Part shown: in pieces, positions 1-64,000 of the stretch
Layout of the letters: the number at the start of each line of letters is the position of its first letter
Numbering within the stretch: position 1 is the stretch's first letter
Source of the DNA: a virus
Lineage: Duplodnaviria > Heunggongvirae > Uroviricota > Caudoviricetes
Reading direction: 5' to 3' (one strand)
IMG/VR virus record: IMGVR_UViG_3300029517_000186
DNA: 64,000 nucleotides
Notes under the pieces: generated by a model
What the model saw: only the letters and a program-made list of their open reading frames with translations
The model's database searches: none
What the model was told of the DNA's origin: nothing
Program-made: the position numbers and the translations under genes

Positions 1-174
1 AAATGTAAGTTTTATAATTAAACTTATAATGCTTAAAATAAAACATATAAGAATACCTGCTAAAACAATTTTAGTTATTCGTTTTTTTGACAAAGATTTA
101 TTGATATTTTCATCAGTCGCATTATCAAAATTAATATTAAAATATTCGTTATGTGTTTTTAATTTTAAATTCAT
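1..174 (-). CDS. hypothetical membrane protein, N-terminal part (ORF runs off the window start)
   Basis: ATG at 174 on the minus strand, open to position 1; hydrophobic segment LAGILICFILSIISLII; weak SD. Confidence 0.35.
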   Translation of the reverse strand, partial: MNLKLKTHNEYFNINFDNATDENINKSLSKKRITKIVLAGILICFILSIISLIIKLTF

Positions 175-290
175 AACTTATTTTTAGTAGCAGACTGTAT
201 CGTATGTATGGAAGTATTGTAAAATAAGCATTTATTACTTCTTTTACATAAAATACTGTCTACTACGTTCTCCTTTTCTAAAATTATTCT

Positions 291-863
291 TCATCCAATA
301 GCCTGTTTATCTGTTTTAGTTTTTGTTTCTTTTGAAAACTCTTTCTTTATTTCAGGTTGCAAGTATTTATCAAATATTTCAACAATTATATTTGCTCCTG
401 ACGGATAATCTTTTTCAATATAAATACTTTCCCAATCTATATCCGGGACAATACTTTTTACACTTTCATAGAAATAATGTTCATCCCATGTATCAATATC
501 TAAAATTTCATTTTTAATATCTTCCCATTCTTTTTCAGTTTTAATGCCATATTCTTCAAAGCCATTAGTTTCAATATTTTCGATTGTTCCTTTCTTGCTT
601 TTTTCAAGAAGAAATATGTTTCTGTTTGAAATCTTATTTACCAGATAATATTTATCAATCCGGCTCATAAGATGCATGAAATCTTCATGTTCATTATATC
701 CCCAGCGATATGAATAATCTCCGGCATCACTATTAATTGTGAGAATCCCTGCATCACAGTCAAATGTAAATCTAGCCCAAAAGCATAATGAATAAATTTC
801 ATCATCCTTAGAAGCCTTTAAGTTGTATGTATATATTCTTGGATTTATTTTTGTTATTTCCAT
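291..863 (-). CDS. hypothetical protein
   Basis: 190-aa ORF from the track; AGGAAA-type RBS upstream; no recognisable motif. Confidence 0.55.
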   Translation of the reverse strand: MEITKINPRIYTYNLKASKDDEIYSLCFWARFTFDCDAGILTINSDAGDYSYRWGYNEHEDFMHLMSRIDKYYLVNKISNRNIFLLEKSKKGTIENIETNGFEEYGIKTEKEWEDIKNEILDIDTWDEHYFYESVKSIVPDIDWESIYIEKDYPSGANIIVEIFDKYLQPEIKKEFSKETKTKTDKQAIG

Positions 864-1071
864 AGTTTTCCTTTCTTGCTATTAAACTGTTGTTACAAAC
901 TAATATTGATTTCTTTTTCTATTGTATTTTTAGGAACATACAGTTTAATTTCTTTAATTCCTAAAGAATTGTTCTTTATTAAATAACTTCATATCCAGAG
1001 CAGTTTTAAGCAGATGTTCAAAAACAATATAAAACTCCTTGCTATGGTCTGACCTGCCTCTGTTGCATGTA

Positions 1072-1746
1072 TCAATATGATGTAATTAAAGAACCTTCAT
1101 CTATATCAAAAGTTACTGTTTTGCCTTTCTTTAACTGGCAAAATAAATCAGCTCTGTCATCTCCAAATCCAAATGGAAGATAATCATACCTTTCTATTTC
1201 ATTCCTGATAAGAAAATCTTTATTAAGCTTAAATGATTCATTCCATATTCTTTTTACTGTTTTTGTTATCATTTTCATATCATCAACTGAAAAGATTACG
1301 CTGCCATCAAAATACTTCATCTGTTTTGTAAGGTAGTCTGTATAGCTTTCGGGAGTATCTTCAATTAATCCTTCATTTATAGCTTCTCTTACTTCATCTG
1401 CTGTTAATGGCAGGTATGTGTATCGTTTTACGGCTGTTATATGTGTTATTCCGGTTACTATTGCTATTACAATCATGCCTATAATAGCAAAAGCAATTAA
1501 CAGCACGAAAATAATGCCAAATAGCCATATAGCACCTATGATTGTTTTTATCAAAAATATTGAAAACTTACTGCTTACATCTTCTATATACGGATTTATT
1601 TCTTTTCCGTTATTTATGTATGGCAATATCAGATTGCCTATAATGGCAGATAAGGCAATATATATCATAATTGCCCCGACTAATATTACTCCTGTACACT
1701 CATTAAAAAATTCTTTCCAAAATGATTTCTTTTTCTTAAATTTCAT
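1072..1746 (-). CDS. hypothetical membrane protein
   Basis: 224 aa; AAGGAG RBS; two or three TM helices (ILVGAIMIYIALSAIIGNLIL, IIGAIWLFGIIFVLLIAFAIIGMIVIAIV). Confidence 0.6.
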   Translation of the reverse strand: MKFKKKKSFWKEFFNECTGVILVGAIMIYIALSAIIGNLILPYINNGKEINPYIEDVSSKFSIFLIKTIIGAIWLFGIIFVLLIAFAIIGMIVIAIVTGITHITAVKRYTYLPLTADEVREAINEGLIEDTPESYTDYLTKQMKYFDGSVIFSVDDMKMITKTVKRIWNESFKLNKDFLIRNEIERYDYLPFGFGDDRADLFCQLKKGKTVTFDIDEGSLITSY

Positions 1747-1749
1747 AAC

Positions 1750-2040
1750 TTATCTCCTTTTTAGTATTAATTCATATATTTTTAAATCTGTCTCTTCTGT
1801 AATAAGGAATCCATTCTTATAAGACTTCTTATACTTAAGTGACTTTAAAAATGCCATCTGCTCTTCCCTTGATAACTGCTTCTTAAAGGTAATAATCTCA
1901 TCATGGCTGCAATCAGTGCATTGCTCAATAAGACTATATAGAAATGACTTCTCTTTTACTCTGTCAATTAAATCAATAGTTGATTTAAACAGCATTATTA
2001 CCATAAAAGTTATAACAAACGAAAGTATAATAATCTTCAT
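1750..2040 (-). CDS. small membrane protein (paralogous C-terminal motif shared with 2638..3144)
   Basis: 96 aa; N-terminal TM; C-terminal motif QMAFLKSL resembles QIAFLKSV in ORF 2638..3144. Confidence 0.5.
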   Translation of the reverse strand: MKIIILSFVITFMVIMLFKSTIDLIDRVKEKSFLYSLIEQCTDCSHDEIITFKKQLSREEQMAFLKSLKYKKSYKNGFLITEETDLKIYELILKRR

Positions 2041-2171
2041 AAATAGCCCCCCATTTATTATCTTCTATCTAAATAGTGTAAAATCCACACTATTTTATAT
2101 TTAAGTAGTGTAAATGTACTAACTTAAATTAAAGAAAAATCACTATATATTGTAATTTTTTTATCATATAT

Positions 2172-2447
2172 CTAATAATCACCATGCTGTTCAATATATT
2201 TCATTAATTCGGGTGAAAATAAACACAGTCCTTTAATTCCCTGCTTATCAAGCTTCTTTTTTATCTTCTCATATTTTTGCATGTTAAGGATCTTACCATC
2301 CTTATTTACATAGAATGAATTATCAGAAGTAAAATTATTACAGTCTGATGTAAACCATTCCCCGGATTTATCCTTAAAAATATATCCCCAATATCCAGTT
2401 TGCTGTGCTATTTTTCTTGCTTCTTTTCTAGCTTCTTTAAATGTCAT
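2172..2447 (-). CDS. hypothetical protein
   Basis: 91 aa; start overlaps the stop of the upstream small ORF (TAATG). Confidence 0.5.
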   Translation of the reverse strand: MTFKEARKEARKIAQQTGYWGYIFKDKSGEWFTSDCNNFTSDNSFYVNKDGKILNMQKYEKIKKKLDKQGIKGLCLFSPELMKYIEQHGDY

Positions 2448-2620
2448 TATTTTTCTCCTAAAAAAGACATGTCCAAATTCTTTATATCAGCTTCATACCC
2501 ATTAGGAATATTCCTTAAGGTTATATTGCTTTTAATCTTAGATAATATTTCCTGCTGCCTTTCGTCTGGGTGCTGCATTGATTCAAAAAAATCAACAGCA
2601 TCATTTCCTGTAAGCGTCAT
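2447..2620 (-). CDS. small hypothetical protein (57 aa), translationally coupled to the downstream gene
   Basis: ATG at 2620 preceded by a GGAG RBS; stop TAA overlaps the ATG of 2172..2447; below the length cut-off of the ORF track. Confidence 0.4.
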   Translation of the reverse strand: MTLTGNDAVDFFESMQHPDERQQEILSKIKSNITLRNIPNGYEADIKNLDMSFLGEK

Positions 2621-2637
2621 AATAAATGCTCCATACT

Positions 2638-3144
2638 TTATTTTTTTCTAAGAATTGGTTCATACTCTGCTAATTCTTCATCATTTTCAATTAAAGGTAC
2701 TTGCTGTATTACTGTTTTGGTTGTAATAACCTTATTACCGTTCTCATCAGTGGACTCTTCCTTTTCTGCTGATTTTACAGTTGTAATAACAGACTTTAGA
2801 AAAGCAATCTGTTTATTACGGCTCATATGTCTGAATTTCTTTAAATCATCCTGTGATATATCATAAAGCAAACAATCATAAAGAATTTCTTTTTTATGTT
2901 CTTTCTCAAAAAATTTTGTAAAAGCTATCCATATAAGAGCCGTTACACTAATTAATAAAACTATCACAGTAGCTATAGAATTTTTAAAACTTACATTAAC
3001 AATTCCCGGGAATACTCCTATAAATAAGCTCATATATGCCTTATCAATAAGAGTTATATCGTATTTGATTGCAGTCACAAAATAAAAACTAAACATAATC
3101 AATGAAACAACAAAGACTACATTTATTAATATAGTTATAATCAT
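2638..3144 (-). CDS. hypothetical membrane protein
   Basis: 168 aa; three TM segments at the C-terminus; AFLKS motif. Confidence 0.55.
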   Translation of the reverse strand: MIITILINVVFVVSLIMFSFYFVTAIKYDITLIDKAYMSLFIGVFPGIVNVSFKNSIATVIVLLISVTALIWIAFTKFFEKEHKKEILYDCLLYDISQDDLKKFRHMSRNKQIAFLKSVITTVKSAEKEESTDENGNKVITTKTVIQQVPLIENDEELAEYEPILRKK

Positions 3145-3183
3145 TTTTCTCTTTCCTTTCTGTTTTAAATTATATTGTATTAT

Positions 3184-4119
3184 TTATTCTATTTTATTTA
3201 ATTCACCTGATTCTTTGTTAAATATAAATATATCTGAACTCAGATAATCTTCTTCTTCCTGAATACCAAATATCTTTAATGCCATTTGAATTTCTTCAGG
3301 AGTAAATTCACTGTATTTACATATCAACAGAATATGTGCTGTAACAGGAATAATGTATAAATTTGTTTTCAGTTTCTCTGAAATATTCTTAAGCAAATTA
3401 TTGTTCAGAATAGCACTTGTATTATAAAAGTCGATTACATTTTGAATTGCATATATTCCTTTAATACATTTGCTCTCAAACCCACCAGAATTACTTAGAA
3501 AAGATAATTCTTTCTTTGTCTTTTCATAATTATCATCATCTGCCAGTTGCGTCAAAAAATAATCACCTAATACACTGATAAAATATTTGTTGGAATATAT
3601 TGAATGAATTGCAAGATTGTACAATTCGTTTTCATTAATTTTCAGTATGTCCCTCATATAGTTATTATCAATTACAAACATTGTACCTTCTGAATTTTCT
3701 TTAGGTATGATCACATTATAAATTATTTCGAACTCATAAAATGGCTTATGAGGAATGCCGCTTAAATCTTCCATATTGTCCGGCTTTTGTATTAATTGAG
3801 GCATAATATAGTGTTTTATATCATTTGAATTAATTTCTGGAGCTAAATTATTAAGTTTATATTCACTACCATTAGAATTTTTGTTTCTATAAAATGCTTC
3901 AGATATTGACAATGCAATTTCTTCTATTGACGAATTATTTAAATATTGTTTATATAATTGATTTAATTTAAATTCTAAGGGACGCATAAACTGATTTTTA
4001 GAATGAAAAATAAGCTTATCTGATGTGTAAACTATATCTGTTGGTGTAATATCTTCAATATTTTGAAGTAATTCGAATTTAAGATGTTTAAGAAAATCTT
4101 CGTAATTCATTTTTTGCAT
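3184..4119 (-). CDS. hypothetical protein
   Basis: 311 aa; AAGGAGAA RBS; class II promoter at 4156. Confidence 0.6.
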   Translation of the reverse strand: MQKMNYEDFLKHLKFELLQNIEDITPTDIVYTSDKLIFHSKNQFMRPLEFKLNQLYKQYLNNSSIEEIALSISEAFYRNKNSNGSEYKLNNLAPEINSNDIKHYIMPQLIQKPDNMEDLSGIPHKPFYEFEIIYNVIIPKENSEGTMFVIDNNYMRDILKINENELYNLAIHSIYSNKYFISVLGDYFLTQLADDDNYEKTKKELSFLSNSGGFESKCIKGIYAIQNVIDFYNTSAILNNNLLKNISEKLKTNLYIIPVTAHILLICKYSEFTPEEIQMALKIFGIQEEEDYLSSDIFIFNKESGELNKIE

Positions 4120-4155
4120 ATAATTAGTTCTCCTTTTATTTAGTTATATTTTTAA

Positions 4156-4168
4156 TATGACAGAAAAA
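4156..4168 (-). promoter_or_regulatory. conserved promoter motif (class II: TTATGTAAA-N17-CTGTCATAT) for gene 3184..4119
   Basis: Plus strand reads TATGACAGAAAAA; TTTTACATAAAA box lies 17 nt away. Confidence 0.55.
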
Positions 4169-4317
4169 ATGAATTATTATTTTACATAAAATAATTGATG
4201 TGTATCAAAATAAGTCAGTAACTAAATGTAAATGCCTTTTATTTATTAAAATATCCCGTTTTTGTGTTCTTCTAAGCACTTTATTGGGTATACTATGCCT
4301 TTACTTGGGAAAAATAA

Positions 4318-4571
4318 TAACAATATATTGTACGTTTATTGTTGTATATTAGTTTAATATGTTAACTTTATTAACAATATATAGTTATTTAAGATTTATT
4401 AAAATATAGCTAAGATACAAAAATAATAACAATATATAGATATAAAATATGATTTAATATACATTAAAACTAACAACATTATGTTATAGAATAGAAAAAT
4501 TTGTGCAATAAAATTAACAATATATAGCTAAATATTTAATACATAAATGTAATAATGATAACAATATGTAG
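4318..4571. repeat. iteron-like array: five copies of TAACAATATATAG at 4318, 4372, 4427, 4515 and 4559
   Basis: 13-bp direct repeats spaced 54, 55, 88 and 44 bp (near multiples of 11) inside a 1.3 kb AT-rich non-coding region. Confidence 0.6.
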
Positions 4572-5504
4572 TAATGTATTATCCGTTGCATAGCCAATAA
4601 AATGCCTTATATGTGTCAGAATAATACCATGATGTAGTTATTATATGCTGATTTAAGAGATAAAAAATGTTAATTTGATAACATGTAATTGGTAATATTA
4701 GCAATTATATATGGATTAATTGGGTACAATAAACTGTATAATTAGTGAGAAAAATAAATATAACTGATTAATGGGATATAATTATTATTTACTAAAGTTA
4801 ATTAATGGAATTACTGGGAACATATATAGAAATGATAGAGTAAAGGAAATAGATCTAAGAGCAAATAAGAAAGAATTAGTGTATATGAATGCATCTATTG
4901 AGACAGAAATGGGATTATTGGGCTTACTAAGGCATTTGCAGGGCGAAGAATAGATTTACAGGAATCTAGTAATCATAATTTTTGTAAATATCATATATTA
5001 TATATAAGAAAATTATATGATTTATTGGTATATTAAAGGCATTAATTGGGATAAATGAAGTGCTTGCCAGAGACAGATAAGGAATTGCCAGGGAAATAAA
5101 CACAAAATGTATTAAGCTGATAAATGATATTGTATAAGGATATAACAATAATAGTTATACGCTTTTAATCCTTAATAATATTCTGGCGGTTATTATATTA
5201 AGTCTTAAAACGCTATTAAGGAATAATCAAATGTATTATATAAGGCTCTAATTTTTATATTTTAATAATAAAAAGCGTATCAATGAAAAAGAAAATAATA
5301 GAAGGGCTTTGAAGAAGGTGTATGACATATTACACTTAAAAGAAGTGTAATCATAAAAAATACAGCTACCTATTGATCAATGTCATTAAGTTAAGCTTTT
5401 GAGTATAAAAAAATAAAAACAGTCACTAATCTTGTAAAGAAAATGATATGATACCTCTTAAGTAGACATGGTAAATAACCAAAATCTATTTAAGGGGTAT
5501 TTTT

Positions 5505-6188
5505 ATGTCCAGAAAATCTAAGTATTCTATAGAACAGCGAGTACAAGCATGTGAAGACTATCACAATGGAACTCGTAGTTTAGAAGAAATATGTATAGCT
5601 CTCGGAACTACCAGAAAGAAAACTATCCGTGAGTGGTTAAAAAAATATGAGAAGTACGGAGTATCTGCTTTTCAGGAAAAGTCATATAACAAAAGTTATA
5701 CAAAAGAATTTAAAATTCAAGTAGTGGAAGAATATATAAGTGGTTATGGTTCACTAGAGGAACTGATTGTAAAATATGATATTTCTTCTACAACCCAACT
5801 ACGAAAATGGATTTCAGTGTATAATGCCAATAGAGAACTTAGGGACTATTGTCCAAAACCGGAGGTCTATATGGCAGAAGCAAGAAGAAAAACAAGCATT
5901 GAAGAACGCAAAGAAATCGTAAAGTATTGTATCGGACATAATCGTAATTATAAAGAAACTGCAAGTGCTTATGATGTCTCATACAATCAAGTCTATTCTT
6001 GGGTAAAAAAGTATGATGCACTAGGTGAAGAAGGATTAACAGATAAGCGTGGATGTCATAAAACGGATGAAGAGGTAGACGAATTGGAACGTCTTCGTCG
6101 GGAAAATGTACGTTTAAAGAAGCAACTCAAAGAAAAGGATATGTTAACGGAACTGTTAAAAAAAGTACAGGAATTCGAAAGGATGTGA
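5505..6188 (+). CDS. IS3-family transposase OrfA (HTH plus leucine zipper)
   Basis: 227 aa; two HTH regions; C-terminal LERLRRENVRLKKQLKEK zipper; AAGGGG RBS. Confidence 0.85.
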   Translation: MSRKSKYSIEQRVQACEDYHNGTRSLEEICIALGTTRKKTIREWLKKYEKYGVSAFQEKSYNKSYTKEFKIQVVEEYISGYGSLEELIVKYDISSTTQLRKWISVYNANRELRDYCPKPEVYMAEARRKTSIEERKEIVKYCIGHNRNYKETASAYDVSYNQVYSWVKKYDALGEEGLTDKRGCHKTDEEVDELERLRRENVRLKKQLKEKDMLTELLKKVQEFERM

Positions 6189-7150
6189 GGCTCGGAAAAC
6201 TTCGCTATAATTCGGAATTTATAGCAATAAAGTTTTTCTATGAAACAAAGAACTGGAGTATTAATTGGATGTGTAAACAGCTCGAAATATCAAGAGCTGC
6301 CTATTATAAGTGGTTGAATCGTGAGATACCTGAACAGGAAGCAGAAAATATGAAGTTGGCAGAACTTATAAAGGAGTACGATGAGCGCTTTAATCACATC
6401 CTGGGTTATAGAAGAATGACCTCTTGGATTAATCACTTTAACCATACTGATTATAAACCGAAGAGAGTACATCGAATTATGAAGAAGTTGGGTATTCATT
6501 CAGTCATTAGACGAAAGCAGAAAAAATATACTTCTTCGACACCGGAAGCAGTAGCTGAAAATAGATTAGGCAGAGACTTTTATGCAACTGCACCAAATGA
6601 GAAGTGGACAACTGATGTAACAGAGTTTAAGATTCCAGGTGAGAAAAAGAAACTTTATTTAAGTGCCATTCTTGACTTATATGATAGATACCCTGTTGCG
6701 TATGTTATCAGCACGAGAAATAATAATGAGCTCGTATTTAAAACCTTTGATAAAGCTATTGCCGCAAATCCTGAAGCTAAACCATTATTTCATAGTGATA
6801 GAGGTTTTCAGTATACAAGTAAGGTATTTCAAATGAAACTTAAGGAACATAAGATAGAACAATCTATGTCCAGAGTTGGACATTGTATAGATAATGGACC
6901 TACTGAAGGATTCTGGGGTATCATAAAATCAGAAATGTATCAGATGTACGATATAACAGATGAATCTTCATTAAGATTTGCAATAAAAGATTATATTAGA
7001 TTCTACAGTGAAGAACGACCACAAGACAGGTATCATTGCAAAACGCCACTAGATGTAAGAGCTGAAGCATTATCTACAGCAACACCACAACAGTATCTTA
7101 TTCCTAAAAATAAACGAATTGAAAAATATAAAGAGAAATGGTGTGCATAG
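6185..7150 (+). CDS. IS3-family transposase OrfB (DDE integrase core), made as an OrfAB fusion by -1 frameshift
   Basis: rve-type motifs WTTDVTEF, HSDRGFQYTS, CIDNGPTEGFWGIIKSE; overlaps orfA in the -1 frame. Confidence 0.85.
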   Translation: MRLGKLRYNSEFIAIKFFYETKNWSINWMCKQLEISRAAYYKWLNREIPEQEAENMKLAELIKEYDERFNHILGYRRMTSWINHFNHTDYKPKRVHRIMKKLGIHSVIRRKQKKYTSSTPEAVAENRLGRDFYATAPNEKWTTDVTEFKIPGEKKKLYLSAILDLYDRYPVAYVISTRNNNELVFKTFDKAIAANPEAKPLFHSDRGFQYTSKVFQMKLKEHKIEQSMSRVGHCIDNGPTEGFWGIIKSEMYQMYDITDESSLRFAIKDYIRFYSEERPQDRYHCKTPLDVRAEALSTATPQQYLIPKNKRIEKYKEKWCA

Positions 7151-7404
7151 AAAAACGACCGTACACTTTATACGGTCGTTTAGCAACACTTCATTTTAGA
7201 TATTTAACCTGTCTACTTGACAGGGGGCATATCAAAAGTGGCTGTTTTTTTTATTATAAATTCTTACAATTTATCCCTATACACATAGGTATAAATATGA
7301 TATACTTTCAGCAACATTTCTATAAACTAAATATGTCACTTCTCCGGGCATGTTATCATACTTTTTCATTCATACGATAACATCAATGAAGGGAGTGTAC
7401 GCCT

Positions 7405-7584
7405 ATGAATAGACTAAAGATGGGAGCCGGTTTGAATGTTCAAATTGGAAAAGCTTCTATCCGTTATAAGCAAGGTACTTTGCGTAATAAGTCACGCATT
7501 AAGTATAATTATGACGGTTATGAACTTTTTTGCATAATGCTAAAGAGCATTAAAAAAGCAACCTCTTTATGCTTGCCGGCGTAA
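7405..7584 (+). CDS. small hypothetical protein (59 aa) in a GC-richer insert
   Basis: AAGGGAG RBS; ATG at 7405; followed by the GCAACC...GGTTGC-TTTTT terminator at 7585..7600. Confidence 0.3.
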   Translation: MNRLKMGAGLNVQIGKASIRYKQGTLRNKSRIKYNYDGYELFCIMLKSIKKATSLCLPA

Positions 7585-7754
7585 GGTTGCTTTTTAAGTA
7601 ACTGAAAAATATAAGTGACATATCAGTTTATAGATATGTCTTTTTCTTGACATAAGTTTAAAGAAATCAAACATAAATGTCAAGAGTGTTTTTGATAATA
7701 AACGTGAATTTATTATATAATAAATTCTCCTTTAATATTAAAACTTAATATATA

Positions 7755-7767
7755 TATGACAGAAAAA
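7755..7767 (-). promoter_or_regulatory. orphan copy of the conserved promoter motif with no ORF downstream
   Basis: TATGACAGAAAAA; in the minus orientation it is followed by an AAAGGAGAA RBS but no start codon or ORF of 20 aa or more. Confidence 0.4.
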
Positions 7768-7788
7768 TAAAAATATACATAATAATTA

Positions 7789-7830
7789 AAAAACTGGTAC
7801 TAATTTATAAAAGAAAAGTACCAGTTTTTG
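7789..7830. terminator. bidirectional intrinsic terminator
   Basis: ACTGGTAC ... GTACCAGT stem flanked by an A-run and a T-run. Confidence 0.6.
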
Positions 7831-7870
7831 TATTTTAGGTGGCAATATTATATTTGAGTGAATTTCGTAA

Positions 7871-8356
7871 TTATTTCTGGTCTAATCCTTGCACCTTTCG
7901 TATTAAGATATATAGGACTTCTAAGTCGTCATCGCATTCTGCTAATGGATGAAAATAATCTCCTGTTAGTTTCATGTAATTTCTGCAATAAAAAGCCTTA
8001 GCACTTGGTAGTGTATGTAAATAAATAGCTTTTATTCCCATTGTATTTCTAGCCATTTTATCAATTATACCTATTATTTCAAAAATCTATGCAGCGATTG
8101 GTTTGTTTTCATTACCTTCTTTATAAAACACATTTTGATATTTTACATCGACACCAAACATGGTTATTTTAATTGCAGAAATTCCACATAATATATCATC
8201 TGTGTAGTCATTTCTTTCATCATCCACATCTCTGAAATAATAAGGTAATGAAGAAGCCGCTAAAGAAAAGTATGCTACAATTTCTTTCCCTTTAGTATTA
8301 TCAGTGTGTGTAACTAAATATGTTACAGCATCTCCTGTTTCCATATCCGAAAACAC
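7871..8356 (-). pseudogene. GNAT-like acetyltransferase fold (tentative) interrupted by an in-frame amber codon at 8087..8089
   Basis: ORFs 8087..8356 and 7871..8056 are in the same frame, separated only by TAG plus 10 sense codons; read through it gives a 161-aa protein; carries neither the element promoter motif nor a strong SD. Confidence 0.45.
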
Positions 8357-8587
8357 TTCATCTGAATTCAGGTTGATTATAGAAAGTCAGCCTTATTTCT
8401 ATGCAAATTTTTAGAATAAAAGAAAATACCTACCGCAGAATATCATCCACGATAGGTATTTTTGTTTTTACGACATCTTAACTAAATAGAGATTTAGTCG
8501 GCACTAATATCATTTTACATGTCAAGACTTGTGTGTGGTCTTAACTAAATGACATTGACCTATTGATAACTGCATTTTATTTATATA

Positions 8588-9616
8588 TTACATAAAAGAT
8601 TGTATATTATATCCTTTTCGTCTGAAACGAACTCTAATCTTTTTTATTGCTTTTGATTCAATCTGTCTGATTCGTTCTCTGGAAACATTCCATTCAGTAC
8701 CTATATCTTTTAAAGTTTTAACCTTTGAACCATATCCCATTCTACTCTTAATTACATATAATTCTCTAGGAGTGAGACAATCTTCAACTTCTTTCCAAAG
8801 CAGTTCATTCATTTCTTTTTGAATAATCGTATCTTCAACTTTAGGTTCAGGCACTTCTATATAATCAGCCAAACACGAATCGTCATGGCCTTCATCACTT
8901 TGAATAGGTGCATCTAACGAAACCAATTCATTAAAGCTCTGAATATGTACAAGCATTTCTTTAGTTAAAAGAGGATATCTTTGTTTTACTACATCATATA
9001 ATTCATCAATTGTAGGTTTTCTTTGAAGTTTATTAGTTAAATCCACAAATGTAGTCTTAACAAAAGAATCCTGTTCTCTTACATGTACAGGGAATCTAAC
9101 TAATAAATCATAATTGGCTAATTCTCTATATATACTCTGTCTAATCCAATGAGTTGCATAAGTTGAAAACGCATATCCTAATTTATAATCAAACATTTGT
9201 ATAGCTTTGTATAATCCGAAAATACCGGCCTGACATAAATCATCCATTTCAAAACTTTGCGTTTTAGCTGTAACAGCTTTAGCAATACTGATAACTAAAC
9301 GCATATTAGATAAAATCAATTTTTCTGTTATTTCCTTTTTCTTTTTAGGATGTTTTTTTATCTCTTCAAATAATTTAAGAGTTTCATCTTTGGATAAAAC
9401 CGGATAATCAGCAAATGATTTAATATAATAAGTTATATTATTTTCTAATAATAGTTTCTGTTTTTCATTTGAAATCTCTTTATCATTTAAAATATCGGTA
9501 TAATTATCCTCTGATAAAATATTTATGTTTTCTATTGGTTTATTTGTATCAAATAATTCATCAACATATTCATCTTTATTGTTTTTTTTATTTAATAATA
9601 AATTCTTATCTGCCAT
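8588..9616 (-). CDS. RNA polymerase sigma factor, sigma-70 family
   Basis: Region 2 motifs LVISIAK and YATHWIRQSI; region 4 HTH TLKDIGTEWNVSRERIRQIESKAIKKIR; AGAGGAG RBS. Confidence 0.9.
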   Translation of the reverse strand: MADKNLLLNKKNNKDEYVDELFDTNKPIENINILSEDNYTDILNDKEISNEKQKLLLENNITYYIKSFADYPVLSKDETLKLFEEIKKHPKKKKEITEKLILSNMRLVISIAKAVTAKTQSFEMDDLCQAGIFGLYKAIQMFDYKLGYAFSTYATHWIRQSIYRELANYDLLVRFPVHVREQDSFVKTTFVDLTNKLQRKPTIDELYDVVKQRYPLLTKEMLVHIQSFNELVSLDAPIQSDEGHDDSCLADYIEVPEPKVEDTIIQKEMNELLWKEVEDCLTPRELYVIKSRMGYGSKVKTLKDIGTEWNVSRERIRQIESKAIKKIRVRFRRKGYNIQSFM

Positions 9617-9628
9617 AAAAATCTCCTC

Positions 9629-10024
9629 TTAACATTGATGTCCTAGCATTTTTAATTCATTATTTGCTTCTATTTTCATTGTACATATTCTACTAATTGC
9701 ATTATATGTAAATTTAGATTGCTCTTCAAAGGTTCCTAATATATCTCGTTTAATCATAAGCTCTTTACATTTATCTGAAGACTCTTTGTGTAATTTCATT
9801 TCTTTTACCATTGAATCTAAAATAGAATGCATTGAGGAAAAATAGGTAAAATAATTTCCTACTTCACTCAATAAATTTCCTATTTCCAATAAATCTATTT
9901 CATCTGATCTAGGAATTTCTTTCTTAAAATTAATTAAATACCATTCATATAAATCCGTTGAAGAAGCTTCAAGGATATCACTTATAGACTTATTTTTTAA
10001 TTCATTATTCATATTTGTTTCCAT
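9629..10024 (-). CDS. hypothetical soluble protein co-transcribed between the CPBP protease and the sigma factor (candidate sigma partner)
   Basis: 131 aa; AAGGAG RBS; 3-nt gaps to both neighbours; no promoter of its own. Confidence 0.55.
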   Translation of the reverse strand: METNMNNELKNKSISDILEASSTDLYEWYLINFKKEIPRSDEIDLLEIGNLLSEVGNYFTYFSSMHSILDSMVKEMKLHKESSDKCKELMIKRDILGTFEEQSKFTYNAISRICTMKIEANNELKMLGHQC

Positions 10025-10027
10025 AAA

Positions 10028-10939
10028 TTATTGCTCCTTAATTTCTATATTGATATTTTCAAAACACTTAATTACAAAATAAATTAAACTCATTATGCAG
10101 ACTATTAAAATGCATACCTGTAAATATATATTTGTTATAAAAAACGTAAATGGTATTAATGCCACACAGTTTATTAGAATATGATATAAGCTGCTAAGTT
10201 TAATACCATATTTATCTCTTACAGCACCTAACAAATATCCGCCAAAAGCATATATAGGGAATAAAATAAAATTAAAATGAATTATTCCAAATAAAACTGC
10301 TTGGATTATATTTGCACATAATTTATTGTTGCTTGCTTTATATGCATAGCCATAAATTATATATCTAAAAGTCAATTCCTCAATAATAGGTGCCACAAAA
10401 GTTGCTATTATTGTAGATATAATTGTTTTTATTCCTAAACTTCCATAATCAATATTTGATACATTTACAAAATGCATTTGAATTCCTGAAATAAGCTGCA
10501 ATATTACAGAAGTTAATATGAAACAAAATACAAAATTCCAATTTACTACTAATTTATTTTTCATAAACAAATCTTTTTTATAATTGTAAAATGAGCTTTT
10601 TATACAAATAATGCACATAACAAACATTAATGTATATGTTGATATTGTGTAAATTAATCGAAATCCTTCATAATCTATTTTAGTTGAAATTCCTCCTGCA
10701 TCATTCATATACATATTTAATAGACTGTCTATAAATGTTGCAATAAACATAGAAAATAAAATTATAAAAACAGAAATAATAAATGGAATAAAAATCTTTA
10801 TATACTGTTTTGATTTTGAAAAGAAAGAATTACTTTTCATTTTGTTTTTTGCCATAAAATCCATATAAGAATTTAAATCATGCTTATTTTTTTTATTTCT
10901 TAATTCCTTAATATTACTGTTGTTGTTACTAAGTATCAT
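10028..10939 (-). CDS. CPBP-family (Abi/CAAX, PrsW-like) intramembrane metalloprotease
   Basis: Polytopic; motif 1 EELTFR (APIIEELTFRYII), motif 2 FGIIH, downstream conserved His; GGAGGA RBS. Confidence 0.8.
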   Translation of the reverse strand: MILSNNNSNIKELRNKKNKHDLNSYMDFMAKNKMKSNSFFSKSKQYIKIFIPFIISVFIILFSMFIATFIDSLLNMYMNDAGGISTKIDYEGFRLIYTISTYTLMFVMCIICIKSSFYNYKKDLFMKNKLVVNWNFVFCFILTSVILQLISGIQMHFVNVSNIDYGSLGIKTIISTIIATFVAPIIEELTFRYIIYGYAYKASNNKLCANIIQAVLFGIIHFNFILFPIYAFGGYLLGAVRDKYGIKLSSLYHILINCVALIPFTFFITNIYLQVCILIVCIMSLIYFVIKCFENINIEIKEQ

Positions 10940-10968
10940 ATATTTTCCTCCAACCTTTCTAATATATA

Positions 10969-10981
10969 TATGACAGATACA
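10969..10981 (-). promoter_or_regulatory. class II promoter for the CPBP-ORF-sigma operon
   Basis: TATGACAGATAC with TTTACATAAAAAAA placed so that ATGTAAA-N17-CTGTCAT on the coding strand. Confidence 0.55.
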
Positions 10982-11002
10982 ATTTTAAAAATCTTTACAT
11001 AA

Positions 11003-11036
11003 AAAAATACCGCTGCAATAAACAGCGGTAAAACAT
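11003..11036. terminator. intrinsic terminator
   Basis: TACCGCTG ... CAGCGGTA hairpin between A and T runs. Confidence 0.55.
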
Positions 11037-11051
11037 AAAATAAATATTAAA

Positions 11052-12737
11052 TTAGCATTTGCGTACTATTGAAGGGGCTGACATATCAGGGTTAATGAAT
11101 TTCTTACATAAATGTTCAATTCCAGTTGTTGAATCAAGCCAATATAAATAATCTCCATCAACGTCCACCAGATATTCATTAATAGAATCAAGAACATCGT
11201 TTACTTCGGAAACAGTACAAATAAATCTATATGAAGACTTATTTTTCTTTAAAGGTTTAACAGATTTAACAATAATCTGATATACAGTTTCGTCATCTGA
11301 AGATCTAAAATCATCTACTTGAATTTTCCCTGATAAACATAATTTAGCATCATTAACAAGTAAGTCTCTAATATTTGCATAATCCTTAGAAAAACATACA
11401 CCATTAATAGAACCTGTTTTATCTTCTACCTCAAAAGTTACCCATTCGTATCCATTTCTGTCCTTTCTTATAACAAGATTTTTAATTATACCAGATACAT
11501 CATTAACTTCTGTTGAAATATCAGAAATGGGATCTGTATAAATATTATACTCATCAATTGGATGCCCTGTAATATAAACACCTAACACTTCTTTTTCATC
11601 ATTTAGAATCTGACCTAAATCATCTTCTACATAATCAATATCTATATTTTCAAGATCATCTTCTAAGCTTTCTATAACTGTCTTAGCTGAATTGATACGT
11701 TTAATTATGGAATCCTTAGTTGGCATCTTTTTTGAAGTAACTTGAAAGGAAATATTTTCTTCTGAAATTTTTTCCTTAAACTCATCAAGATCAATATAAT
11801 CTTCCACAAATTCAATAACTTTACTTGCGTTTTCAATAAACTTACTCTTCTCTCTGATTTTCTTGATTGTATCCTGAATTTCTTTCATACAAATCATATC
11901 TAATGATATCATTGTTCTTGTATAACCAAGGCAATCAAAAGCACCTGCTTTAATTAAGGAACTTAATGCTTCTGCATTAATATTTGTTCGTTTGATAAAA
12001 TCCTTAATATCAGAATATTCTCCATTAGCATTTCTATCTTCAACAATTTTAGCTGCTTCTGCTCCAACATTCTTAATATTACTCAGACCATACAAAATAT
12101 TTCCATCTACAACATCACAATGTAAATTTGAAGCATTAATGTCCGGAGGCAATACCTTTACTCCAAAATCAAGAGCATCACTAATATCATCAGCGACTTC
12201 ATCAATCTTATCAGTATGATTTATTACATTTGTAAGATAATAAGCCGGATAATAATACTTAAGAAAAGCAGTCCAATATGATGTAACAGCATAAGCAGAG
12301 GCATGTGACTTATTAAAAGCATACTTAGCAAAATCAACCATCGCATCCCAGATTTTATGAGCAATTTCTTCTGGTATTCCATTTGCAATACAACCTGGTA
12401 CTAATGCTTCATTTTCTTTTTTAGTATCAGCATTGCCATATACAAAAGTGTGTCTTTCAGCATCAATTTCATCCTGATGTTTTTTTGACATAGCTCTACG
12501 GACTAAATCAGAACGCCCCCATGTATATCCTGCTAAATCACGAACAATCTGCATTACCTGTTCCTGATAAACTATCTGTCCATAAGTAGTTGACAAAATT
12601 GGCTCTAATTGAGGACATAAATATTTAATCTTAGATGCATCCTTTTTACCTTCTATGAAATCAGGTATAAACTTTTCAGGACCAGGACGATATAAAGCAT
12701 TCATTGCTATTAAATCTTCAATACCTGTTTTATTCAT
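11052..12737 (-). CDS. dnaE: DNA polymerase III alpha subunit (DnaE), C-terminal part of a split gene
   Basis: IEDLIAMNALYRPGP, YGQIVYQEQVMQIV, FAKYAFNKSHASAYAVTSYWTAFLKYYYP; begins exactly where the upstream ORF 18413..20962 ends in the DnaE alignment. Confidence 0.9.
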   Translation of the reverse strand: MNKTGIEDLIAMNALYRPGPEKFIPDFIEGKKDASKIKYLCPQLEPILSTTYGQIVYQEQVMQIVRDLAGYTWGRSDLVRRAMSKKHQDEIDAERHTFVYGNADTKKENEALVPGCIANGIPEEIAHKIWDAMVDFAKYAFNKSHASAYAVTSYWTAFLKYYYPAYYLTNVINHTDKIDEVADDISDALDFGVKVLPPDINASNLHCDVVDGNILYGLSNIKNVGAEAAKIVEDRNANGEYSDIKDFIKRTNINAEALSSLIKAGAFDCLGYTRTMISLDMICMKEIQDTIKKIREKSKFIENASKVIEFVEDYIDLDEFKEKISEENISFQVTSKKMPTKDSIIKRINSAKTVIESLEDDLENIDIDYVEDDLGQILNDEKEVLGVYITGHPIDEYNIYTDPISDISTEVNDVSGIIKNLVIRKDRNGYEWVTFEVEDKTGSINGVCFSKDYANIRDLLVNDAKLCLSGKIQVDDFRSSDDETVYQIIVKSVKPLKKNKSSYRFICTVSEVNDVLDSINEYLVDVDGDYLYWLDSTTGIEHLCKKFINPDMSAPSIVRKC

Positions 12738-12773
12738 TTTAAATTTCTCCTTTCAATTCATAACTATATAATT

Positions 12774-12786
12774 TATGACAGAAAAT
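12774..12786 (-). promoter_or_regulatory. conserved promoter motif for the dnaE C-part
   Basis: TATGACAGAAAAT, 35 nt upstream of the AAGGAG RBS and ATG. Confidence 0.55.
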
Positions 12787-12789
12787 TAA

Positions 12790-12816
12790 AAAAAGCGTCC
12801 AATTTTGGACGCTTGC
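12790..12816. terminator. intrinsic terminator
   Basis: AGCGTCC ... GGACGCT hairpin. Confidence 0.55.
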
Positions 12817-12823
12817 ATGAATA

Positions 12824-13129
12824 TTAAAAAGAATACTTGTTACATATATTTTCTTTTATATAAGTTATCAAATTTTTAGCATAATCTATTCTGCCTTTTA
12901 ATTTATCAATATCATTAATATCATATGAAACATTACCAGTAATACTAATATAAAAATCATCTTTTATGGTTTTAATTTCAATATCATAATATGGAATCTT
13001 TGGAGTAAAAAAGAATCTTATGACTTTACCTGTTCTTAAATCTCTTCTTAATAGAATTCTATATGTTTTATTATCGTATTCATCTATTATCCATGGACCG
13101 GATTCATATGTTCTAATAAAAGTTACCAT
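12824..13129 (-). CDS. hypothetical protein
   Basis: 101 aa; ATGA overlap with the upstream ORF. Confidence 0.5.
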   Translation of the reverse strand: MVTFIRTYESGPWIIDEYDNKTYRILLRRDLRTGKVIRFFFTPKIPYYDIEIKTIKDDFYISITGNVSYDINDIDKLKGRIDYAKNLITYIKENICNKYSF

Positions 13130-13659
13130 TATCTTACTTCTTCCTCTCTGTTATCTTTATTAATTTCAGTATGAATTACATCTGGCATAATTTTATCTTC
13201 ATCATCTTCTCCGCCTAAATCTAAATCAATATCTGATAGTTCATTTGTGTCAATATTGTTTGTTATATTACTAATATTAACACTTTTACAATTTTGAGTC
13301 ATTGCCTTTATAACATCATCTATAGTTTTAGCATCTCTACCGATTCCGTCAAGATAAAAAGCAGCCGTTACCTGAGCGCAAAAATCTGCGATTATATGTC
13401 TATCAGTTGTTTCAGGGCAAAACTTAGGAACATTATAATATTCACAATCTCTATTGATTTGGGAACACGCAGCTATTGCAGCTTCATGTTTAATTCTCCG
13501 ATTTTTATCCATAGACTGAATAGCTTCTCGTAATTCTTCTCCCTCAAGTGTAGCATATTTAATTGGAGTTGAATAGTTTTGATGATAAACAATCTGTACA
13601 TATTCTCCAAATGCGGCCATATTGTAATTTAACATATCTAAATCATTCTCTATATTCAT
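13129..13659 (-). CDS. hypothetical protein (Cys-containing)
   Basis: 176 aa; its start lies inside a 21-aa micro-ORF (13643..13708) that carries the strong GGAAGGAGAG RBS. Confidence 0.5.
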   Translation of the reverse strand: MNIENDLDMLNYNMAAFGEYVQIVYHQNYSTPIKYATLEGEELREAIQSMDKNRRIKHEAAIAACSQINRDCEYYNVPKFCPETTDRHIIADFCAQVTAAFYLDGIGRDAKTIDDVIKAMTQNCKSVNISNITNNIDTNELSDIDLDLGGEDDEDKIMPDVIHTEINKDNREEEVR

Positions 13660-13747
13660 TATCTGGCGAATTTATTGCATTTACTAATTCCTTAAATTCT
13701 TTAATCATATTTTTTACTCTCCTTCCATTTATTGTTATAATAAATAA

Positions 13748-13760
13748 ATGACAGAAAAAT
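13748..13760 (-). promoter_or_regulatory. conserved promoter motif (variant AATGACAGAAAAA)
   Basis: Upstream of 13129..13659, followed by the terminator at 13765..13795. Confidence 0.45.
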
Positions 13761-13807
13761 AAAATAACAAGTACCTATTAATGGGTACTTGTTATTAAGC
13801 ATTTGTT

Positions 13808-14116
13808 TTAATTTGAATTACTCTTATCATGTACAAAATATAATTTTTGTATTAATTCAGATTTTCTTTTTTCATACTGAAATAAATCATCACATTCACA
13901 TGATAAAAAACTTGCAACAGAATCAATTTGTTTTACAATTTCCTTTACTATACAATCAATGATTTCCTTTGGTAATTCCAATAGTTTAATTAAGCCTAAA
14001 TGCTCCCCTTCATGAATTATGAAAGCTGTATCCGGTGTCAAAACTAGCGTTGCTGTAGAGCCTTCAGAATCAAAATAACAGGATGCCGTATTATTGTTAT
14101 AATAATTAATGCACAT
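13808..14116 (-). CDS. hypothetical protein; possibly N-terminally extended to 14224 through an in-frame TAG
   Basis: 102 aa with no SD of its own; an AAGGAG RBS and ATG at 14224 are in frame, separated by TAG at codon 10. Confidence 0.45.
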   Translation of the reverse strand: MCINYYNNNTASCYFDSEGSTATLVLTPDTAFIIHEGEHLGLIKLLELPKEIIDCIVKEIVKQIDSVASFLSCECDDLFQYEKRKSELIQKLYFVHDKSNSN

Positions 14117-14244
14117 ATCTAATAAGTCATTTTGGACATCGGTTAAATATGAAGCGTTTACTCTACAATTTGTCTTTTCGAATTTAATATTACACTAACC
14201 ATTTGTTAAAATTTCAATTATCATGATTTTCTCCTTAAATATAA

Positions 14245-15126
14245 TTATAGGCAAACAATGTTACCATTTTTAAGTATACTTATAATACTGTTAAGTTCAT
14301 ACAAACCTAATATCTGCTCACTAATTTCATTTAACATATTATCTGATACATTAGCGTTATAAGCATCAAGTTCTACATCTGTTTTTATTGTTGCTAAAAT
14401 TTTTGACAACAAAATATTATCTTCACTATTTATCAAACAAGTTGAAATACTTTTTCCTTTAGACATATTAGATTCAATATCTGAAATATTCATATATATG
14501 TTAAACAAATTTCCATACTTATGTATTAGTTTACTTGCAGTTTTAGGTCCAATACCTGCAGCTCCAGGAATATTATCCGATTTATCTCCCATTAATGCTT
14601 TTACATCAATAAACTGTTTAGGAGTAACGGAATATTCATTCATAATTTCTGCCGGAGTCCAAATATCTTCCGGGTTGTTTGGAACAACTAATGATACTAA
14701 ATCATTACATAATTGCAACAAATCATGATCCGCAGATATGATATTTACTTTATTACCTGCTTTACTTTCAATAGTTGAAATTGTCCCTATAATATCATCT
14801 GCTTCATATCCTTCTTTTTCAATAACACATATATTCATTGTTTTAAGAATAGGGACAATAGCCTGTCTCTGAATCTTAAATTCTTCCGGTGCAGGATCTC
14901 TAGTTGCCTTGTACCCATTATACATTAAATGCCTGAAAGTTGGCTTTGCAGTATCAAATGCAACAATTAATTCATCAGGACTATACTTTTCTTTCATATA
15001 TAGAATTGTATTTAAAGCTCCTTTAATTGCATTAGTCGGAAATCCCTTTGAGGTTTTTAATTCTGGAACACCGTAAAAAGATCTTCTGAGAATGTAATTC
15101 CCATCAAAAATCATAATATTTTTCAT
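14245..15126 (-). CDS. 5'-3' exonuclease / flap endonuclease (Pol I N-terminal domain family)
   Basis: AAGGAG RBS and ATG at 15126 (MKNIMIFDGNYILRRS...); the ORF-track extension past the promoter is rejected; GFPTNAIKG, LIVAFD, helix-hairpin-helix region. Confidence 0.85.
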   Translation of the reverse strand: MKNIMIFDGNYILRRSFYGVPELKTSKGFPTNAIKGALNTILYMKEKYSPDELIVAFDTAKPTFRHLMYNGYKATRDPAPEEFKIQRQAIVPILKTMNICVIEKEGYEADDIIGTISTIESKAGNKVNIISADHDLLQLCNDLVSLVVPNNPEDIWTPAEIMNEYSVTPKQFIDVKALMGDKSDNIPGAAGIGPKTASKLIHKYGNLFNIYMNISDIESNMSKGKSISTCLINSEDNILLSKILATIKTDVELDAYNANVSDNMLNEISEQILGLYELNSIISILKNGNIVCL

Positions 15127-15158
15127 TAATTTTTCTCCTTTATAATTTTTAATATATT

Positions 15159-15171
15159 TATGACAGAAAAA
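15159..15171 (-). promoter_or_regulatory. conserved promoter motif for the FEN gene
   Basis: TATGACAGAAAAA. Confidence 0.55.
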
Positions 15172-15234
15172 AAGCAGGAAACATAAGTCTCCCGCTTTCA
15201 AAAAATCTTATTCAGTTATGAAAAATTAAAATAT

Positions 15235-15492
15235 TCAATTTCTTTCACTTAAGAATTTTTCCACAGCATCTTCAACAGCTTCATATTCAGTAAGACCGTT
15301 ACCTTCTGCGTAAGTATCATAAGCTGCTTCACCAATATCAATATAATCATTCTCAGTAATATCAGAATGATACTGAGGCTGAATAATCTCTTTAGCTGTA
15401 TTAATCATCCATGTTGAAACAAATTCCTTATGAGCCTTATAAATCTCATCATCTGTTAATTTTATTTCCTTACCATTTCTTATTATTGTCAT
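15235..15492 (-). CDS. small acidic protein
   Basis: 85 aa, D/E-rich; AAGGAG RBS. Confidence 0.55.
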   Translation of the reverse strand: MTIIRNGKEIKLTDDEIYKAHKEFVSTWMINTAKEIIQPQYHSDITENDYIDIGEAAYDTYAEGNGLTEYEAVEDAVEKFLSERN

Positions 15493-15504
15493 TATTTATT
15501 CTCC

Positions 15505-15774
15505 TTAGTTGTTATTATTTTCGTCAGAATTATCATATATGACGCTTTCAATTATATTAACTGCTGTATCTGCATAAATAACTTCCTCGCCATCATCGTT
15601 AGAATATCCATCGTCATCATATGTACTTTCAGTCAGCCAACTTGCCTCAGAAACTTCTTTAGAAGCTTCTGAAATCTCACTTATTAAAGTATTTTTAATG
15701 ATATTCAACATATTCTTTTCTGTTTCTGATTCTGAAGTTTTAATAAAGTCATTTATAATATTTAAAGTTTTCAT
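15505..15774 (-). CDS. small highly acidic protein (DNA-mimic candidate)
   Basis: 89 aa; DDDGYSNDDGEE and a poly-N tail. Confidence 0.5.
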   Translation of the reverse strand: MKTLNIINDFIKTSESETEKNMLNIIKNTLISEISEASKEVSEASWLTESTYDDDGYSNDDGEEVIYADTAVNIIESVIYDNSDENNNN

Positions 15775-15789
15775 GAAATCCCTTTCTTT

Positions 15790-16248
15790 TTACAATGTAC
15801 TTTTTATAACTTTAACAGGTTCTAATCTGCCATTTATAAATGAAGCCGTTCCTAATGTTTTGTCAGTATTTTCAGAAGATTCAAAGAAATCATTTGCCAT
15901 ATCCTCATTTGAAAAATATGAATATTCTCCTGAATTGTCTCCACTATCTGACTCATATCCTATCCATACATAATATAATGAAAAGCTTTCAAGGCTATCA
16001 CTGTCTTCAGGGATTTCTCCATCCCAATCATCATTTTCTTTTATATCTTCTTCTAATTCATATTTAAACTCGCTCATCATATTAGGATCGTCTAAATATA
16101 CACATTTATGGTAATTATCAACTGCAATTGCGCATTTCTGTCCTAATGGATGCAATAAATAATTCTTAGGCACTTCCAATAATGCTTTTATCATATCATT
16201 TACTGTTTCTAAGTTGTTTTCCTTAATTTCAAATGCGTTAGTTTTCAT
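15790..16248 (-). CDS. acidic protein
   Basis: 152 aa, D/E/S-rich; AAGGAG RBS; promoter at 16285. Confidence 0.55.
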   Translation of the reverse strand: MKTNAFEIKENNLETVNDMIKALLEVPKNYLLHPLGQKCAIAVDNYHKCVYLDDPNMMSEFKYELEEDIKENDDWDGEIPEDSDSLESFSLYYVWIGYESDSGDNSGEYSYFSNEDMANDFFESSENTDKTLGTASFINGRLEPVKVIKSTL

Positions 16249-16284
16249 AATTTTATTCTCCTTTTTAAATTTTATAATAATACA

Positions 16285-16297
16285 ATGACAGAAAAAT
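16285..16297 (-). promoter_or_regulatory. conserved promoter motif (ATGACAGAAAAA)
   Basis: Upstream of the acidic-protein operon, followed by the terminator at 16299..16330. Confidence 0.5.
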
Positions 16298-16332
16298 AAA
16301 AAAACTGGCTACTAATAGTAACCAGTTTAATT

Positions 16333-17322
16333 TTATAACTTTACAATTTTCTCATTGATTTTCATTCTAAATGTATTGATTTTGTCTATATCTGGCTCAT
16401 CTGGCAATACAGAGTTTTTACATGCATTTTCAAACTTATTCTTGTATTCATCTACTATTTCAAAAAACTGTTTATTAGGGATTCCATTTTCATCAAGATA
16501 TACACCATTTCTAATATCCATCAACAAATCATGTTCTTTAATTCTTTTCGTTTGAATTTTCCCTTCAGAAACTAAATCAATTCCCATCATATACAATCTA
16601 AGTAAATGCATACTATGTTTTGCTATTTTACCATGATTTAATGCATGTTCATTCCTTTTACTTGTTTTCCGGTAATCTCTTAAAGTGTTATTAAATTCTG
16701 AAAGCATTCCTAACAAATCTTCCATTGAACACTGTGTTGCAATAATATTACATTTGATTTTGCCATCAACCAAATAAAAAGACACATTATTTTCATCTAA
16801 ATTGTACTTATCATTCATTTTCTTGGACATATTATTAAGCACTCCAGAAATGTGTCTATTTAATTCTTCCTCAGTTAAAGCAGCGTTGGTCTTCTGCTGC
16901 ATACGGTATAACTGTTGTAATGCATATTCACTAAATGTATTAATACATCTATTCGATAAAAAAATATCTTTATTTTTTAATAAAAGCTCCCCAATTTCAT
17001 TTTTATAAATATAATCATCTGTATCTAATCCTAAAAGTTCAATAGTGTTTGGATTGCATTTTGTTAATAAATCAATAATTTTGTCAAAACTATAAATAGT
17101 TGTATCTGTATTAACATCTACAAAATTTTCAAAATCATTACCTAACAAGATATCTTCTTTTCTTCTAACAGCAACTCCTCTTATATCAATATCGCTTTCT
17201 GGAAGATTTGTCCCATATGCTCTGCTACCACCTAATCCAAGTATACAAATATTCTTATCTAAATTTTGATTTTCCTTTAAAAATGAATACTCAGGCATAT
17301 TTAATATATTTTTATTTATCAT
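16333..17322 (-). CDS. Pol-beta superfamily nucleotidyltransferase (PF10127-like)
   Basis: G[GS]x9-13DhD motif GLGGSRAYGTNLPESDIDIRGV; C-terminal H..RL helix KHSMHLLRL. Confidence 0.7.
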   Translation of the reverse strand: MINKNILNMPEYSFLKENQNLDKNICILGLGGSRAYGTNLPESDIDIRGVAVRRKEDILLGNDFENFVDVNTDTTIYSFDKIIDLLTKCNPNTIELLGLDTDDYIYKNEIGELLLKNKDIFLSNRCINTFSEYALQQLYRMQQKTNAALTEEELNRHISGVLNNMSKKMNDKYNLDENNVSFYLVDGKIKCNIIATQCSMEDLLGMLSEFNNTLRDYRKTSKRNEHALNHGKIAKHSMHLLRLYMMGIDLVSEGKIQTKRIKEHDLLMDIRNGVYLDENGIPNKQFFEIVDEYKNKFENACKNSVLPDEPDIDKINTFRMKINEKIVKL

Positions 17323-17346
17323 ATTCTCTTTCCTATCCTTGTAATT

Positions 17347-17401
17347 GAACTACTCGCAACCGGCTATTGTCGGTTGGAGTTTTCTTGCTTAATTGCGATA
17401 A
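17347..17401 (-). repeat. copy 1 of the 55-nt structured repeat element (between ORF 17412..18044 and the nucleotidyltransferase gene)
   Basis: Plus strand GAACTACTCGCAACCGGCTATTGTCGGTTGGAGTTTTCTTGCTTAATTGCGATAA. Confidence 0.7.
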
Positions 17402-17411
17402 TATCATTCTT

Positions 17412-18044
17412 TTATTTTCTAACAATAGCAGAAAAATCTACTGACTGTAAAATCTTAATGATATCTTCTACTTCAGGACTTCTCCATGCAGTCATAGCAT
17501 AGGTATGAGCGTACTCATCATAATGATAATGATTTGCCTTTAGGTGTTCAGCGGCTGCCTTTTCTGTTAAAAACATTGTGTTTTCATAAATTTTATCTCT
17601 ATATGCATAACAGGTGAAAGTATATCTGCCATAATTATGCTCATTCAACCAAGTCTTTAAATCATCAAGATCAGTTAAGTATTCCTCATAATCATTATCT
17701 TCTTTTGATGTGATATAATATCCATCATATTCTTTTGAAATAACCCAAGAGTCACCGTTTTCTTCAAATTCCTTATTAAAAAATACAATTGCATCATCAA
17801 TATTATCAGCAACTTCTTCTACAGCTTCATTATCGATTAGTGTTACACCGTCTTCATATCCTTCTGGAACAATACACTTTTCTTTTCCCATAATAACCCA
17901 AAATCGAGGATCAGCTTGTCCTACATGGTCCTGTGTATTTAATTCATGCTGCAAATCAGACAAAAATTTGATTTCTTTATCTGTAATTTTATGTTTCTCT
18001 ACTGTGTCTGGATGGTATTGTAAATGTTCATGAAATATTGCCAT
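17412..18044 (-). CDS. hypothetical protein
   Basis: 210 aa; AAGGAG RBS. Confidence 0.6.
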   Translation of the reverse strand: MAIFHEHLQYHPDTVEKHKITDKEIKFLSDLQHELNTQDHVGQADPRFWVIMGKEKCIVPEGYEDGVTLIDNEAVEEVADNIDDAIVFFNKEFEENGDSWVISKEYDGYYITSKEDNDYEEYLTDLDDLKTWLNEHNYGRYTFTCYAYRDKIYENTMFLTEKAAAEHLKANHYHYDEYAHTYAMTAWRSPEVEDIIKILQSVDFSAIVRK

Positions 18045-18071
18045 ATTTTTCTCCTTAAACTTTATTTATTT

Positions 18072-18308
18072 TTATTCAGTATAGTATTGGAATGCACAAT
18101 CATACATTTGTTTCCCAGTTATCTGATCTGTGAATATAGGACAATGCCAATCCTTATCAAATCCTGTTTCCTTACACCATTCATTAATAACTCTAGTAGT
18201 AATTGGTGTGACAAACACATATAAATCTGATTCATGGTGAAAGATATCTTTTTCAGAATATCCAGCCTCAATAAGCCGTTGCATAAGAGTTTTATTATTT
18301 TTCTCCAT
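18072..18308 (-). CDS. hypothetical protein
   Basis: 78 aa; AAGGAG RBS; promoter at 18347. Confidence 0.55.
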   Translation of the reverse strand: MEKNNKTLMQRLIEAGYSEKDIFHHESDLYVFVTPITTRVINEWCKETGFDKDWHCPIFTDQITGKQMYDCAFQYYTE

Positions 18309-18346
18309 AATATTGTTCTCCTTTATTTATTATAATTTAAAAGAAA

Positions 18347-18359
18347 TATGACAGAAAAA
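18347..18359 (-). promoter_or_regulatory. conserved promoter motif
   Basis: TATGACAGAAAAA, then terminator hairpin AACGCA ... TGCGTT (18357..18386). Confidence 0.55.
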
Positions 18360-18412
18360 ACGCACATCATAATGACATGCGTTTTAATACAAAATATTCA
18401 ATTAACTATTCA

Positions 18413-20962
18413 CTATGAACATAACTTCTTAAGGTTATTCCTCATACCGGCTGACTCAAACTGGAAAACATTCTTAGTTCTTCCTTTTGCATATACTTCT
18501 TTGTATACCTTATCAGCTTTAGGACCCTCTAATGGAATATTCATTACATCAATTACTTCTCCTGTATCTCTCTGAATCATTCTGAGTGTGTCAGTAATAA
18601 TTGTAAGAGTTTTTAATCCAAGAAAATCCATTTTTAATAATCCATTAGCTTCGCACTGAATCATGTCCATTTCTGTAGTTTTAATTCCCTTTTTTCCATC
18701 TCTAATAGGAATATAATCAGTAACATCATTACTATCATAAATAATAACACCTGCGGCATGTTGTCCGTATGTCGTAAGCATACCTTCACAATGAGCTGCA
18801 ATATTAAGAATAGAAATAGCATCTGGATTACTATTATATTCATCCTTTAAGAAATCTAACAAAGAAACGCTGTCCTGAATATTAATGCCTAATTCATCAA
18901 CCTTATTAGTATCTTTCATGCCAACAATATCTTCAAAATTAGTTGCTTTAGCAGGCACTTTCTTACGAATCTGATCTCCTAAAGATAAGAATTTCTTTTC
19001 ATCATCATAAGCTTTCTTTCCATAATATCTTGCAGCATCTCTGATAGCACCTTTAGCCTGCTGCCTTGATTCTGTAATAATTCCAACAACAGCTTCACTA
19101 CCATATTTAGCTCTTACATACTCAATTGTCTTTTCTCTTACTCCAAGAGCAAGATCGCTATCGATATCAGGCATACTTACTCTTTCTGGATTTAAGAATC
19201 GTTCAAAAATCAGATTATACTTAAATGGATCAATTCCGGTAATACCAAGTAAATATGTAACCAATGAACCGGCACCTGAACCTCTTCCAATGCCTATTCC
19301 AATTCCGGTATTATAATTGTGAGCCTTAACATACTCTTTTGCACCTTCAATTGTTAAAGGTACTTCTGATAGTTTATCCATAGGTACTAATCCACAAATT
19401 CTTCCATATTCCAGGAAGTCCTTTACAATTAAATGATAATCGGCAAAGCCCATCTGAATGATAATATTAAGTTCGTATTCCATTCGTTTCTGATGTTCTT
19501 CATCCCATCCTTTTCCGTTAGGATATCTCCAATTAATTCCCTTAATTGCTTCAGATCTTAATAATTCGTTTGAGTCCTTGTTCTTATCAAATACTGGATA
19601 ATGATTAGATTTTTCTGGAATATAAGCACATCTTTTTCCAATTACATTTAAGTTATTAAGTGCTTCTGCAACCTGATCATCTGTTAATATAGCTGATAAG
19701 GCCTGAGCAAGTTCGTAAGGTGTTTTTACATATAACTCTTTATCTGATTCCGACTCACTTATCTTAATAAATCTTAAAAATTTTGCTACATTACGCATAT
19801 CAATACTTCTATCAGAATTATCTGCCATATGTGCATCATTAGCAGCAACTAATGGGATATTATGCTTCCTTGCTAACTGAGCTAACACAGGATATGTCCT
19901 GCTTTCCATTTCAAGACCATGATTCTGAACTTCAATGTAATAATTACCTGCTCCAAAAATTTCCTGATAAAAAAGCATTGTCTTTTCTGCTTCAGACATT
20001 AATTCTATTGGGCTTTTCTTTAATGATTCATAATGCTGTATCTTATTTTCATGATTAATATATTCCTCTACCTTAAGACTTATATCCTTTAACTCGGCTT
20101 TCTTAGCATTAACTAATTTTCTGACATTAGGAATTTTATCTTTAGCTTCCAGAATTTTATTATTTATCTCCTCATATTCATTAATCAGTTTAATAAGCTC
20201 TGGATCATCATCATTTAAACACTTCCTTGCATCTCTTAATTTTCTTGAGATCTGTGTTCTTTCTGATTTAAGTTCCTTGGAATCACGAATATTAATTAAT
20301 TCATCTAAATCTGCCGATACCTTTTCAAATTCATCTTTAGCTGAAAGATATTCTTTATCATCAGGACTTATACAATCACGTATAACTAGCTCGTCTTTTT
20401 CAGTAGTATGCTGCTGTGCTTTTCTTTCTCTGTTAATCATTTTATCCAAAACATCATCTGATAATAATTGCAGAGCTGGTGCACCCGAAACGCAAGCTGA
20501 AGTTGCTATTATATCACCGTTAAAGTTATATTTCTTTAAATCTGATATTGTAATAACAGGCTTTCCCATTCTTTTTTCAGAAGCCTTAGAATTTAACTTA
20601 TCAATAATATGCTTGCCTCTTTCTGAAGTGGCTAACATAATCATATGGCCAATCTGCTCATTTATCTTAAATGGTGGCACTTCAATATAAGCCTCTACGC
20701 CATAAATGATATTAAAAGGATGTTCCTCAGTACTTATTTTCTTAGCGTAATCAATACATGTTTGCATTGCTGAAAATGATGCATGGTCCGTAACAGCAAA
20801 TTTAGTATATCCTGCATTAAATGCAGCATCTAAATAACTTTTAGGTTCATCTACGGCATCAAACAAAGAGCCTCCTGGATGGTTATGTTCACACACTGTA
20901 ACTCCTGACTCAATAACCTTTTTTGTTAATTCTCCAATTTTTACATGTTCAAACATTGACAT
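18413..20962 (-). CDS. dnaE: DNA polymerase III alpha subunit (DnaE), N-terminal part (PHP plus palm) of a split gene
   Basis: PHP VCEHNHPGG ... FAVTDHASF; palm GRGSGAGSLVTYLLGITGIDPFKYNLIFERFLNPERVSMPDIDSD; ends ...NVFQFESAGMRNNLKKLCS at the junction where the C-part resumes. Confidence 0.9.
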   Translation of the reverse strand: MSMFEHVKIGELTKKVIESGVTVCEHNHPGGSLFDAVDEPKSYLDAAFNAGYTKFAVTDHASFSAMQTCIDYAKKISTEEHPFNIIYGVEAYIEVPPFKINEQIGHMIMLATSERGKHIIDKLNSKASEKRMGKPVITISDLKKYNFNGDIIATSACVSGAPALQLLSDDVLDKMINRERKAQQHTTEKDELVIRDCISPDDKEYLSAKDEFEKVSADLDELINIRDSKELKSERTQISRKLRDARKCLNDDDPELIKLINEYEEINNKILEAKDKIPNVRKLVNAKKAELKDISLKVEEYINHENKIQHYESLKKSPIELMSEAEKTMLFYQEIFGAGNYYIEVQNHGLEMESRTYPVLAQLARKHNIPLVAANDAHMADNSDRSIDMRNVAKFLRFIKISESESDKELYVKTPYELAQALSAILTDDQVAEALNNLNVIGKRCAYIPEKSNHYPVFDKNKDSNELLRSEAIKGINWRYPNGKGWDEEHQKRMEYELNIIIQMGFADYHLIVKDFLEYGRICGLVPMDKLSEVPLTIEGAKEYVKAHNYNTGIGIGIGRGSGAGSLVTYLLGITGIDPFKYNLIFERFLNPERVSMPDIDSDLALGVREKTIEYVRAKYGSEAVVGIITESRQQAKGAIRDAARYYGKKAYDDEKKFLSLGDQIRKKVPAKATNFEDIVGMKDTNKVDELGINIQDSVSLLDFLKDEYNSNPDAISILNIAAHCEGMLTTYGQHAAGVIIYDSNDVTDYIPIRDGKKGIKTTEMDMIQCEANGLLKMDFLGLKTLTIITDTLRMIQRDTGEVIDVMNIPLEGPKADKVYKEVYAKGRTKNVFQFESAGMRNNLKKLCS

Positions 20963-20997
20963 TAAATTTCCTCCTTTATAAATTTTATAATTAATAC

Positions 20998-21010
20998 ATG
21001 ACAGAAAAAA
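20998..21010 (-). promoter_or_regulatory. conserved promoter motif (CATGACAGAAAAA)
   Basis: Upstream of the dnaE N-part, followed by the terminator at 21012..21039. Confidence 0.5.
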
Positions 21011-21073
21011 TACACCAGTTGAGATTAGTCAACTGGTGTATAAATGCACATTATTTAATTGTTAATTATTTTA

Positions 21074-22225
21074 TTATTCTACCTTAACAACGTCTCCTCT
21101 ATCTGATGTTTCAGTAATAACAATATACTTGATTTCCATATTGTCGTTTGCAAGAGCAATTCTTGTTACATTATCTTCCTTACTTGTATCGACAATCCAA
21201 TCATATCCTTCAACTGCAGACATTATCTTTGAATCAGTAATGATTTTATCAACATACTCTCCAATCATAATTCTGTCTTCAAGTCTGATAAAATCAGCAC
21301 TATTCCAACCAATTGAAACAGATTTAATATGTGAAGGGATATTAATGCTATTGAGTCTCATTAATGTACCACCATTAAGAGCAATCATTTCTGCTTTAAT
21401 ATGATCCATTTCGATTAATTCCTTAGTATTAGTAATTGTATCTAAATGATAATCACAATTATTGCATTCATCATAATCTCCACAATCATTTTCGCAGTCA
21501 TAACCACAATCACAATCAGGATTATAATAATTATTATCACATACCTGCTCTGTATATTCAATGACCCATGTAGGTACATTCATTGAATTTCTTACAGTAA
21601 TGACATTATTTATTGGTGCGTCAAGCATTAAATAACTTGAAATATAATTCTTTGCACCATCATAAACGATAATTTCAGCATTATCAAAATATTCAGCGAA
21701 AATATCTTTTCCATTACAATCCTTCTTTGTTTCAAAGTGTGTATAGGAAGTCTTTAGTATCACATATTTGTCACATACACCTATAACTTCCGGCATTGGA
21801 ATTGAAACTGGAATAAGTTTCTTAAACTTATCCTCATCCGGCTTATAAGCAAATAAATCAATATAATCATCATGTTCTGTTGTGTTTTCTCTAGGCAATA
21901 CAGCTAATAAAAGCTTACCTGGAACAGATGTAACGATACTCTTAATTACCAGTGAACCCTGCTGTGTAGCAGCAACACCATCCTTAAGTAAAATTCCGTC
22001 TTCTACTGAATATCCATCTGGAATATCTGGAATATTAGGATTGCTGATAAGTCTAAAAGCAATTGCGTTAGATGATGATATCATAACAGATATATCCTCG
22101 TTTACTTCACCATTTTCTAAAAGACAAGCCGTTCCTACGCCATCGGTAACAGATGTAATTAAATACTGTCTGTTGTCAACCTTGTTTAATACTGTTACAT
22201 TTTCTAAAATTTTGTTTTCTCTCAT
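21074..22225 (-). CDS. hypothetical protein, tandem paralogue A (Cys-rich insertion)
   Basis: 383 aa; shares N- and C-terminal blocks with 22358..23407; insert CDNNYYNPDCDCGYDCENDCGDYDECNNCDYH. Confidence 0.6.
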   Translation of the reverse strand: MRENKILENVTVLNKVDNRQYLITSVTDGVGTACLLENGEVNEDISVMISSSNAIAFRLISNPNIPDIPDGYSVEDGILLKDGVAATQQGSLVIKSIVTSVPGKLLLAVLPRENTTEHDDYIDLFAYKPDEDKFKKLIPVSIPMPEVIGVCDKYVILKTSYTHFETKKDCNGKDIFAEYFDNAEIIVYDGAKNYISSYLMLDAPINNVITVRNSMNVPTWVIEYTEQVCDNNYYNPDCDCGYDCENDCGDYDECNNCDYHLDTITNTKELIEMDHIKAEMIALNGGTLMRLNSINIPSHIKSVSIGWNSADFIRLEDRIMIGEYVDKIITDSKIMSAVEGYDWIVDTSKEDNVTRIALANDNMEIKYIVITETSDRGDVVKVE

Positions 22226-22263
22226 AATGAAAAATCTCCTTTTTTTATTTTATTCAAATAAAA

Positions 22264-22276
22264 TATGACAGAAAAA
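22264..22276 (-). promoter_or_regulatory. conserved promoter motif
   Basis: TATGACAGAAAAA. Confidence 0.55.
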
Positions 22277-22357
22277 ATAAAACAAAATAGGATTAAAGCA
22301 TATACATGCCTTAACCCTACTTTTTAAATTAATTATAGAGAATTCCGTTAATATCAA

Positions 22358-23407
22358 TTACTCTATGGTTATAATGTCTCCTCTATCTCTTGTTTCAGAA
22401 ATAACAAGAGTCTTTATCTCCATAGTATTTGTATTAGCAAGAGAAATTCTTGTAACATGATCCTTAGATGTAATATCCACAATTACATTATAACCTGCAA
22501 GCTCAGCAACTATCTTATCTGGGATCTTATATGTGATATCATTAATATACCACTTGCCTGAAGAAGCTTTAATAAGACTTGCGTTATATCCCTTTGAAAT
22601 TGATTCTGGAACACTGTCAATTGCTGTTGTCTTATAAAGACTTAATGAATGGCCTTCAGAAGTAATAAATCTTAATGTAATATAATCATCTTCCTTGATA
22701 ATTCCGTCAGAATCGACTACTGTATCTGCTTCAATTGCGAAAATTGTTTCATTAGGTGCCTTAACAGAATCTACAGCCTTAATTGGCTCTGCAAAAGAAA
22801 CATGATCAACAACTGCATCAGACATTACATCATATAACATGATTGCTGCAGCATCAAAGATATTATCTGTTTCAATAGTTCCATCTTCAAGCTTCTTATC
22901 CTTAGTATAAGTTCTTGAATATGTCATATATAACTGCATCTTATTCTCAGAAGAAGCAATGATTGTAACTTCTGGAATAGATCTTCTGATAAGCTTATTA
23001 AACTTATCTGACTCAACTGTATATGACATAATATCGAAATAACCTTCTCTTGGTTCTCTTGGTTCAACAGATAAAATAAGTCTTCCTGCAACACCTGTAA
23101 TAATACTATTAATTACCAGTGAACCCTGTTCCGTAGCAGGGACTCCATTCTTAAGCAAAATTCCGTTTTCTACAGTATATCCAGTTGGAACATCTGGGAT
23201 ATTAGGATCATCAATCAACTTGTAAGCTATTGCATTATTAGCTGTAATTACTGCAGTAACCGAAGCATCAAGTGAACCATCCTCCTTAATTAACTTGGCT
23301 GTTCCTTTAATGGAATCACCTGAACCATCAACATTAATTATCTGATAATTCTTACGGTCTACCTTGTTTAATACTGTTACATTAGTCTTAATCTTGTTTA
23401 TTCTCAT
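22358..23407 (-). CDS. hypothetical protein, tandem paralogue B
   Basis: 349 aa; NVTVLNKVD, IPDVPTGYTVENGILLKNGV, C-terminal VTRISLANTNTMEIKTLVISETRDRGDIITIE. Confidence 0.6.
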   Translation of the reverse strand: MRINKIKTNVTVLNKVDRKNYQIINVDGSGDSIKGTAKLIKEDGSLDASVTAVITANNAIAYKLIDDPNIPDVPTGYTVENGILLKNGVPATEQGSLVINSIITGVAGRLILSVEPREPREGYFDIMSYTVESDKFNKLIRRSIPEVTIIASSENKMQLYMTYSRTYTKDKKLEDGTIETDNIFDAAAIMLYDVMSDAVVDHVSFAEPIKAVDSVKAPNETIFAIEADTVVDSDGIIKEDDYITLRFITSEGHSLSLYKTTAIDSVPESISKGYNASLIKASSGKWYINDITYKIPDKIVAELAGYNVIVDITSKDHVTRISLANTNTMEIKTLVISETRDRGDIITIE

Positions 23408-23448
23408 GATTAAGTCCTCCTTTTATTTTTTATTTAATACAAATTACA

Positions 23449-23461
23449 TATGACAGAAAAA
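23449..23461 (-). promoter_or_regulatory. conserved promoter motif
   Basis: TATGACAGAAAAA, followed by the terminator at 23475..23510. Confidence 0.55.
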
Positions 23462-23528
23462 TAAAAATAAACAAAAAATAGGACTTGTTTTTTGTAAATC
23501 CTATTTTTTATTAATTATTAAAATTTAT

Positions 23529-24125
23529 TTAAATTAATTGATTGCTGATTTTATCATTTATTTTATATGATTTTTGCTTTTCTGTATCATACTTTTTTGC
23601 CAAATAATCTACATATTCATCAAAATCAGTTCTTAAATTCTGAGAATTATTATTAGCATAATCAGCTTTTTCTAATTCTTCATTTACAAGATCTGATAGT
23701 GATGTCTTAAGAACATGCTCCATTTTTTCCTTTTCAGTTTTTCTTTTTTCATTATTCTTACGAATTATATTACCGATAACTATTATCGCAATAACAATAG
23801 CTATAAAAATACCTAAACCAATTAATATACCCTTAATCGGAATATTAGTTAAAACATCTGATACGCTATTTCCAATATTTTCTGTAGCTTCTGTAGTACT
23901 TTCCGAATCTGTTTGTGAAGTATTATATTCGGTTCTTAAAATTGAAATTAAAATAGAAAATATAAATCTTGAAGAAATCAAGATTGTCCCCACTATACAG
24001 TTACCAACTCCACTAGATACTCCTGACTCATCATCATTTAAAATCGATCCAAGTATATTAGAAAAACCTATAGCAACAATGATAACCCCTAAGCAGCCTA
24101 AACATGTGTTTATTATATTTAACAT
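23529..24125 (-). CDS. hypothetical membrane protein
   Basis: 198 aa; three TM segments; AAGGAG RBS. Confidence 0.55.
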   Translation of the reverse strand: MLNIINTCLGCLGVIIVAIGFSNILGSILNDDESGVSSGVGNCIVGTILISSRFIFSILISILRTEYNTSQTDSESTTEATENIGNSVSDVLTNIPIKGILIGLGIFIAIVIAIIVIGNIIRKNNEKRKTEKEKMEHVLKTSLSDLVNEELEKADYANNNSQNLRTDFDEYVDYLAKKYDTEKQKSYKINDKISNQLI

Positions 24126-24385
24126 AAAAACTCCTTACATTTAAATATACTCTAAAACTATAATTTAAAAATTAACTTAGAGTTTTAAAATAGCATTTTT
24201 AATACTTCAATATCATCATATACAAATAAACATCGACTGAAATCCCATCTTCAGATATTTCACTGACAATGGCATGTATTCCATCGATGAGCGTCTTATT
24301 CACCTCATTTTATTGCTCAAAATACCAGCTATAGTCATACTTTATTATCAATCAACACTACCCCAAACACATCACACATTAATTG

Positions 24386-24553
24386 CTATTCATTTGCATA
24401 GTTCTCTACTGCAGCTTCTGTCTGCTGTGTTTCAACATTCGTATTCTTAGCTGTATTTCTAACACCATAGCCTACCACAAACATTATTGCACTGATCCAA
24501 ATAATAGCTATCATCACAACATAAATGCCACAATCATGCAAAAAATCTAACAT
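24386..24553 (-). CDS. small membrane protein (55 aa)
   Basis: GGGAGGG RBS; ATG at 24553; one TM helix; below the ORF-track cut-off. Confidence 0.4.
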   Translation of the reverse strand: MLDFLHDCGIYVVMIAIIWISAIMFVVGYGVRNTAKNTNVETQQTEAAVENYANE

Positions 24554-24861
24554 AATCTGTCCCTCCCATTTTATTTCTTCTTCTCTAATCTTTATTATTA
24601 AAATCCTGCCTTTTACAGGTAAGCAAAATGCTTAGGTTGAGTTTCACTATTTACTTTTATTGAAAAACAATAAAGGAAAATGTTAAAGCTGAATAATAAA
24701 TTATTCTGCCTTATTATTTTTCTTCTTGTTTTCTTCCTTTTCCTTTAAAAGACTATTCTCCATCTTTACAAAAATTGATTTCTTCTTGCCAAAAGGCTTT
24801 GCTGTAATTCCCATTTGTTAAATCCTTTCTTAATTAAAATATTTTTTAAAGACATTTAATA

Positions 24862-24874
24862 TATGACAGATTTA
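24862..24874 (-). promoter_or_regulatory. class II promoter (TTATGTAAAAAAT-N-CTGTCATATAT) after the kinase gene
   Basis: TATGACAGATTT with TTTACATAAA at 24886..24895; terminator hairpin at 24898..24926. Confidence 0.5.
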
Positions 24875-24934
24875 ATTACTCATTTTTTTACATAAAAAAA
24901 GAGATGGTTTTTGCCACCTCTTTTTTAAAATAAT

Positions 24935-25498
24935 TTAAAAATATTTCGAATAAAATAAATCAACCTGATGATACAAATATTGCAAATCTTTATCGTTAGT
25001 TATTAAAAAATCATATTCTTTTGAATTTTTATATGTATCAAATTCCTCTCTTTCACTCTCTAAGCGTATTCGCAAAGTATCAGGATTATCTCCTCTCAGA
25101 AGCCCTCTTTTAATTATTTTATTTTCAGCCAAATCAACATATACACAAATCAAATTAAATAAATTACGTTTATTATGCTCTTTTAACCATTTAACGCCAT
25201 CGGGATTTATAATGTATACGCATATATTTGAAGGTAAAGCTTCTAATGCAGCACAATATTCTATTCCAGTTTTATTATTTTTTGTATAAGCTATGATTGT
25301 TTTTTCTTTTAAAACATTGCTCATTTCTTCCTTTGAAATAAATACATGTTCCACACCATTTGTCTCATATTCTCTTTTGGGCCTTGTTGTCATTGAAACA
25401 ACTGAAGGAATTCTATACTTTTCATTTAACACCTTTGCGACTGTATCCTTACCACTTGATGTTTTCCCTATAACTGCAATTATTGTTTTTTTATCCAT
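24935..25498 (-). CDS. guanylate kinase-like (d)NMP kinase
   Basis: P-loop GKTSSGKDT; guanylate kinase signature TTRPKREYETNGVEHVF; AGGAGA RBS. Confidence 0.8.
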   Translation of the reverse strand: MDKKTIIAVIGKTSSGKDTVAKVLNEKYRIPSVVSMTTRPKREYETNGVEHVFISKEEMSNVLKEKTIIAYTKNNKTGIEYCAALEALPSNICVYIINPDGVKWLKEHNKRNLFNLICVYVDLAENKIIKRGLLRGDNPDTLRIRLESEREEFDTYKNSKEYDFLITNDKDLQYLYHQVDLFYSKYF

Positions 25499-25515
25499 AT
25501 TAAAAATCTCCTAAT

Positions 25516-25570
25516 GAACTACTCACAACCGACTTTTGTCGGATGGAGTTTTCTTGCAATTCTTCGATAA
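25516..25570 (-). repeat. copy 2 of the 55-nt structured repeat element (immediately upstream of the kinase RBS)
   Basis: GAACTACTCACAACCGACTTTTGTCGGATGGAGTTTTCTTGCAATTCTTCGATAA. Confidence 0.7.
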
Positions 25571-25720
25571 CTAATGCCATAAGCAATTATATAATTCATC
25601 AATGCGGTTCTGGCATCTGTCAGCTTCTAATTCATTACCGGATTCCGAATACTGGTCCCTTTTAATTTCCCAATTTTGAATTTCTTTTTTTATTCTTGTA
25701 TATTTACCATTTTCTTTCAT
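25571..25720 (-). CDS. small hypothetical protein (49 aa)
   Basis: AAGGAG RBS; ATG at 25720; TAG stop abuts the repeat element; promoter at 25756. Confidence 0.4.
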   Translation of the reverse strand: MKENGKYTRIKKEIQNWEIKRDQYSESGNELEADRCQNRIDELYNCLWH

Positions 25721-25755
25721 ATATTAACTCCTTTTATCTTAAAATTTATTAAATA

Positions 25756-25768
25756 TATGACAGAAAAA
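25756..25768 (-). promoter_or_regulatory. conserved promoter motif
   Basis: TATGACAGAAAAA, then the terminator at 25764..25800 (AGTCCCATTTA ... TAAATGGGACT). Confidence 0.55.
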
Positions 25769-25817
25769 AAGTCCCATTTAATTAAATGGGACTAAAAATT
25801 ATTTTTATGAATTAATG

Positions 25818-26072
25818 CTATTTATCATCCATATTTTCATTAATATTATCAATATTAATGACATCATTTTTATCAGCTATTATTATATAAGATGATATTA
25901 TTTTTGCAATAAATAAAGCGTTAACTACAATTAAAATAACTCCTGGGATTATGTTATTAAAGTGCTTAATAACATCAAAAGCAATATCAGGAATGAACAT
26001 AAAAGCTTCAATTATACAAGAAAATATTACACTATCTATTCCTTTTCTTATGCCTACTATATATTTATCCAT
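25818..26072 (-). CDS. small membrane protein
   Basis: AAAGGAGAA RBS and ATG at 26072 (MDKYIVGIRKG...); two TM helices. Confidence 0.5.
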   Translation of the reverse strand: MDKYIVGIRKGIDSVIFSCIIEAFMFIPDIAFDVIKHFNNIIPGVILIVVNALFIAKIISSYIIIADKNDVINIDNINENMDDK

Positions 26073-26098
26073 GATGTTCTCCTTTTTTTCTTTCCATA

Positions 26099-26995
26099 CT
26101 AAATTACTGCACATTGCAAATTTAACCGGTTTATTATACTTACTACATGCTCCTTACACTTTTCAATTAAAATACATTTCCTTTTTTTATTAAGACATGC
26201 TTCTCCTGTAACGCCACTACCCGCAAATTGATCTAAAACTAATTCACCAGGTAAAGTAAAATATTCTAATAACTGTTCAAATAAAGCAACTGGTTTTTCT
26301 GTCTGGACATTCTTTAATTTATTAGGAATGGCCTGCACATTAAATTCAGTAGGCAGCATTCCATTAGCTCCACTCATAAATCTGGTAGGTACTCCATTTA
26401 TAACGCCTCTTTGCTTATCTGGTCTTAATGCTCTTGGCTTACCTTTACTAAAAATCATTATGTCTTCTGTATTTTTAGCTTTTCTTCCTGTATTACTTAC
26501 AAATGTACCTTTTTTCCATGCAACTTTTGCATAATACTTAAATCCTGCCTGTTCTGCCATCTTCTTAATCTCATATAAATAATCAAAATTATTTTCATTT
26601 TCTGCAGGTAAAATTTCTACTAAGAAACTACCTTCCTTTAATACCCTAGCTTTTTCCATAAAATCTGATAAGGTATATTTAAAACAATCATACTGAGCTA
26701 AATGTCTTGTTCCACCATTATTAGATTTCTTATCATCCCATGGATGATCAGTAATTATGCAATCCATAGATTCACTTTCAAAAACAGATAAATCTCTTCC
26801 ATCGCCTTCAATAAGAACTACATCATCTGTTACATATAGTCCTTTTGATAGTTTCTTAAATTCTTTACCTAAATTTTCATAAATTCTTGCTCTGACTGAC
26901 TCTTTTTGATATGAAAGATTAACAGCATATGCTTCTTTTAATGTAAACTGCTGTCCTGGTTTAAAAGCCGCTAATAGGTTTGATAAAATACTCAT
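26099..26995 (-). CDS. DNA methyltransferase (beta-class N4-cytosine/N6-adenine, PF01555-like)
   Basis: Motif IV variant CIITDHPWD near the N-terminus; motif I ELVLDQFAGSGVTGEA near the C-terminus. Confidence 0.8.
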   Translation of the reverse strand: MSILSNLLAAFKPGQQFTLKEAYAVNLSYQKESVRARIYENLGKEFKKLSKGLYVTDDVVLIEGDGRDLSVFESESMDCIITDHPWDDKKSNNGGTRHLAQYDCFKYTLSDFMEKARVLKEGSFLVEILPAENENNFDYLYEIKKMAEQAGFKYYAKVAWKKGTFVSNTGRKAKNTEDIMIFSKGKPRALRPDKQRGVINGVPTRFMSGANGMLPTEFNVQAIPNKLKNVQTEKPVALFEQLLEYFTLPGELVLDQFAGSGVTGEACLNKKRKCILIEKCKEHVVSIINRLNLQCAVI

Positions 26996-27008
26996 ATTAT
27001 ATTCTCCT

Positions 27009-27875
27009 TTATTTTGTTTGATAAAGAAGATATGACAGAAAATTATTTACATTAGAATTTAAATTGTTATTTCTTATTACTAAAATATTTCTTATAACAA
27101 TTATGAAAAATATAATACTCATTACGATTAGACAAATATTTTGCAACATAACAGGCATAAATGAATACAATACACTACTTGCATTAACTCCAATATGAAT
27201 TAAAATAGAGGGCAATAAATTATCTGTTTTTATATATACATAGGCTAATATAATACCGAAAATAAATGCATAAGTGCTTTGAATAATATTAAAATGCACT
27301 AATCCAAAAACGAAAGCTGATATATAAATTGAGCTTACATCTGGTTTCTTAAAGAATTTGTTTTGCTTTATTATTTTTGTAATACCGTATCTAAATATTA
27401 ATTCTTCAACAACTGGCGTAATAACACCTGTTATTAAGAGTACTTGAAGCCAATTTCCGGTTACAGTAACATTCATCAAAGAATTATATGAGTTAGAAAC
27501 TAAATTATTAGGTAAGGAATCTATTACCACAGAAGCTAAAAAATTCATAATAATGCCTGTTAAAATAAATGTCTTGACATCTTTTAATGATAATTTTGAA
27601 ATAAATATGATTGATTTATTAACTTTATATTCTTTAAGCACAACAAACTCAAGTATTATAATGTCAGAAACAAATAATGCAGGCATAATTAATTCACTGA
27701 GCATACTAAGATAACTATATGAAAGTAAATTACCTGTTTCTATACATACATATAAATTATCATACCATTGTGAATCAGAAAACAATTTAAAAATAAATAC
27801 GCCCAATGTACATACAATTTGAGTAATAAGAAAGGCAAATACTATTCCAATAATCTTTGTAATTTGTTTAATCAT
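27009..27875 (-). CDS. CPBP-family (Abi/CAAX) intramembrane protease, second copy
   Basis: GGAGGT RBS and ATG at 27875 (MIKQITKII...); VVEELIFRYG, FVFGLVHFN, HIGVN. Confidence 0.8.
   Translation of the reverse strand: MIKQITKIIGIVFAFLITQIVCTLGVFIFKLFSDSQWYDNLYVCIETGNLLSYSYLSMLSELIMPALFVSDIIILEFVVLKEYKVNKSIIFISKLSLKDVKTFILTGIIMNFLASVVIDSLPNNLVSNSYNSLMNVTVTGNWLQVLLITGVITPVVEELIFRYGITKIIKQNKFFKKPDVSSIYISAFVFGLVHFNIIQSTYAFIFGIILAYVYIKTDNLLPSILIHIGVNASSVLYSFMPVMLQNICLIVMSIIFFIIVIRNILVIRNNNLNSNVNNFLSYLLYQTK
27031..27043 (-). promoter_or_regulatory. conserved promoter motif for the methyltransferase
   Basis: TATGACAGAAAAT; CTTTATCAAA box between the motif and the RBS. Confidence 0.55.
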
Positions 27876-28055
27876 TATTTTGTTGACCTCCAAATTGCTT
27901 TATTTTTATTTTGATATGATTTTTTAATTTCTATTAAGTCTATTATTATAATTCCTTCTTAAAAAAGTTTATATATATTAATATGACGGAGTGAAACAAA
28001 AAAAATAGCAGGAATTAACCTGCTATTTTTATTATATTCAATTGTATTAAATTAA

Positions 28056-30977
28056 TTAAGATACTGACTTCTTATTTTTAGGCTTAGTACTATATGCAGC
28101 AGCAATTTTTTTTGTATCAATTTTTGCAAGTGCTGATGAATTCTTCTTAGCTTTAACAGGAGAAGATGCATGAGAATTAGCTCTTACCTTTTTAATCTTA
28201 GCATCCTGTTCTCTTAACTTAGCAGCTTCTTTTAATGCCTTGTTTGGGTCAATAGGAACATAATTAGTATTAGTTACATCAAATACTTCCTTAAGGAATG
28301 TATTATATATTTCTCCATGTTCCTTATCTGAATAACAAACATATTGACCTGTTATAAATAATTCATCCTTTGCTCTGGTTAAGGAAACAAATAATAATCT
28401 TCTCATTTCCTCAATTTCTTTTTCATGATTAACTTTATTACGAATGCTATGCAAATGCTTGCTATCATACTTTGTAACACTGTTAAATATAACCGGCCAT
28501 TCAAGTCCCTTTGATGAATGAGCTGTTGTAAGTACAACACCTTCGTAAGTCTGCTCCATTTTCTTACAGCAATTAGTTCCAAATACTTTAAAATCCTGAA
28601 TATATTCCAATTCAGACTGTAAATCCTCATTTGCATATACCAAATCTAAAAAATATTCATAGATTTCATCTCCTTCATCTCCCTTAAGTGCGTCAAGCAT
28701 ATTATGGAAAATTTGTCTCTGAGACGGAATCGCTATCATATCCATATTCATAAACTGCTGCTTTAATTTAGAGATTTCATCATTAATATCATTAAATGAT
28801 AAAAGATTTAATATTTCTCCATTATATTTCGCAGCCAGATAATCTAAATAAAGCTTATCTGCTTCAGGCTGATAAAATGCATCAGCTAAAGATAATGCAG
28901 CTTTAACCTTTCCGTTTTCAGCTAATGGCATTGGATTCATCATAACCCAAGGAATGTTTGCTTTTGATAATGCGGCCCCAATAGAAACAAGTTCAGCCTT
29001 TGTATATGTAAGCACTGCAATGTCTTCTGGAATATGTTCGTTTAAATCCAACATCTCTTTAATTGTATCTACAATATACTCAATTTCTTCATCTTTGCTA
29101 TAAAAGCCCTTTACTGTTACAGGTGCACCATGATCCTTACATGGATTCATAGCTTTAATAAGTCTTTCCTTATTAAGTGCTTCTATATCAGTTGCGACCT
29201 TAAGTATTTCAGGAGTACTTCTTCTATTAACTGATAGATTAATATCTATACCTTTTATGCCTAACTTATCGAAGAAATGAATCATGTTTTCCGGAGATGT
29301 ATGTCTGAACCCATAAATACTCTGAGAATCATCACCTACAACCATTAAAGACTCAAAACATTTACAATTACATAGCTCCTTTATTGTATCCATCTGAATA
29401 TCATTAGAATCCTGAAATTCATCTACTATAATATGCTTAAAACCTAATCTTTCTAAATAACCCGGATGCGCATTGATAATGTTAAACATCATTGGTTCCT
29501 GATCAGCAAATGTAATAAGTGAATCTTCAAGTAGCTGTTTCTGGTATTCAGAATATAAATCCATTAACTGTGTAACAGCAATACCAGTGCCCATAAATCT
29601 TGAATAGCCCTTATCTCTTAAAAGTTCTGTAAGCTGATTATTTGCATCTGGAAGTGTAATATCAACATGTTCAGTTTTAATTAACTCAAAGCATTTTTCA
29701 GCACAAGCTAATGCACCTCTTAAGTTAGGTGTATCTGTCATAAAGTTCAAGTAATCGATTCCGTTAATATGATTATCAGTTAATAATTGAGTAATAATCT
29801 TACGATTTCTTACATCATCAATTACAACAGGAGGATTTGTAAATCCCAATTCCTTATACTCAAATTTAACAATATTATAAGCAAAACTGTTAAAAGTCAT
29901 TGCCTGAATATCGTCAGGGCTTACAGAAAGTCCATAAGTTAAACACTTACTTGCAATCCTTGTTTTCATTTCTGCTGCACCTGCGTCTGTAAATGTTATA
30001 AATAGCATTTCTTCCGGCTTAACACCTTCAACAAACATTTGTGCTCCTCTTTCAGTAACACATTCTGTTTTACCTGCACCGGCTGTAGCAATTACCCTTG
30101 CAATTCCTTTTCTAAAATCAACTATCTGCTGCTGTTCGTCTGATAAAATAATTTTATCTCTCTTCTTAAGCGTTTTCTTTTCGAAATGTGCAGGAGTTTT
30201 TGTATAATGGCAAAGCATATTATAAGAACATGTTTTACAATCATCTTCTGTACACTGAATATGACCCTGCTCAGATAAATTGATCTGCTTGATATAATCT
30301 AATTCTTCTCCACAAAGGCTATCTTTACCCCATTCAACTTCTTTTTCAAATGAAACAACATTACCGCCATAACCTGAAAAGAAATCAGCATCAGTCATAC
30401 ATTTAGAAGTATCTGTGCTTTTTCTTAAGTAATAATAAGATCCTTTAATAATCTTTTTTTCACCTGGTTTAAGTAATGATTTTGCATATAAATATAATGC
30501 ATATATTTCCGGACACTTTAAAACAGATAAATCCTGTTTCTTACCTGAGACAGTTACCACGGGCTTTGAAGCAAAAAACTTGATTGCTTCAATTTCATTT
30601 TTATTAACAGAAACAGCATCAGGTCTAATATGAATTGCATAATCCTGGCTTACAGGAATATCCTTAGCATCAACTTCAACTTCAAGTTTTCTTTTTTCAC
30701 AAGACGCATATCTTGTAAGAATTTCTGTAAGACGCTTAATTCTTCCTTCATTAGTTTCCACGGGTAAATTATTCTCTTCAACACCTTCAGACACTAAATC
30801 GTGAAATTCATTAATCTGAAACTCACCTTTTAAATAACCCATAATAATCTGCTTAATGATAATAGCATTATCATAATTGTCATTTTTCTTTGTAGTAACT
30901 TCAATTTCCTTTTTTAAGTTCTTCATAAGACGACAATGATATTTGCCTCTTAACTCTTCTGATTTTAATACTTTCAT
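28056..30977 (-). CDS. UvrD/PcrA-family SF1 helicase with a Cys-rich, Cas4/RecB-like nuclease-type N-terminal domain (tentative)
   Basis: Walker A ATAGAGKTE; IIVDEFQDSN; VSLTRAKDELFI; N-terminal four-Cys cluster C..CTEDDCKTCSYNMLC. Confidence 0.8.
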   Translation of the reverse strand: MKVLKSEELRGKYHCRLMKNLKKEIEVTTKKNDNYDNAIIIKQIIMGYLKGEFQINEFHDLVSEGVEENNLPVETNEGRIKRLTEILTRYASCEKRKLEVEVDAKDIPVSQDYAIHIRPDAVSVNKNEIEAIKFFASKPVVTVSGKKQDLSVLKCPEIYALYLYAKSLLKPGEKKIIKGSYYYLRKSTDTSKCMTDADFFSGYGGNVVSFEKEVEWGKDSLCGEELDYIKQINLSEQGHIQCTEDDCKTCSYNMLCHYTKTPAHFEKKTLKKRDKIILSDEQQQIVDFRKGIARVIATAGAGKTECVTERGAQMFVEGVKPEEMLFITFTDAGAAEMKTRIASKCLTYGLSVSPDDIQAMTFNSFAYNIVKFEYKELGFTNPPVVIDDVRNRKIITQLLTDNHINGIDYLNFMTDTPNLRGALACAEKCFELIKTEHVDITLPDANNQLTELLRDKGYSRFMGTGIAVTQLMDLYSEYQKQLLEDSLITFADQEPMMFNIINAHPGYLERLGFKHIIVDEFQDSNDIQMDTIKELCNCKCFESLMVVGDDSQSIYGFRHTSPENMIHFFDKLGIKGIDINLSVNRRSTPEILKVATDIEALNKERLIKAMNPCKDHGAPVTVKGFYSKDEEIEYIVDTIKEMLDLNEHIPEDIAVLTYTKAELVSIGAALSKANIPWVMMNPMPLAENGKVKAALSLADAFYQPEADKLYLDYLAAKYNGEILNLLSFNDINDEISKLKQQFMNMDMIAIPSQRQIFHNMLDALKGDEGDEIYEYFLDLVYANEDLQSELEYIQDFKVFGTNCCKKMEQTYEGVVLTTAHSSKGLEWPVIFNSVTKYDSKHLHSIRNKVNHEKEIEEMRRLLFVSLTRAKDELFITGQYVCYSDKEHGEIYNTFLKEVFDVTNTNYVPIDPNKALKEAAKLREQDAKIKKVRANSHASSPVKAKKNSSALAKIDTKKIAAAYSTKPKNKKSVS

Positions 30978-31010
30978 AAAATATCTCCTTTATTATTTTG
31001 ATAAAGAAAA

Positions 31011-31023
31011 TATGACAGAAAAA
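31011..31023 (-). promoter_or_regulatory. conserved promoter motif
   Basis: TATGACAGAAAAA upstream of the helicase gene. Confidence 0.55.
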
Positions 31024-31202
31024 ATATTCAAAAGTAACAATAATTCCATCTTGAAATTTAATATCAATATCCACAGCGCTTCTTATTTAATTAACTTAGC
31101 TTTAAATTAATTTCTTTATGCAATATTGCTTTATTTCCAAGGCCTTTATTATAAAAAGGACAGGCTGATTATACTTCAACCTGTCCTTAAAATTATATAT
31201 TT

Positions 31203-32777
31203 TTACTTAGTAGAATTCTTTTCTGACTTAGACACTTTTTCAGGAACATTCTTTACAGTTACCTTAATCTCCGGGTCAGCATCTTCTGGAATGCCTGTAA
31301 AGTTCACATTCTTTGTTGTCTTGGCATCATATGTATTAGCCTTCATTACTTCTGTTAAATCAAAGCCAGTTGTTTCCTTAACGGATTCAATTGTCTTTGC
31401 AAGTACTGATGGTACATTACTGCTGAATGAACCTACTCCGGTTTCACCATTACCACTGTCAATAATAGTTACCTTATCAATGGCTTCTAATGGCTTTGCA
31501 ATAGCTCCTGCCATCTCTGGAAGTACTTTGATAATCATTTCAGTCATGGCAGCTTTACCATACTTAGCCATTGCATCTGCTTTCTTCTCCATAGCTTCAG
31601 CTTCAGCTAATCCCCTTGCCTTAATACTTTCAGCATCAGCAACACCTTTTGCCTTAATACTCTCTGCTTCTGCAAAGCCCTGTGCCTTTACTGCTTCAGC
31701 TTCCTGTTCCTTAGCAAATCTGTCTGCTTCTGCCTGTGATTTCTTAGCTTCAGCCTGCTTCTGAATTTCAAACTGCTTTGCTTCTGCTTCCTTCTGTCTC
31801 TGATAAAGTTCTGCATCTGCCTTCTGCTGTGCTGCATACTTTTCAGCTTCAGCCTGCTTACGGATATCGGCATCAAGTGTCTTTTCCTTAACAGTGATTT
31901 CCTTTTCTCTTAATTCAATTTCCTTTTCCTGCTTTGCAATATTAGCATTGGCAGTTGTAATTTCAATTGTCTTTCTCTGTTCCTGCTGCTGAATTTCATA
32001 TGCCGCATCAGCTTCAGCCTTCTTGACATCTGCTGCTCTCTTTAATTCCTGCTTCTTTATCTCAAGTTCATTATTTCTTTCTGCAATAGCTGTCTCAGCT
32101 TCAATCCTTGCATCATTTGCCTGCTTTTCAGCATTAGCCTTTGCAACTGCAATATCTCTTTCAGACTCAGCTCTTGATATCTGTGCTGACTTACTGATAC
32201 TTACAACCCTGTCAATACCAAGATTTTCAATAACATTACCTTCATCTGTAACATTCTGAACATTAAAGCTTACAATTTCAAGACCCATTCTTTCCATATC
32301 AGGAGCAGCATTCTCCTGTACCTTTTCAGCAAATAACTTTCTGTCCTGTACAATATCCTCAAGCTTCATCTGTCCTATAATTTCACGGACATTACCTTCA
32401 AGTACATCTACAACTGATTCTCTGATATAATCTGAATTTTTATTAAGGAAGTTACTTGCCGCTTTTCCAAGCATTTCAGGTGATGAACCAATCTTAATCT
32501 TTACAGCAGAATCAATATTAACATTGATATACTCATTTGTTGGTACTGATTCCTTTGTCTTGACATCAACAGAAATCATCTTTAAATCAAGTTTATCAAC
32601 TCTCTGTAAAAATGGTATCTTAAGTGATGACCTTCCAATTACATACTTAGGTGTCTTTCTAAGTCCTGATACAATAAGTGCCTTGTCTGTCGGGGCCTTA
32701 ATATAACTTGCAAATAATAATGCAATTAATACTACAACCACCGCTACTACAATTCCAATCGTTACTTCAATTCCCAT
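31203..32777 (-). CDS. flotillin-like SPFH/band-7 protein
   Basis: N-terminal TM plus SPFH domain; long EA-rich coiled coil (AEAEKYAAQQKADAELYQRQKEAEA...). Confidence 0.85.
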   Translation of the reverse strand: MGIEVTIGIVVAVVVVLIALLFASYIKAPTDKALIVSGLRKTPKYVIGRSSLKIPFLQRVDKLDLKMISVDVKTKESVPTNEYINVNIDSAVKIKIGSSPEMLGKAASNFLNKNSDYIRESVVDVLEGNVREIIGQMKLEDIVQDRKLFAEKVQENAAPDMERMGLEIVSFNVQNVTDEGNVIENLGIDRVVSISKSAQISRAESERDIAVAKANAEKQANDARIEAETAIAERNNELEIKKQELKRAADVKKAEADAAYEIQQQEQRKTIEITTANANIAKQEKEIELREKEITVKEKTLDADIRKQAEAEKYAAQQKADAELYQRQKEAEAKQFEIQKQAEAKKSQAEADRFAKEQEAEAVKAQGFAEAESIKAKGVADAESIKARGLAEAEAMEKKADAMAKYGKAAMTEMIIKVLPEMAGAIAKPLEAIDKVTIIDSGNGETGVGSFSSNVPSVLAKTIESVKETTGFDLTEVMKANTYDAKTTKNVNFTGIPEDADPEIKVTVKNVPEKVSKSEKNSTK

Positions 32778-32813
32778 AAATTTTATTCCTTTCTTTTAGT
32801 AAAAATAAGCATG

Positions 32814-32868
32814 AACTACTCACAAACGACATTAGTCGGGTGGAGCTTTCTTGCTTGATTGCGATAAA
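32814..32868 (-). repeat. copy 3 of the structured repeat element, in the 5'UTR of the flotillin gene between its class II promoter and RBS
   Basis: GAACTACTCACAAACGACATTAGTCGGGTGGAGCTTTCTTGCTTGATTGCGATAA. Confidence 0.7.
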
Positions 32869-32908
32869 CATCTTTTAAATTATTTTGTTTACGCCAGTCA
32901 TTAATAAT

Positions 32909-32921
32909 ATGACAGATATTT
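32909..32921 (-). promoter_or_regulatory. class II promoter for the flotillin gene
   Basis: TATGACAGATAT plus TTTTTTTTACATAAAAAAA; terminator at 32940..32972. Confidence 0.55.
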
Positions 32922-32995
32922 AATTTATTTTTTTTACATAAAAAAATGGCTATGTTTTCACATAGCCATTCAGGAGGGAGGTTTAAAATTTATTG

Positions 32996-33421
32996 TCAAG
33001 CATACAGTGCATAGGTATGCTTATGAGTCAAACTTTTTGCTGCCGCAATATCTCTTTGAATAAATTCTTTGTTAATTCTTTTTTCGTAAGACTTAACAAT
33101 ATTCTGGAAGTTATGTAAACAGCTTTCAATTGATGACTGCAATTCTGAATATACGCAATCATTTCTCATGTCAATATTATCAGAATTAATAAAAATACTG
33201 ACAACATTGCAATCTGGTTCAGGCATTCCGTCATCTGTATAATAGCAATCGCTACCCATAAAAAGCACATATTTACCTTCACCAAACACTAATTTTTTAT
33301 CCATATAAATGTAAGATTCATCTTCATCTATATAGACCTCTGTTTCTCCAATTGATTCATCAAACATATTATTTTCAAATATGTCAATGTCTTCTTCTTT
33401 TATATCAAATAAATCTAACAT
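32996..33421 (-). CDS. hypothetical protein
   Basis: AAGGAGGA RBS and ATG at 33421 (MLDLFDIKEED...); the longer track ORF contains the promoter and is rejected. Confidence 0.55.
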   Translation of the reverse strand: MLDLFDIKEEDIDIFENNMFDESIGETEVYIDEDESYIYMDKKLVFGEGKYVLFMGSDCYYTDDGMPEPDCNVVSIFINSDNIDMRNDCVYSELQSSIESCLHNFQNIVKSYEKRINKEFIQRDIAAAKSLTHKHTYALYA

Positions 33422-33457
33422 ACTGTATGTCCTCCTTTTAAATTGATTTATCTTATA

Positions 33458-33470
33458 TATGACTGAAAAA
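33458..33470 (-). promoter_or_regulatory. conserved promoter motif (variant TATGACTGAAAAA)
   Basis: Upstream of 32996..33421. Confidence 0.45.
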
Positions 33471-33531
33471 TAAAATAAGATAAACAAAAAATGCATTTCT
33501 ATTTATTAATATAGAAATGCATTTAACACAA

Positions 33532-34470
33532 TTAAATATATTCAATTTTTAATTCTTCAGTTTTAAGCCATGCATTCATGATTTTGTTATATAATTCTTT
33601 AAGTCTCTTTATTTCTTTTTTCGTTAAATGAACAACATTAACTAACATTTTATTTGAAGAACCTGCTAATTTATTCAAGATAACCTGTTTATCTTTAATT
33701 AGATAAACAATTCGTGTACAAGCCAAATTTACTGCACAATCTGGATTTTCCTGAATCAAATCATTGAATGTAAATCTTGAGTTAATGCCATTTTTTTTTA
33801 TTAACCAAACGGCTTCAAGAGTTTCGTCAAATTTTACATTTGAAGCTTTCTTATCTGTACTATAAACATAATCCTTTTCTGCAACACAATTATCCGGTAT
33901 ATCAATTATAGACGGTTCATATTGCAAACAATCTATTATAGAACCATTTTTATCAAATATATTTAATGGATAATCCTGAATTCCTATTAATTTTAAGTCT
34001 TCAGATGTAAATATATTTTTGATAGGATTGTCAATGGCTTTAGATTTTTCTTCATTAGAATTATTATTTTTAACAGATAACTTTCCTGAAGAATCTATAG
34101 AAACAATACCCCAAGATGATTTATTATTTGCTTCTTCTAATGCGTAATTTGACTTATCTCCAGGACATAATTCAGCAAGCCAATTTAATGTCTGTCCATA
34201 ATTTAGCCCTGTTTTTAATTGGACCAGTTTAATTACATTCCAACTTTCTCCACAAGCAAAGCAATGGATTCCCTTAAAATGCTTTTTTGAATCCACATAT
34301 ATACTTGCTGAACCAAAATGTTTATCATTATGAAACGGACATAAAATTTCTCGTTTATTCCCAGTAACTATATCCGTTCCTGCAGTAGCATTTGAAATTT
34401 TAATATTAAGCTTGTTTATAACATCTAACATATTAATGCTATCTACAATAGCTTGTCTATCATATCTCAT
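33532..34470 (-). CDS. CHC2 zinc-finger (primase-type) domain protein
   Basis: CPFHNDKHFGSASIYVDSKKHFKGIHCFACGESWNV matches the DnaG zinc-binding domain; no TOPRIM recognised. Confidence 0.65.
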   Translation of the reverse strand: MRYDRQAIVDSINMLDVINKLNIKISNATAGTDIVTGNKREILCPFHNDKHFGSASIYVDSKKHFKGIHCFACGESWNVIKLVQLKTGLNYGQTLNWLAELCPGDKSNYALEEANNKSSWGIVSIDSSGKLSVKNNNSNEEKSKAIDNPIKNIFTSEDLKLIGIQDYPLNIFDKNGSIIDCLQYEPSIIDIPDNCVAEKDYVYSTDKKASNVKFDETLEAVWLIKKNGINSRFTFNDLIQENPDCAVNLACTRIVYLIKDKQVILNKLAGSSNKMLVNVVHLTKKEIKRLKELYNKIMNAWLKTEELKIEYI

Positions 34471-34739
34471 GCAACTGCCTCCACAACAACTTCATTACCT
34501 TCAATATGCGCATTGCTGCAATATCCGCCAATTGCTTTAAGGGATTCAACAACCAGATCCTTTGTAGCATATAAATGATCTCCAGGAGCTAAATAAAAAA
34601 CATTTTCTTCACTGTTTATTAATTCAATGCCTTCTGATGAAGAAACATTTTTGCATACATATGGGTAATTATCCTCCTTATTTTTGTTAACTTCTACTGC
34701 TAAAGCCTTTCTCCATGGCGTAAAATCGAATTTATTCAT
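34467..34739 (-). CDS. hypothetical protein (translationally coupled, ATGA overlap)
   Basis: 90 aa; GGAGGA RBS; promoter at 34775. Confidence 0.55.
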   Translation of the reverse strand: MNKFDFTPWRKALAVEVNKNKEDNYPYVCKNVSSSEGIELINSEENVFYLAPGDHLYATKDLVVESLKAIGGYCSNAHIEGNEVVVEAVA

Positions 34740-34774
34740 AACAAATTCCTCCTTTAAATTTTTGATATAAAGGA

Positions 34775-34787
34775 TATGACAGAAAAA
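34775..34787 (-). promoter_or_regulatory. conserved promoter motif
   Basis: TATGACAGAAAAAAAA. Confidence 0.55.
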
Positions 34788-34888
34788 AAAGCATTAATGA
34801 AAGGAGATTCTAAATTCATGATGATATAACAAAAGCAGGAGATGCTTGCTTATCTCCTGCTAAAATATTAATTTCTAAATTATTTTAT

Positions 34889-34943
34889 GAATTATTCACA
34901 ACCGACTATTGTCAAATAGAGTTTTCTTGCTATTCTTCGATAA
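34889..34943 (-). repeat. copy 4 (degenerate) of the structured repeat element
   Basis: GAATTATTCACAACCGACTATTGTCAAATAGAGTTTTCTTGCTATTCTTCGATAA; stem-disrupting substitutions. Confidence 0.55.
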
Positions 34944-35002
34944 TATAGAAATAAAATTGATTTTTTCTTTTTAATTGAATATTTTATATATGACATAAAA
35001 TA

Positions 35003-35437
35003 TCATTTAATCAAAATTCTAATCAAATTAGAATCTGCATCTGCTACAAAGTTTTCTATTAAAACTATTTTTATAATGTTGCTTTTGTTATCCACGAATG
35101 TATATGTTAATACTGGATTTTCTAATACTGATTTATCCAGATCATAATATTTAATTAGTAAATTTCTTAACTTATCATAATTCATTATGAATTTATCTTT
35201 GTGATCATTTTGAATAATATGAACCTTCTTATCTTTAGCATTAAATCTTATTCTGTCTTCCGAAATTGTAAATGCAGAAATTCCATTGTATATATTAAAA
35301 TTATAACTAAAAATATATTCGTAATTAATTTCTGAAATGAAATTATTGATTATCTGATTTAATTCATACCTAATTTTTTGTCTTGATACTTGTTTTTGTT
35401 TTGTTTTTCTCATAATTTGAAACATAAAGTCCTCCAT
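35003..35437 (-). CDS. hypothetical protein (start uncertain)
   Basis: 144 aa; the first ATG lacks an SD; promoter at 35463. Confidence 0.45.
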   Translation of the reverse strand: MEDFMFQIMRKTKQKQVSRQKIRYELNQIINNFISEINYEYIFSYNFNIYNGISAFTISEDRIRFNAKDKKVHIIQNDHKDKFIMNYDKLRNLLIKYYDLDKSVLENPVLTYTFVDNKSNIIKIVLIENFVADADSNLIRILIK

Positions 35438-35462
35438 AATTAAAAAATATATTATATTTTTA

Positions 35463-35475
35463 ATATGACAGAGGA
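35463..35475 (-). promoter_or_regulatory. conserved promoter motif
   Basis: TATGACAGAGGAA; preceded by the terminator at 35478..35510 (AACTGTCAG ... CTGACAGTT). Confidence 0.5.
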
Positions 35476-35527
35476 AATAAAAAAACTGTCAGAAAACATC
35501 CTGACAGTTTAATTATGAAATAATAAA

Positions 35528-38062
35528 CTATAATTCTAATTCATCATCAAATAATTTATTTTCCTTATGTTCTACTTTAGATAAATTCTTTAAATCTAAC
35601 TCATCTGCTGCCTTTATTGTTACTTTTTCTAATTCCTTATTTGCAACAGGATTATCTAATTTTTCAGATTTACCGCAAAATTCATTAGAAATATAATCAA
35701 GGTCATACGATGATACTACCTTTGTATTCTCTTTCAGACCTTCTTTTTGAACATCTAGTGGATATAATGAGAACACTGTATCAGCCTCTTTTATATCAGT
35801 TGTAAGCTCTCCGCAGCCTTCAGCATATAAATCAAATAATTGTTTCATATCTGGAATAGCGTTATTTAATATATATCCTAATTCAACTGATGTCTGTTTA
35901 TTTAAATCATTTGAAACAACATTCTGCCCTAAATTTAAACTACCTACATGATCAATCCAATATGTCGCATCGTTTTCTACATCATAAACACATGGAGTTG
36001 CCATGGTTGATGCTGCATTTATTTTAATTGGATGCTCAATCTGTGATATTTCGAACTGTTTTCCAAGGAAAATAACAGATCGTTCATCTTTAGTAAAATC
36101 AATAACCTCATCATAATCATCATATTCAGCATCATGATCCCTATGACATGCTTTTCTTGTATCCATATACTCACCTAAAGAACCCTCTTTTTCCATTTCA
36201 ATAAATTTAAGTCCTTCAGCTTTATTAAATGGCACTGAGAATCCATGAATTTCTACAACAGCATATTTAATACCGGCATCTTTCATAGCTTTTTTATCTA
36301 ATAAAACCATTTCAGTAGCACCATTTGGGGCATCTGTGTAATCGCCACTATGTACACCAAATTTTCCGGATTTTAAATTATAATAATACAGGGTATCAAC
36401 TGCTATGTTTTTATCATTATAAAACTTAACACTTAAATCAATGTCCCCTCTTACTTCATGTCCATTATTATCCTTATAATTTTTCCAATATATTCCATAA
36501 GCTAACAAGTTTTTATCCTGATTACCGGATAATTTACTATATGGAGTAATAATATTACCTGCAGAACAATCTCTCATATCTCTTAAAGGAATTTTAATAT
36601 CTTCTAATTTAGGGTCAATATATACTTTACCCAACTGTTTTGTATCTGAAATGTTATGAACAATAGTCTGTCTAATAATATTTCTTATATTATTCATTTG
36701 AGCATCTGAAAGATGTAACGGTTTATTATCTGAAACTAATAATTTCCCATTTTTGTTCTTATAAATTCTATTCTCATGTTCTTTATTTCTTAATTCAAAC
36801 GAATTATACATAGTAAGCATTGATTGCACAGGAACATTACAATACATAATTTTGTTTGCAATTGAAGTTAAAGCTAAACCATTGCCTTCTTTTGCTGCTT
36901 TATCAACATACTGAATATAATGCTGAACAAAATACCCAGGGAAATTATCCGCAAGTTTATTAAATTTTTGTACATTTTCAAATGATGAAACTTTAATAAG
37001 ATTATCTATCGCTTTTTCAAACTGTCTTGGGACTGGAATAATATCCTTACCATTTTCATCCTTTTTTATTTTATTAGCAAGATTATCGAATGCCTTTACT
37101 ACTCTTTCAGGACCAGTATGTGAATCAATTCTATTCATTAATCTCTTATATAATCCTTCATCCTTCCAGATATCATAGTAAAGATTTGGACAGTTATTTA
37201 ACATATCCTTTATTAACCTTTTGTCTGAATTGGTTAACTTATATTTAACTTTGCCGTTCTTATTTGAAACTGTTTTCTTAGTATTTAATGATATATCATT
37301 AACTTTGCTTCCAAAATTCTGATTTGAAAGTTCTGCTGCAAATCTTAATACATCTTTAGAATCCTTTATCATATTAACTGCTGAATTTCTTGCCCCCAGT
37401 TTATATAATAGACTAGCTGTTTTAACTAAATTTTCTTTACTCTGATAAGGTATCTCGGTTGAAACAATTTGATCAATTTTAAACGGATATTCACGAAAAT
37501 ATGTTTCAACATCTTTCAAGTTTTCTTCATTCATACCTTTTGGCGCATGAATTCTGTTTATCATTAATTCATCTAATTCTTTTATATTTGTATTATTAAT
37601 TACCTTTAATTTGTCAGGGAAGTTTTCCAATAATGGGAGTCTATTAACTTTTTCCTCAGTTACAGAATCTCTTATCATCTGTGCTATCGTTTTACATCTT
37701 TCATCATCTGTCTGAGAAAATGTATAATATAATAACGAATTAATATATAATGCTTCCTCAGATTTATCCATGACTTCTTCCGGGAAATTAGGATAGAATA
37801 ACTCAACAGAATTAAATTCATCAATCCCTTTATATTCTTTAATAATATCTGTCAAATCATTATATACCCCACATATTTCCTGTGCAGGCAATTTAGCTAA
37901 TGCGGATATAGCATCCGTGCTTAATGTATAACCATAACTTTCCAAATTTCTATTGACTGATAAAGCCATATTAATGTTTTCATATTCAATATCAATGGGA
38001 TTTTGTGGGATTGAAAACTTAGATAGATTGTTAAATAAAATAGAATTAATAGATTTATTCAT
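35528..38062 (-). CDS. large hypothetical protein (844 aa)
   Basis: GGAGG RBS; roughly 450-nt 5' leader carrying three AAAAGTAGGATG repeats. Confidence 0.65.
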   Translation of the reverse strand: MNKSINSILFNNLSKFSIPQNPIDIEYENINMALSVNRNLESYGYTLSTDAISALAKLPAQEICGVYNDLTDIIKEYKGIDEFNSVELFYPNFPEEVMDKSEEALYINSLLYYTFSQTDDERCKTIAQMIRDSVTEEKVNRLPLLENFPDKLKVINNTNIKELDELMINRIHAPKGMNEENLKDVETYFREYPFKIDQIVSTEIPYQSKENLVKTASLLYKLGARNSAVNMIKDSKDVLRFAAELSNQNFGSKVNDISLNTKKTVSNKNGKVKYKLTNSDKRLIKDMLNNCPNLYYDIWKDEGLYKRLMNRIDSHTGPERVVKAFDNLANKIKKDENGKDIIPVPRQFEKAIDNLIKVSSFENVQKFNKLADNFPGYFVQHYIQYVDKAAKEGNGLALTSIANKIMYCNVPVQSMLTMYNSFELRNKEHENRIYKNKNGKLLVSDNKPLHLSDAQMNNIRNIIRQTIVHNISDTKQLGKVYIDPKLEDIKIPLRDMRDCSAGNIITPYSKLSGNQDKNLLAYGIYWKNYKDNNGHEVRGDIDLSVKFYNDKNIAVDTLYYYNLKSGKFGVHSGDYTDAPNGATEMVLLDKKAMKDAGIKYAVVEIHGFSVPFNKAEGLKFIEMEKEGSLGEYMDTRKACHRDHDAEYDDYDEVIDFTKDERSVIFLGKQFEISQIEHPIKINAASTMATPCVYDVENDATYWIDHVGSLNLGQNVVSNDLNKQTSVELGYILNNAIPDMKQLFDLYAEGCGELTTDIKEADTVFSLYPLDVQKEGLKENTKVVSSYDLDYISNEFCGKSEKLDNPVANKELEKVTIKAADELDLKNLSKVEHKENKLFDDELEL

Positions 38063-38201
38063 AATATAACCTCCAAAAAAATAAACACAATAGTTCTTAC
38101 AAAAAAAGTCTTAATATCATAGTTTATTTACTATGACATTAAGACTCAAATAATATAATAATCAGCGTTAAACAAAAAAATAATTTTCCATAATTTGAAA
38201 T

Positions 38202-38465
38202 AAAAGTAGGATGTTTAGCATAGATATTATTATATATTTTTATATTTTAATACATCAGCATATAGCAAAAGGATCTATGATTATAACAAGTTTATTCTTT
38301 ATTTAATCCCGCAGGATGTCTCAAAAGAAAACCTGATATAATCATACTTACTATCAGAATATTAAAAAGTAGGATGCTATATATATTATGCCTTAAAATA
38401 TAAATCTGAGTCAGCTTACAACAAATATAATAACCAAATTGTTTTTTATTTTAAAAAGTAGGATG
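38202..38465. repeat. three direct repeats AAAAGTAGGATG(T/C)T at 38202, 38365 and 38454 in the long leader of gene 35528..38062
   Basis: Exact 12-mer three times in 265 bp. Confidence 0.5.
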
Positions 38466-38513
38466 TTGTAAATAATACTCAAAATACTCCATTAATTTGA
38501 AAGCATATATAAT

Positions 38514-38526
38514 ATGACAGAAATAA
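38514..38526 (-). promoter_or_regulatory. conserved promoter motif heading the long leader
   Basis: TATGACAGAAATA immediately after the recA stop. Confidence 0.5.
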
Positions 38527-38544
38527 AAAATAATATGATGATTT

Positions 38545-39639
38545 TTACTCATCAATTACATTTTTTATATTTTTTTCGGTAAAGGATGTAATATTTTCTT
38601 CTCCCTTAAGTCTTTTTCTGATTAAAGTTTCTAATTTATCTTTATATTCCGAGTGCTCTTCTATATATAATTTAGCATTTGCTCTGCCCTGCCATCTTAA
38701 ACTAGAATCTTCTGCATCTGTAAACCAAGCTCCAGTTTTATTGATAAATCCATGTTCAACAGCTAAATCAATTATTTCACCATTCTTGTCTATACCTTTA
38801 CCAAATGAAATTTCAAATGTTGCCTCCTTAAATGGAGGGGCTATTTTATTTTTAACTACCTTTGCTTTTGTTCTGTTAGCAACAATGGCTCCGCCTTCCT
38901 TAATTGACTCAATTCTTCGTACATCAATTCTTACAGAAGAGTAAAACTTTAATGCTCGTCCCCCAGTTGTTGTTTCTGGGTTGCCAAACATAATTCCAAC
39001 CTTTTCTCTTAACTGATTAATAAAAATAACTGAACAATTACTTTTACTTACAACGGGAGTCAATTTCCTTAAAGCCTGCGACATAAGTCTTGCTTGTAAT
39101 CCAACATGTGAATCCCCCATTTCTCCATCAATTTCTGCCTTAGGTACAAGAGCTGCTACAGAATCTATTACAACCAAATCTAAAGCTCCGGATCTTACCA
39201 TTGTTTCTGCTATTTCTAAAGCCTGTTCTCCGCTGTCTGGCTGTGAAATATATAAATTATTTATATCCACACCTAAATTAGAAGCATAAACAGGGTCTAA
39301 TGCATGTTCAGCATCAATAAACCCGGCAATTCCACCATTTTTTTGTGTTTCTGCAATCATATGCAAGGTTAAGGTTGTTTTACCACTTGATTCCGGGCCA
39401 AATACTTCTACAATTCTTCCTTTTGGAATTCCTCCGCCTAAAGCCTGATCCAGTGCTAAGGAACCTGATGAAAATGTTTCAACATTTAATTTCTTTGTAT
39501 CACCTAATTTAAAAACAGAACCTTTACCATAAGTCTTTTCAATTTCTAACATTGCAGCATCAAGTGCTTTTAATTTGTCATTTGAAATTGATTCGTTACC
39601 CTGTGTTTCGGCATTAATATTCTTTGGTGGTCTTCCCAT
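38545..39639 (-). CDS. recA: RecA recombinase
   Basis: Walker [10 protein letters not shown]; [18 protein letters not shown]; L2 region [30 protein letters not shown]; AGGAGG RBS. Confidence 0.95.
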
Positions 39640-39678
39640 ATTTAATTCCTCCTAAAAAATGATTTATACATTGATATA

Positions 39679-39691
39679 TATGACAGTTTTT
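39679..39691 (-). promoter_or_regulatory. class II promoter for recA
   Basis: TATGACAGTTTT plus TTTTTTACATAAA 17 nt away. Confidence 0.55.
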
Positions 39692-39729
39692 GTTGAACAA
39701 TTTTTTACATAAATTAATTTAATTTATAT

Positions 39730-40221
39730 TTAAGAGACATTTTGTTTAAGCAACTCTTCTCTCTTTTTATCTAAATAGACTACACCAACAGCATATGAAG
39801 CCCAGATATCTTTTTTAAAGCCATAAAACCATCCCGGATTCTTTTTAGTTCCTACAATTCCAAATCTATCTATTAATGCTTGCCTTATATTCGCATCCTT
39901 TGCTCTCGAATCATGGCAAATAAATTGTTTTTCTTCTATTCTGTATATTTGCGTCCATTTAATATTTCTGCTTTCAGTTACTTGAATGAATCTGCCAATC
40001 CATACACATGTATCAAATACAGTTTTTCCTACTGCCATACCATATGAAGCTATCATTTCTATTGCTAAAATATCAAAATCAATTTTATTCATTAATTTTA
40101 ATAATTCATTATTATCTAATAATCCTTTGTCCAATATATGATAATTACTATCTAATAATGAATAAGCCGATTTAACATCTCCTGGATCTATTGCTAATAT
40201 AATCTGTCTATTATTTTCCAT
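39730..40221 (-). CDS. RuvC-like Holliday junction resolvase (tentative)
   Basis: N-terminal ILAIDPGDVKSAY resembles the RuvC/YqgF catalytic start; GGAGGA RBS. Confidence 0.55.
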   Translation of the reverse strand: MENNRQIILAIDPGDVKSAYSLLDSNYHILDKGLLDNNELLKLMNKIDFDILAIEMIASYGMAVGKTVFDTCVWIGRFIQVTESRNIKWTQIYRIEEKQFICHDSRAKDANIRQALIDRFGIVGTKKNPGWFYGFKKDIWASYAVGVVYLDKKREELLKQNVS

Positions 40222-40257
40222 ATTTTTCCTCCAATATATATAACTTTATATTAAAAA

Positions 40258-40270
40258 TATGACAGCTTAA
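40258..40270 (-). promoter_or_regulatory. conserved promoter motif (TATGACAGCTTAA)
   Basis: Upstream of the RuvC-like gene. Confidence 0.45.
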
Positions 40271-40351
40271 AAAGAAAAATAAGACAATCTCAAATTAATG
40301 AAATTGCCTTATTTATTAAAATATTTAGTTGCTGTGTTGTGTATTCAGATA

Positions 40352-42103
40352 TTAATAATCAATATCTTCGAAAATAATCTGTGGAGTTGTTACGCCATTC
40401 CATGTATTTTCACTTAATCTTCCATATAAAGTTAAAACAGTTGGTTCTCCAAGCTTTTCAAATTTTTCAACTAACCCGCCAAAATTAATTGCGTTAGCCT
40501 GATTATTAAAGAGTTTTAAAACCTTTTTTTCAGCACCCAAAAGCTGATAATATACACCTTTTCTTAGTTCTGTCATATAAGAAATTTTATATCTTGGCTC
40601 TTCAAATCCTTTTCCAAAAATGTAATTATGAAAGGCTTCCTGCTCTTCCTTTACCTGCTCTACTGTAATATCGTAATCATAATACTTGTAATTGAACTCT
40701 TTTGGCTTTTCTCCTGCAGCTTCATGTATAGCTTCAATAAACTTATCCATATTTTCAGCTTTAACTTCTGAAATACCTGCTGCATACGGATGTCCTCCAT
40801 AATTACCCATATACTGCTTAACCTGATCTAATAATAACTTCATATTAACATTTGCCCCTTCAATTTCTGGTGCTCTTGCAGAACCTTTATAGGCGGTACC
40901 ATTATTTATTGGAGCAAATACAATAACAGAAGTATTGTATTCTTCCTGTAACTTACCGGCAATTAAGCCAATAACTCCCGGATGTATTTCTCCTTCCTTA
41001 CCACATATAACAATAGGATAGTCATTTTCCATATGAGCTTCCTCTATACGCTGTTTTAAAACAGGTAAAAGGTCATTAGTATATGCCTTTCTTTTTTCGT
41101 TTGCTTCTACTAGAACCTTTGCTTTTGCAATTGCTGTAACAAAGTCATTGTCATTCTGAAGGAAAAGGTCTACTACCTGATTAGAACCAAAAGTTTCCAG
41201 TCTTGAAATAGCGTTAATGGTAGGACTTATTAAATAAGCTAAATCATCAGTTGTTACAACAGTTTCAAGATCAGGTTTAAGACCTACAAGTAAGCAGAAC
41301 ATTCCGGTTGTACGTCCAGAATTCTGTGTTAATGTGAATAGCCCGTTCTTGAGTATTAAATAATTATCATATCCATATACTCCATTAATATTTTCAATTA
41401 AATTAACACTATCACCAACAGTTGCAATAGCAGCAAGACCGTTTATCTTATCTATTGTTTCATCTTTAATATACCATTCTGGCAAATTTAATTGCTTAAT
41501 ATGCTGAGCAAATTTATATACAAGCCCTGCACCACAATAATCTGAGAATTTTGCACCACAATCAACTGCATGAGGATCAATAATTACATCTGCAGGTGGC
41601 AATATTTTTTTATTGGTTTCGTCAATAACTGGAAGGTGATGATCTAAAATAAGAACACTCCAACCTAATTCTTTTGCCTTTGTTATTGCATCAAGAGCTG
41701 CGATACCATTATCTACAGTTATTAATAATCCTGTATCATAATTTTTTATAACTGGTAAACCATGAATTGATATTTCGTTACATAAATATTCTACAATATT
41801 TGCAGAAGCTCCATATCCATCTAATTCTCTATCTGGTATATACCATTTTACATCTGAGAATTTAAGGTCTAATAACATAAGATTTAATTCAGATGTTGAA
41901 CATATTCCATCGGTATCATAATCTCCTATTATTCTAACTGGCTTATATTTAAATAAACTAAGTAAATTAAACGCCTTGTCAAAATCGGAAATTTTATAAT
42001 ATTCAGATGTTTCTCTACCATTATTAAAATCAGCAAAATATTTATTTGCTTTTTCAATAAAATTTACCTCATCAGTATTTTTCTTCTTCCATGTTATACA
42101 CAT
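40352..42103 (-). CDS. RecJ-like DHH/DHHA1 single-strand DNA exonuclease
   Basis: DHH motif SVLILDHHLP; DHHA1 GGHPYAAGIS; AAAGGAGAA RBS and ATG at 42103. Confidence 0.8.
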   Translation of the reverse strand: MCITWKKKNTDEVNFIEKANKYFADFNNGRETSEYYKISDFDKAFNLLSLFKYKPVRIIGDYDTDGICSTSELNLMLLDLKFSDVKWYIPDRELDGYGASANIVEYLCNEISIHGLPVIKNYDTGLLITVDNGIAALDAITKAKELGWSVLILDHHLPVIDETNKKILPPADVIIDPHAVDCGAKFSDYCGAGLVYKFAQHIKQLNLPEWYIKDETIDKINGLAAIATVGDSVNLIENINGVYGYDNYLILKNGLFTLTQNSGRTTGMFCLLVGLKPDLETVVTTDDLAYLISPTINAISRLETFGSNQVVDLFLQNDNDFVTAIAKAKVLVEANEKRKAYTNDLLPVLKQRIEEAHMENDYPIVICGKEGEIHPGVIGLIAGKLQEEYNTSVIVFAPINNGTAYKGSARAPEIEGANVNMKLLLDQVKQYMGNYGGHPYAAGISEVKAENMDKFIEAIHEAAGEKPKEFNYKYYDYDITVEQVKEEQEAFHNYIFGKGFEEPRYKISYMTELRKGVYYQLLGAEKKVLKLFNNQANAINFGGLVEKFEKLGEPTVLTLYGRLSENTWNGVTTPQIIFEDIDY

Positions 42104-42140
42104 ATAATTTATTCTCCTTTTCAATATTATTTAACAAATT

Positions 42141-42153
42141 AATGACAGAAAAA
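42141..42153 (-). promoter_or_regulatory. conserved promoter motif (AATGACAGAAAAA)
   Basis: Followed by the terminator at 42160..42205. Confidence 0.5.
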
Positions 42154-42208
42154 TAAAATAAAAAGCATACATTATATTGTTTTATGCAATACAATGTATG
42201 CTTCTGAA

Positions 42209-42595
42209 TCATAAATAGAAAAACAACCCTGAATAATAATACTTAGGAAGTTTATCTATCTCTTTACAAATTTGAATAATTCTTTCATCCACTAAGAAAG
42301 AATATTGTTTTACTCTTCTTACATCAGATTTAAAATAATGTACATCATTTATAAATCCTATAAGAATAGTAAAGAATATAACATAAGACAAAATACTTAT
42401 TATACTTAATATAATATGTATTAAACCTGTAGTTAATAAATTCAAATTTGTAAAAACAGAAATTAACAAAGTTACACATAACTTTGTCTGCTGCATAGCT
42501 GTATATTTTTCAATATCACGCCAATAAGTTGTATAACCTGCAGCAACAGAGTTATATTTCTTTAAGAAAAAATGATTTAATATATTTTTATTCAT
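42209..42595 (-). CDS. hypothetical membrane protein
   Basis: 128 aa; two TM helices; AAGGAGAAG RBS. Confidence 0.55.
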   Translation of the reverse strand: MNKNILNHFFLKKYNSVAAGYTTYWRDIEKYTAMQQTKLCVTLLISVFTNLNLLTTGLIHIILSIISILSYVIFFTILIGFINDVHYFKSDVRRVKQYSFLVDERIIQICKEIDKLPKYYYSGLFFYL

Positions 42596-42632
42596 TATTT
42601 CTTCTCCTTTATTAATTATATTCTGATAGATA

Positions 42633-42645
42633 TATGACAGAAAAA
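42633..42645 (-). promoter_or_regulatory. conserved promoter motif
   Basis: TATGACAGAAAAA. Confidence 0.55.
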
Positions 42646-43002
42646 TTAATAGGAGTATGTATATAATTTTTATTCCCTTATTACAATAAATAATAAAGTA
42701 ATTTTTAGACTTAATTTAATTAATATGAAAATATTAAATTTATTAATAATAGAGTATGGAGTTTTACTATAATTTTTGTAAAATTACATCTTAGAAAATA
42801 AATAATTATCAAAATATAAATTAGCTTATTAATAGATTGATTTGTATATCAAAAATATTTAAAAAATATAATTCTGGGTGCTGTTAATATTTTTAAAATT
42901 CATAAAAATAATATATGAAATGATTCATTTGATTTTAGGGTAACTTTAATAAGAATACCGTGTATACGCCATTTCAAATCCTAAAATATTGATATTATTT
43001 TT

Positions 43003-44769
43003 TTATAAATCAAATACTAGCCTGTAATTTGCATTAAGAGCAATACTTACGTCATTATGACTTAAGCTATGTTTATTCATAAATCCGCAGGCATTAAGTT
43101 TAAAGATGATATCGTCAACATCATCTTTCCATAGTCCCCATTTTTTATCCTGATAATATATTTTTTCAAATAAATTAAAAAAGCTTGAATTTAAAATAAA
43201 TTCCTTTATTTTCTTTTTAAGTATTCTATATTTGTTTGCATATTTTTTTATTGTATCTAACTTTTCTTTATATTTTTTTACAAGCTTTTGTTTGTCTACT
43301 ATGGGATTCCTCCGTGTAGCGCTAACAATTTTTCTTTTATTAACCTCTTTGATATTGTTTTTTATCTGTTCAAGTCTGTCAGCATCTTCAGTAAGTTTTC
43401 GTGAAATTACATTTGAAGATACATGCAATTCTTTCATTATTTCCTTATATGTTTTACCCATTGCATATAATTCTACAATTTTATTATATTTGAATTCTCT
43501 TCGCTTTTTATTTCTTTCTACCTGTTCTTTTTTCTTTAACTTTTCTTCCATTCTATAGCCTTCAAGATTTTTAAGACCATATTCTCTTCTTGCTGTAAGT
43601 GGATCCAATCCTAGCCCTTTTATGAAGGTCGTTGTTTTAAATTTACACCAATTCACATTATTAACATTATTAAAATCTTTGAATGTAAATAATTCTAATT
43701 CATCAATTGATAATGGCTCTGAAGTTTTATTTGTTAGCTTCAGCATTTCCTTTTTTGCAGTTTCATCATCATACGCAGCTCTCAAAGTATTGTATGCGTA
43801 ATAGGCAAAATCTAATTTATCAACATATTTAGGAACAGCATCCTTAGCAAAATTATTAAGGAATTCTATTCTGTTTATTAAATTATCCTGTAAATATGAA
43901 GGAAGGTTTAATTTATTGCTGCTTTTGCTGTCTGAATCTTCATAGTTTACAATATCATGCAATCTGTCATTATTCTTTATAAAATATAAAGGGTGTAATG
44001 TGTTATATAAATCATGTACAGTTGTTTTATTTTTATTAATAAATAATAATGTTGGAGTCTCAAAATTTATTGCATCATAAGTTCCAGGTACACGAATTAA
44101 AGAGTCACATTTTACTGACTCTTTATCTACTTCAGGGAAACCTAATGAAATTCCATTCATGTCTATTTGTTTATTTATAACCTGTGACAATACCTTTCCT
44201 ACCAGATTATATTTCCACAAGAGATCCTTTGATAATTCTTCAATGCCATATATTAATTCAACTTCATTATATATAGCGTTAATAATATTAGGCTTTGGGG
44301 CATCTCCTAAAATACAATCATAGTTATTGAGGAAATATTGAATATTGTCTTTATAATCTTCTTCTGGCCATATTATTCTTACACATATAGCTTTTAGACA
44401 GAATATATTTTTTTCACATCTAGCCATTCGCTTTTGTATTCTACTATGTGGTGTCTTACCAGTACTATACCCTGAAGTAGAAAAACCTATTTCAATTTTG
44501 TCGTAGAATTCTTTATCTGAAACAACAGATGTCTTTAATGGGTTAATGCACATATATCTATTATATTCTTCGTTCAAATAATCCTTATTGAGATTAGAAA
44601 GCACATCTTCTGCATTAGACCTAAAAACTGCTGTCTTAGATGAATCATTAACATTTAATGCAACAAATTGATAATGGCATTGATACTGCTTATTCTCTTG
44701 TTCTGTTATAAATTTAATAGCTCTCTTCTCATTTTTATCTGCACAATTTAAAAATTTTTGTTTTGTCAT
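43003..44769 (-). CDS. hypothetical protein with an HTH motif near the C-terminus
   Basis: GAGGT RBS and ATG at 44769 (MTKQKFLN...); HTH GKTYKEIMKELHVSSNVISRKL; the track extension past the promoter is rejected. Confidence 0.55.
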   Translation of the reverse strand: MTKQKFLNCADKNEKRAIKFITEQENKQYQCHYQFVALNVNDSSKTAVFRSNAEDVLSNLNKDYLNEEYNRYMCINPLKTSVVSDKEFYDKIEIGFSTSGYSTGKTPHSRIQKRMARCEKNIFCLKAICVRIIWPEEDYKDNIQYFLNNYDCILGDAPKPNIINAIYNEVELIYGIEELSKDLLWKYNLVGKVLSQVINKQIDMNGISLGFPEVDKESVKCDSLIRVPGTYDAINFETPTLLFINKNKTTVHDLYNTLHPLYFIKNNDRLHDIVNYEDSDSKSSNKLNLPSYLQDNLINRIEFLNNFAKDAVPKYVDKLDFAYYAYNTLRAAYDDETAKKEMLKLTNKTSEPLSIDELELFTFKDFNNVNNVNWCKFKTTTFIKGLGLDPLTARREYGLKNLEGYRMEEKLKKKEQVERNKKRREFKYNKIVELYAMGKTYKEIMKELHVSSNVISRKLTEDADRLEQIKNNIKEVNKRKIVSATRRNPIVDKQKLVKKYKEKLDTIKKYANKYRILKKKIKEFILNSSFFNLFEKIYYQDKKWGLWKDDVDDIIFKLNACGFMNKHSLSHNDVSIALNANYRLVFDL

Positions 44770-44804
44770 AAATAACCTCGCTATGAAAATCTTATATATA
44801 TCTT

Positions 44805-44817
44805 TATGACAGACAAA
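44805..44817 (-). promoter_or_regulatory. class II-like promoter (TGTGTAA-N17-CTGTCAT)
   Basis: TATGACAGACAAAAAAA plus TTCTTACACAAAAAAAA. Confidence 0.45.
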
Positions 44818-44880
44818 AAAATTTTTTTTCTTACACAAAAAAAATAGTGCCATTTCTGACACTATTAAAACTTGGATATA

Positions 44881-46806
44881 TTAGTAATTATACGAAAATG
44901 ACATATGATTATTTAAATGTTTTAAATATGGGGTAAGATATACTTTACGTTCATGATATATTTCTGGGACACATAAGTACATTTGTTTTTTTGCTCTTGT
45001 AATAGCAACATAGAATACTCTTAGATTTTCCTGTCTTTCTTCTTCAGCCATGCTCATAGCATTAAATCCTGGGTAAACTCCTGTAACACAATCAAGTACA
45101 AATACATATTCCCATTCCAAACCTTTTGCTGAATGTACTGTTGAAATAACCAAGCCCTCTTCTTCATCTTTGTTATCCATCCCTAAAGTTAAATTATCAA
45201 GAAAAGCGTTTAAAGATTTGTGATTATTAAACACTGTACATAATTCATACAACTGTTTTAAAATATTTTTATCATCATCTAATTTATCCTGTTCATTTAT
45301 TTTTTGCTCTTCATTTAATTTAGCATTTTCCAATAATTCTTTTCTTTGTTCAATATAATATTCATTTATTTTTAGTACAAGATCAGGGATACTTAACTGG
45401 TTCCTATAATACTTGATTCTAAAATTCAAAATTGTATTATGCAATTTTTCCATGTCTTGATGAAATTTTTTTGTTGGATATTCATGCAGCAAGAAATCTT
45501 TTTCTGTTACATGTTCTACAATATTCCTTGCATATGTATCACCAATTCCATATATTAATTGCAATATTCTAAACCACGCTAATGTGTCAATTGGATTAGC
45601 AATAACTCTTAAATAGGCTAAGATATCCTGGACAGCTTCTCTTTCAAAAAATTTAGGGCCGCCAACTTTTTTGTATGGAATATTATTATTCATTAACAAT
45701 GTTTCCAATATAGCTGAATCTCTGGAATACTTCTCTAGCACTGCTATATCCTTATATGGGACATTTTTATTATGCAGTTTAATTATTCTATTTAAAATGC
45801 AGGTTGCCTCTTCTGCCTGATTTTGAAGGCTTATGACTTCAGGCATAGTTCCTTGTTTATTATTACTTGTCATATTCTTAGGATATCCAAAATTAGCATA
45901 CCGGTTCATAACTGAATTTGCTAAATTAAGTATTTCTGTAGTGGAACGATAATTCTTTTCAAGTTTTATTACTTTGCAATTTTTATGCTTTTTAGGGAAA
46001 TTAATAAAGTTAGACACATTACTTCCTCTGAAAGCATAAATACTTTGATAATCATCTCCTACAACTGCTAGATTCTCATATTTCTGAGCCATTTTAAATA
46101 TAATTCTTTCCTGCAGATTATTGGTATCTTGATACTCATCTACCATAATATATTTATAACTGCTTGAAATTTGATTTCTGACAGCTTTATTATCTAATAA
46201 TTCGTTAAAGTATATTAACAAATCATCATAATCTACCAGATTATTTTCCTTTTTATAATTTTTGTATTTTTCAAACAGCTCAGTATATATATATGATAAA
46301 AATGCCAAGTTACTATCTTTAAGCCCAATAACTGTTTCTAATGGTAAATCTTGATTAATTGACATGCTAAATATTTTGGCGATTTCAGATACAGAGAAGC
46401 CGCTTTTTATTTTATATTTTTCTGGATTTTCAGCTATAAGAAGTTTAATTGTATTTACAACATCGCTCTCAGAAAGTATAGTAAAGTTTTTTCTTAGACC
46501 AACTAAAACCCCATATATCCTTAACATTTTGGCACAAAAAGAATGATATGTACATGCAGTAATCTTATTGCATCTTTCATCTAATATTTGCGCAGCTCTT
46601 TCACTCATTTCATTAGCTGCCTTATTAGTGAATGTTAAAAGCAGAATACTCTGAGGTGGAATTCCATTTTCTATCATATATGCAACTCTATGTATTAATG
46701 TTGCTGTTTTACCTGTACCTGCTCCTGCAATAATAAGTAATGGCCCATCAATTGTTGTAGCAGCTTCATATTGCTGCTCATTTAAAACAGCTTTATAATC
46801 AATCAT
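44881..46806 (-). CDS. UvrD/PcrA/Rep-family DNA helicase
   Basis: Walker A AGAGTGKT; VDEYQDTN; VAITRAKK. Confidence 0.9.
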   Translation of the reverse strand: MIDYKAVLNEQQYEAATTIDGPLLIIAGAGTGKTATLIHRVAYMIENGIPPQSILLLTFTNKAANEMSERAAQILDERCNKITACTYHSFCAKMLRIYGVLVGLRKNFTILSESDVVNTIKLLIAENPEKYKIKSGFSVSEIAKIFSMSINQDLPLETVIGLKDSNLAFLSYIYTELFEKYKNYKKENNLVDYDDLLIYFNELLDNKAVRNQISSSYKYIMVDEYQDTNNLQERIIFKMAQKYENLAVVGDDYQSIYAFRGSNVSNFINFPKKHKNCKVIKLEKNYRSTTEILNLANSVMNRYANFGYPKNMTSNNKQGTMPEVISLQNQAEEATCILNRIIKLHNKNVPYKDIAVLEKYSRDSAILETLLMNNNIPYKKVGGPKFFEREAVQDILAYLRVIANPIDTLAWFRILQLIYGIGDTYARNIVEHVTEKDFLLHEYPTKKFHQDMEKLHNTILNFRIKYYRNQLSIPDLVLKINEYYIEQRKELLENAKLNEEQKINEQDKLDDDKNILKQLYELCTVFNNHKSLNAFLDNLTLGMDNKDEEEGLVISTVHSAKGLEWEYVFVLDCVTGVYPGFNAMSMAEEERQENLRVFYVAITRAKKQMYLCVPEIYHERKVYLTPYLKHLNNHMSFSYNY

Positions 46807-46840
46807 AAATTATTACAATCCTTTCCATTATTAAATTTAT

Positions 46841-46895
46841 GAACTACTCGCAACTGACTATTGTCGGATGGAGTTTTCTTACTATTCTTCGATAA
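46841..46895 (-). repeat. copy 5 of the structured repeat element, in the 5'UTR of the UvrD gene
   Basis: GAACTACTCGCAACTGACTATTGTCGGATGGAGTTTTCTTACTATTCTTCGATAA. Confidence 0.7.
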
Positions 46896-46911
46896 AATCT
46901 TTTATTTAAAA

Positions 46912-46924
46912 TATGACAGATTTA
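46912..46924 (-). promoter_or_regulatory. class II promoter for uvrD
   Basis: TATGACAGATTTA plus TTCTTACATAAAAAA; terminator at 46947..46975. Confidence 0.55.
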
Positions 46925-46956
46925 TAGTGAATTTTTCTTACATAAAAAAGAGAAGC

Positions 46957-47700
46957 TTATTGCTCCTCTTTTTCAACTCTTATTTCAATAATCTCACCTT
47001 TGAAATAATCATCAACAGATTCAATGTTCCCTGTATGGATTACTCTATTATCCAATAATGGAGTATCTACAATGAATTCTATTACAGATCCATTTGGATT
47101 CTGCCTATGCGTCAGTTTATCTGTATGTTCATCAGATTTAGCTTCAGCAAAAATACAGGGGATAATAGTTCCGTTTTCTAAAACCACATCAATTTTTTTA
47201 CCTATAGTCTTTGTATAAAATGAACCTACTGCTATACAATATCTATCATTTACCATTCTAAGACCGGTATTAACATCTGTATAAGCTTCATTATCTTGCA
47301 TATCAAATTGCTTAGATGTTTTATCTGTAATTGTTCTATAATCCATAAAGGATTTGAAATGGCAATTATCAGGAGTATCATATAATTCATATTCAGATAA
47401 ATAAATATTAGGAATATCGTTTTTATCCGAATCGGATTCTAAATCTGAATTATCTTCATTAACTTCAACTTCTTCAATTGTTTGACAATTAACATCATCA
47501 TCTAATGAATTATCTGATATTTTCTTTTGAATTGTTGTAAAAAAAGCTGATTGATTAGGCTTTATTGTATGGTTTGTAAAATTAGAACATTTTTTGTTTT
47601 CAGCCGCATACACATATGGCTTAAAATTACATAAGCAAATACACAGTGAAAATAAAAATAAACTTAAAGTAACATTGAATTGTTTTAAAAATTTTTTCAT
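46957..47700 (-). CDS. secreted hypothetical protein
   Basis: N-terminal signal peptide MKKFLKQFNVTLSLFLFSLCICLC...A; GGAGA RBS. Confidence 0.6.
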   Translation of the reverse strand: MKKFLKQFNVTLSLFLFSLCICLCNFKPYVYAAENKKCSNFTNHTIKPNQSAFFTTIQKKISDNSLDDDVNCQTIEEVEVNEDNSDLESDSDKNDIPNIYLSEYELYDTPDNCHFKSFMDYRTITDKTSKQFDMQDNEAYTDVNTGLRMVNDRYCIAVGSFYTKTIGKKIDVVLENGTIIPCIFAEAKSDEHTDKLTHRQNPNGSVIEFIVDTPLLDNRVIHTGNIESVDDYFKGEIIEIRVEKEEQ

Positions 47701-47734
47701 AATGTTTCTCCATTAATATATTGTTCATTATATA

Positions 47735-47747
47735 TATGACAGAGAAA
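47735..47747 (-). promoter_or_regulatory. conserved promoter motif
   Basis: TATGACAGAGAAAAAAA; terminator at 47745..47782. Confidence 0.55.
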
Positions 47748-47805
47748 AAAAGTCTTTATGCGATTAAACATAAAGACTTTTACAATAGTTTGATAAAGTA
47801 AAGTA

Positions 47806-48426
47806 TTATCTGGATATATCTTCTTCCATATTTTTTATATTTAATTGTTTATTTTGTGTTTTTTGAATAGATTTAATAATTTTAATTCTATCATCTGGGG
47901 ACAGGCTTTGTGATAATTCAGCAAGCTTTTTAAAAGAACAATACTCCTGACCGTTAATTATCATAATATCTCCTTTTTCAATATATCCTTCATCCTCTTT
48001 TAATAAATCGAATACATTATTGTTTATATTTTGTTTTATTTCAGATTTATTATTATTTAAATTATCATCTTTATTAACAGCTTCAGAATCAATTTTATTA
48101 TTCCATTGTGAACTTATATTGATTTCATCATCATTAATTGTATAGATCACAGTACCTTCATTATCTTCAAATATTACTTTTTCCCAAAATAATCCACAAT
48201 CAAAATCATTTACTATAATATTCAGTTCTTCATCTAAAAATCTTGTGTCGCTATCATATTCATCTGCTGCATCTCCTAAAATTTCAGCTTCTGAACATTC
48301 AAAGTATTCTTCATCTTGAGTTTCAGAATCACTAATATTTATTAAAACAGATTGATTATTTTTAAGTTTTATTTCCATATATTCAGGAATATTCATATAG
48401 TTATTTGCATAACATTTTATTTTCAT
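47806..48426 (-). CDS. hypothetical protein
   Basis: 206 aa; AGGAGG RBS; coupled to the upstream ORF. Confidence 0.55.
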   Translation of the reverse strand: MKIKCYANNYMNIPEYMEIKLKNNQSVLINISDSETQDEEYFECSEAEILGDAADEYDSDTRFLDEELNIIVNDFDCGLFWEKVIFEDNEGTVIYTINDDEINISSQWNNKIDSEAVNKDDNLNNNKSEIKQNINNNVFDLLKEDEGYIEKGDIMIINGQEYCSFKKLAELSQSLSPDDRIKIIKSIQKTQNKQLNIKNMEEDISR

Positions 48427-48448
48427 ACGGCCTCCTAAAAAATTGGTT

Positions 48449-49768
48449 TTAATGAGTAATAATATTAGATAATGCAGTCATAATTTCGTCATTATTTTCT
48501 ATTATTTGGTTTTTATCAAAGCCAATTATGTACTGAACATAAAAATTATAAAGGACATCATAACTGATTTTGTAATCTAAAATTGACTTATCATTAATAA
48601 CAGGGGCAAAATTATATTCTATGCATAATTGCAATGACTTTAAATTTGCATATTTACCTTTAATAGCCTTTGAAATATCATTAATCCATAAAACATTATG
48701 TCCTGCTTCAAATTGATTCATACGCAAAGCTGTATATTCAATTTGGAATAATGACTTCTGTTCTTCAGCGGTAAATAATCTTTCAGGCTCAGCATACAAT
48801 TTTTTAATATTTATAATATTATTTGACATAAATTCAAGAATATTACAAATAATTCCACTACCAGTTATTGCTGTTACATTATCAATTGACGATGCTAAAA
48901 TAGCGTGTTCCTTTAATTTTCCCTCTGGAATATCAATTAAAAGATTATTTGCTACAAAATTCATTTCTTTTGTTAATGTTTTCTTTATCTGTTTAATAAT
49001 TTTTGCTTCAAAATATGTCGCTTTTATCATACTAAGTTCCTTAATATGATATTTTTCATATAATTCCACACCTAATATTTTTTGTAAATTATGTTTTGCT
49101 TCTATATCAGGGACAATAATGTTTTTGTTTTCATCAGTCTTTATATATAAAGAATATCTGAACACAGAAAAAGGGATACTTTTTATTGAACTGTAATTTT
49201 TATACATATTTATTCTTTCATTTAAAAAATTTGTTATATTATTTAATTCATCTTCTGTAAGATTTGATTTTTTCTCATTAACACTATAATGAGCTAAGAA
49301 ATCTCTTATTGTATTTCCTCCATAAATTTCAGTGCCGTTATGATTTTTTATGACATTACCTGCATTAATAATTTTGTCAGGAGTCATAAAATAATTTAAA
49401 TCTAATCCTTTTAATTTAAATACCAAACCCTTATAAATCATTCCATAAGCTAAATCGGCTAATTCGATAATAGAGCGTGTAGGTAAATTTTCAATATTTA
49501 ATTTAACAACATCATCATATTTAAATAAATTAATGAGTGCATTCTTTTTTGCATTATATCCATTTTGTAAATTATAAATATGTAATGGTGATAATTCTAA
49601 TATATGCCTGCCACACATATATCCATACATTGTTTTATAAAAAATATCACATTTGTTATAATCATATTTAAATGCTTTTAAAATTTCTTTAGGATATTTC
49701 CTATTTGCTCTTTTTTTTACATTATTGTTTTTATTACTATTTTCTTTAAATTCAACTTTTGTTATCAT
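48449..49768 (-). CDS. hypothetical protein
   Basis: 439 aa; GGAGGA RBS; promoter at 49832. Confidence 0.6.
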   Translation of the reverse strand: MITKVEFKENSNKNNNVKKRANRKYPKEILKAFKYDYNKCDIFYKTMYGYMCGRHILELSPLHIYNLQNGYNAKKNALINLFKYDDVVKLNIENLPTRSIIELADLAYGMIYKGLVFKLKGLDLNYFMTPDKIINAGNVIKNHNGTEIYGGNTIRDFLAHYSVNEKKSNLTEDELNNITNFLNERINMYKNYSSIKSIPFSVFRYSLYIKTDENKNIIVPDIEAKHNLQKILGVELYEKYHIKELSMIKATYFEAKIIKQIKKTLTKEMNFVANNLLIDIPEGKLKEHAILASSIDNVTAITGSGIICNILEFMSNNIINIKKLYAEPERLFTAEEQKSLFQIEYTALRMNQFEAGHNVLWINDISKAIKGKYANLKSLQLCIEYNFAPVINDKSILDYKISYDVLYNFYVQYIIGFDKNQIIENNDEIMTALSNIITH

Positions 49769-49831
49769 ATAAATCCTCCAAAATATATTAATCTTATATT
49801 GTTTGATAGAAAATTAATTCTATATAATATA

Positions 49832-49844
49832 TATGACAGAACAA
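49832..49844 (-). promoter_or_regulatory. conserved promoter motif
   Basis: TATGACAGAACAAAA; terminator at 49849..49877. Confidence 0.55.
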
Positions 49845-49894
49845 AATAAAAAACAGGGCAATATATACCCTGTTTTAAATCATTAATTTGCATC

Positions 49895-50263
49895 CTAAAT
49901 ATTCATTTCTAAATATTTTTCTTGTTCATCATTTAATGCATCATATATTTCCGTAGAAGGAATTACTTCACAATTCATTAAACTGTTATGATATGATTTT
50001 TCAGAAACATCATGACGTAAATGATCAATAGGAACTCTTAGATTCCACATTTTTATTGCTTCATCTTTAGTCTTACCCATTCCACCGCTGGCTCCACAGC
50101 CTCCTTTTGCGTAATCGCAAGTAATCTTAAAGCCATTAGTTTTAATAGGGATAATACTCATTGAGTCCCACTTTCTACAAAATGGACATCTTTTGAGTCC
50201 TACCTTTATTGTCTTATTTGTCTTATTTATTGCATTTGTTGACACTGTTGCTGTTGTTACCAT
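49895..50263 (-). CDS. Lar-family restriction-alleviation-like zinc-ribbon protein
   Basis: CPFC ... C..GGCG zinc ribbon and C-terminal KDEAIKMWNLR resemble the Lar family signature. Confidence 0.5.
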   Translation of the reverse strand: MVTTATVSTNAINKTNKTIKVGLKRCPFCRKWDSMSIIPIKTNGFKITCDYAKGGCGASGGMGKTKDEAIKMWNLRVPIDHLRHDVSEKSYHNSLMNCEVIPSTEIYDALNDEQEKYLEMNI

Positions 50264-50293
50264 TATTGTATTCTCCTTTTTTCTAGTTGTTTT

Positions 50294-50806
50294 TTAAATT
50301 GATGAATTCGAAGAAGTAATTGTATGTTCGATATTTTCAATTCTTATATTATCATCAAATAATTTTTCTATTGGTGATTTGTCCTTATCGGAAATCAAAT
50401 TATATTTATTAGCAATTCTTGGCATCATTCTATGTAAATCTTCAAGTTTAAAACTTCCGTAAAAACTCAGAAAATTCTCACGATTCATACTATAATTGCT
50501 ATCAGATTGCTTATAAAATTGATTTATTTCTCTTCTTAAAGCTTCTTGTATTATACTCGGAAGCTCTGATACACATGTATGTCGATCTACTATACCTGCA
50601 TCATACCAGTTATACTTTTCTAAATCAGCCTTAGAAATAATAGTTTTGGATAATAAAAATCCAAATGCAGTTATTTTTTCTAACTTTTCAGATTCATGCT
50701 TTTTTATAATGATATCTTTAGCTTCATTAAAATTTTGAAAAGCTATTGGCTCAATTGAATCCGGAATTTCCTCTATTGTATCTTTTAAAGCATAATATTT
50801 ATACAT
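50294..50806 (-). CDS. hypothetical protein
   Basis: 170 aa; AAGGAGG RBS. Confidence 0.55.
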   Translation of the reverse strand: MYKYYALKDTIEEIPDSIEPIAFQNFNEAKDIIIKKHESEKLEKITAFGFLLSKTIISKADLEKYNWYDAGIVDRHTCVSELPSIIQEALRREINQFYKQSDSNYSMNRENFLSFYGSFKLEDLHRMMPRIANKYNLISDKDKSPIEKLFDDNIRIENIEHTITSSNSSI

Positions 50807-50818
50807 AAATTTACCTCC

Positions 50819-51034
50819 TTAAGATGCCAGTACAGTTGCATCAATAATATCGATTACTTTTCTCAATCCATCATTATATGTTTTGCTTCCGCAAATAATA
50901 TTAATAATAGAATCCTGAGTTCTGTTATCATTTAATACACAAAAATCATCTGCTATTACCATTAATTGTTGTGCATCTGCAATTGGCATTAATATTTTTC
51001 TGTCACCTATCATTTTTTGATATCTCTTCTTCAT
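50819..51034 (-). CDS. hypothetical protein
   Basis: 71 aa; AAAGGAGAAAA RBS. Confidence 0.5.
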   Translation of the reverse strand: MKKRYQKMIGDRKILMPIADAQQLMVIADDFCVLNDNRTQDSIINIICGSKTYNDGLRKVIDIIDATVLAS

Positions 51035-51069
51035 TTTTTCTCCTTTGGCTTTGTTATTATATATATTGA

Positions 51070-51082
51070 ATGACAGAAATAT
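51070..51082 (-). promoter_or_regulatory. conserved promoter motif (variant ATGACAGAAATA)
   Basis: Upstream of operon 51034..49895. Confidence 0.45.
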
Positions 51083-51147
51083 AAAATAAGATGAAAATTA
51101 TGATACTGTTTCTTAAATTAAAATCTTAAATGCTGTGATTTTTTAAA

Positions 51148-51762
51148 TTAGTGTTTAGAAAACCATTCTATCCATTTACTTGTGTCTTGTAATTCTATGA
51201 ATTCACTAGAATATTTTACGCAATCATAGTGCCCTATTGTGATTAGCGCATAAATAATAAAATTATTTTCATCGTTACTAATTTTGCAATTATAAGATAT
51301 ATTTCTTTTATTCTTTTCTAAGCAAAAGAATTTATTGTATATTTCTGTTTCATGATTAATTGACTGTAATACAACAACAATAATTTTATTATTTTTTTTG
51401 ATACACATAAGGTTTTTATTAAATAATTTTGATTCATATAATGAATAGATATTTTTTCCATCTCTAATTGTTCTATAGAAATATTTTTTTCGTTCATAAT
51501 AACTTTCTCCCTGATCAATAATATAAAGATCACTTGATTGAAAATTAAAAACGAATAATCTGTTTTTATCTGAAAATAAATTATAATAATTATTGTTATA
51601 TGCAAGTGTTCCACTTAAATCAATTTTGTTATTTTCAGAAAGTCTTGAATTTTGTATTATATGCTTTTTGTTTTCTTGTATGATATCTGGGAATTTTAAT
51701 TCATATGAATACAGCCCATTTTCTTTTTTGGTATTTTCAATACATGGTATATTAATAAACAT
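51148..51762 (-). CDS. hypothetical protein
   Basis: 204 aa; promoter at 51807. Confidence 0.5.
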   Translation of the reverse strand: MFINIPCIENTKKENGLYSYELKFPDIIQENKKHIIQNSRLSENNKIDLSGTLAYNNNYYNLFSDKNRLFVFNFQSSDLYIIDQGESYYERKKYFYRTIRDGKNIYSLYESKLFNKNLMCIKKNNKIIVVVLQSINHETEIYNKFFCLEKNKRNISYNCKISNDENNFIIYALITIGHYDCVKYSSEFIELQDTSKWIEWFSKH

Positions 51763-51806
51763 AATATCTATTTAACTCCTTAAATTAAAATCTTAATTAA
51801 TAAATA

Positions 51807-51819
51807 TATGACAGTTTAA
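51807..51819 (-). promoter_or_regulatory. conserved promoter motif
   Basis: TATGACAGTTTAA; terminator at 51846..51876. Confidence 0.5.
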
Positions 51820-51877
51820 AAAAATATTTTTCGAAAAACAATATAAAAAACAGCCATCAAATGATGACTGCTTTTGC

Positions 51878-52525
51878 TTAAGATTTTTTATTTTTAGCTT
51901 TTTTAATTATGCTCCAATCCTCTTCTGTGAAATATGGGTACATATCATAGACTGCAAATTCTCCATCTTTTTTAGAAATTGTATATTCTAAAACAATATG
52001 AAGTCCATGACAGTCAAAAGGAATATCATAATTTGTACCTTTTACAATTCCTTTTCCTATAACCGTATTAGATACTATATCTATAACTAAACGATTATGT
52101 CTTTTGTCGTTGTAATAAATATCTCTATCCTCACACCAGTTCTGAATTTTAGAAATAATAGAAGTATTATTTGAAGCAATTAAAACTCTCTCTAATGCTT
52201 CAGATGCACTTTCTAATGAATCAAACCATGTAGGATGAAAGGTACCATTCTTAGCGCCTTTAATTCCTTTCTTTTCTTTTGTAGCTTCAGAAATTTTATT
52301 TATAGCCCATGAAATTTCTGGAGCTATATGTTGTAGCACATGAGGAGTATGTTCCTCAACATAATCATTTGCTCCTGATCTGGTTTCAACCAAATCATTA
52401 GCTTCGAAATTGAAAAGATATTCTTCTGCATCATAAAATTTTTCGATATATGATGCTACATTAAAAAAATCCTTTTTATATGTGCCAGCCTTTTTGTCTG
52501 ACATAATTTCATTTAATTCTGCCAT
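51878..52525 (-). CDS. hypothetical protein
   Basis: AAAGGAA RBS and ATG at 52525 (MAELNEIMSDKK...); the TTG-started track extension is rejected. Confidence 0.55.
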   Translation of the reverse strand: MAELNEIMSDKKAGTYKKDFFNVASYIEKFYDAEEYLFNFEANDLVETRSGANDYVEEHTPHVLQHIAPEISWAINKISEATKEKKGIKGAKNGTFHPTWFDSLESASEALERVLIASNNTSIISKIQNWCEDRDIYYNDKRHNRLVIDIVSNTVIGKGIVKGTNYDIPFDCHGLHIVLEYTISKKDGEFAVYDMYPYFTEEDWSIIKKAKNKKS

Positions 52526-52633
52526 AGTGCAGCGTTCCTTTCTTCGCAATGTGCGAACAAAAAAAGCTACCCTAAAAAGTCTATAAAGACATTTTAAGGT
52601 AGCTAAACAAATAGTTCTAATTTTCAAAATTAT

Positions 52634-52921
52634 TTAATCTGGATTATATGGATATTCTATAAAGAATTCATATTCCGGATTGTCGCTCATTAAGCGGGCA
52701 ATATTTTCTGCTTTGGATACATAATATGTATGTCTGTTATCCAACCCATCCTTTTCATTAAGCATTTCGCACTTAGCTCGTGTAACAATCTTATGAAACT
52801 GATTACCAGATAAATCTACAATTATTTCGTTATCTCTATAGAAATAATCAATATTCTTTCTTTCAAGAATTTTGTTGATATAAGGAATTAATTCTTCCTT
52901 TGCTTTCTTAAAATGTCTCAT
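52634..52921 (-). CDS. hypothetical protein
   Basis: AAGGGAG RBS and ATG at 52921 (MRHFKKAKEEL...); the track extension contains the promoter and overlaps the PBP gene, so it is rejected. Confidence 0.5.
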   Translation of the reverse strand: MRHFKKAKEELIPYINKILERKNIDYFYRDNEIIVDLSGNQFHKIVTRAKCEMLNEKDGLDNRHTYYVSKAENIARLMSDNPEYEFFIEYPYNPD

Positions 52922-52965
52922 ATATAAGACTCCCTTCTTGGAGTTATTCTCCATTAAATTTATTG

Positions 52966-52978
52966 ATAAAAAATATAT
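52966..52978 (-). promoter_or_regulatory. conserved promoter motif
   Basis: TATGACAGAAAAAAC. Confidence 0.55.
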
Positions 52979-53006
52979 GACAGAAAAAACAGTATATGTT
53001 AAAGAT

Positions 53007-55340
53007 TTATCCAAACTGTTGTCTTTTTATTAAAATATTATTATATATTTCATCCCAGTATTTATTTATAGCATCAATTTCTTGTTGATCAGTTAATGCA
53101 TTCTTATCGATAATAACATCATCAAGACTTTTTATAACAGTATTAGCAGTTTTATAATCTGAAATATTAGTATTCTCAGCTTCTTTTAAAGCATCATATG
53201 CTTTTTTGTAACAAAAACTGGCATTTTCATAATTAGGAAAATCGATTTGAAAAAAATCTTTTTTACCAGAATTATAATTACATTTTTTCCCTTCCCAGTC
53301 AATATAATGCTCATAAATAGTTTCAGGTTTCTCAAATTCCTTGTTATCTAAATTCTGGTGCAAATATTCATTAAACTGCTTCCATATTTCTCCACATATT
53401 GCTGAACCATTATCAAAATTTTTAGGAATATCATATCCGGTCCATACACATGTTGTATAATATGGTGTATAAGCACATAACCAGGAATCCTTATTATCAT
53501 TTGTAGTTCCTGTTTTTCCTGCACAAATCTGATTATCTATTTGATAATTTTTGACGTATCCTTCTGTAAAATTTGAAATTAAACAATCTGTCATCATATA
53601 AGCGGTGCCTTTTTTATATACTTGAATATCTTCTTTATTTTGATATATTTCTTCATTTTGACGCAACATATGTTTGATGCATGTATTATTATTGTATTTA
53701 CCATTATTAGCTAATGCATTGTATGCTTTAGTCATGTTTTCTACTGTTACACCATTTGTAAAACCACCTATGGCAATTGCAGCATTATTATTATCTTCAT
53801 ATGAAATATTATAAAAGTGCATTTTATTTAAATACTCTAAACAATTATTTATTCCAACATTCATTAATGTTTTAACAGCCGTTGTATTGACTGATTGTAA
53901 TAAAGCTGTTCTTACTGAAATATTGCCTCTGTAATATCCATCATGATTTTTAGGCTGATATTTACCCTCAAGTGGAGAATCCAAAATCATAGATGATGGA
54001 TGATAGTCTAAAATATCAAAAGCCGGAGCATAATCTAATATTGGTTTAATGGAAGAGCCTGGTTGTCTAGGAGATTGATATGCTCTATTTATATATTCAT
54101 TATCTTCTTGTCCACCTATAATTGCTCTAACATATCCAGTTTCATTATCAATACACATGGATGATGTTTGAAGAAGATGCCGCCCATCCTCGGATAAGCT
54201 GTTATCATATTGTGATAAAACATTTTTTGAAATTTGTAATAGCTCAAGCTGCTTATCTTTATCTATTGAAGTATATATCCTGTATCCTCCAGTTAATATT
54301 TCTTCTTTGTACTTAGAGTATATTTTATTATATTGATTAATATAATCTTGCTCATCTTCTGAAGAATCAAAAAGGTATTTAAAATTAAATCCATTTATTT
54401 CCATAAGATATTCAATAGAACATTTAAGTGTATATGAAAATTCATAAGATGTTGGTAAATCAGATGTTTCTTTATATAAAATTAAATCAAGAGGATCTTC
54501 TAATGCTTCATTGTATTGTTTTTCTGTAATTATTTTCTGATTATACATTGTATTAAGGACTTGATTTCTTTTACATATTGCTAATTCATAATTTGTTTCA
54601 GGATTATATTTTGTAGGGGCATTTGAAATACCTATTAACATTGCGGCCTGAGATATTGTTACATCAGATGCATCACATCCAAAATAATATTTACAAGCTG
54701 CCTGAATTCCGTAACAATTGCTGCCATAGAAATTAGAGTTTAAATACATTTCAAGTATTTGTTCTTTAGAATATGATTTTTCCATTTCAAGTGATGCTAT
54801 CATTTCAGTAAGTTTTCTATCTATTGTTTTGTCTGAATTTTTTATAACAATATTTTTTACAACCTGTTGTGTAATTGTACTGCCGCCCTGAGTTATTTTT
54901 CCTTTATTCTTTATATAAGCCAAAGAAGCTCGTAACAATGCTTTAGCATCAATACCTTTATGAATATAGAAATTCTTATCTTCCACAGCAATATATCCTT
55001 GTATTATATAATCACTGACATCGCTGATATTAACATATTCATAAGAGCCGTTAATATTAGCTGCCATTAATGTGCCATCATCATAATAAAAATATGTATT
55101 CAGTTCTTTATTAAATTCATCTTGATTCATATTTTGTAATGACTCATATGCATTTTCCTGTGCCAATTTGAATTTACTGTAAAATTTAATATAAAATACT
55201 GATAATGATATTAAAGATAATAATATGACTATCATAATAATCAATATAAAAATTTTAAATATGGTTAAAAGATGATTTTTCCTTTTTTTTAGTGGAATAT
55301 TTTTATCATCATTATAAAGTGGTTGCTTTTTAGAACTCAT
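53007..55340 (-). CDS. class A penicillin-binding protein (GT51 transglycosylase plus transpeptidase)
   Basis: N-terminal TM; GT51 motifs [12 protein letters not shown] and GGSTITQQ; transpeptidase SxxK (GSSIKP) and KTG (GKTGTTND); AAAGGAGAA RBS. Confidence 0.85.
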
Positions 55341-55375
55341 AATTATTCTCCTTTATATTTATTTACACAATAAAT

Positions 55376-55388
55376 ATGACAGAGAATA
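55376..55388 (-). promoter_or_regulatory. conserved promoter motif for the PBP gene
   Basis: TATGACAGAGAAT; preceded by the terminator at 55391..55422. Confidence 0.55.
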
Positions 55389-55424
55389 ACAAAAAGCTCC
55401 CACCATTAAGGTGAGAGCTATAAT

Positions 55425-55590
55425 CAAAGTTGCTAGTAGAATTGTAAAATTCTATTAAAGTGTATCTTTACGACAAAATTACCGGCTTTAACAAAAGTGC
55501 TAGTCTTTGAGGAGGCATATATGTATGCCTAATATATACCGACAATATTTTATCACATTGTAAATTATAATACAATATTGATTTAATCAT
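55425..55590 (-). ncRNA. candidate small RNA unit (class II promoter to terminator, no ORF)
   Basis: Promoter at 55593..55626 and terminator at 55391..55422 bracket about 170 nt with no ORF over 20 aa; contains the palindrome AGGCATATATGTATGCCT and a CCUCCUC stretch. Confidence 0.25.
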
Positions 55591-55592
55591 TA

Positions 55593-55605
55593 TATGACAG
55601 ATTTT
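55593..55605 (-). promoter_or_regulatory. class II promoter with no downstream protein gene
   Basis: TATGACAGATTTT plus TTTTTACATAA 17 nt away. Confidence 0.45.
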
Positions 55606-55618
55606 TGACTGCAAATTT

Positions 55619-56752
55619 TTACATAATTTTATTTTTGCCTGTTCTTTTAGCTTTATACAAATTTTTATCTGCTGCATCAAATAAATCGTGAACGGTATTA
55701 TTTTTCTTATATTCTGTTATTCCTCCAGAGAAAGTAAATTGCTGCGGAATATTCTCATATTTAATATTGTTGAATTTAATTCTGATATCGTTAATTATAT
55801 TATACGCCTCAGTATATTCATAATCTGCAAATAATATTCCGAATTCTTCGCCTCCATATCTGGCGACAAAAATATTTGATTGGTTAATATTTTGAAGTTC
55901 CTTAGCTAAATTAATTAAAACAGTATTTCCAAATTCATGTCCATATGTATCGTTAACTGATTTAAAATCATCTATATCTATTATACAAAAATGAAGTTTT
56001 TTCTTATATGATATCCATTTCTTTGTTGTATTAAAAAGAGACCTATAATTATCTAATCGAGTTAATCCATCTTGTGAAATTTCTTTTAGTAATTGTGCAT
56101 TTCTATTTTCAGATAAAACCAGTTTAAGTTCTTTTTCTTTCTCATATTTAATAACAAGTCTTGAATAAATATATGCAAATATTGTTATGATACATGATAA
56201 AAACATATATATTAAATAATTTGATGGTAACTTATTTAATTCAGAGATTGATGATAATGAAATTGTAATAATTTCAAATTGACTTATCAAAAATAATTGC
56301 CAATTAACCTTGTTACTACCATATACAATACACATAAAAATTGGGCAGGCTATTAATGTATATAATACCGGATAATTATAATGAATGATAATTGAAACCA
56401 CTATAATTAAAGTTAAAATATACAAAGGCATGGCTTCATATATTTCTGGTATAATATTATCTTGATATTTTCTTATAATTTGTCTACCGGTAAACCATAT
56501 TATTAAATTAGATGTAGTAGGTATAAATACATTCAATATAATATAAGATAATATATTTATTGTTTGTTTTTCTATTATTATGTGTATTGGTATAAATAAT
56601 AATTCAAAAATAAATATTGTGATTATTATAAGAAGGTTAATAGCCATTATTTTATTTTGAAATTTATTATACAAATATGCGTATAAACTGGTTTGTTTTT
56701 CTGTATGATTTATTGTATTATCTTGTATTTTAATTTTTTCTATTGTTTTCAT
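55619..56752 (-). CDS. GGDEF-domain diguanylate cyclase with an N-terminal polytopic membrane domain
   Basis: Active-site RYGGEEF; about seven TM helices at the N-terminus. Confidence 0.85.
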   Translation of the reverse strand: MKTIEKIKIQDNTINHTEKQTSLYAYLYNKFQNKIMAINLLIIITIFIFELLFIPIHIIIEKQTINILSYIILNVFIPTTSNLIIWFTGRQIIRKYQDNIIPEIYEAMPLYILTLIIVVSIIIHYNYPVLYTLIACPIFMCIVYGSNKVNWQLFLISQFEIITISLSSISELNKLPSNYLIYMFLSCIITIFAYIYSRLVIKYEKEKELKLVLSENRNAQLLKEISQDGLTRLDNYRSLFNTTKKWISYKKKLHFCIIDIDDFKSVNDTYGHEFGNTVLINLAKELQNINQSNIFVARYGGEEFGILFADYEYTEAYNIINDIRIKFNNIKYENIPQQFTFSGGITEYKKNNTVHDLFDAADKNLYKAKRTGKNKIM

Positions 56753-56894
56753 AATAATATTTATTAATCACTGAATTCCTTATCTGAAGATAAGGGAAGA
56801 AGTAATTCTCCTTTCTGCCATATTGCATCTTTTTGTTTCTAATATATGAGTATTTTACAAAGTTATTATCATTTTTATTAATTAAAATCTAACA

Positions 56895-58109
56895 TTACTC
56901 TGTTGCATCATAAAATTCTTTCTCTGGATACAATTCGTTCAAATTTTCTGCTAAATCAATTTCTTCAAGTAAAGCATTATAGTTCATTTTGATTTTCTCA
57001 GATTTAATTAAACTTAACATAGCATCTGCAATTACCGGATCAAATTGAGTACTTTTACCTTTTTCAAGCTCATTGATTACAATTATTGAATCTAAATGTT
57101 TCCTATATACTCTGTCACTTGTCATTGCATCAAAGGCATCTGCCACAGAAATAATCCTTGCAATATAAGGTATTTGTTCTCCCTTTAAGCCATCTGGATA
57201 TCCTTTTCCATCATATCTTTCATGATGATATTTTGCTCCCAAATCAATGTCCTTAAGCATTGACATATCTTTTAAGATATTTCCACCTATTACTGTGTGG
57301 TTCTTCATTACTTGGTACTCTTCATTTGTTAATTTCCCTGGTTTATTTAATATGCTATCCGGGATTCCTAGTTTTCCTATATCATGCAATAGTGCTATTG
57401 AATGAATATCTTCAATTTCATTTTTATTCATTCCTAATTTATATGCTAATAAGGCTGTATAATCCGCCACTCTGGTTGAGTGGCCTTTTGTGTAATTATC
57501 TCTGGCATCAATAATATTTGCTATAGTTGTAATTGTTTGGAGAGACATTTTGTTAATTTGTTCTATTTGATTTATTATTGTTTGTGTATTTTGTAAATTT
57601 AGGTCTGTATTTCTTTTATAAAACTTTGAAACAATATATGCTGCAGCAAAGCATAAAATAATTATTGCAAGTTGTATCTCCATGTCTTTGCCACCTGATT
57701 TATCAATTTTATTATATGTCTTAATAAATATTGCTGTAATATTCAACACTGTCGAAAATAAACCAGTTACTATAATTAAAGTTGGATCATAATATAAAAT
57801 TAAAAGCAGGATAATTGGGAATATATAAGTAAAACATAAAACAGTATTTCCTGTAAATAAGGTAAATGTATACATTATTAAAAACGAGAATGTTACAAAA
57901 TATTTTAAAAATAGCCAGTTTTTATTATAAATAAAAACCAACCACCCTGTTAAATTCGGGATACTGATTAATATAGCAAATATTGCAAAATATGGTGGTG
58001 ATATAGCATGTTTTAACATTTCACCAAAATAAATGCCTAATAGTGTTATTGTTATTACTGACCAACCACATAAAAGTGATGTATTTAATCTTTCTTGTTC
58101 TCTATCCAT
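56895..58109 (-). CDS. HD-GYP-domain c-di-GMP phosphodiesterase with an N-terminal membrane domain
   Basis: HD motif LLHDIGK; HHERYDGKGYPDGL; AAGGAGGA RBS. Confidence 0.85.
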   Translation of the reverse strand: MDREQERLNTSLLCGWSVITITLLGIYFGEMLKHAISPPYFAIFAILISIPNLTGWLVFIYNKNWLFLKYFVTFSFLIMYTFTLFTGNTVLCFTYIFPIILLLILYYDPTLIIVTGLFSTVLNITAIFIKTYNKIDKSGGKDMEIQLAIIILCFAAAYIVSKFYKRNTDLNLQNTQTIINQIEQINKMSLQTITTIANIIDARDNYTKGHSTRVADYTALLAYKLGMNKNEIEDIHSIALLHDIGKLGIPDSILNKPGKLTNEEYQVMKNHTVIGGNILKDMSMLKDIDLGAKYHHERYDGKGYPDGLKGEQIPYIARIISVADAFDAMTSDRVYRKHLDSIIVINELEKGKSTQFDPVIADAMLSLIKSEKIKMNYNALLEEIDLAENLNELYPEKEFYDATE

Positions 58110-58149
58110 AGGTCCTCCTTATAGTCAAAAAAAGTTATATTAATATATA

Positions 58150-58162
58150 TATGACAGATAAT
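58150..58162 (-). promoter_or_regulatory. conserved promoter motif for the HD-GYP/GGDEF operon
   Basis: TATGACAGATAAT. Confidence 0.5.
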
Positions 58163-58268
58163 ATTAAAAAAAGAGTTCAACGTGACTAAGTAAGATCATG
58201 CTTACCGTTACCGCTGAACCCTTTTTATAAAAAATATAATTAGCTCCTTTATTTTTAGCTAATAATAA

Positions 58269-58281
58269 TATGACAGAATTA
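58269..58281 (-). promoter_or_regulatory. promoter motif heading a roughly 90-nt unit with no ORF
   Basis: TATGACAGAATTA; downstream AAAGGAGC then a 10-bp stem (with G-U pairs), 29-nt structured loop and U-run at about 58170..58225. Confidence 0.4.
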
Positions 58282-58287
58282 AAATAA

Positions 58288-58320
58288 ATAAAGCGTAGAA
58301 TAATTAATTCTACGCTTTAT
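58288..58320. terminator. intrinsic terminator after the PARP operon
   Basis: AGCGTAGA ... TCTACGCT hairpin. Confidence 0.6.
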
Positions 58321-58327
58321 GCAATCA

Positions 58328-58471
58328 TTATTTATTAATTTTTTTCTGATGTAAATTATTTATAAAAGTAATTGCCTCAGGAGGCAATGGAGAAAATCTA
58401 TATACTTTTTTCATTTCTTCTTCGCAGCATATACCTGCTCTTTTTAATTCATATATATTTTTCTTTTTCAT
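58328..58471 (-). CDS. small Cys-containing protein (47 aa) downstream of PARP
   Basis: AAGGAGGAAA RBS and ATG at 58471; MKKKNIYELKRAGICCEEEMKK...; below the ORF-track cut-off. Confidence 0.45.
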   Translation of the reverse strand: MKKKNIYELKRAGICCEEEMKKVYRFSPLPPEAITFINNLHQKKINK

Positions 58472-58483
58472 AAAATTTCCTCC

Positions 58484-59770
58484 TTACTGAGCTGCTGTAA
58501 ATTCAACAAAATATTCTATAGTACTTTGCTGATCCTGATATACAATAATTTCATCATTACATAAACTATGGCCCGCATGAGCAAAAGTACAATGAGCGCC
58601 AGGACATCTCTGTTGTAAAACATTATAAGTTAAATCACTTTCAGCAGATGTTACATCATATGTTTTACCAGTAGCCACTTTGAAAATGCCTAAATATCCA
58701 ATTGCTTCACTACCATGAGTCCAATAAGAACCGGAGCTTGAAGTATATCCCATCGATTTTTTTGCCTTATTAGCAAAATATGTACCTAATCCAAACATCT
58801 TTCCATTAGTTACAACTCCAACTGGATTTATTGTTAAACCATTAGTTATAATGGACCAGAAGTTTTCTGATCTTGAACCATGAAATAAATGAGATATTCC
58901 ATTATTTTCATCACTTAAATTTTCTTTAGCACAATATTCATTGAAAGCCTTTTCGGTCTTTTTATTAATGATTCTCCAAGCATTTTTATATTGCTTTGCA
59001 TTTTCTCCCATAAGCTTCTTGATTTTAGTCTCTTCTTCGTCAGATACAGGTCTCCATTCAAGTCCATAGGCCTGAAGAACTGTTGGCATAGTGTCATATT
59101 TAGCTAAATTACTATTAGATCTTACCTGAGAATACACAATATCAAACAGTTCCTGCTCTTTGTCAATGATATCAACAAATTCAATCTTTCTTTTAGCCAA
59201 ATGTTTAGATAAATTATCCATTCTTCTAGGAATTGCAGCATATAATACTTTTAATTTATTATTAAACTCTGCAATTGACATAGAATCATGGTTCTTAGCT
59301 AATTCAGTCAAAATCGAATTACCATATTCAAGCATCTCATCTGAAATATCTTCAACTGAAGTTGAATAATTATCTGAAATAACCTTATTAGCGTATGAAA
59401 GCAGTTTTGTTATAATAGAATCAACAGAGAAAATTCCAGTCTGTGCATATGTGCCGCCATTAAAACTTAAACCTTTTTTTGTAATCTTTTTTTTCTCCAT
59501 TTTTTGAGTCTTTGTAAGCAACCAACCTCTATTTACCTTAGACAAATAAAAAGAATCCCAATTAGTCATAGGAAGTGAATATGTCCTTGGCCTGTTCCTT
59601 CCTATCCTGATTCCAATTCTACCTTCAGTAACATCAAAAACATTCTTATTATTGGCATTAACCTGCATAATAATCTGTTGATTATTACCTTTACCTGTAG
59701 CTGTTTCTGCAACATAATTAAGTTCCAAATATTCATGATTTGGTATTGTATTTATATCTGCCTGTTTCAT
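58484..59770 (-). CDS. poly(ADP-ribose) polymerase-like protein (WGR plus PARP catalytic domain)
   Basis: WGR-like EGRIGIRIGR ... WDSFYLSKVNRGW; catalytic H-G-S (LFHGSRSENFWSIITNGL), GLGTYFA, and E in CNDEIIVY. Confidence 0.8.
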   Translation of the reverse strand: MKQADINTIPNHEYLELNYVAETATGKGNNQQIIMQVNANNKNVFDVTEGRIGIRIGRNRPRTYSLPMTNWDSFYLSKVNRGWLLTKTQKMEKKKITKKGLSFNGGTYAQTGIFSVDSIITKLLSYANKVISDNYSTSVEDISDEMLEYGNSILTELAKNHDSMSIAEFNNKLKVLYAAIPRRMDNLSKHLAKRKIEFVDIIDKEQELFDIVYSQVRSNSNLAKYDTMPTVLQAYGLEWRPVSDEEETKIKKLMGENAKQYKNAWRIINKKTEKAFNEYCAKENLSDENNGISHLFHGSRSENFWSIITNGLTINPVGVVTNGKMFGLGTYFANKAKKSMGYTSSSGSYWTHGSEAIGYLGIFKVATGKTYDVTSAESDLTYNVLQQRCPGAHCTFAHAGHSLCNDEIIVYQDQQSTIEYFVEFTAAQ

Positions 59771-59786
59771 AAATCCTCCTTATATA

Positions 59787-59987
59787 TTACGCAATTTTAT
59801 CTTTAAATTTTTCGAAAGCTTCTTTTGTAAATTGTGTATACATCCCAGAATCATTTCTTACTGATACGAAATCGCCAAATGCAATACATTCATATGTATG
59901 TCCTTTTGTCCAGCATCCATAGAATGATTCATTAGTATCAGATAAAGTTTTATTTGCCTGCACATTAAAAACAATATGTTCTATCAT
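59787..59987 (-). CDS. hypothetical protein
   Basis: 66 aa; AAGGAGG RBS; promoter variant TATGTCAGAAAAA at 60025. Confidence 0.55.
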   Translation of the reverse strand: MIEHIVFNVQANKTLSDTNESFYGCWTKGHTYECIAFGDFVSVRNDSGMYTQFTKEAFEKFKDKIA

Positions 59988-60024
59988 TTTGAATACGCCT
60001 CCTTTAATTAATTGATGTAATATA

Positions 60025-60037
60025 TATGTCAGAAAAA
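60025..60037 (-). promoter_or_regulatory. conserved promoter motif (variant CTGACATAT on the coding strand)
   Basis: Plus strand TATGTCAGAAAAA. Confidence 0.45.
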
Positions 60038-60113
60038 TAAAATTGGATATAAATTTGTAAATTTAATTTATATATAGTATATTATTAAATATTGTAAAAT
60101 TAAGGAGAGTAAA

Positions 60114-60512
60114 ATGAATATGAACAAACTTAATATTTTTTCAATTGAATTTGGAAATGGAAAAATGTTTTTTGTTGTAAAGAATGAGTCTATCAAATAT
60201 ATAAAAAATCATTTTAATTGGAAAGATACTCATAACGATGTGGTTAATATAAATGTAATGACCGATTTAGCAATAAAAAACAATGTATTTGTTAATATAA
60301 TGCCTAATAATATTAAGGATAAATTATATGCAAAATTATTTATTATTTCTAAACTAAAGAAACATAAATTATGGATGTCTTTTGATCAATATTTAGCTGC
60401 TATGTGTTTTACGGAAAACGGTAAAAAAGAAATAAAAATGTTATTGAATATGTCTGATGATGACATAGATTTAATCTGTAAAAATTCAGAATGGAATAAA
60501 ATTTTAAAATAA
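60114..60512 (+). CDS. hypothetical protein (one of very few plus-strand genes)
   Basis: 132 aa; AAGGAGAG RBS; sigma-70-like TTGTAA-N17-TATATT upstream; terminator at 60515..60561. Confidence 0.6.
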   Translation: MNMNKLNIFSIEFGNGKMFFVVKNESIKYIKNHFNWKDTHNDVVNINVMTDLAIKNNVFVNIMPNNIKDKLYAKLFIISKLKKHKLWMSFDQYLAAMCFTENGKKEIKMLLNMSDDDIDLICKNSEWNKILK

Positions 60513-60566
60513 ATAAAAAGACTTAGTATGATACATATTATAAACATACTAAGTCTTTTTCTATCT

Positions 60567-60620
60567 GAACTACTCACAACCAACTATTGTTGGATGGAGT
60601 TTTTTGCTTAATTGCGATAA
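60567..60620 (-). repeat. copy 6 of the structured repeat element, directly after the stop of 60624..61340
   Basis: GAACTACTCACAACCAACTATTGTTGGATGGAGTTTTTTGCTTAATTGCGATAA; CCAAC/GTTGG replaces CCGAC/GTCGG, a compensatory double change. Confidence 0.7.
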
Positions 60621-60623
60621 TTA

Positions 60624-61340
60624 TTATTTTGTTGAAGTAGTTACTTTTATATTTGGTTTATCAATTGTAATATCCATCCTATCAGAATCATTTAGTTTTT
60701 TTGCCATTTCGTCTTTAACCATTTTTATATTTTGTTCTAAATCAGGCATTTCAGTAGATTCAGTAACTATATCTATATTATTTGAATCATTATTTTTTTC
60801 TTCTGGTTTATCAGCTAAACAATTATTTAATTCATTAATATATTGCCTTTTTTTGAATTCCTGCAATTCTAATAATATTTTGTTTTTTAATTCCTTATTA
60901 GCAATATAAAATTTGTATTTATCAAGTGCTTCATAATTAAGTTTTGCTGCAGGTTTATGTTTTATAATACCTGTTACTGTTAAACCATCAAATGTTTCTT
61001 TAATATGGTCAATTTGTTCAACTTTATAATCTGTCATTTTGTCAATTCCAGGTACAAAATAGCTAAAATCAATATATTCATTATATATTTCAAATCTAGC
61101 CTGAGGGTACCAATTAATAACATTTTTAAGAATCAAAAAGCATAATAAATTTGAACCCGCAATTATTCCGCTGGCAATTACACCTGCAAAATTTTCTGTT
61201 CCGTAAAAAATAATTTCGCAAACAAGTCCACCTATAATAAGTGCAAGATTAAAAATAATAATAAGAGAATGAACTGGCCTGATATCCGGTAGTCTACTCA
61301 ACATATTATATGAATTAATTGGGTTATTTTTATTGTTCAT
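60624..61340 (-). CDS. hypothetical membrane protein
   Basis: 238 aa; two N-terminal TM helices; charged C-terminal region. Confidence 0.6.
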   Translation of the reverse strand: MNNKNNPINSYNMLSRLPDIRPVHSLIIIFNLALIIGGLVCEIIFYGTENFAGVIASGIIAGSNLLCFLILKNVINWYPQARFEIYNEYIDFSYFVPGIDKMTDYKVEQIDHIKETFDGLTVTGIIKHKPAAKLNYEALDKYKFYIANKELKNKILLELQEFKKRQYINELNNCLADKPEEKNNDSNNIDIVTESTEMPDLEQNIKMVKDEMAKKLNDSDRMDITIDKPNIKVTTSTK

Positions 61341-61423
61341 AAATTACTACCTTGTTGCTATATTAGCAACTTCCTTTCTAAAATAATATTGAAGTTTTTA
61401 TTACACAAAACATCTAAAAATAA

Positions 61424-61460
61424 TATGACAGACATAAAAAATAAAATCTGTCATATATAT
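61424..61460. promoter_or_regulatory. inverted pair of promoter motifs (TATGACAGAC ... CTGTCATATATAT): divergent promoters
   Basis: Minus copy serves 60624..61340; plus copy is followed by an AAAGGAGGAAA RBS and ATG-TAG start-stop at 61491..61496, then the terminator at 61566..61600. Confidence 0.45.
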
Positions 61461-61600
61461 AAATAGCGTTTTATTAAAGGAGGAAATGTTATGTAGTTTT
61501 TTTTGATTAAAAATTAATTTAGTATTGTAGATTCAAAGACGGGTGAATTTGCAATAATTAAACATAAAAAGGTTGAGCTTTATTGCCCAACCTTTTTTTC

Positions 61601-61771
61601 TTAAGCTGTTATACAGCCTGTTATATGAGAATCATTAATATTGATTCTAATATTATTGTCTTCCAATTCCTTCGCTAAATCGAAAATGGAAAGCATTTCC
61701 AGATATTCTAAATATGAAATCATTTGTTTTCTTCCCTTAAGTAACATATCAACATACTCACTTGTACTCAT
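61601..61771 (-). CDS. small hypothetical protein (56 aa)
   Basis: AAAGGAG RBS and ATG at 61771; ends at the bidirectional terminator 61566..61600. Confidence 0.4.
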   Translation of the reverse strand: MSTSEYVDMLLKGRKQMISYLEYLEMLSIFDLAKELEDNNIRININDSHITGCITA

Positions 61772-61792
61772 ATATACTTTCTCCTTTTCATT

Positions 61793-62614
61793 TTACATAT
61801 CAAAGTTTCTAGTTATTCTTGCCGTTCTAAGGATAATGTCCTTTGTATTCTGATCAAGATTTTCTGCATTAATAATAACTGCTGTCTTATCATTGCTAAG
61901 CTTCATTTCTGGAGTAATCTTAGCGTACATTAATGTGGCTTCAAGACCGCCTATAACTGCATCTGCATTTTTATTAGCAGAAATCTTTAATACCATTTCA
62001 GAATCATCTGAACTATCATTAGGTGTTACTGGAACTGAAGATTCTGATTCTGATGATTCTTCTACTGGGTCAACATTTACTGTGTCTGATACATCAGTAT
62101 TTGAATTATTGTAAACAGCTTCAGATACATCTTCATTTTCACTTGAAACTAATTCATCATCGACCTGTTCATTATATTCTGGGACCTCTGTAATAACTGC
62201 TGTACTTTCTGATACCTGTGAATCATTATTTGCTTCTTCATTAATAGGTTCATTAATGGTATCAACAATAGTGTCAGCAATAGTGTCATCAACAGAATCA
62301 TTAGAAGTATCATCCTGATTCCAAGGCAATTCCTTTTCATCTAAAACTGGTTCTTCAACCATTTCAGTTATTTCTGATTCAGCAATTTTAGACGAGATTT
62401 TTTCTTTTTCTGCATTAATATCTTCAAGTGTTGGAGCAATTTCTTTTGCAACAACAGGAGCTTCTACATCTAAAACTGACTCCTTTGTATTTGCTCCAAC
62501 ATTATTAATTAATAATGCTGCCATTAGATTCTTTATTTCTTCAATTTTTGTATTTGGAATAACAATATGTACTCCATTGCCCTCTTCAAAAAGGCTTATT
62601 GTCTGCATATTCAT
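61793..62614 (-). CDS. highly acidic, low-complexity protein
   Basis: AAAGGAGCA RBS and ATG at 62614 (MNMQTISLFEEGNG...); D/E/S-rich middle segment; promoter at 62654. Confidence 0.6.
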   Translation of the reverse strand: MNMQTISLFEEGNGVHIVIPNTKIEEIKNLMAALLINNVGANTKESVLDVEAPVVAKEIAPTLEDINAEKEKISSKIAESEITEMVEEPVLDEKELPWNQDDTSNDSVDDTIADTIVDTINEPINEEANNDSQVSESTAVITEVPEYNEQVDDELVSSENEDVSEAVYNNSNTDVSDTVNVDPVEESSESESSVPVTPNDSSDDSEMVLKISANKNADAVIGGLEATLMYAKITPEMKLSNDKTAVIINAENLDQNTKDIILRTARITRNFDM

Positions 62615-62653
62615 ACTATATATGCTCCTTTCATTTTTTATTACTAAATAATG

Positions 62654-62666
62654 TATGACAGAAAAA
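62654..62666 (-). promoter_or_regulatory. conserved promoter motif
   Basis: TATGACAGAAAAAAAAA. Confidence 0.5.
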
Positions 62667-62707
62667 AAAATCAAACTGCAAAATTAATAAAAAAATAAAT
62701 TAATTAT

Positions 62708-62725
62708 AAGTGTATATATACACTT
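62708..62725. promoter_or_regulatory. perfect 18-bp palindrome AAGTGTATATATACACTT between divergent promoters; oriT candidate for the MobV relaxase
   Basis: Lies 55 bp upstream of the mob start; resembles MobV-type oriT inverted repeats with a GTGT core. Confidence 0.45.
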
Positions 62726-62741
62726 TATTATTTTTTCTGTC

Positions 62742-62757
62742 ATATCTTAATTAATAT
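62742..62757 (+). promoter_or_regulatory. conserved promoter motif in plus orientation (TTTTTTCTGTCATATC) for mob
   Basis: 34 nt upstream of the GAGG RBS and ATG of 62781. Confidence 0.5.
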
Positions 62758-62780
62758 TATTTGAAAGTTGAGGTATTTGA

Positions 62781-63986
62781 ATGTCAGATAAATCTTATAC
62801 AATTTGCAAAATCATGAAATTAAATTCACTAAATGCTAATGGCAGATATAGTGTTAGATCTGCAGGCGAACATAATTTAAGGGAGTATGTACCATATAAT
62901 TGTGATTCTGAAAAACAAAATTTAAATAAAGATATTGTTGAACTTCCTAAAATGCTTAATGGAAGCCATTACTCCTATCAGACTGTTGTAAAAAATGCAA
63001 TTAAAGAAATTCAAGATAATGGTACAATGGGAAAAGTTCGTCCTGATGCAGTTTATGCATTTGAAATTTGTCTAGGTTTTAATCCGGCAGATGGAAAGGA
63101 CTGGAAAGATATTATTTCAGAAAAAGACCTAGATAAATGGTGTCAGGAAAATAAAAAATGGCTTGAAGAGCGTTTTGGTAAAAACAATTTAAAGCATTTA
63201 GTATTACATATGGATGAATCAACTCCTCATTTACATGCTTTAATTGTTCCTATTAATAATAAAGGTAGGTTAAGTGCTAAATCATTTATTAATGGCCCGA
63301 CTGATTTATCAAAATTGCAGACTGAATATGCAAAGAAAGTAGGTTCACAATTTGGGTTATCAAGGGGTGTTTCTAAAAAAGAAATAAGAGCTTCTAAAGA
63401 ATTGGAAAATAAATTATATCCTAACTATTCTGATATATCTAAATTCAAAAAAGCCACTCTTGGTAAAATAATGGATGAAAGTGAAATAATAAAGGTTAAC
63501 CCGAAAGAATTGGATAGTAATGGGCATATTTTGCCATCTTACGAAGAAAGAGTGTTAGGTGAATTTCAGAATGTAAAATATCATTATTTAACTTTAGAAA
63601 ATTCATTACGCCAGGAATTAAAAGAAGAACTAAAGCAAGAAATAAAAAAAGTAGATACAGACTTTGAAAGGATTGCACTTGAAAAAGAAGAATTTGAAAA
63701 AGAAAAAAAGAAAAAAGATGCAGAGTTAAAACAAAAAGAAGAGGAACTTATTTCAAAAGAACATGAGTTACAGAAGCTATTAGGTGTATTAGAAAGTACA
63801 AAAAAATCAATCAGGGAAATCAAAAAAGATTATACATATTTTGAAACATTAAATCGTGCCCTTAAGCATGAATCTAATAAGGATATTGCTAAAGATTTAT
63901 ATAAACAGTTAAATAAGTTAGTTGAAGAACAGCATAAAAGAGATAAAGAAAATATTCATGCAATTAAACAATTTGATATAAGATAA
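62781..63986 (+). CDS. mob: MobV/Pre-family plasmid mobilisation relaxase
   Basis: N-terminal HNLRE motif; motif III HMDESTPHLHALIVPI; C-terminal coiled coil. Confidence 0.85.
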   Translation: MSDKSYTICKIMKLNSLNANGRYSVRSAGEHNLREYVPYNCDSEKQNLNKDIVELPKMLNGSHYSYQTVVKNAIKEIQDNGTMGKVRPDAVYAFEICLGFNPADGKDWKDIISEKDLDKWCQENKKWLEERFGKNNLKHLVLHMDESTPHLHALIVPINNKGRLSAKSFINGPTDLSKLQTEYAKKVGSQFGLSRGVSKKEIRASKELENKLYPNYSDISKFKKATLGKIMDESEIIKVNPKELDSNGHILPSYEERVLGEFQNVKYHYLTLENSLRQELKEELKQEIKKVDTDFERIALEKEEFEKEKKKKDAELKQKEEELISKEHELQKLLGVLESTKKSIREIKKDYTYFETLNRALKHESNKDIAKDLYKQLNKLVEEQHKRDKENIHAIKQFDIR

Positions 63987-64000
63987 AAAAATATGAGGGT

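What the first reader, a model, noticed from the sequence alone, without database searches (positions are those of the whole stretch)
4120..5443. AT-rich 1.3 kb non-coding region with a helically phased iteron array, a candidate origin or partition site, carrying an IS insertion at its edge
Five copies of TAACAATATATAG (one reads TG, one has a GT variant) start at 4318, 4372, 4427, 4515 and 4559. The spacings of 54, 55, 88 and 44 bp are close to multiples of 11, as in plasmid and phage iterons. A second family, (G)ATTAAT(T)GGG, occurs at 4722, 4765 and 5040. No credible ORF is present; the 60-aa plus-strand ORF 4771..4953 lacks an RBS. The IS3-family element sits immediately right of this region at 5444.
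Basis: seen in the sequence. Interest (0 to 1): 0.6.

Follow-up and report, generated by a model that had tools for sequence, protein, structure and literature searches.

The report
Phased protein-binding site array, gut megaplasmid
The repeats are real: eight copies of a 16-bp near-palindromic protein-binding site, all on one face of the DNA helix, conserved at the same place in related giant gut-bacterial plasmids; they are probably a plasmid maintenance or control site, not the replication origin.

Summary
Window 4318-4694 carries eight sites, five strong and three degenerate. Each is a 16-bp imperfect dyad, TAAC-N8-GTTA, and the spacings are 54, 55, 44, 44, 44, 66 and 54 bp.

Five diverged relatives have the same motif at the same syntenic place, with the same spacing classes of 44, 55 and 66 bp. 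Their split DnaE C-terminal halves are 48-70% identical to the window's. In some of them both arms of the dyad change together (TACCA-N6-TGGTA).

The IS3 element (5444-7234, 3-bp AAA target duplication) is confirmed against an IS-free contig that is otherwise identical.

The replicon looks like a large, 28% GC conjugative element of Lachnospiraceae, seen on contigs of 260-586 kb.

An origin is unlikely:
- Relatives carry Rep_3 genes elsewhere, with different classical iterons beside them.
- No strand or skew switch occurs at the array.
- No Rep, ParA or ParB gene was detected in the window.
- Single copies of the motif sit at two Rep_3 promoters in relatives.

My best reading is a cooperative array for a dimeric plasmid regulator, centromere-like or control-type. 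The binding protein is unidentified.

The parts
4318..4333 (-). Site 1, the one nearest the DUF5688 gene. Minus strand reads GTACAATATATTGTTA.
4372..4387 (-). Site 2, the best dyad: TAACTATATATTGTTA.
4427..4442 (-). Site 3: TATCTATATATTGTTA.
4471..4486 (-). It splits the reported 88-bp gap into 44 + 44.
4515..4530 (-). Site 5: TAGCTATATATTGTTA.
4559..4574 (-). Site 6: TTACTACATATTGTTA.
4625..4640 (-). Site 7, degenerate: TAACTACATCATGGTA.
4679..4694 (.). Site 8, degenerate: plus strand reads TAACATGTAATTGGTA. It passes the matrix threshold in strain L010, where 4685 is A rather than G.
4155..4191 (-). Promoter-like element of the DUF5688 gene. It has the element-wide motif TTTCTGTCATAT (4155-4166) and the upstream block TTTTATGTAAAA (about 4180-4191). 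It is separate from the array.
5321..5360 (-). Conserved block at the upstream end of the gene-free stretch: TTTTTTATGATTA, then 19 nt, then ATGTCATA. It has the same architecture as the element's promoter-like motif and points toward the array. It is conserved in W, L094 and L098.
4695..5320 (.). Gene-free spacer with GC skew reversed relative to the flanking genes. It has no conserved ORF, no Rfam match and no excess RNA structure. Its sequence is not conserved between lineages.
5444..7234 (+). IS3-family insertion sequence, 1791 bp. orfA is 5505-6188 and orfB is 6185-7150. Ends are TG...CA with imperfect inverted repeats of about 34 bp. The 3-bp AAA duplication lies at 5441-5443 and 7235-7237.
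5388..8532 (.). Strain-variable segment that holds the IS. It is absent from 8 of 11 related contigs (L001, L003, L004, L006-L008, L010, L011) and is flanked by a direct repeat of about 43 bp (5345-5387 and 8533-8575). It contains two short unannotated ORFs (8087-8356, 7871-8056; one reading frame interrupted by a stop) and an orphan promoter-like motif with a ribosome-binding site but no ORF.
3184..4119 (-). DUF5688 gene, the first gene downstream of the array. It is not conserved at this position in other lineages.
8588..9616 (-). Sigma-70-family gene, the last conserved gene upstream of the gene-free stretch.

Best explanation
Window 4318-4694 is a cis-acting array of eight 16-bp dyad-symmetric sites for one sequence-specific, probably dimeric, DNA-binding protein. 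The centres lie 4, 5 or 6 turns of about 11 bp apart, so every bound dimer faces the same side of the helix. The dimers could therefore bind cooperatively and build one large nucleoprotein complex.

The array sits at the junction between the conserved replication-gene block (split DnaE, Rce1-like, sigma) and a variable downstream block of a large conjugative element of Lachnospiraceae.

I infer that it is a maintenance or control locus of the kind represented by KorB, omega and sopC. In that kind, a plasmid regulator forms a centromere-like complex on the array, and in relatives also occupies single operators at the rep3 promoter. I infer that it is not the site where replication starts.

Shown here: the sites, their phasing, their conservation and arm covariation, their uniqueness, and their separation from Rep_3 iterons.

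Inferred: protein binding, dimer stoichiometry, cooperative assembly, and the maintenance or control role. The binding protein is unknown.
For: 1. The sites are confined to one locus and are phased. R is 0.98 at an 11.0-bp period.

2. The same motif and architecture occur at the syntenic position in L094, L098, L100, L101 and L103. Their DnaE C-terminal halves are 70, 64, 53, 48 and 53% identical to the window's. Spacings pool into three modes: 43-47, 53-57 and 65-66 bp. A matrix built without L101 and L103 finds their arrays.

3. The arms change symmetrically between lineages: TAAC..GTTA in the window, TACCA..TGGTA in L100 and L101. This is what a dimer on a dyad predicts.

4. Within the window's lineage, none of about 57 variable columns falls in the five strong sites, where 3.6 would be expected. 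Eight fall in the array spacers.

5. The strongest sites outside arrays include single dyads at the Rep_3 promoters. In L103 it is TACCACTATATTGGTA (18.8 bits), about 95 bp upstream of the start codon. In L100 it is a 12.7-bit site about 75 bp upstream of the rep3 start, just downstream of a TTGACT -35-like hexamer.

6. Relatives are plasmid-like, with ParA and Rep_3. The window's element carries a Mob_Pre relaxase and a type IV coupling protein.

7. The element-wide promoter-like motif is different, and the DUF5688 gene has its own copy of it. The array is therefore not simply that gene's promoter.
Against: - No DNA-binding protein is conserved next to the array. The upstream neighbour in five lineages is a membrane-anchored protein of unknown function, and in the window it is a sigma factor. 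Downstream genes differ between lineages.
- The array is 5-7 kb from the parA genes seen in L100, L101 and L103. The ParA genes of L100 and L102 have their own adjacent repeats.
- No motif copy lies at the parA promoters.
- Four related loci (L099, L102, L227, L228) show no array in the 12-22 kb available.
- The window's own rep and par genes were not found, so the link to rep control is untested in this lineage.
Confidence: 0.4

Rival explanations
1. A purely transcriptional operator or roadblock array. A repressor binds the phased dyads and silences or blocks transcription that enters from the conserved upstream promoter-like block (5321-5360). This would keep the downstream accessory genes, and rep3 in relatives, off until the element enters a new cell. 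No role in segregation.
For: - Dyad sites are the usual form of dimeric repressor operators.
- Single copies sit at rep3 promoters.
- All sites have the same orientation relative to transcription.
- No terminator-like site lies between the upstream promoter-like block and the DUF5688 gene.
- An unrelated prophage-like contig (L309) has TACCAC-N4-GTGGTA dyads 44 and 69 bp apart beside a Cro/CI-type HTH gene.
Against: - Eight phased sites over 377 bp is far more than repression needs.
- No site overlaps the DUF5688 promoter-like element, which lies about 130 bp away.
- No repressor gene lies nearby.
- Sigma-70-type promoter matches are not enriched in the region (18 found against 16.7 expected).
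Confidence: 0.25
2. A replication origin or replication-control (incompatibility or handcuffing) locus. An initiator would bind the repeats and melt adjacent AT-rich DNA, or pair plasmid copies.
For: - Helical phasing and 12-16% GC.
- Position at the end of a block of replication genes.
- A conserved promoter-like block transcribing toward the array, as in transcription-activated origins.
- Dyad-symmetric iterons exist in lambdoid origins (established knowledge).
- No Rep_3 gene was seen in the W, L094 or L098 lineages, so their origin is unmapped.
Against: - L100, L101 and L103 have both the array and a separate Rep_3 gene. Where clear repeats are present beside Rep_3 genes in relatives (L100, L102, L106), they are unrelated to the array motif.
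- The motif is nearly the same in L100 and L101, although their Rep_3 proteins are only 27% identical.
- Genes stay on the same strand and skew keeps the same sign on both sides for at least 85 kb. The local skew bump is explained by the IS and a 0.75-kb spacer.
- No DnaA box lies in the region.
- No Rep gene was detected in the window.
Confidence: 0.12
3. An array of NrdR-box-like sites bound by the host repressor of ribonucleotide reductase genes. It would titrate NrdR or couple plasmid functions to the dNTP supply.
For: - NrdR boxes are 16-bp partial palindromes with conserved C4, A6, A8, T9, T11 and G13 and an AT-rich core (PMC13584703).
- All five strong window sites match all six positions.
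- NrdR needs box centres an integer number of helical turns apart (PMC12051234).
- A conserved host factor would explain why the motif is stable across diverged plasmids.
- One relative (L227) carries nrdD.
Against: - Known NrdR pairs have spacers of 15-16 or 24-27 bp. Here the spacers are about 28, 39 and 50 bp.
- Each L103 site lacks either C4 or G13, which are critical for NrdR binding.
- The invariant outer TA..TA positions are not NrdR features.
- No ribonucleotide reductase gene lies downstream.
- Host NrdR boxes could not be retrieved for comparison.
Confidence: 0.08
4. Functionless remnants of a tandem duplication in fast-evolving AT-rich spacer DNA.
For: The surrounding stretch is a variable zone with an indel, an IS and two short ORFs in one frame broken by a stop. 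Most of the 1.3 kb is not conserved between lineages.
Against: The motif, its phasing and its position persist across lineages whose flanking spacer DNA no longer aligns. The arms covary, and the sites are free of SNPs.
Confidence: 0.05

Closest known systems
F-plasmid sopC centromere: 12 tandem 43-bp units, each with a 16-bp inverted repeat bound by SopB (established knowledge)
   Same: An array of 16-bp dyads with centres about four helical turns apart, present as one locus per replicon, on a large low-copy conjugative replicon.
   Different: sopC lies directly downstream of sopAB and its units are near-identical tandem repeats. Here only the dyads are conserved, spacings mix 44, 55 and 66 bp, and no parAB operon is adjacent. 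No ParB-like gene was found.
Global regulator-centromere proteins: RK2 KorB with its OB palindromes, and Inc18 omega with its heptad arrays (established knowledge)
   Same: One motif serves both as an operator at a replication-gene promoter and as a cluster elsewhere on the plasmid. This matches the array plus the single rep3-promoter sites in L100 and L103.
   Different: KorB sites are single and dispersed. Omega sites are contiguous 7-bp repeats at the parA and copy-control promoters. Here no copy lies at the parA promoters.
Rep_3-type iteron origins, as predicted beside Rep_3 in the 'Hodor' gut megaplasmids (PMC12934698) and seen in relatives L100, L102 and L106
   Same: A repeat-rich, AT-rich non-coding stretch of 1 kb or more in a giant gut plasmid.
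   Different: True Rep_3 iterons here are 13-21-bp repeats immediately upstream of rep3: about 13-29 copies, in both orientations in L100 and L106, tandem with a 29-bp period in L102. The array has a different motif, dyad symmetry, wider spacing and no adjacent rep gene.
NrdR box pairs upstream of ribonucleotide reductase operons (PMC12051234, PMC13584703)
   Same: A 16-bp partial palindrome with C4, G13 and an AT-rich core, and centres spaced by whole helical turns.
   Different: Pairs rather than arrays of 5-8. Spacers of 15-16 or 24-27 bp rather than 28, 39 or 50. Always at nrd promoters.
Mycobacteriophage Bxb1 'stoperators' (established knowledge)
   Same: Repressor sites in one orientation relative to transcription, lying inside transcribed non-coding DNA.
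   Different: Stoperators are asymmetric 13-mers scattered genome-wide, not a single phased cluster.

Membership tests
Iteron-type (Rep_3) replication origin | Contiguous direct repeats of about 17-22 bp, with a period of about 22 bp, bound by Rep monomers | tested here: not met
   The units are 16-bp imperfect dyads with centres 44-66 bp apart.
Iteron-type (Rep_3) replication origin | An initiator (rep) gene adjacent to the repeats | tested here: not met
   No Rep family was found among the window ORFs scanned with Pfam, NCBIfam or PHROGs. In L100, L101 and L103 the Rep_3 gene lies 3-6 kb from the array, and in L100 it has a different repeat family beside it.
Iteron-type (Rep_3) replication origin | Replication starts there (skew or gene-orientation switch, autonomous replication) | tested here: inconclusive
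   No lasting skew or strand switch was seen over at least 85 kb. The whole replicon was not available, and the replication assay is not possible with these tools.
sopC / parS-type plasmid centromere | A cluster of repeated units, each with a dyad-symmetric binding site for the centromere-binding protein | tested here: met
   Eight dyads are phased at multiples of 11 bp, and the cluster is unique in the window plus flanks.
sopC / parS-type plasmid centromere | Adjacent to, or inside, the parA-parB operon | tested here: not met
   No ParA or ParB was detected in the window. In relatives the array is 5-7 kb from parA, and L100 and L102 have separate repeats next to parA.
sopC / parS-type plasmid centromere | Binds a cognate centromere-binding protein, stabilises a plasmid in cis and exerts incompatibility | not testable with these tools
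   This needs EMSA or ChIP and stability assays.
NrdR box | 16-bp partial palindrome with C4, A6, A8, T9, T11 and G13 | tested here: inconclusive
   Met by the five strong window sites. Matches are 4-5 of 6 in L100, L101 and most L094 and L098 sites. Each L103 site lacks either C4 or G13.
NrdR box | Two boxes separated by 15-16 bp (or 24-27 bp) upstream of an RNR operon | tested here: not met
   Spacers are about 28, 39 and 50 bp, in arrays of 4-8 sites, with no nrd gene downstream.
Repressor operator array | Dyad sites overlapping or flanking a regulated promoter, with a cognate repressor gene nearby | tested here: inconclusive
   Single sites lie at or next to the rep3 promoters in L100 and L103. 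In the window the array is about 130 bp from the DUF5688 promoter-like element. No HTH gene was found nearby.
IS3 family (the neighbouring element) | orfA (HTH) and overlapping orfB (DDE/rve), TG...CA terminal inverted repeats, 3-bp target duplication | tested here: met
   Pfam finds HTH_Tnp_1 and rve. Ends are TGATATG...CATATCA, AAA is duplicated, and the empty site is seen in L005.

The most novel reading that the evidence does not exclude
The array is a decoy for a conserved host nucleotide-sensing repressor (NrdR or a similar factor). A giant plasmid would carry eight in-phase NrdR-like boxes to soak up the host repressor. That would raise dNTP synthesis, or tie its own rep promoter to the dNTP pool. 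This would be a new way for a plasmid to manipulate host metabolism.
Probability: 0.08. Interest if true: 0.8.

Novelty: new variant of a known kind. Interest (0 to 1): 0.5.

Why it matters
The element belongs to a family of very large, low-GC conjugative elements that is common in human gut metagenomes. Its proteins are indexed in 193-374 blocks of the assembly collection. The family has no close relative among 72,556 deposited plasmids or 50,697 phage records.

A conserved, phased cis-element with covarying arms is a concrete handle on how such elements are maintained or regulated. It gives an exact 16-bp probe for fishing out the binding protein. It also gives a testable fragment for stability and incompatibility assays in Lachnospiraceae, where genetic tools and plasmid biology are scarce.

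The result also warns against calling a locus an origin from repeats and AT-richness alone.

Tried and rejected
- DNA searches of the region and of 25 kb around it against plasmid and phage collections gave only IS3 hits.
- tblastn of the DUF5688 protein against plasmids found nothing. tblastn of the DnaE C-terminal half found only chromosomal-level homologs at 38% identity or less.
- The genome-contig scan with the DnaE C-terminal half returned only chromosomal dnaE genes at about 40% identity, plus two short fragments.
- The word-indexed protein search for DUF5688 returned only near-identical sequences.
- AlphaFold on DUF5688 without an alignment gave pLDDT 45, which is unusable. No fold search was run. 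The PDB sequence search was empty. No paper mentions DUF5688.
- Attempts to find the window lineage's own Rep_3 failed. The viral scan with a Rep_3 alignment hit only an unrelated contig. The metagenome scan found nothing. Walking 10 kb further along an IMG/VR contig found no Rep or ParA.
- The scan for pairs of TACCA-N6-TGGTA returned mostly unrelated short-period tandem repeats. None encoded relatives of this family.
- RNA folding of the spacer on both strands gave z-scores of about 0. Rfam was empty at E up to 1.
- Sigma-70 promoter and terminator scans were not enriched. There were no DnaA boxes in the region.
- Reading the sites as tandem extended -10 promoters (TGnTAnnnT) was set aside. 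The left arm is also conserved and covaries, and the element uses a different, pervasive promoter-like motif.
- An IHF-site resemblance was rejected because Firmicutes lack IHF (my own knowledge).
- The protein just upstream of the array in relatives was rejected as the binder. It has an N-terminal membrane helix and is absent from the window.
Full report
**What is in the sequence**

Between the start of a DUF5688 gene (3184-4119, minus strand) and an IS element lies 1.3 kb without a credible gene. The only ORFs there are 41-60 aa. None has a Pfam hit, and no Rfam family matches.

The 13-mer TAACAATATATAG occurs exactly at 4372, 4427 and 4515. It occurs with one mismatch at 4318 and 4559. The only other match with one mismatch or fewer in 64 kb is at 2143 on the other strand.

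Read in the direction of the genes, each copy is a 16-bp imperfect dyad, TAnCTATATATTGTTA. The second copy is nearly perfect (TAAC-N8-GTTA). The right half, TATTGTTA, is invariant.

A position weight matrix recovers three weaker sites at 4471, 4625 and 4679. The centres are then 54, 55, 44, 44, 44, 66 and 54 bp apart. Phase coherence for the seven sites 4318-4625 is 0.98 at a period of 11.0 bp and 0.19 at 10.5 bp. GC falls to 12-16% over the array.

**The IS element**

The DUF5688 protein is encoded on human metagenome contigs of 260-586 kb. One of these, L005, is 100% identical to the window on both sides of 5444-7234 but lacks that segment.

The element has TGATATG...CATATCA ends and imperfect inverted repeats of about 34 bp. 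It has an HTH orfA and an overlapping rve orfB. It duplicated AAA on insertion, because the empty site reads CTTGTAAAGAAAAGTGGCTG.

The IS lies inside a strain-variable segment (5388-8532) that 8 of the 11 related contigs lack. That segment is bounded by a direct repeat of about 43 bp. It contains two short unannotated ORFs, apparently one reading frame interrupted by a stop, and an orphan promoter-like motif with a ribosome-binding site but no ORF. The IS therefore did not hit the conserved core of the region.

**What replicon this is**

The window is 28% GC, and nearly every gene is on the minus strand. It encodes the following:
- a DnaE split in its finger domain
- a 5'-3' exonuclease and a primase-like protein
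- RecA, RecJ and two UvrD-type helicases
- a sigma-70-family protein and a DNA methylase
- a penicillin-binding protein, a GGDEF protein and an HD-GYP protein
- a PARP-like protein and a Mob_Pre relaxase

Ten kilobases beyond the right end of the window lies a type IV coupling protein. The genes there are again on the minus strand.

There is no close relative among deposited plasmids or phages. NCBI names the 99%-identical DnaE fragment from a Lachnospira pectinoschiza MAG. IMG/VR lists two contigs of this lineage as viral. The same mislabelling was reported for the unrelated, 44-47% GC 'Hodor' gut megaplasmids (PMC12934698).

I conclude that this is probably a large conjugative plasmid-like element of Lachnospiraceae. 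Circularity was not shown.

**Conservation in relatives**

Homologs of the split DnaE C-terminal half gave a graded series of related contigs. Five lineages have a gene-free stretch of 0.95-1.36 kb at the same place, just after the conserved DnaE / Rce1-like block. These are L094 (70% identity), L098 (64%), L100 (53%), L103 (53%) and L101 (48%). In its distal part each stretch has an array of 4-8 copies of the same dyad.

The motif drifts symmetrically across lineages:

| Lineage | Left arm | Right arm |
|---|---|---|
| Window | TAAC | GTTA |
| L094, L098 | TACCA | TGTTA |
| L100, L101 | TACCA | TGGTA |
| L103 | TACTA or TACCA | TGGTA or TAGTA |

A matrix trained without L101 and L103 finds both of their arrays.

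The 31 pooled adjacent spacings form three modes, at 43-47 (13 spacings), 53-57 (12) and 65-66 (5). One outlier is 20 bp.

Across 3.1 Mb of fetched DNA, clusters of three or more sites occur only in these six lineages. Outside the dyads, the spacer DNA no longer aligns between lineages. The one exception is a block of about 60 bp at the upstream end.

Within the window's own lineage, none of about 57 variable columns falls in the five strong sites, against 3.6 expected. Eight fall in the spacers between sites.

Taken together, this is the signature of a selected protein-binding array. It is not a chance repeat or a recent duplication.

**Why an origin is unlikely**

1. Relatives with the array also carry a Rep_3 initiator elsewhere. 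Where the repeats are clear, it has its own repeat clusters:
   - about 13 copies of AAGTTATGAAnAATnTGGAG upstream of rep3 in L100
   - 29 copies of a 17-mer at a 29-bp period in L102
   - AATTCAGACAAAT repeats in L106

   None of these resembles the dyad.
2. The array motif is essentially the same in L100 and L101, yet their Rep_3 proteins are only 27% identical. Rep_3 is therefore an unlikely binder.
3. Gene orientation and the sign of GC skew are the same on both sides of the array for at least 85 kb. The local skew bump at 3-8 kb is caused by the plus-strand IS and by a 0.75-kb spacer with reversed skew.
4. No DnaA box lies in the region. No Rep, ParA or ParB family was detected among the window ORFs I scanned.

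The caveat is that I could not find the rep gene of the window's own lineage. A second, unconventional origin cannot be excluded.

**Clues to function**

Strong sites outside the arrays are rare. In chromosomal control loci there is about one hit of 10 bits or more per 55 kb.

Two of the strongest outside sites lie at Rep_3 promoters:
- In L103, TACCACTATATTGGTA (18.8 bits) lies about 95 bp upstream of the rep3 start codon.
- In L100, a 12.7-bit site lies about 75 bp upstream of the rep3 start, just downstream of a TTGACT -35-like hexamer.

L102 has one perfect TACCAAAAAATTGGTA downstream of its parA operon.

This pattern is a cluster plus single operators at a replication-gene promoter. It recalls plasmid global regulators that double as centromere-binding proteins, such as KorB of RK2 and omega of Inc18. 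The array itself resembles sopC of F, which has 16-bp dyads every 43 bp. These comparisons rest on established knowledge, not on a test here.

Several observations argue against a simple partition site:
- The array is 5-7 kb from the parA genes seen in relatives.
- Two of those parA genes have their own adjacent repeats. L102 has a 55-bp unit repeated at least 18 times directly upstream of parA.
- No dyad lies at the parA promoters.
- No DNA-binding gene is conserved beside the array. The upstream neighbour in five lineages is a membrane-anchored protein family that is absent from the window. Downstream genes differ between lineages.

**Not simply a promoter**

The element has a striking promoter-like motif of its own, TTTTTCTGTCATAT. 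The 12-mer TTTCTGTCATAT has 34 matches with one mismatch or fewer, against 1.4 expected. The 34 matches are nearly all on the minus strand (28 of 34). In a looser scan for the 8-mer core, about 45 minus-strand copies mostly lie some 30-40 nt upstream of a ribosome-binding site and start codon.

The DUF5688 gene has its own copy at 4155-4166, about 130 bp from the nearest dyad.

A variant of the same two-block architecture, TTTTTTATGATTA then 19 nt then ATGTCATA, forms the conserved block at 5321-5360. It points through the spacer toward the array. No terminator-like site lies in between. The array may therefore also meet incoming transcription, which keeps the operator or roadblock reading alive.

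The spacer shows no excess RNA structure on either strand.

**NrdR resemblance**

The five strong window sites match all six conserved NrdR-box positions: C4, A6, A8, T9, T11 and G13 (PMC13584703). NrdR also requires spacing by whole helical turns (PMC12051234).

Against this, known NrdR spacers are 15-16 or 24-27 bp, whereas here they are about 28, 39 and 50 bp. The L103 sites lack one of the two critical G/C positions. No RNR gene follows the array. I keep this as a low-probability but interesting alternative.

**Verdict**

The origin interpretation is not supported. The partition interpretation is possible but unproven.

I commit, at about 40%, to this reading: a cooperative, single-face nucleoprotein array for a dimeric plasmid regulator, with a maintenance or control role that is centromere-like and linked in relatives to rep3 promoter control.

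The rivals and my estimates are:
- a purely transcriptional operator array, 25%
- an origin or incompatibility locus, 12%
- an NrdR-like host-factor array, 8%
- a neutral repeat, 5%

The remaining ~10% is unassigned, for functions not considered here.

It is a new variant of a known kind of plasmid cis-element, in a giant gut element family with no relative in the plasmid and phage collections searched.

Noticed in passing
window-wide, e.g. 4155-4166, 10968-10979, 22263-22274, 31010-31021, 42632-42643, 62734-62745: An element-specific promoter-like motif, TTTTTCTGTCATAT. The 12-mer TTTCTGTCATAT has 34 matches with one mismatch or fewer, against 1.4 expected. The 34 matches are nearly all on the coding (minus) strand (28 of 34); in a looser 8-mer scan about 45 minus-strand copies mostly lie some 30-40 nt upstream of a ribosome-binding site and start codon, often just after a terminator hairpin. 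A subclass has TTTTATGTAAAA about 17-20 nt upstream. The motif is enriched in the window and L094 lineages, which both carry the sigma gene. It is absent or nearly so from L100, L101 and L103. The sigma-70-family gene at 8588-9616 is a candidate reader.
   Followed up: partly
window 18413-20962 and 11052-12737 (minus strand): The DNA polymerase III alpha gene (dnaE) is split within the finger domain into two genes 5.7 kb apart, with an exonuclease gene and other genes between them. The C-terminal half is a separate gene in every related contig fetched, and the N-terminal half is seen as a separate gene in those that show it. L094 has a further split with an HNH endonuclease gene in the gap.
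   Followed up: partly
window 62709-62726: A perfect 18-bp palindrome, AAGTGTATATATACACTT, lies about 55 bp upstream of the Mob_Pre relaxase gene (62781-63986). It is a candidate oriT. Similar ACACTT/AAGTGT arms occur in the conserved block at 5330-5350.
   Followed up: no
window 5388-8532: A strain-variable segment bounded by a direct repeat of about 43 bp (5345-5387 and 8533-8575). It contains two short ORFs in what looks like one reading frame broken by a stop (8087-8356, 7871-8056; no Pfam hit), a 59-aa plus-strand ORF (7405-7584), and a promoter-like motif with a ribosome-binding site at 7765-7724 followed by no ORF.
   Followed up: partly
L102 2588-3671 and 11842-13047: A related plasmid-like contig has a 55-bp unit repeated at least 18 times directly upstream of parA, which makes it a candidate centromere. 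It also has 29 copies of a 17-bp iteron at a 29-bp period upstream of Rep_3.
   Followed up: partly
window 4695-5320, and the equivalent stretch in L094, L098, L100 and L103: The gene-free DNA just upstream of the array has GC skew opposite to the flanking genes (-0.18 to -0.39 in gene orientation) in five of six lineages. Its sequence is not conserved. The cause is unknown.
   Followed up: partly
L094/L098/L100/L101/L103 (e.g. L094 11052-12026); L099 4013-5302: A family of 285-429-aa proteins with an N-terminal membrane helix and no Pfam hit lies immediately upstream of the array in five lineages. It is missing from the window.
   Followed up: partly
L227 1-2104 and 14737-18489: One relative carries an anaerobic ribonucleotide reductase gene (nrdD, with an ATP-cone) next to the dnaE N-terminal half. 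It also carries a Cas12a-like gene.
   Followed up: no
L327 7916-8520 (also L342): An unrelated 33% GC metagenome contig has nine TACC-N8-GGTA dyads spaced mostly 63-66 bp apart. They lie directly upstream of a weak sigma-70-like gene and a DNA polymerase III beta-like gene. This echoes the array-beside-sigma arrangement in the window.
   Followed up: partly
window 43003-44862 (minus strand): A 619-aa protein has a weak sigma-70/ECF-like match (NCBIfam E = 4e-4). It may be a second sigma-like gene in the element.
   Followed up: no

Follow-up and report, generated by a model that had tools for sequence, protein, structure and literature searches.

The window analysed here, a 64,000-nucleotide stretch of an element with a GC content of 28% that was recovered from gut samples, carries one short motif ahead of a large part of its genes. 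The question it raises is whether these sites are promoters and, if they are, which polymerase reads them. The motif itself is real. The exact sequence CTGTCATAT was found 30 times in the whole window, against 0.80 expected and a largest shuffle of 3, with 27 of the 30 copies on the minus strand, and TCTGTCATA is the top over-represented 9-mer (32 copies versus 1.6 expected under a 3rd-order Markov model). One-mismatch variants were admitted only when they had the T-tract and the right spacing; with them the total is 42 sites, 40 on the minus and two on the plus strand, so that the initial annotation was right in counting more than 40. All 42 share the orientation of the gene behind them. An IS3-type insertion sequence (about 5444-7233, plus strand), which served as a negative control, is free of motif sites. 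The sites, divided into class I and a class II with an additional upstream box, are as follows.

4155..4189 (−): class II, start of DUF5688 gene 3184-4119 at 44 nt from the C of CTGT
7754..7763 (−): class I TCTGTCATAT, SD downstream, no called ORF
10968..11002 (−): class II of the CPBP/131-aa/sigma operon, directly behind the DnaE-C terminator
12773..12782 (−): class I (TCTGTCATAA) ahead of DnaE C-terminal part 11052-12737; adjoins terminator
13746..13755 (−): class I variant TCTGTCATTT; adjoins terminator
15158..15167 (−): class I ahead of 5'-3' exonuclease gene 14245-15126; adjoins terminator
16283..16292 (−): class I variant TCTGTCATTG ahead of 15790-16248; adjoins terminator
18346..18355 (−): class I ahead of 18072-18308
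20996..21005 (−): class I variant TCTGTCATGT ahead of DnaE N-terminal part 18413-20962; adjoins terminator
22263..22272 (−): class I ahead of 21074-22225
23448..23457 (−): class I ahead of 22358-23407
24861..24895 (−): class II; SD and ATG 55 nt downstream, then a short ORF only
25755..25764 (−): class I ahead of small ORF 25571-25720; adjoins terminator
27030..27039 (−): class I ahead of DNA methylase gene 26099-26995
27981..27990 (−): class I variant TCCGTCATAT; second CPBP gene 27009-27875 starts 114 nt on
31010..31019 (−): class I ahead of 973-aa UvrD-like helicase gene 28056-30977
32907..32941 (−): class II, 138-nt leader with leader repeat, then flotillin gene 31203-32777
33457..33466 (−): class I variant TCAGTCATAT ahead of 32996-33421
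34774..34783 (−): class I ahead of 34467-34739 and DnaG-like gene 33532-34470
34988..34997 (−): variant TATGTCATAT, then leader repeat; no SD nearby
35463..35472 (−): class I ahead of 35003-35425; adjoins terminator
38512..38521 (−): class I; no called ORF downstream
39678..39712 (−): class II ahead of recA 38545-39639
40257..40266 (−): class I ahead of 39730-40221
42140..42149 (−): class I variant TCTGTCATTA ahead of recJ 40352-42103
42632..42641 (−): class I ahead of 42209-42595
44804..44838 (−): class II variant (TGTGTAAG box) ahead of 588-aa protein 43003-44769
46911..46945 (−): class II (TATGTAAG box), 113-nt leader with leader repeat, then uvrD 44881-46806
47734..47743 (−): class I ahead of 46957-47700; adjoins terminator
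49831..49840 (−): class I ahead of 48449-49768; adjoins terminator
51068..51077 (−): class I variant TCTGTCATTC ahead of 50819-51034
51806..51815 (−): class I (ACTGTCATAT) ahead of 51148-51762
52975..52984 (−): class I ahead of 52634-52921
55374..55383 (−): class I ahead of PBP1 gene 53007-55340; adjoins terminator
55592..55626 (−): class II of an ORF-less unit of roughly 190 nt, ending at the terminator before 55383
58149..58158 (−): class I ahead of HD-GYP gene 56895-58109
58268..58277 (−): class I; SD downstream, no ORF; adjoins terminator
60024..60033 (−): class I variant TCTGACATAT ahead of 59787-59987 and PARP-domain gene 58484-59770
61423..61432 (−): class I, 91 nt ahead of 60624-61340; back-to-back with plus-strand site 61447..61456
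61447..61456 (+): class I, then SD and ATG-TAG
62653..62662 (−): class I (TCTGTCATAC) ahead of 61793-62614
62736..62745 (+): class I ahead of Mob_Pre relaxase gene 62781-63986

Non-coding DNA makes up 13.6% of the sequence in the ORF model and holds 31 of the 35 exact CTGTCATA sites scanned (binomial P 5e-23). A gene start lies ahead of 33 of these 35 8-mers, including those at 27038 and 31018, which are 41-43 nt ahead of a start codon and overlap another ORF at its end only; just two, 29735 and 40570 on the plus strand, are truly intragenic, and both are antisense, which is the chance level. The check for equal frequency within coding sequence, proposed when the motif was first described, thus found it to be intergenic instead. 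The claimed fixed spacing was also recovered: at 30 of 34 scorable sites the SD begins 25-38 nt, and the start codon lies 37-49 nt, past the C of CTGT. As had been noted, the plus-strand sites at 61448 and 62737 are inverted along with their targets. A site is present at most 200 nt upstream of 34 of the 63 minus-strand genes, and 19 further minus-strand genes that have none follow the preceding gene by 40 nt or less and look operon-internal. Motif sites precede almost every transcription unit of the element.

The upstream gene's intrinsic terminator directly adjoins about 60% of the sites. Terminator-like hairpins are enriched (17 versus 4.5 expected), many of them leading straight into the motif, and a hairpin of -8 kcal/mol or lower is found just upstream of 21 of 34 class I sites compared with 22% of random windows. 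Since such terminators stop transcripts just ahead of the motif, a new start is needed there. Intergenic position, strand locked to the downstream gene, fixed distance to SD and start codon, location after intrinsic terminators and retention in diverged relatives together bear out the promoter-level signal that the initial annotation had proposed.

The position of the SD 25-38 nt past the motif places the TSS within about 20 nt after it, which rules the motif out as a -35 element. In the position-weight matrix TG is invariant and is followed by one base and then CATAT; ten consecutive positions are nearly invariant. Of the 42 sites, 36 share a conserved T15/R16 step (P 1e-21), which would correspond to -1/+1 given a 6-nt discriminator; in three other lineages the corresponding step is Y/R in 13 of 15 sites. 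This putative -1/+1 lies 7-8 nt past CATAT, in agreement with the TSS predicted earlier at 6-9 nt. Three anchors, TG at -15/-14, A at -11 and the T/R step taken as -1/+1, fix the register, in which the motif is best read as a putative extended -10 promoter that lacks a -35 element. Base -7 is W only (A in 17 and T in 11 among 31 sites). T at -7 is normally the second most conserved -10 base, and this weakly fixed position was counted against the extended -10 reading.

A candidate reader of the motif is encoded within the window, in an operon that includes the following genes.

8588..9616 (−): RpoD-like sigma, 342 aa, candidate motif reader; Pfam Sigma70_r2 and r4
9629-10024 (−): 131-aa protein, between the CPBP gene and the sigma gene
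10028-10939 (−): CPBP/Rce1-like membrane protease, upstream of the sigma gene; together with the 131-aa gene it spans 9629..10939

The gaps in the sigma operon are 3 and 12 nt, and the CPBP and 131-aa genes are read as putatively co-transcribed with the sigma gene. The sigma scores best with RpoD models, not RpoH, although its 173-181 bits with the NCBIfam RpoD models are far under their cut-offs of 555-572. Of about 60 window proteins scanned, it is the only one recognisable as a transcription protein; the sequence covered was 64 kb with flanks of about 20 kb, out of an element that measures at least 270 kb, and further transcription factors may be elsewhere. PDB alignments indicated that it retains PVH..E, the TG readers equivalent to H455/E458, and SRERIRQ, of which RERIRQ represents the canonical -35-reading residues. 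Retention of the latter, although class I has no -35 element, was counted against the -35-independent reading. The alignment of ATHWIRQSIYR with ATWWIRQAITR indicates that the equivalents of W433 and T440 are H and Y, so that the W-dyad reads HW as in sigma-32. The changed -12-reading T440 equivalent and the HW dyad fit a C at -12: T440I and Q437H are the classical suppressors of a T to C change at -12 (PMC2613000), and sigma-32 H107 is wedged between A-11 and the paired C-12 (8HKC; PMC10216364). The element sigma that the initial annotation had invoked exists, therefore, and its DNA-reading residues appear compatible with the motif.

We hold it moderately likely that the motif sites are the element's promoter set, read by host core RNA polymerase with the sigma encoded at 8588-9616 as a -35-independent extended -10; the link between sigma and motif we infer from co-occurrence and residue logic. 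Such a promoter would consist of a T-rich tract at -29 to -17, the core T(-17) C(-16) T(-15) G(-14) T(-13) C(-12) A(-11) T(-10) A(-9) T(-8) W(-7), an AT-rich stretch of six bases, T(-1) and the start at A/G(+1), followed by a 5' UTR of about 26-33 nt bearing a strong SD. As the whole would fit within about 30 bp, it could be placed directly behind the preceding intrinsic terminator with the T-run in common, and a promoter behind each terminator would make most genes their own terminator-bounded unit. C instead of T at -12, together with the altered -12-reading sigma residues, would keep the regulon apart from host sigma-A promoters.

It is unlikely, in our estimation, that the host sigma-A holoenzyme reads the motif, alone or with an element co-factor imposing the extra bases, while the element sigma serves another regulon. 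The motif does differ at one base (-12) from the Gram-positive TRTGnTATAAT-type extended -10, relatives have CTGTTATAT and CTTATATAT versions, and with the sigma operon itself behind the motif something must fire it first. If sigma is required for its own synthesis a host sigma-A entry promoter should exist; none was identified for the sigma gene. On the other hand, the near-invariant bases C-16, T-13 and C-12 all depart from the sigma-A consensus, and it is difficult to see why forty sites should share one "down" base at -12 unless a dedicated reader exists. The sigma residues for -12 and for the wedge are altered in the matching direction, and no other enriched promoter-like motif for this sigma to serve was found in the window.

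Still less probable is a main role as an operator, with the motif bound by a global regulator encoded on the element and overlapping ordinary promoters. KorA/KorB operators mark IncP-1 promoters in this way, PhoB binds CTGTCAT repeats, and CTGTCATA matches one repeat of the E. coli Pho box exactly (compare PMC10294691); class II sites also have a second TGTMA-like box at a fixed distance. Each site is nevertheless a single non-palindromic copy for which a second half-site 11 bp away was not found, its register relative to the T/R step and the SD is fixed, scans of the window's proteins gave no HTH or winged-helix regulator, and a separate -10/-35 is not discernible, canonical TTGACA-N17-TATAAT being without enrichment in the window (127 versus 141 expected). 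A role in RNA, as a processing site or 5'-UTR signal defining monocistronic mRNAs in read-through transcripts, would agree with the constant location between hairpin plus U-run and SD and is very improbable, because the terminators end transcripts before the motif, the T/R step and TG-N-CAT geometry have no RNA rationale, the T-tract is kept at 13 of 34 class I sites that have no strong hairpin, and the plus-strand copies and the divergent pair 61423/61448 act like DNA-level start signals.

Class II is real as a separate class. TRTGTAAR-N17-CTGTCATA has 8 matches in the window against 0.00 expected, at 4156, 10969, 24862, 32908 (given before as 32909), 39679, 44805 (the variant), 46912 and 55593, and the arrangement holds 7 of the window's 10 TTATGTAAR copies. 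What is not supported is its description as a sigma-70-like -35/-10 geometry: the 17-nt spacer needs CTGTCA as the -10 hexamer, which would then have no A-11, a base universal in -10 hexamers. A canonical -35 reading of the box was rejected, as in the TG/A-11/TR-step register it occupies -42 to -34 and its spacer to CATATW is 21-22 bp, 4-5 bp too long. Across lineages only the T-tract and TRTG (about -41 to -38), and not TTATGTAAA, are conserved in it. Under the extended -10 reading, class II promoters would carry this T-tract and TRTG as an added box, the sigma operon's own promoter included.

Three further sigma lineages, 38-51% identical, are located at syntenic loci of related elements with the same motif. 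The order DnaE-C, CPBP, small protein, sigma is kept in the syntenic loci L004, L096 and L097-99, which have the T-tract and CTGTCATAT ahead of genes. In each of the four lineages examined the sigma operon begins with a class II promoter, the only new fact that bears on whether the two classes are temporal or use two holoenzymes, as the initial annotation had suggested; these four promoters share only the terminator, the T-tract with TRTG, and TCTGTYATAT. Support for the extended -10 register comes from the natural variant CTGTTATAT, which is TGnTATAT. P0003, P0121, P0122 and P0123 make up a small sigma clade, and the T440 position is altered in all four members (I, I, R, Q). Both C and T occur at -12 with the L096 sigma (W, I), and the L097 sigma (H, R) is accompanied by CTGTCATAT as well as CTTATATAT-type sites; covariation of the -12-reading residues with the -12 base, as judged from these lineages, is not clean, which counts against the proposed pairing of sigma and motif.

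The proposed arrangement is of a known kind, of which this is a new and very clean example. As with the phage sigmas, a mobile element would redirect host core RNA polymerase to its own, highly uniform promoter. Phage sigmas with a genome-wide promoter consensus include SPO1 gp28 and gp33/34, T4 gp55 and phiEco32 gp36; they are small, highly diverged and act in lytic temporal cascades, and T4 late promoters are -10-only. Unlike these, the carrier here encodes a relaxase and a type IV coupling protein and looks plasmid-like. SigN (ZpdN) of the Bacillus subtilis plasmid pBS32 has a plasmid-restricted regulon (PMC6751061). In both cases, here on the proposed reading, a large-plasmid sigma sends host core RNA polymerase to a consensus promoter that is essentially plasmid-only, targets include replication/repair genes, and the sigma gene is behind a promoter of its own type (PMC6751061). 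SigN itself belongs to the divergent alternative sigmas and uses a two-box promoter (ATTTACGTTT, about 14 nt, AGATATAA) at roughly 15-20 sites, and sigN has an additional LexA-repressed sigma-A promoter (PMC6751061), whereas here an RpoD-like sigma, with no sigma-A entry promoter seen, goes together with a putative extended -10-only promoter with C at -12, at about 42 sites on nearly all units of 64 kb.

Extended -10 (TGn) promoters, including the Gram-positive TRTG "-16 region", have in common with the motif the TG one base upstream of the hexamer, the invariant A-11, the dispensable -35 and the H455/E458 equivalents in sigma (PMC2613000). The motif differs from them in C instead of T at -12, C instead of a purine at -16 and W instead of T at -7, in the 13-nt T-tract that fills the spacer, and in its run of near-invariant positions. 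The sigma-32 (RpoH) -10 element CCCCATNT shares C(-12) A(-11) T(-10) n T, and sigma-32 shares the HW wedge dyad in place of WW (PMC10216364, PDB 8HKC). In sigma-32 promoters a -35 (CTTGAA) and a C-run are present and TG is missing (PMC10216364), and no heat-shock context is apparent for the element sigma.

Inocles (PMC12340149) and Hodors (PMC12934698) are giant extrachromosomal elements known from human metagenomes; they measure several hundred kb and are frequently classed as viral. Inocles reportedly encode an "RpoS" sigma, DNA polymerase III alpha, RecJ, helicases and bifunctional transglycosylases, a repertoire that the window resembles in reported gene content; the word "promoter" occurs 0 times in the Inocle paper, which has no promoter analysis (PMC12340149). 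The GC content of Hodors is 45-47% (PMC12934698), far from the 28% found here, and that of Inocles is low, 24-32% (PMC12340149). Inocles are oral and were assigned to Streptococcus (PMC12340149), while the present element is from the gut and its RecA is closest to Lachnospiraceae proteins (73-75%).

The sequence CTGTCATAT occurs 30 times in the 64 kb of the window, 27 of them on the minus strand, whereas dinucleotide shuffles predict 0.8. In an unbiased k-mer screen based on a third-order Markov expectation, TCTGTCATA was the top over-represented 9-mer of the window (32 versus 1.6). Site placement was assessed with an ORF model of 75 ORFs that cover 86% of the window. The 13.6% that is non-coding holds 31 of the 35 exact copies of CTGTCATA scanned (P = 5e-23). 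The copies at 27038 and 31018 lie 41-43 nt upstream of a start codon and overlap only the tail of another ORF, and just two of the 35 (29735 and 40570, both on the plus strand) are truly intragenic. These two are antisense and represent the chance level. When one-mismatch variants that have a T-tract and are correctly spaced from a start codon are included with the exact copies, the set consists of 42 sites, 40 on the minus and 2 on the plus strand, all directed toward the downstream gene, in agreement with the earlier count of more than 40 intergenic regions carrying the motif. Measured from the C of CTGT, the start codon is at 37-49 nt in 30 of 34 scorable sites, and the Shine-Dalgarno (SD) sequence at 25-38 nt. 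A site is present within 200 nt upstream of 34 of the 63 minus-strand genes; 19 further minus-strand genes lack one, begin within 40 nt of the preceding gene and are apparently internal to operons. The motif extends beyond the window on both sides, is rarer in the transfer region, whose operons are longer, and is also found in the flanks (L001/2, L090) and in contigs of related elements with diverged sigma factors (L004, L096 and L097-99). The existence of an element-wide motif is thus confirmed.

Class I sites, which consist of a T-tract followed by a 10-mer core, were aligned on the C of CTGT as position 0 (n = 34). Between -13 and -1, T is found in 17 to 32 of the 34 sites per position, and in at least 20 at all positions but one. 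The core that follows, TCTGTCATAT, is succeeded by six AT-rich unconserved bases, after which there is a T at +15 in 30 and a purine at +16 in 32 of the sites. In the full set this T15/R16 step is present in 36 of 42 sites, compared with a background TR frequency of 17.5% (P = 1e-21), and the same step is pyrimidine/purine in 13 of 15 sites of three other lineages. Within the core T1 and G2 are invariant and are followed by T3 and then by C4 A5 T6 A7 T8 W9, which puts the TG exactly one base before the hexamer. In the simplest reading transcription is predicted to start at +16, so that -1 is a pyrimidine and +1 a purine. With a start at this base CATATW would be the -10 hexamer (-12 to -7) with A5, invariant in 42 of 42 sites, at -11, the TG would fall exactly at -15/-14, the extended -10 position, and the T-tract would occupy -29 to -17. 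The variant CTGTTATAT of L096 is a plain TGnTATAT, which supports the extended -10 register. Position -7 is only A/T (A in 17 and T in 11 of 31 sites), where T is expected in an extended -10.

Other registers were rejected. A hexamer at positions 10-15 (TWTAWT) would have A at its -11 position in merely 42% of the sites, and one starting at T6 A7 T8 would place the TG 3 nt away and leave the T15/R16 step unexplained. A -35 element is excluded as well, since the SD sequence begins 25-38 nt after the motif and is thus too near. No consensus is seen between -35 and -30 of class I sites, a segment that is often inside a terminator stem or T-run, and canonical sigma-70-type promoter matches are not enriched (127 versus 141 expected in 20 kb). 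Sequence logic and conservation give good support to the promoter interpretation; in mechanism, this would be a promoter of the extended -10 kind whose -12C/HW signature is sigma-32-like.

The candidate reader of the motif is an RpoD-like sigma factor of 342 amino acids, the sole recognisable transcription protein among about 60 proteins scanned; the other helix-turn-helix (HTH) domains found in these proteins belong only to the transposase of an insertion sequence. A 619-aa ORF (43003-44862) with a weak sigma-70 match (E = 4e-4) was discarded as a second sigma factor, as no sigma region 2 was found on reading, and inspection by eye identified just a short C-terminal HTH-like stretch. The sigma factor is encoded by the third gene of an operon, behind genes for a membrane protease (CPBP/Rce1-like) and for a small soluble protein, 125-142 amino acids long. 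The operon lies directly after a C-terminal DnaE fragment, as follows.

Sigma factor gene and sigma operons in the window and in related elements
Window, 8588-9616, minus strand: sigma factor gene
Window, 8588-10939, minus strand: sigma operon
L004, 8674-11035: sigma operon
L096, 1631-4053: sigma operon
L097, 8716-10912: sigma operon

Regions 2 and 4 are present in the sigma factor, which aligns to SigA/RpoD over residues 26-334 (region 1.2 to 4.2). It scored 173-181 bits with RpoD models (cut-offs 555-572) and 105.9-109.8 bits with RpoH models (cut-offs 241-323). It is therefore neither a primary (group 1) RpoD/SigA, being below the RpoD equivalog cut-offs and having an HW dyad instead of the group 1 WW, nor a sigma-32 (RpoH), with which the HW dyad is the sole common feature. 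Precomputed Pfam domains of its close homologues include Sigma70_r2 and r4 only; RpoD homologues add r1_2 and r3. Its residues were aligned to solved SigA chains, and we take the E. coli sigma-70 numbering to apply to them (H455, E458, W433, T440, Q437). Region 3.0 retains PVH..E, the equivalents of the TG readers H455 and E458, and region 4.2 retains SRERIRQ. Region 2.3/2.4 reads ATHWIRQSIYR versus ATWWIRQAITR, so that H stands in place of W433 and Y in place of T440. The substitutions T440I and Q437H are classical suppressors of a T to C promoter mutation at -12 (PMC2613000). In the case of sigma-32, which has an HW dyad and recognizes the -10 element CCCCATNT, H107 wedges between A-11 and the paired C-12 (PMC10216364, PDB 8HKC). 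In the light of these precedents the H and Y of the element's sigma factor are changes at residues expected to matter for the CAT at -12 to -10. A protein altered at residues relevant to -12 with its TG readers intact would fit the motif, and we consider it plausible, and rather probable, that the motif is read by the element's own sigma factor. Reading by the host sigma-A holoenzyme is unlikely, as it leaves unexplained 40 copies of a non-consensus C at -12, T at -13 and C at -16. An operator of a global regulator is considerably less probable still. It has in its favor, as a lead, that CTGTCATA equals one Pho-box repeat, and against it that each site is one non-palindromic copy whose register to the start and the SD sequence is fixed, and that no separate core promoter is visible. 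A PhoB-type Pho box, with two or more direct CTGTCAT repeats of 11-bp periodicity replacing the -35, was rejected since the core is single-copy; the sole second TGTMA-like box, that of class II sites, begins 24 bp upstream of the core. A Pho-box-style -35 substitute would again be too near the SD sequence.

Intrinsic-terminator-like hairpins are enriched in the window (17 versus 4.5), and many run into the motif, e.g. '...TTTTTTCTGTCAT'. A hairpin of -8 kcal/mol or stronger is found within 55 nt upstream of 21 of the 34 class I sites, compared with 22% of random windows. The 13 hairpin-less class I sites keep the T-tract (8.9 T of 13 versus 4.3 expected). As hairpins abut the motif and the T-tract is kept without them, the T-run appears to serve both as terminator tail and as upstream promoter element. 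Most genes are separate units bounded by terminators. A signal acting at the RNA level is highly improbable, because transcripts end at terminators right before the motif. Between 61423 and 61500 two copies of the motif stand back to back, 16 nt apart (61431, minus strand, and 61448, plus strand). The plus-strand copy is followed by AGGAGG and ATG-TAG, a start and a stop, and the predicted transcript from it would be antisense to the genes at 61601-62614.

Outside this element, an exhaustive profile search with the sigma factor returned only four other lineages above ordinary RpoDs, represented by the proteins P0003 (51% identity by BLASTP) and P0121, P0122 and P0123 (38-40% in the alignment). 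In these four, in that order, the T440 position is altered to I, I, R and Q and the W433 position is N, W, H and S, i.e. altered in most. The order DnaE C-terminal part, CPBP protease, small protein and sigma factor is conserved in L004, L096 and L097-99; the P0123 contigs are too short for this comparison. In L004 CTGTCATA is again the top-ranked 8-mer and is located behind T-tracts, 28-45 nt before start codons. L096 carries CTGTCATAT as well as CTGTTATAT, and L097/99 carry CTGTCATAT plus sites with a T-tract and CTTATATAT. As a consequence of these mixed -12 variants, covariation of sigma residues with the -12 base is suggestive in the sequences compared, and not clean. Alignment of the four orthologous sigma-operon promoters shows conservation of the terminator, of the T-tract and TRTG, and of TCTGTYATAT. 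DNA and protein searches of phage and plasmid collections gave no close relatives, and species-representative genomes held no close relative of the sigma factor. In genome contigs the sigma alignment retrieved only sigmas that are ordinary or distant, so no host was assigned by this means; a search of viral contigs with low-complexity peptide patterns from the alignment found the same element again and nothing else. PrsW, the site-1 protease of the anti-sigma factor RsiW, is in the same superfamily as the CPBP proteases. This kinship, with the CPBP partner in the operon, suggests by analogy that the sigma operon could be a proteolytic sigma/anti-sigma switch.

The class II arrangement, TRTGTAAR-N17-CTGTCATA, is present in 8 copies versus 0.00 expected, and the positions reported for it initially are correct, one being off by a base. 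Multiple class II matches were found in only two contigs among 2.9 million viral contigs, both from the same element, and a search of viral contigs with the class I 14-mer gave single chance matches among the matches listed. Across lineages the upstream box reads TATGTAAA, TGTGTAAG, TGTGCTGA, TATGCCGA, TATGTCTA or TATGTCAA, with the T-tract and TRTG as the only constant part. The G of TRTG lies 21 nt (20 in L097/99) before the core C, i.e. at about -41 to -38. The initial annotation had taken this arrangement for a sigma-70-like -35/-10 geometry, which fails in the register supported here because the box is 4-5 bp upstream of the -35 hexamer position; with a spacer of 21-22 bp to CATATW the box was rejected as a canonical -35. 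A reading of the box as a second extended -10 promoter in tandem, upstream of the first, was also rejected: the six bases that follow TRTGn (AAAATA, CGAAAA, CTAATT and others) show no conserved A at -11 and are thus not a -10. In sequence, the box is similar to the first half of the core (T-tract and TNTGT). As class II cores are mostly without an adjacent T-tract, this tract and the upstream box look like alternatives. The box is possibly bound by an activator or co-factor, contacted by region 4 in an unusual way, or used by the host holoenzyme for entry. No LexA or Cheo boxes were seen by eye in the class II spacers. Class II promoters precede the sigma operon in all four lineages, and also recA, one uvrD, a flotillin gene, the genes for a 588-aa protein and a DUF5688 protein, a short ORF, and an ORF-less unit of about 190 nt (55400-55600, minus strand) whose end is a strong terminator immediately in front of the PBP promoter. 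This unit, a candidate small RNA, includes an internal hairpin (AGGCATACATATATGCCT, then CCTC). Promoter-only units akin to it are located at 7762, 38520 and 58276.

A more far-reaching reading, which we regard as doubtful, is that transcription of the whole element is insulated from the host. Sigma-A would leave nearly all of its genes silent, and these would be fired only by one private RpoD-derived sigma factor re-tuned to C at -12; this factor would be gated by the conserved CPBP/PrsW-like protease and the small protein as a release switch; and entry would occur via class II promoters, whose T-tract and TRTG box at about -40 would be read by a mechanism so far undescribed for sigma-70-family holoenzymes. 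Region 4 might reach across the spacer of 21-22 bp, a second contact to a TG might be made, or a co-factor of the appropriator type might take part.

The closest precedent is SigN, encoded by plasmid pBS32, with a plasmid-restricted regulon (PMC6751061), followed by phage sigmas. As in those systems the sigma gene is carried by the element; here there is a uniform motif at 42 sites in the window, found on relatives too and absent from the insertion sequence. If the assignment to the element's sigma factor is true, the sites provide a transcription map, with unit boundaries, terminators and predicted starts, for a giant element that is abundant in the human gut and uncultured, and plasmid-like elements, not phages alone, can run almost all their genes via one private RpoD-derived sigma factor. 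It would also constitute a compact natural sigma/promoter pair of about 30 bp, without a -35 and possibly orthogonal, for engineering of Bacillota, and a natural experiment on -12 recognition via the HW dyad and the T440 position. The system opens no new category of mechanism.

The G+C content of the window is about 28% overall (25-33% in 4-kb bins), and nearly all genes are on one strand. They include replication and repair genes (split DnaE, two UvrD-like helicases, RecJ, RecA, a DnaG-type zinc ribbon and a 5'-3' exonuclease) and those for a class A PBP, flotillin, GGDEF, HD-GYP and PARP-domain proteins, a DNA methylase, two CPBP proteases and a Mob_Pre relaxase. Just beyond the right end are a type IV coupling protein (VirD4/TraG-type) and a 1285-aa protein, and no virion genes were recognisable in the window and its flanks (L090-L093). 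The exact relaxase protein is found in 374 and the exact sigma factor in 56 blocks of an assembly collection, on contigs of up to 449 kb; RecA variants 99% identical are on contigs whose length reaches about 760 kb. IMG/VR lists two fragments of this element as 'viral' contigs. The nearest cellular RecA proteins are those of Lachnospiraceae (73-75% identity). The gene repertoire, the coupling protein, the contig sizes and the RecA affinity point to a giant plasmid-like element of gut Bacillota, probably conjugative. Possible identities are a giant conjugative plasmid not yet described, or a relative of the oral 'Inocles' (PMC12340149), which, compared by description only, are alike in gene repertoire, including an 'RpoS' sigma, and in low GC; the RecA of the present element points instead to Lachnospiraceae, and promoters are not discussed in the Inocle paper. 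Membership in the Hodor megaplasmids was rejected because of their GC of 44.6-47.1% (PMC12934698). The two genes of the DnaE-type polymerase (18413-20962 and 11052-12737, minus strand) are about 5.7 kb apart, each with its own promoter, and in relatives (L004, 2606-8573; L097, 2720-8682) an HNH endonuclease gene divides the N-terminal part a second time. An IS3-family insertion at about 5444-7233 (plus strand), composed of an HTH ORF and an rve integrase ORF, carries no copy of the promoter motif and is missing from L001 and L002, contigs otherwise 99.5-99.98% identical; its best match in the plasmid collection is a Streptococcus salivarius plasmid with only 72% identity.

A tRNA scan of the window was negative, and Rfam searches at gathering score and at E up to 1 returned nothing relevant. 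An L20-leader match at 15160-15250 (minus strand; 28.8 bits versus a gathering score of 58.7, E = 0.14) overlaps a terminator hairpin and the promoter at 15166 and is probably due to chance. A leader element of about 60 nt, with the consensus TTATCGMA..AGCAAGAAAACTCCATCCGACAATAGTCGGTTGYGAGTAGTTCA and always on the gene strand, recurs at the following positions.

Copies of the leader element
Window, 17346-17384, minus strand: leader element
Window, 25515-25553, minus strand: leader element
Window, 32812-32850, minus strand: leader element
Window, 34888-34926, minus strand: leader element
Window, 46840-46878, minus strand: leader element
Window, 60566-60604, minus strand: leader element
L004, 6216-6270: leader element
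L004, 6396-6450: leader element

In the window, five of the six copies are placed after a promoter or the end of a gene and before the next SD sequence; the copy at 60.6 kb is behind a gene end, with no called minus-strand gene after it. The element has no Rfam match even at E up to 1. Its predicted hairpin consists of 11 pairs, with compensatory changes at 3 pairs among the 8 copies, and the 5' arm holds an anti-SD-like CUCC. This candidate for a new cis-regulatory RNA accounts for the long SD-less leaders after the class II promoters at 32915 and 46919 and the variant at 34996.

Follow-up and report, generated by a model that had tools for sequence, protein, structure and literature searches.

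In Bacillus subtilis, the spoIIG operon carries a membrane protease gene upstream of a sigma factor gene, and RsiW-type regulation requires a single-pass membrane anti-sigma factor together with an ECF sigma factor. The extended -10 form recognised by Gram-positive sigma-A is TRTGn, and a T at position -7 is normally a key base for sigma-70-type factors. TGn extended -10 promoters have been described together with E. coli sigma-70 mutants, of which Q437H and T440I each suppress a T-to-C change at -12, while the G at -14 is read by H455 and E458 (PMC2613000). Jumbo phages without a polymerase of their own often encode sigma homologs for phage-specific promoters (review, PMC13282480).

The three genes considered here, encoding a CPBP-family protease, a 131-aa protein (ORF131) and a sigma factor, sit on an extrachromosomal element that is phage-like, low in GC and very large, with a gut Firmicutes host. 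The element comes from human gut metagenomes, where its contigs reach 320-812 kb, and has a size of at least 650 kb, of which the window (the whole stretch of DNA analysed, 64 kb) covers only about one tenth. No description of it was found in the literature searched, and a near-identity DNA search of plasmid and phage collections with positions 7500-13200 gave no match; protein-level searches recovered only RpoDs about 35% identical. Hodor conjugative megaplasmids have a GC content of 44-47% and a length of about 357 kb, with no sigma factor or promoter mentioned (PMC12934698), and membership of that group was ruled out by the 28% GC and the much longer contigs of the element. A reading of the locus as a defence system was also rejected, nothing being found beyond a generic sigma homology to MzaA. 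The features of the locus are listed below in the direction of transcription.

11008..11030, minus strand: intrinsic-terminator-like hairpin (9 pairs, 5 GC) followed by TTTTTTT; upstream boundary
10994..11001, minus strand: upstream box TATGTAAA at about -41 to -34, separated from CTGTCATAT by exactly 17 nt; putative functional element
10968..10977, minus strand: core promoter TCTGTCATAT, interpreted as being of the extended -10 kind (T-17 C-16 T-15 G-14 T-13 C-12 A-11 T-10 A-9 T-8)
10960..10961, minus strand: predicted transcription start (T at -1, 10961; A at +1, 10960)
10028..10939, minus strand: CPBP / Rce1-like glutamic-type intramembrane protease, 303 aa, 7 hydrophobic segments, cytoplasmic N-terminal tail of about 48 aa
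9629..10024, minus strand: ORF131, 131 aa, soluble, acidic and all-helical with a long helical hairpin; uncharacterised family
8588..9616, minus strand: diverged RpoD-type sigma factor, 342 aa (disordered acidic segment 1-59; regions 1.2/2, 60-170; region 3, 177-229; region 4, 260-334)
8423..8462, minus strand: intrinsic-terminator-like hairpin (17 pairs) with a T-rich tail, about 125 nt past the sigma stop codon; downstream boundary

The CPBP, ORF131 and sigma genes form a single operon with one motif promoter. They are separated by gaps of 3 and 12 nt, and each possesses its own Shine-Dalgarno sequence (GGAGG, AAGGAG and GAGGAG, respectively). The upstream hairpin terminates the preceding gene, which encodes a DnaE C-terminal part. 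Terminator-like hairpins numbered three against 0.4 expected, and none was present inside the three-gene unit, between 11008 and 8462. The original prediction of three closely spaced genes behind a single promoter was confirmed in its coordinates, strand and gaps as well as in its promoter, with one copy of the core at 10977..10968 and no plausible copy within the trio at up to two mismatches. Tight packing was not special to the trio, as 15 of the 69 adjacent same-strand ORF pairs in the window (ORFs of 45 aa or more) were at most 20 nt apart. All three proteins were conserved in diverged relatives, and the genes are therefore real. Their order was kept in two further lineages, in which the sigma factors were only 44% identical, and in the relative L009 four genes were inserted between the CPBP gene and ORF131. 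The relatives also encoded, after the sigma gene, a single-pass transmembrane protein with only about 20 cytoplasmic residues, which is absent from the window.

The sigma factor matched Sigma70_r2 (PF04542; 2.2e-14, 53.4 bits, cut-off 24) and Sigma70_r4 (PF04545; 9.4e-11, 41.5 bits, cut-off 24.1), and the Pfam models for regions 1.2 and 3 gave no match. The RpoD_Cterm model aligned to it over positions 3-231 of 238 (1e-52), and regions 1.2 to 4 were folded in the AF2 model, including helices spanning 58-103 and, at 177-229, a domain of three helices (pLDDT 84-89). Residues 1-59 were disordered in the same model, contained 14 D/E against 8 K/R, were poorly conserved between lineages and showed no match to the region 1.1 family PF03979. 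With 179-181 bits, the protein fell below the NCBIfam equivalog cut-offs for RpoD/SigA (354-572 bits); these missed cut-offs and the lack of a folded region 1.1 suggest that it is not an ortholog of the housekeeping RpoD/SigA. Outside its own clade, its best matches were at most 40% identical, bacterial RpoDs included. It matched the phage sigma family phrog_351 at 1.4e-54, and the only additions from scans of viral and metagenome sequences for sigma lineages were a relative at 51% and two unrelated sigma factors at 29%. Its sequence was conserved in regions 2 and 4.

The motif of the element, a T-rich stretch followed by TCTGTCAT, was present in 41 copies against 2.6 expected, 33 of them on the coding strand. 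The form CTGTCATAT occurred 30 times in the window (0.8 expected; 27 on the coding strand), and one of these copies, at 10968-10976, lies 28 nt ahead of the CPBP ATG. The predicted 5' UTR of 21 nt includes the GGAGG Shine-Dalgarno sequence. Across 37 coding-strand copies, the block from -17 to -10 was essentially invariant, with T-17 in 33/37 copies, A-9 in 31/37, T-8 in 29/37, T-1 in 34/37 and a purine at +1 in 35/37, and position -7 was occupied only by A or T. Because of the conserved T(-1)/purine(+1) located 7-8 nt downstream, the motif was placed in the extended -10 register with a C at -12, which gives it the layout of an extended -10 promoter of the TGn kind with no -35 element. Matches to the canonical sigma-70-type promoter were below chance in the region (13 vs 24.4). 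The upstream box TATGTAAA was common to 7 of the 27 CTGTCATAT promoters in the window, with an identical overall length of 34 nt in all seven; the box (TATGTAAR) was found at six other units, among them those of RecA, UvrD, flotillin and DUF5688 genes. In L008 and L009, the orthologous promoter possessed TATGTGAA at the same spacing, and a distant element (L016, 39% GC) had the same CTGTCAT core with another upstream box and CC after the core.

Two other readings of the motif were discarded. An alternative register, with TAT as -12 to -10, would place TC rather than TG at -15/-14, and its A is variable in weak variants. Recognition by the host sporulation sigma factors (sigma-E/K, 'CATA' -10 elements) was dropped because L016 keeps CTGTCAT yet continues with CC. 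To our knowledge, no extended -10 promoter type with C at -12 has been reported before.

Residues of the sigma factor are given in what we take to be the E. coli numbering, the expected residue types being found at every named position. Position 433, a W in 46 of 47 RpoD homologs, was H, H and N in the element sigmas; position 440, a T in 37/47, was Y, Y and I, and L in L008; position 457, a V in 36/47, was R in all three element sigmas; and I460 was replaced by D. The element sigmas were unchanged at H455, E458, R584, E585, R588 and Q589, as well as at Q437, so that the residues reading the TG (H455, E458) and the -35 element are retained, and region 4.2 was fully canonical. These DNA-contact residues appear compatible with the motif, the retained H455/E458 with its TG and the T440 to Y/I/L change with its C-12. 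The substitutions coincide exactly with the positions that set specificity for -12 and the extended -10, which indirectly supports the sigma factor as reader of the motif. Its earlier designation as the candidate reader was a reasonable one on these indirect grounds, since its DNA-facing residues differ from those of RpoDs at specificity positions. The motif and the sigma clade co-occurred in 3/3 lineages examined; as both are conserved across these three lineages, their covariation is uninformative.

The reading favoured here, to which we give a probability of about 0.5, is that the three genes constitute one transcription unit whose sigma factor, the part open to functional interpretation, reads the element's own promoters, CPBP and ORF131 being co-transcribed neighbours. 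Most likely, the sigma factor would bind the host core RNA polymerase and direct it to extended -10 promoters lacking a -35 element, with the consensus T-17 C T G T C-12 A-11 T A T-8, and transcription would start 7-8 nt downstream of the extended -10. The specificity would come from the clade-specific DNA-facing changes in regions 2.3/2.4 and 3.0 (T440 to Y/I/L, W433 to H/N, V457 to R and I460 to D), with the TG readers H455 and E458 kept. As the sigma operon lies behind its own promoter type, its expression would be self-reinforcing, although a sigma factor transcribed solely from such a promoter would face a bootstrapping problem on entering a new cell.

A possible, if less favoured, alternative is that the sigma factor reads another promoter class (e.g. 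a temporal one, situated elsewhere on the element) and that the TCTGTCAT promoters are read by another element sigma factor, an element RNA polymerase or a host sigma factor. Invariance of this degree between -17 and -10 is seen more typically in promoters of dedicated phage polymerases; the seven consecutive invariant bases exceed typical -10 elements and also fit a dedicated element RNA polymerase or a factor encoded outside the window, which holds only about one tenth of the element. The lack of a conserved T at -7 points the same way, as does L016, where the core is present and no sigma factor of the element clade was found in the 12 kb of contig covered. Region 4.2 is canonical though the promoters have no -35 element, and this domain may serve other promoters. 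Against this alternative, the sigma substitutions fall at the very residues facing -12 and TGn and go in the same direction as the T440I suppressor, and the TG at -15/-14, the A at -11 and the pyrimidine/purine start 7-8 nt further on are those of a sigma-70-family register. Moreover, an HMM check found no other sigma factor, and no recognisable RNA polymerase was present, in the window (large unknown proteins included) or in the fetched loci.

The first gene of the operon encodes a protein matching the Rce1-like family PF02517 (1.5e-15, 57.7 bits, gathering cut-off 22.4), as do its orthologs and a paralog. Together with a multi-pass topology of seven hydrophobic segments (by the crude Kyte-Doolittle method), this match agrees with the CPBP membrane protease originally predicted. 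The EExxxR, FxxxH and HxxxN motifs were intact (E187-E188..R192, F217..H221 and H253..N257), and the seven named residues were invariant in four CPBP sequences 24-43% identical, including the EExxxR/FxxxH catalytic residues that had been singled out for checking. Judged from its sequence, the protease is probably catalytically competent. Its NCBIfam scores were far under the equivalog cut-offs, and it is therefore no ortholog of any named subfamily. The element possesses a second CPBP gene, paired with a DNA methyltransferase gene, the two copies being 24-30% identical. Public annotations name close copies of the protease 'YdiL' or 'lysostaphin resistance A-like'. The description of the protease as PrsW-like did not hold: PF02517 was the only family reported at E<=10, with no match to PrsW (PF13367, MEROPS M82), a separate family with merely structural similarity to Rce1/CPBP.

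The ORF131 family comprises about 150 clusters and occurs in phage-like gut elements; GTDB genomes contained no ORF131 relative. The profile searches proposed with the prediction matched Sigma70_r2/r4 in the sigma factor and PF02517 in the CPBP protein, and the Pfam search with ORF131 matched nothing. ORF131 had been proposed as a soluble partner, or anti-sigma factor, of the sigma factor; its solubility was upheld, with no transmembrane segment detected (maximum Kyte-Doolittle score 0.55), but the anti-sigma role was not, as it showed no sequence or fold similarity to known anti-sigma classes (ZAS/RsrA-like, RseA-like, FlgM, SpoIIAB, AsiA, Rsd). Distant ORF131 loci were gathered by a profile homolog search and contig look-ups, and in 5/5 of these relatives the surrounding 6-8 kb contained neither a sigma nor a CPBP gene (HMM check for L016-L018). 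Linkage of ORF131 to the sigma gene was found only in the three closely syntenic lineages.

These results bear on the self-contained switch originally proposed, in which ORF131 would hold the sigma factor inactive and CPBP would destroy ORF131 on a signal, as PrsW acts on RsiW. The close co-transcription of the three genes, their order kept alongside sigma factors of such low identity and the invariant catalytic motifs are compatible with this model, as is the acidic and helical character that ORF131 shares with several small sigma-binding proteins. The model is nevertheless quite unlikely: without a transmembrane segment, ORF131 does not qualify as a substrate of the RsiW type for an active site buried in the membrane, and it resembles no anti-sigma class; its distant relatives lack neighbouring sigma and CPBP genes; and it is far better conserved between lineages than the sigma factor it would have to track (62% vs 44%). 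The protease is not PrsW and its paralog is paired with a methyltransferase, four genes separate it from ORF131 in L009, and the sigma factor is RpoD-like with a region 3, its best matches being RpoD models, rather than ECF. The CPBP gene beside the sigma gene gives no ground for reading a PrsW-like switch.

Processing of the sigma factor itself, as in the spoIIGA-sigE pair, appears extremely improbable. Here the sigma factor would be an inactive pro-protein, processed or tethered by the upstream membrane protease through its disordered N-terminal 59 residues. A membrane protease gene does precede the sigma gene in one operon, and the sigma factor does possess a disordered extension that varies between lineages. 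This extension is long, acidic and variable; it recalls a linker or a degenerate region 1.1 rather than a pro-sequence of the short amphipathic kind, and the sigma alignment shows no conserved cleavage motif. Neither SpoIIGA nor SpoIVFB is related to the CPBP enzymes, and ORF131 lies between the two genes, with four more in L009.

CPBP and ORF131 are thus better regarded as co-transcribed neighbours of the sigma factor than as a protease/anti-sigma pair, and they probably act independently of it, although the tight co-transcription retained where the sigma factors are 44% identical leaves room for a link. One such link would be a new membrane-linked control of an RpoD-type sigma factor by CPBP, ORF131 and the single-pass membrane protein of the relatives, with the sigma factor redirecting the polymerase of the host to extended -10 promoters that have C-12. 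We consider this very doubtful; if true, a gut element of at least 650 kb would carry a new type of self-contained switch for taking over transcription. Also unlikely is an account in which ORF131 is a replication/recombination accessory (e.g. a UvsY-like mediator), CPBP serves membrane immunity or exclusion, and their place beside the sigma gene reflects an inherited order downstream of dnaE.

Under the favoured reading, in which the sigma factor reads the TCTGTCAT promoters, the element would show the classic altered-specificity change at T440 occurring in nature. This would also explain how the transcription of about 600 genes of a very prevalent gut element is separated from that of its host, through a 10-bp extended -10 element. 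The promoter logo provides a handle for annotating transcription units on the element and its relatives.

Compared with the sigma-W/RsiW/PrsW system of B. subtilis (in which RasP follows PrsW), the locus shares a sigma gene near a multi-pass protease of the broad Rce1-like structural superfamily. It differs in the protease family (PF02517, not PF13367/M82), in the sigma factor (RpoD-like, whereas sigma-W is ECF) and in the third protein, RsiW being single-pass with an anti-sigma domain and ORF131 soluble and unrelated; there is no site-2 protease here. With the bacterial CPBP proteins YdiL, LyrA/SpdC and the MrtJ-type sorting proteases, the protease has in common PF02517, the EExxxR/FxxxH/HxxxN motifs and a multi-pass topology, but it is element-encoded, in two diverged copies, and its substrate is not evident.

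The promoters resemble the extended -10 promoters of Gram-positive sigma-A in T-17, TG at -15/-14, A-11, independence from a -35 element and a start lying 7-8 nt past the hexamer. They differ in having C rather than T at -12 and C rather than a purine at -16, no conserved T at -7, and a block from -17 to -10 that is invariant instead of degenerate. As in the E. coli sigma-70 T440I and Q437H mutants, a region 2.4 change facing -12 goes with C-12 (PMC2613000), the element promoters having an invariant C at the presumed -12. The element sigmas are natural, however, carry the changes at W433, V457 and I460 in addition, leave Q437 unchanged, and have a specificity predicted from these residues.

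There is also a likeness to the jumbo-phage sigma-70 homologs (phrog_351), which combine an element-encoded RpoD-like sigma factor with an element-specific motif before most genes. In contrast to these, the present sigma factor is at most 40% identical to any protein outside its clade and is co-transcribed with CPBP and a small helical protein, its associated promoters are of the C-12 extended -10 type and the contigs span 320-812 kb.

The trio was confirmed on the minus strand of the window at the positions originally predicted, with gaps of 3 nt (303-aa/131-aa) and 12 nt (131-aa/342-aa), and each gene was preceded by its own Shine-Dalgarno sequence (3/3). Pfam searches assigned the 342-aa protein to Sigma70_r2 and Sigma70_r4 and the 303-aa protein to the Rce1-like family (PF02517).

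Features of the three-gene unit and its flanks (window coordinates)
11030-11008, minus strand: terminator-like hairpin, upstream flank
10028..10939, minus strand: ORF, 303-aa protein (CPBP protease)
9629..10024, minus strand: ORF, 131-aa protein (ORF131)
8588..9616, minus strand: ORF, 342-aa protein (sigma factor)
8462-8423, minus strand: terminator-like hairpin, downstream flank

A copy of the element promoter motif CTGTCATAT was located at 10968-10976, 28 nt 5' of the first ATG, and neither a plausible promoter core within the trio nor a further terminator-like hairpin between the two flanking ones was found. With a single promoter outside the genes and hairpins only at the flanks, the trio is, to judge from sequence, a single transcription unit; the predicted operon is real.

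The 303-aa protein is CPBP/Rce1-like with seven hydrophobic segments, and the predicted catalytic residues EExxxR and FxxxH, together with HxxxN, were invariant in all four CPBP sequences aligned (24-43% identical). The description "PrsW-like CPBP protease" held for its CPBP part (PF02517); PF13367 (PrsW) was unmatched even at E<=10, and PrsW, a separate family related to Rce1 in structure only, was rejected as its identity. A second CPBP/Rce1-like gene (27009..27875, minus strand; 24-30% identity to the first, varying with the alignment) lies nowhere near a sigma gene. Its neighbour, 13 nt past its end, is a gene for an N6/N4 DNA methyltransferase (26099..26995, minus strand), whose CTGTCATAT promoter sits within the 3' end of this second CPBP gene.

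ORF131 is soluble and acidic, without TM segment, and was confidently predicted (pLDDT 87.7) to be all-helical, with a long helical hairpin as its core structure. It had no sequence match in Pfam, NCBIfam, PHROG, PADLOC or PDB; an exhaustive profile search placed it in a family of ~150 clusters of 115-135-aa proteins. Five distant members were placed on 80-140 kb contigs, where no sigma or CPBP gene lay closer than 6-8 kb (0/5), and a local HMM check of three of them found no sigma-like ORF nearby (3/3).

The gene order DnaE-C (the C-terminal DnaE part upstream of the trio), CPBP, ORF131, sigma was retained in two further lineages (loci L008 and L011), with identities to the window proteins of 68-70% (DnaE-C), 62-63% (ORF131), 44% (sigma) and 40-44% (CPBP). 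As these lineages are syntenic far past the trio, common ancestry suffices to explain the order, and function is not needed. At L009, another diverged relative, four small genes separate the CPBP gene from ORF131. All relatives carry a fourth gene 3' of sigma (L008 11633-12640; L011 11478-12452), whose ~330-aa product has a single TM helix, at the N terminus, and matches no family. The window is without this gene; in its place are the terminator and two short ORFs (89 and 61 aa; 7871..8356, minus strand), neither matching a Pfam family, that on visual inspection resemble a disrupted gene.

DnaE (Pol III alpha) is itself divided: a break within the finger domain yields an N part of 849 aa (18413..20962, minus strand) and a C part of 561 aa (11052..12737, minus strand), with no intein-like extension seen at the start of the latter. 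The parts are separated by 5.7 kb and about ten genes in the window and are adjacent in relatives (L008 4511-8936; L011 3032-8999); in L011 the N part is split again by an HNH endonuclease gene.

The sigma factor aligned with RpoD models across regions 1.2 to 4, scoring far under the equivalog cut-offs, and matched the phage sigma family phrog_351. Relatives in its own clade showed 98% and 51% identity, and the best matches outside were ordinary bacterial RpoDs (<=40%). In the AF2 model (50-sequence alignment, mean pLDDT 73), residues 1-59 were disordered, 60-170 formed a folded region 1.2/2, 177-229 a three-helix region 3, and 260-334 region 4. The original prediction had read the trio as a self-contained sigma/anti-sigma/protease switch. 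Of that interpretation, which holds in part, the switch is not supported, because the protease is of the wrong family (not PrsW), the sigma factor is of the wrong class, and ORF131, the proposed anti-sigma partner, is soluble, unlike any anti-sigma, and not linked to sigma genes across its family. That the three proteins are functionally connected in some way is still conceivable.

The window (28% GC, nearly all genes on one strand) had no near relative in plasmid and phage collections. Its exact proteins were found again across human-gut metagenomes, on contigs that number in the hundreds; the longest are 650-812 kb at 28% GC and none is >1 Mb. Taken at face value, these lengths would put the element level with or above the largest phage genome on record (735 kb; PMC7162821). 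Fragments are filed in IMG/VR as viral, and one NCBI bin is labelled Lachnospira pectinoschiza. The element's genes include the split DnaE, a DnaG-type zinc ribbon, two UvrD helicases, RecA, RecJ and a 5'-3' exonuclease, alongside a class A PBP, GGDEF, HD and PARP proteins, flotillin, the methyltransferase and many ORFans; relatives carry HNH endonucleases within dnaE, and YopX and SocA/Panacea genes. Gene content of this kind suggests that the element is extrachromosomal, phage-like and huge, and that its host is a Firmicute, a host that the strong Shine-Dalgarno usage would fit. A Hodor megaplasmid was ruled out, and no published description of the element was found in the literature. An IS3-family insertion sequence (HTH and rve transposase ORFs; 5505..7150, on the opposite, plus strand) is present in the window and the gut contig L003 but missing from L001 and L002, two contigs that show no other difference, and is therefore polymorphic.

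The window contains 30 copies of CTGTCATAT, where 0.8 would be expected (27/30 on the coding strand). Genes without the exact 9-mer mostly had one-base variants instead, giving TCTGTCAT as the invariant core (41 copies against 2.6 expected; 33/41 on the coding strand).

Bases flanking 37 coding-strand copies of CTGTCAT
Directly 5': T, 33/37
First base 3': A, 31/37
Second base 3': T, 29/37
Following six bases, 3' of the 9-mer: variable, A/T-rich
Seventh base 3' of the 9-mer: T, 34/37
Eighth base 3' of the 9-mer: purine, 35/37

With transcription starting at this purine, the motif would span -17 to -8, with TG at -15/-14, C at -12 and A at -11, a register corresponding to an extended -10 promoter with C replacing the usual T at -12. 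No conserved -35 hexamer was found at these promoters; TATGTAAR lay exactly 17 nt upstream in 7/27 CTGTCATAT promoters, including that of the trio, and the orthologous trio promoter in L008 and L009 had TATGTGAA at identical spacing.

In L016, a distant element (39% GC, 140-kb contig) with a 29% identical ORF131 homolog, promoters read tttttCTGTCATCC (1818, 4931, 8270 and 11161, plus strand), with a palindromic box CTATATAGAAA ~19 nt upstream. As they keep CTGTCAT, the core is more widespread than the detectable sigma clade.

Several motif promoters have further features. On the window's minus strand, a conserved ~60-nt leader (TTATCGnAnnnAGCAAGAAAACTCCATCCGACAATAGTCGGTTGTGAGTAGTTCA) lies between promoter and Shine-Dalgarno of six unrelated genes, among them UvrD-2, flotillin, guanylate kinase and RlaP (centred near 60603, 46877, 34925, 32849, 25552 and 17383). 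The leader forms a hairpin of 11 pairs, one of them compensatory. It had no Rfam match, permissive mode included, and could be a cis-regulatory RNA of a new kind or a leader that binds a protein. Another minus-strand promoter, with a TATGTAAA upstream box (box start 55625, core end 55592), precedes ~200 ORF-free nt and a terminator hairpin, followed only afterwards by the PBP gene's separate promoter, which makes ~55390..55592 (minus strand) a candidate small non-coding RNA. Plus-strand copies at 61448 and 62737 oppose minus-strand copies in a divergent promoter region; coding strand and GC skew both change over within ~61400..62800, which might be a replication origin or module boundary.

The element sigmas were compared with 47 RpoD homologs (E. 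coli numbering). The -35-reading helix (R584, E585, R588, Q589) and the TG readers H455 and E458 were the same in both, and four other positions differed.

Residues differing between RpoD homologs and element sigmas
T440: T in 37/47 RpoDs; Y, Y, I in element sigmas (L008: L)
W433: W in 46/47; H, H, N
V457: V in 36/47; R in 3/3
I460: I in 39/47; D in 3/3

A T-to-C promoter mutation at -12 is known to be suppressed by T440I and likewise by Q437H, and -14G is read by H455/E458 (PMC2613000). The residue pattern thus fits the promoter pattern, T440 being changed where the motif has C at -12 and H455/E458 kept where it has TG, and this specific, indirect support makes the sigma factor a credible reader of the motif, as originally proposed. 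It is a further element-encoded sigma-70 homolog, of unusual predicted promoter specificity, and resembles those of large phages, where sigma factors encoded by the element are known to occur together with promoters of their own (PMC13282480).
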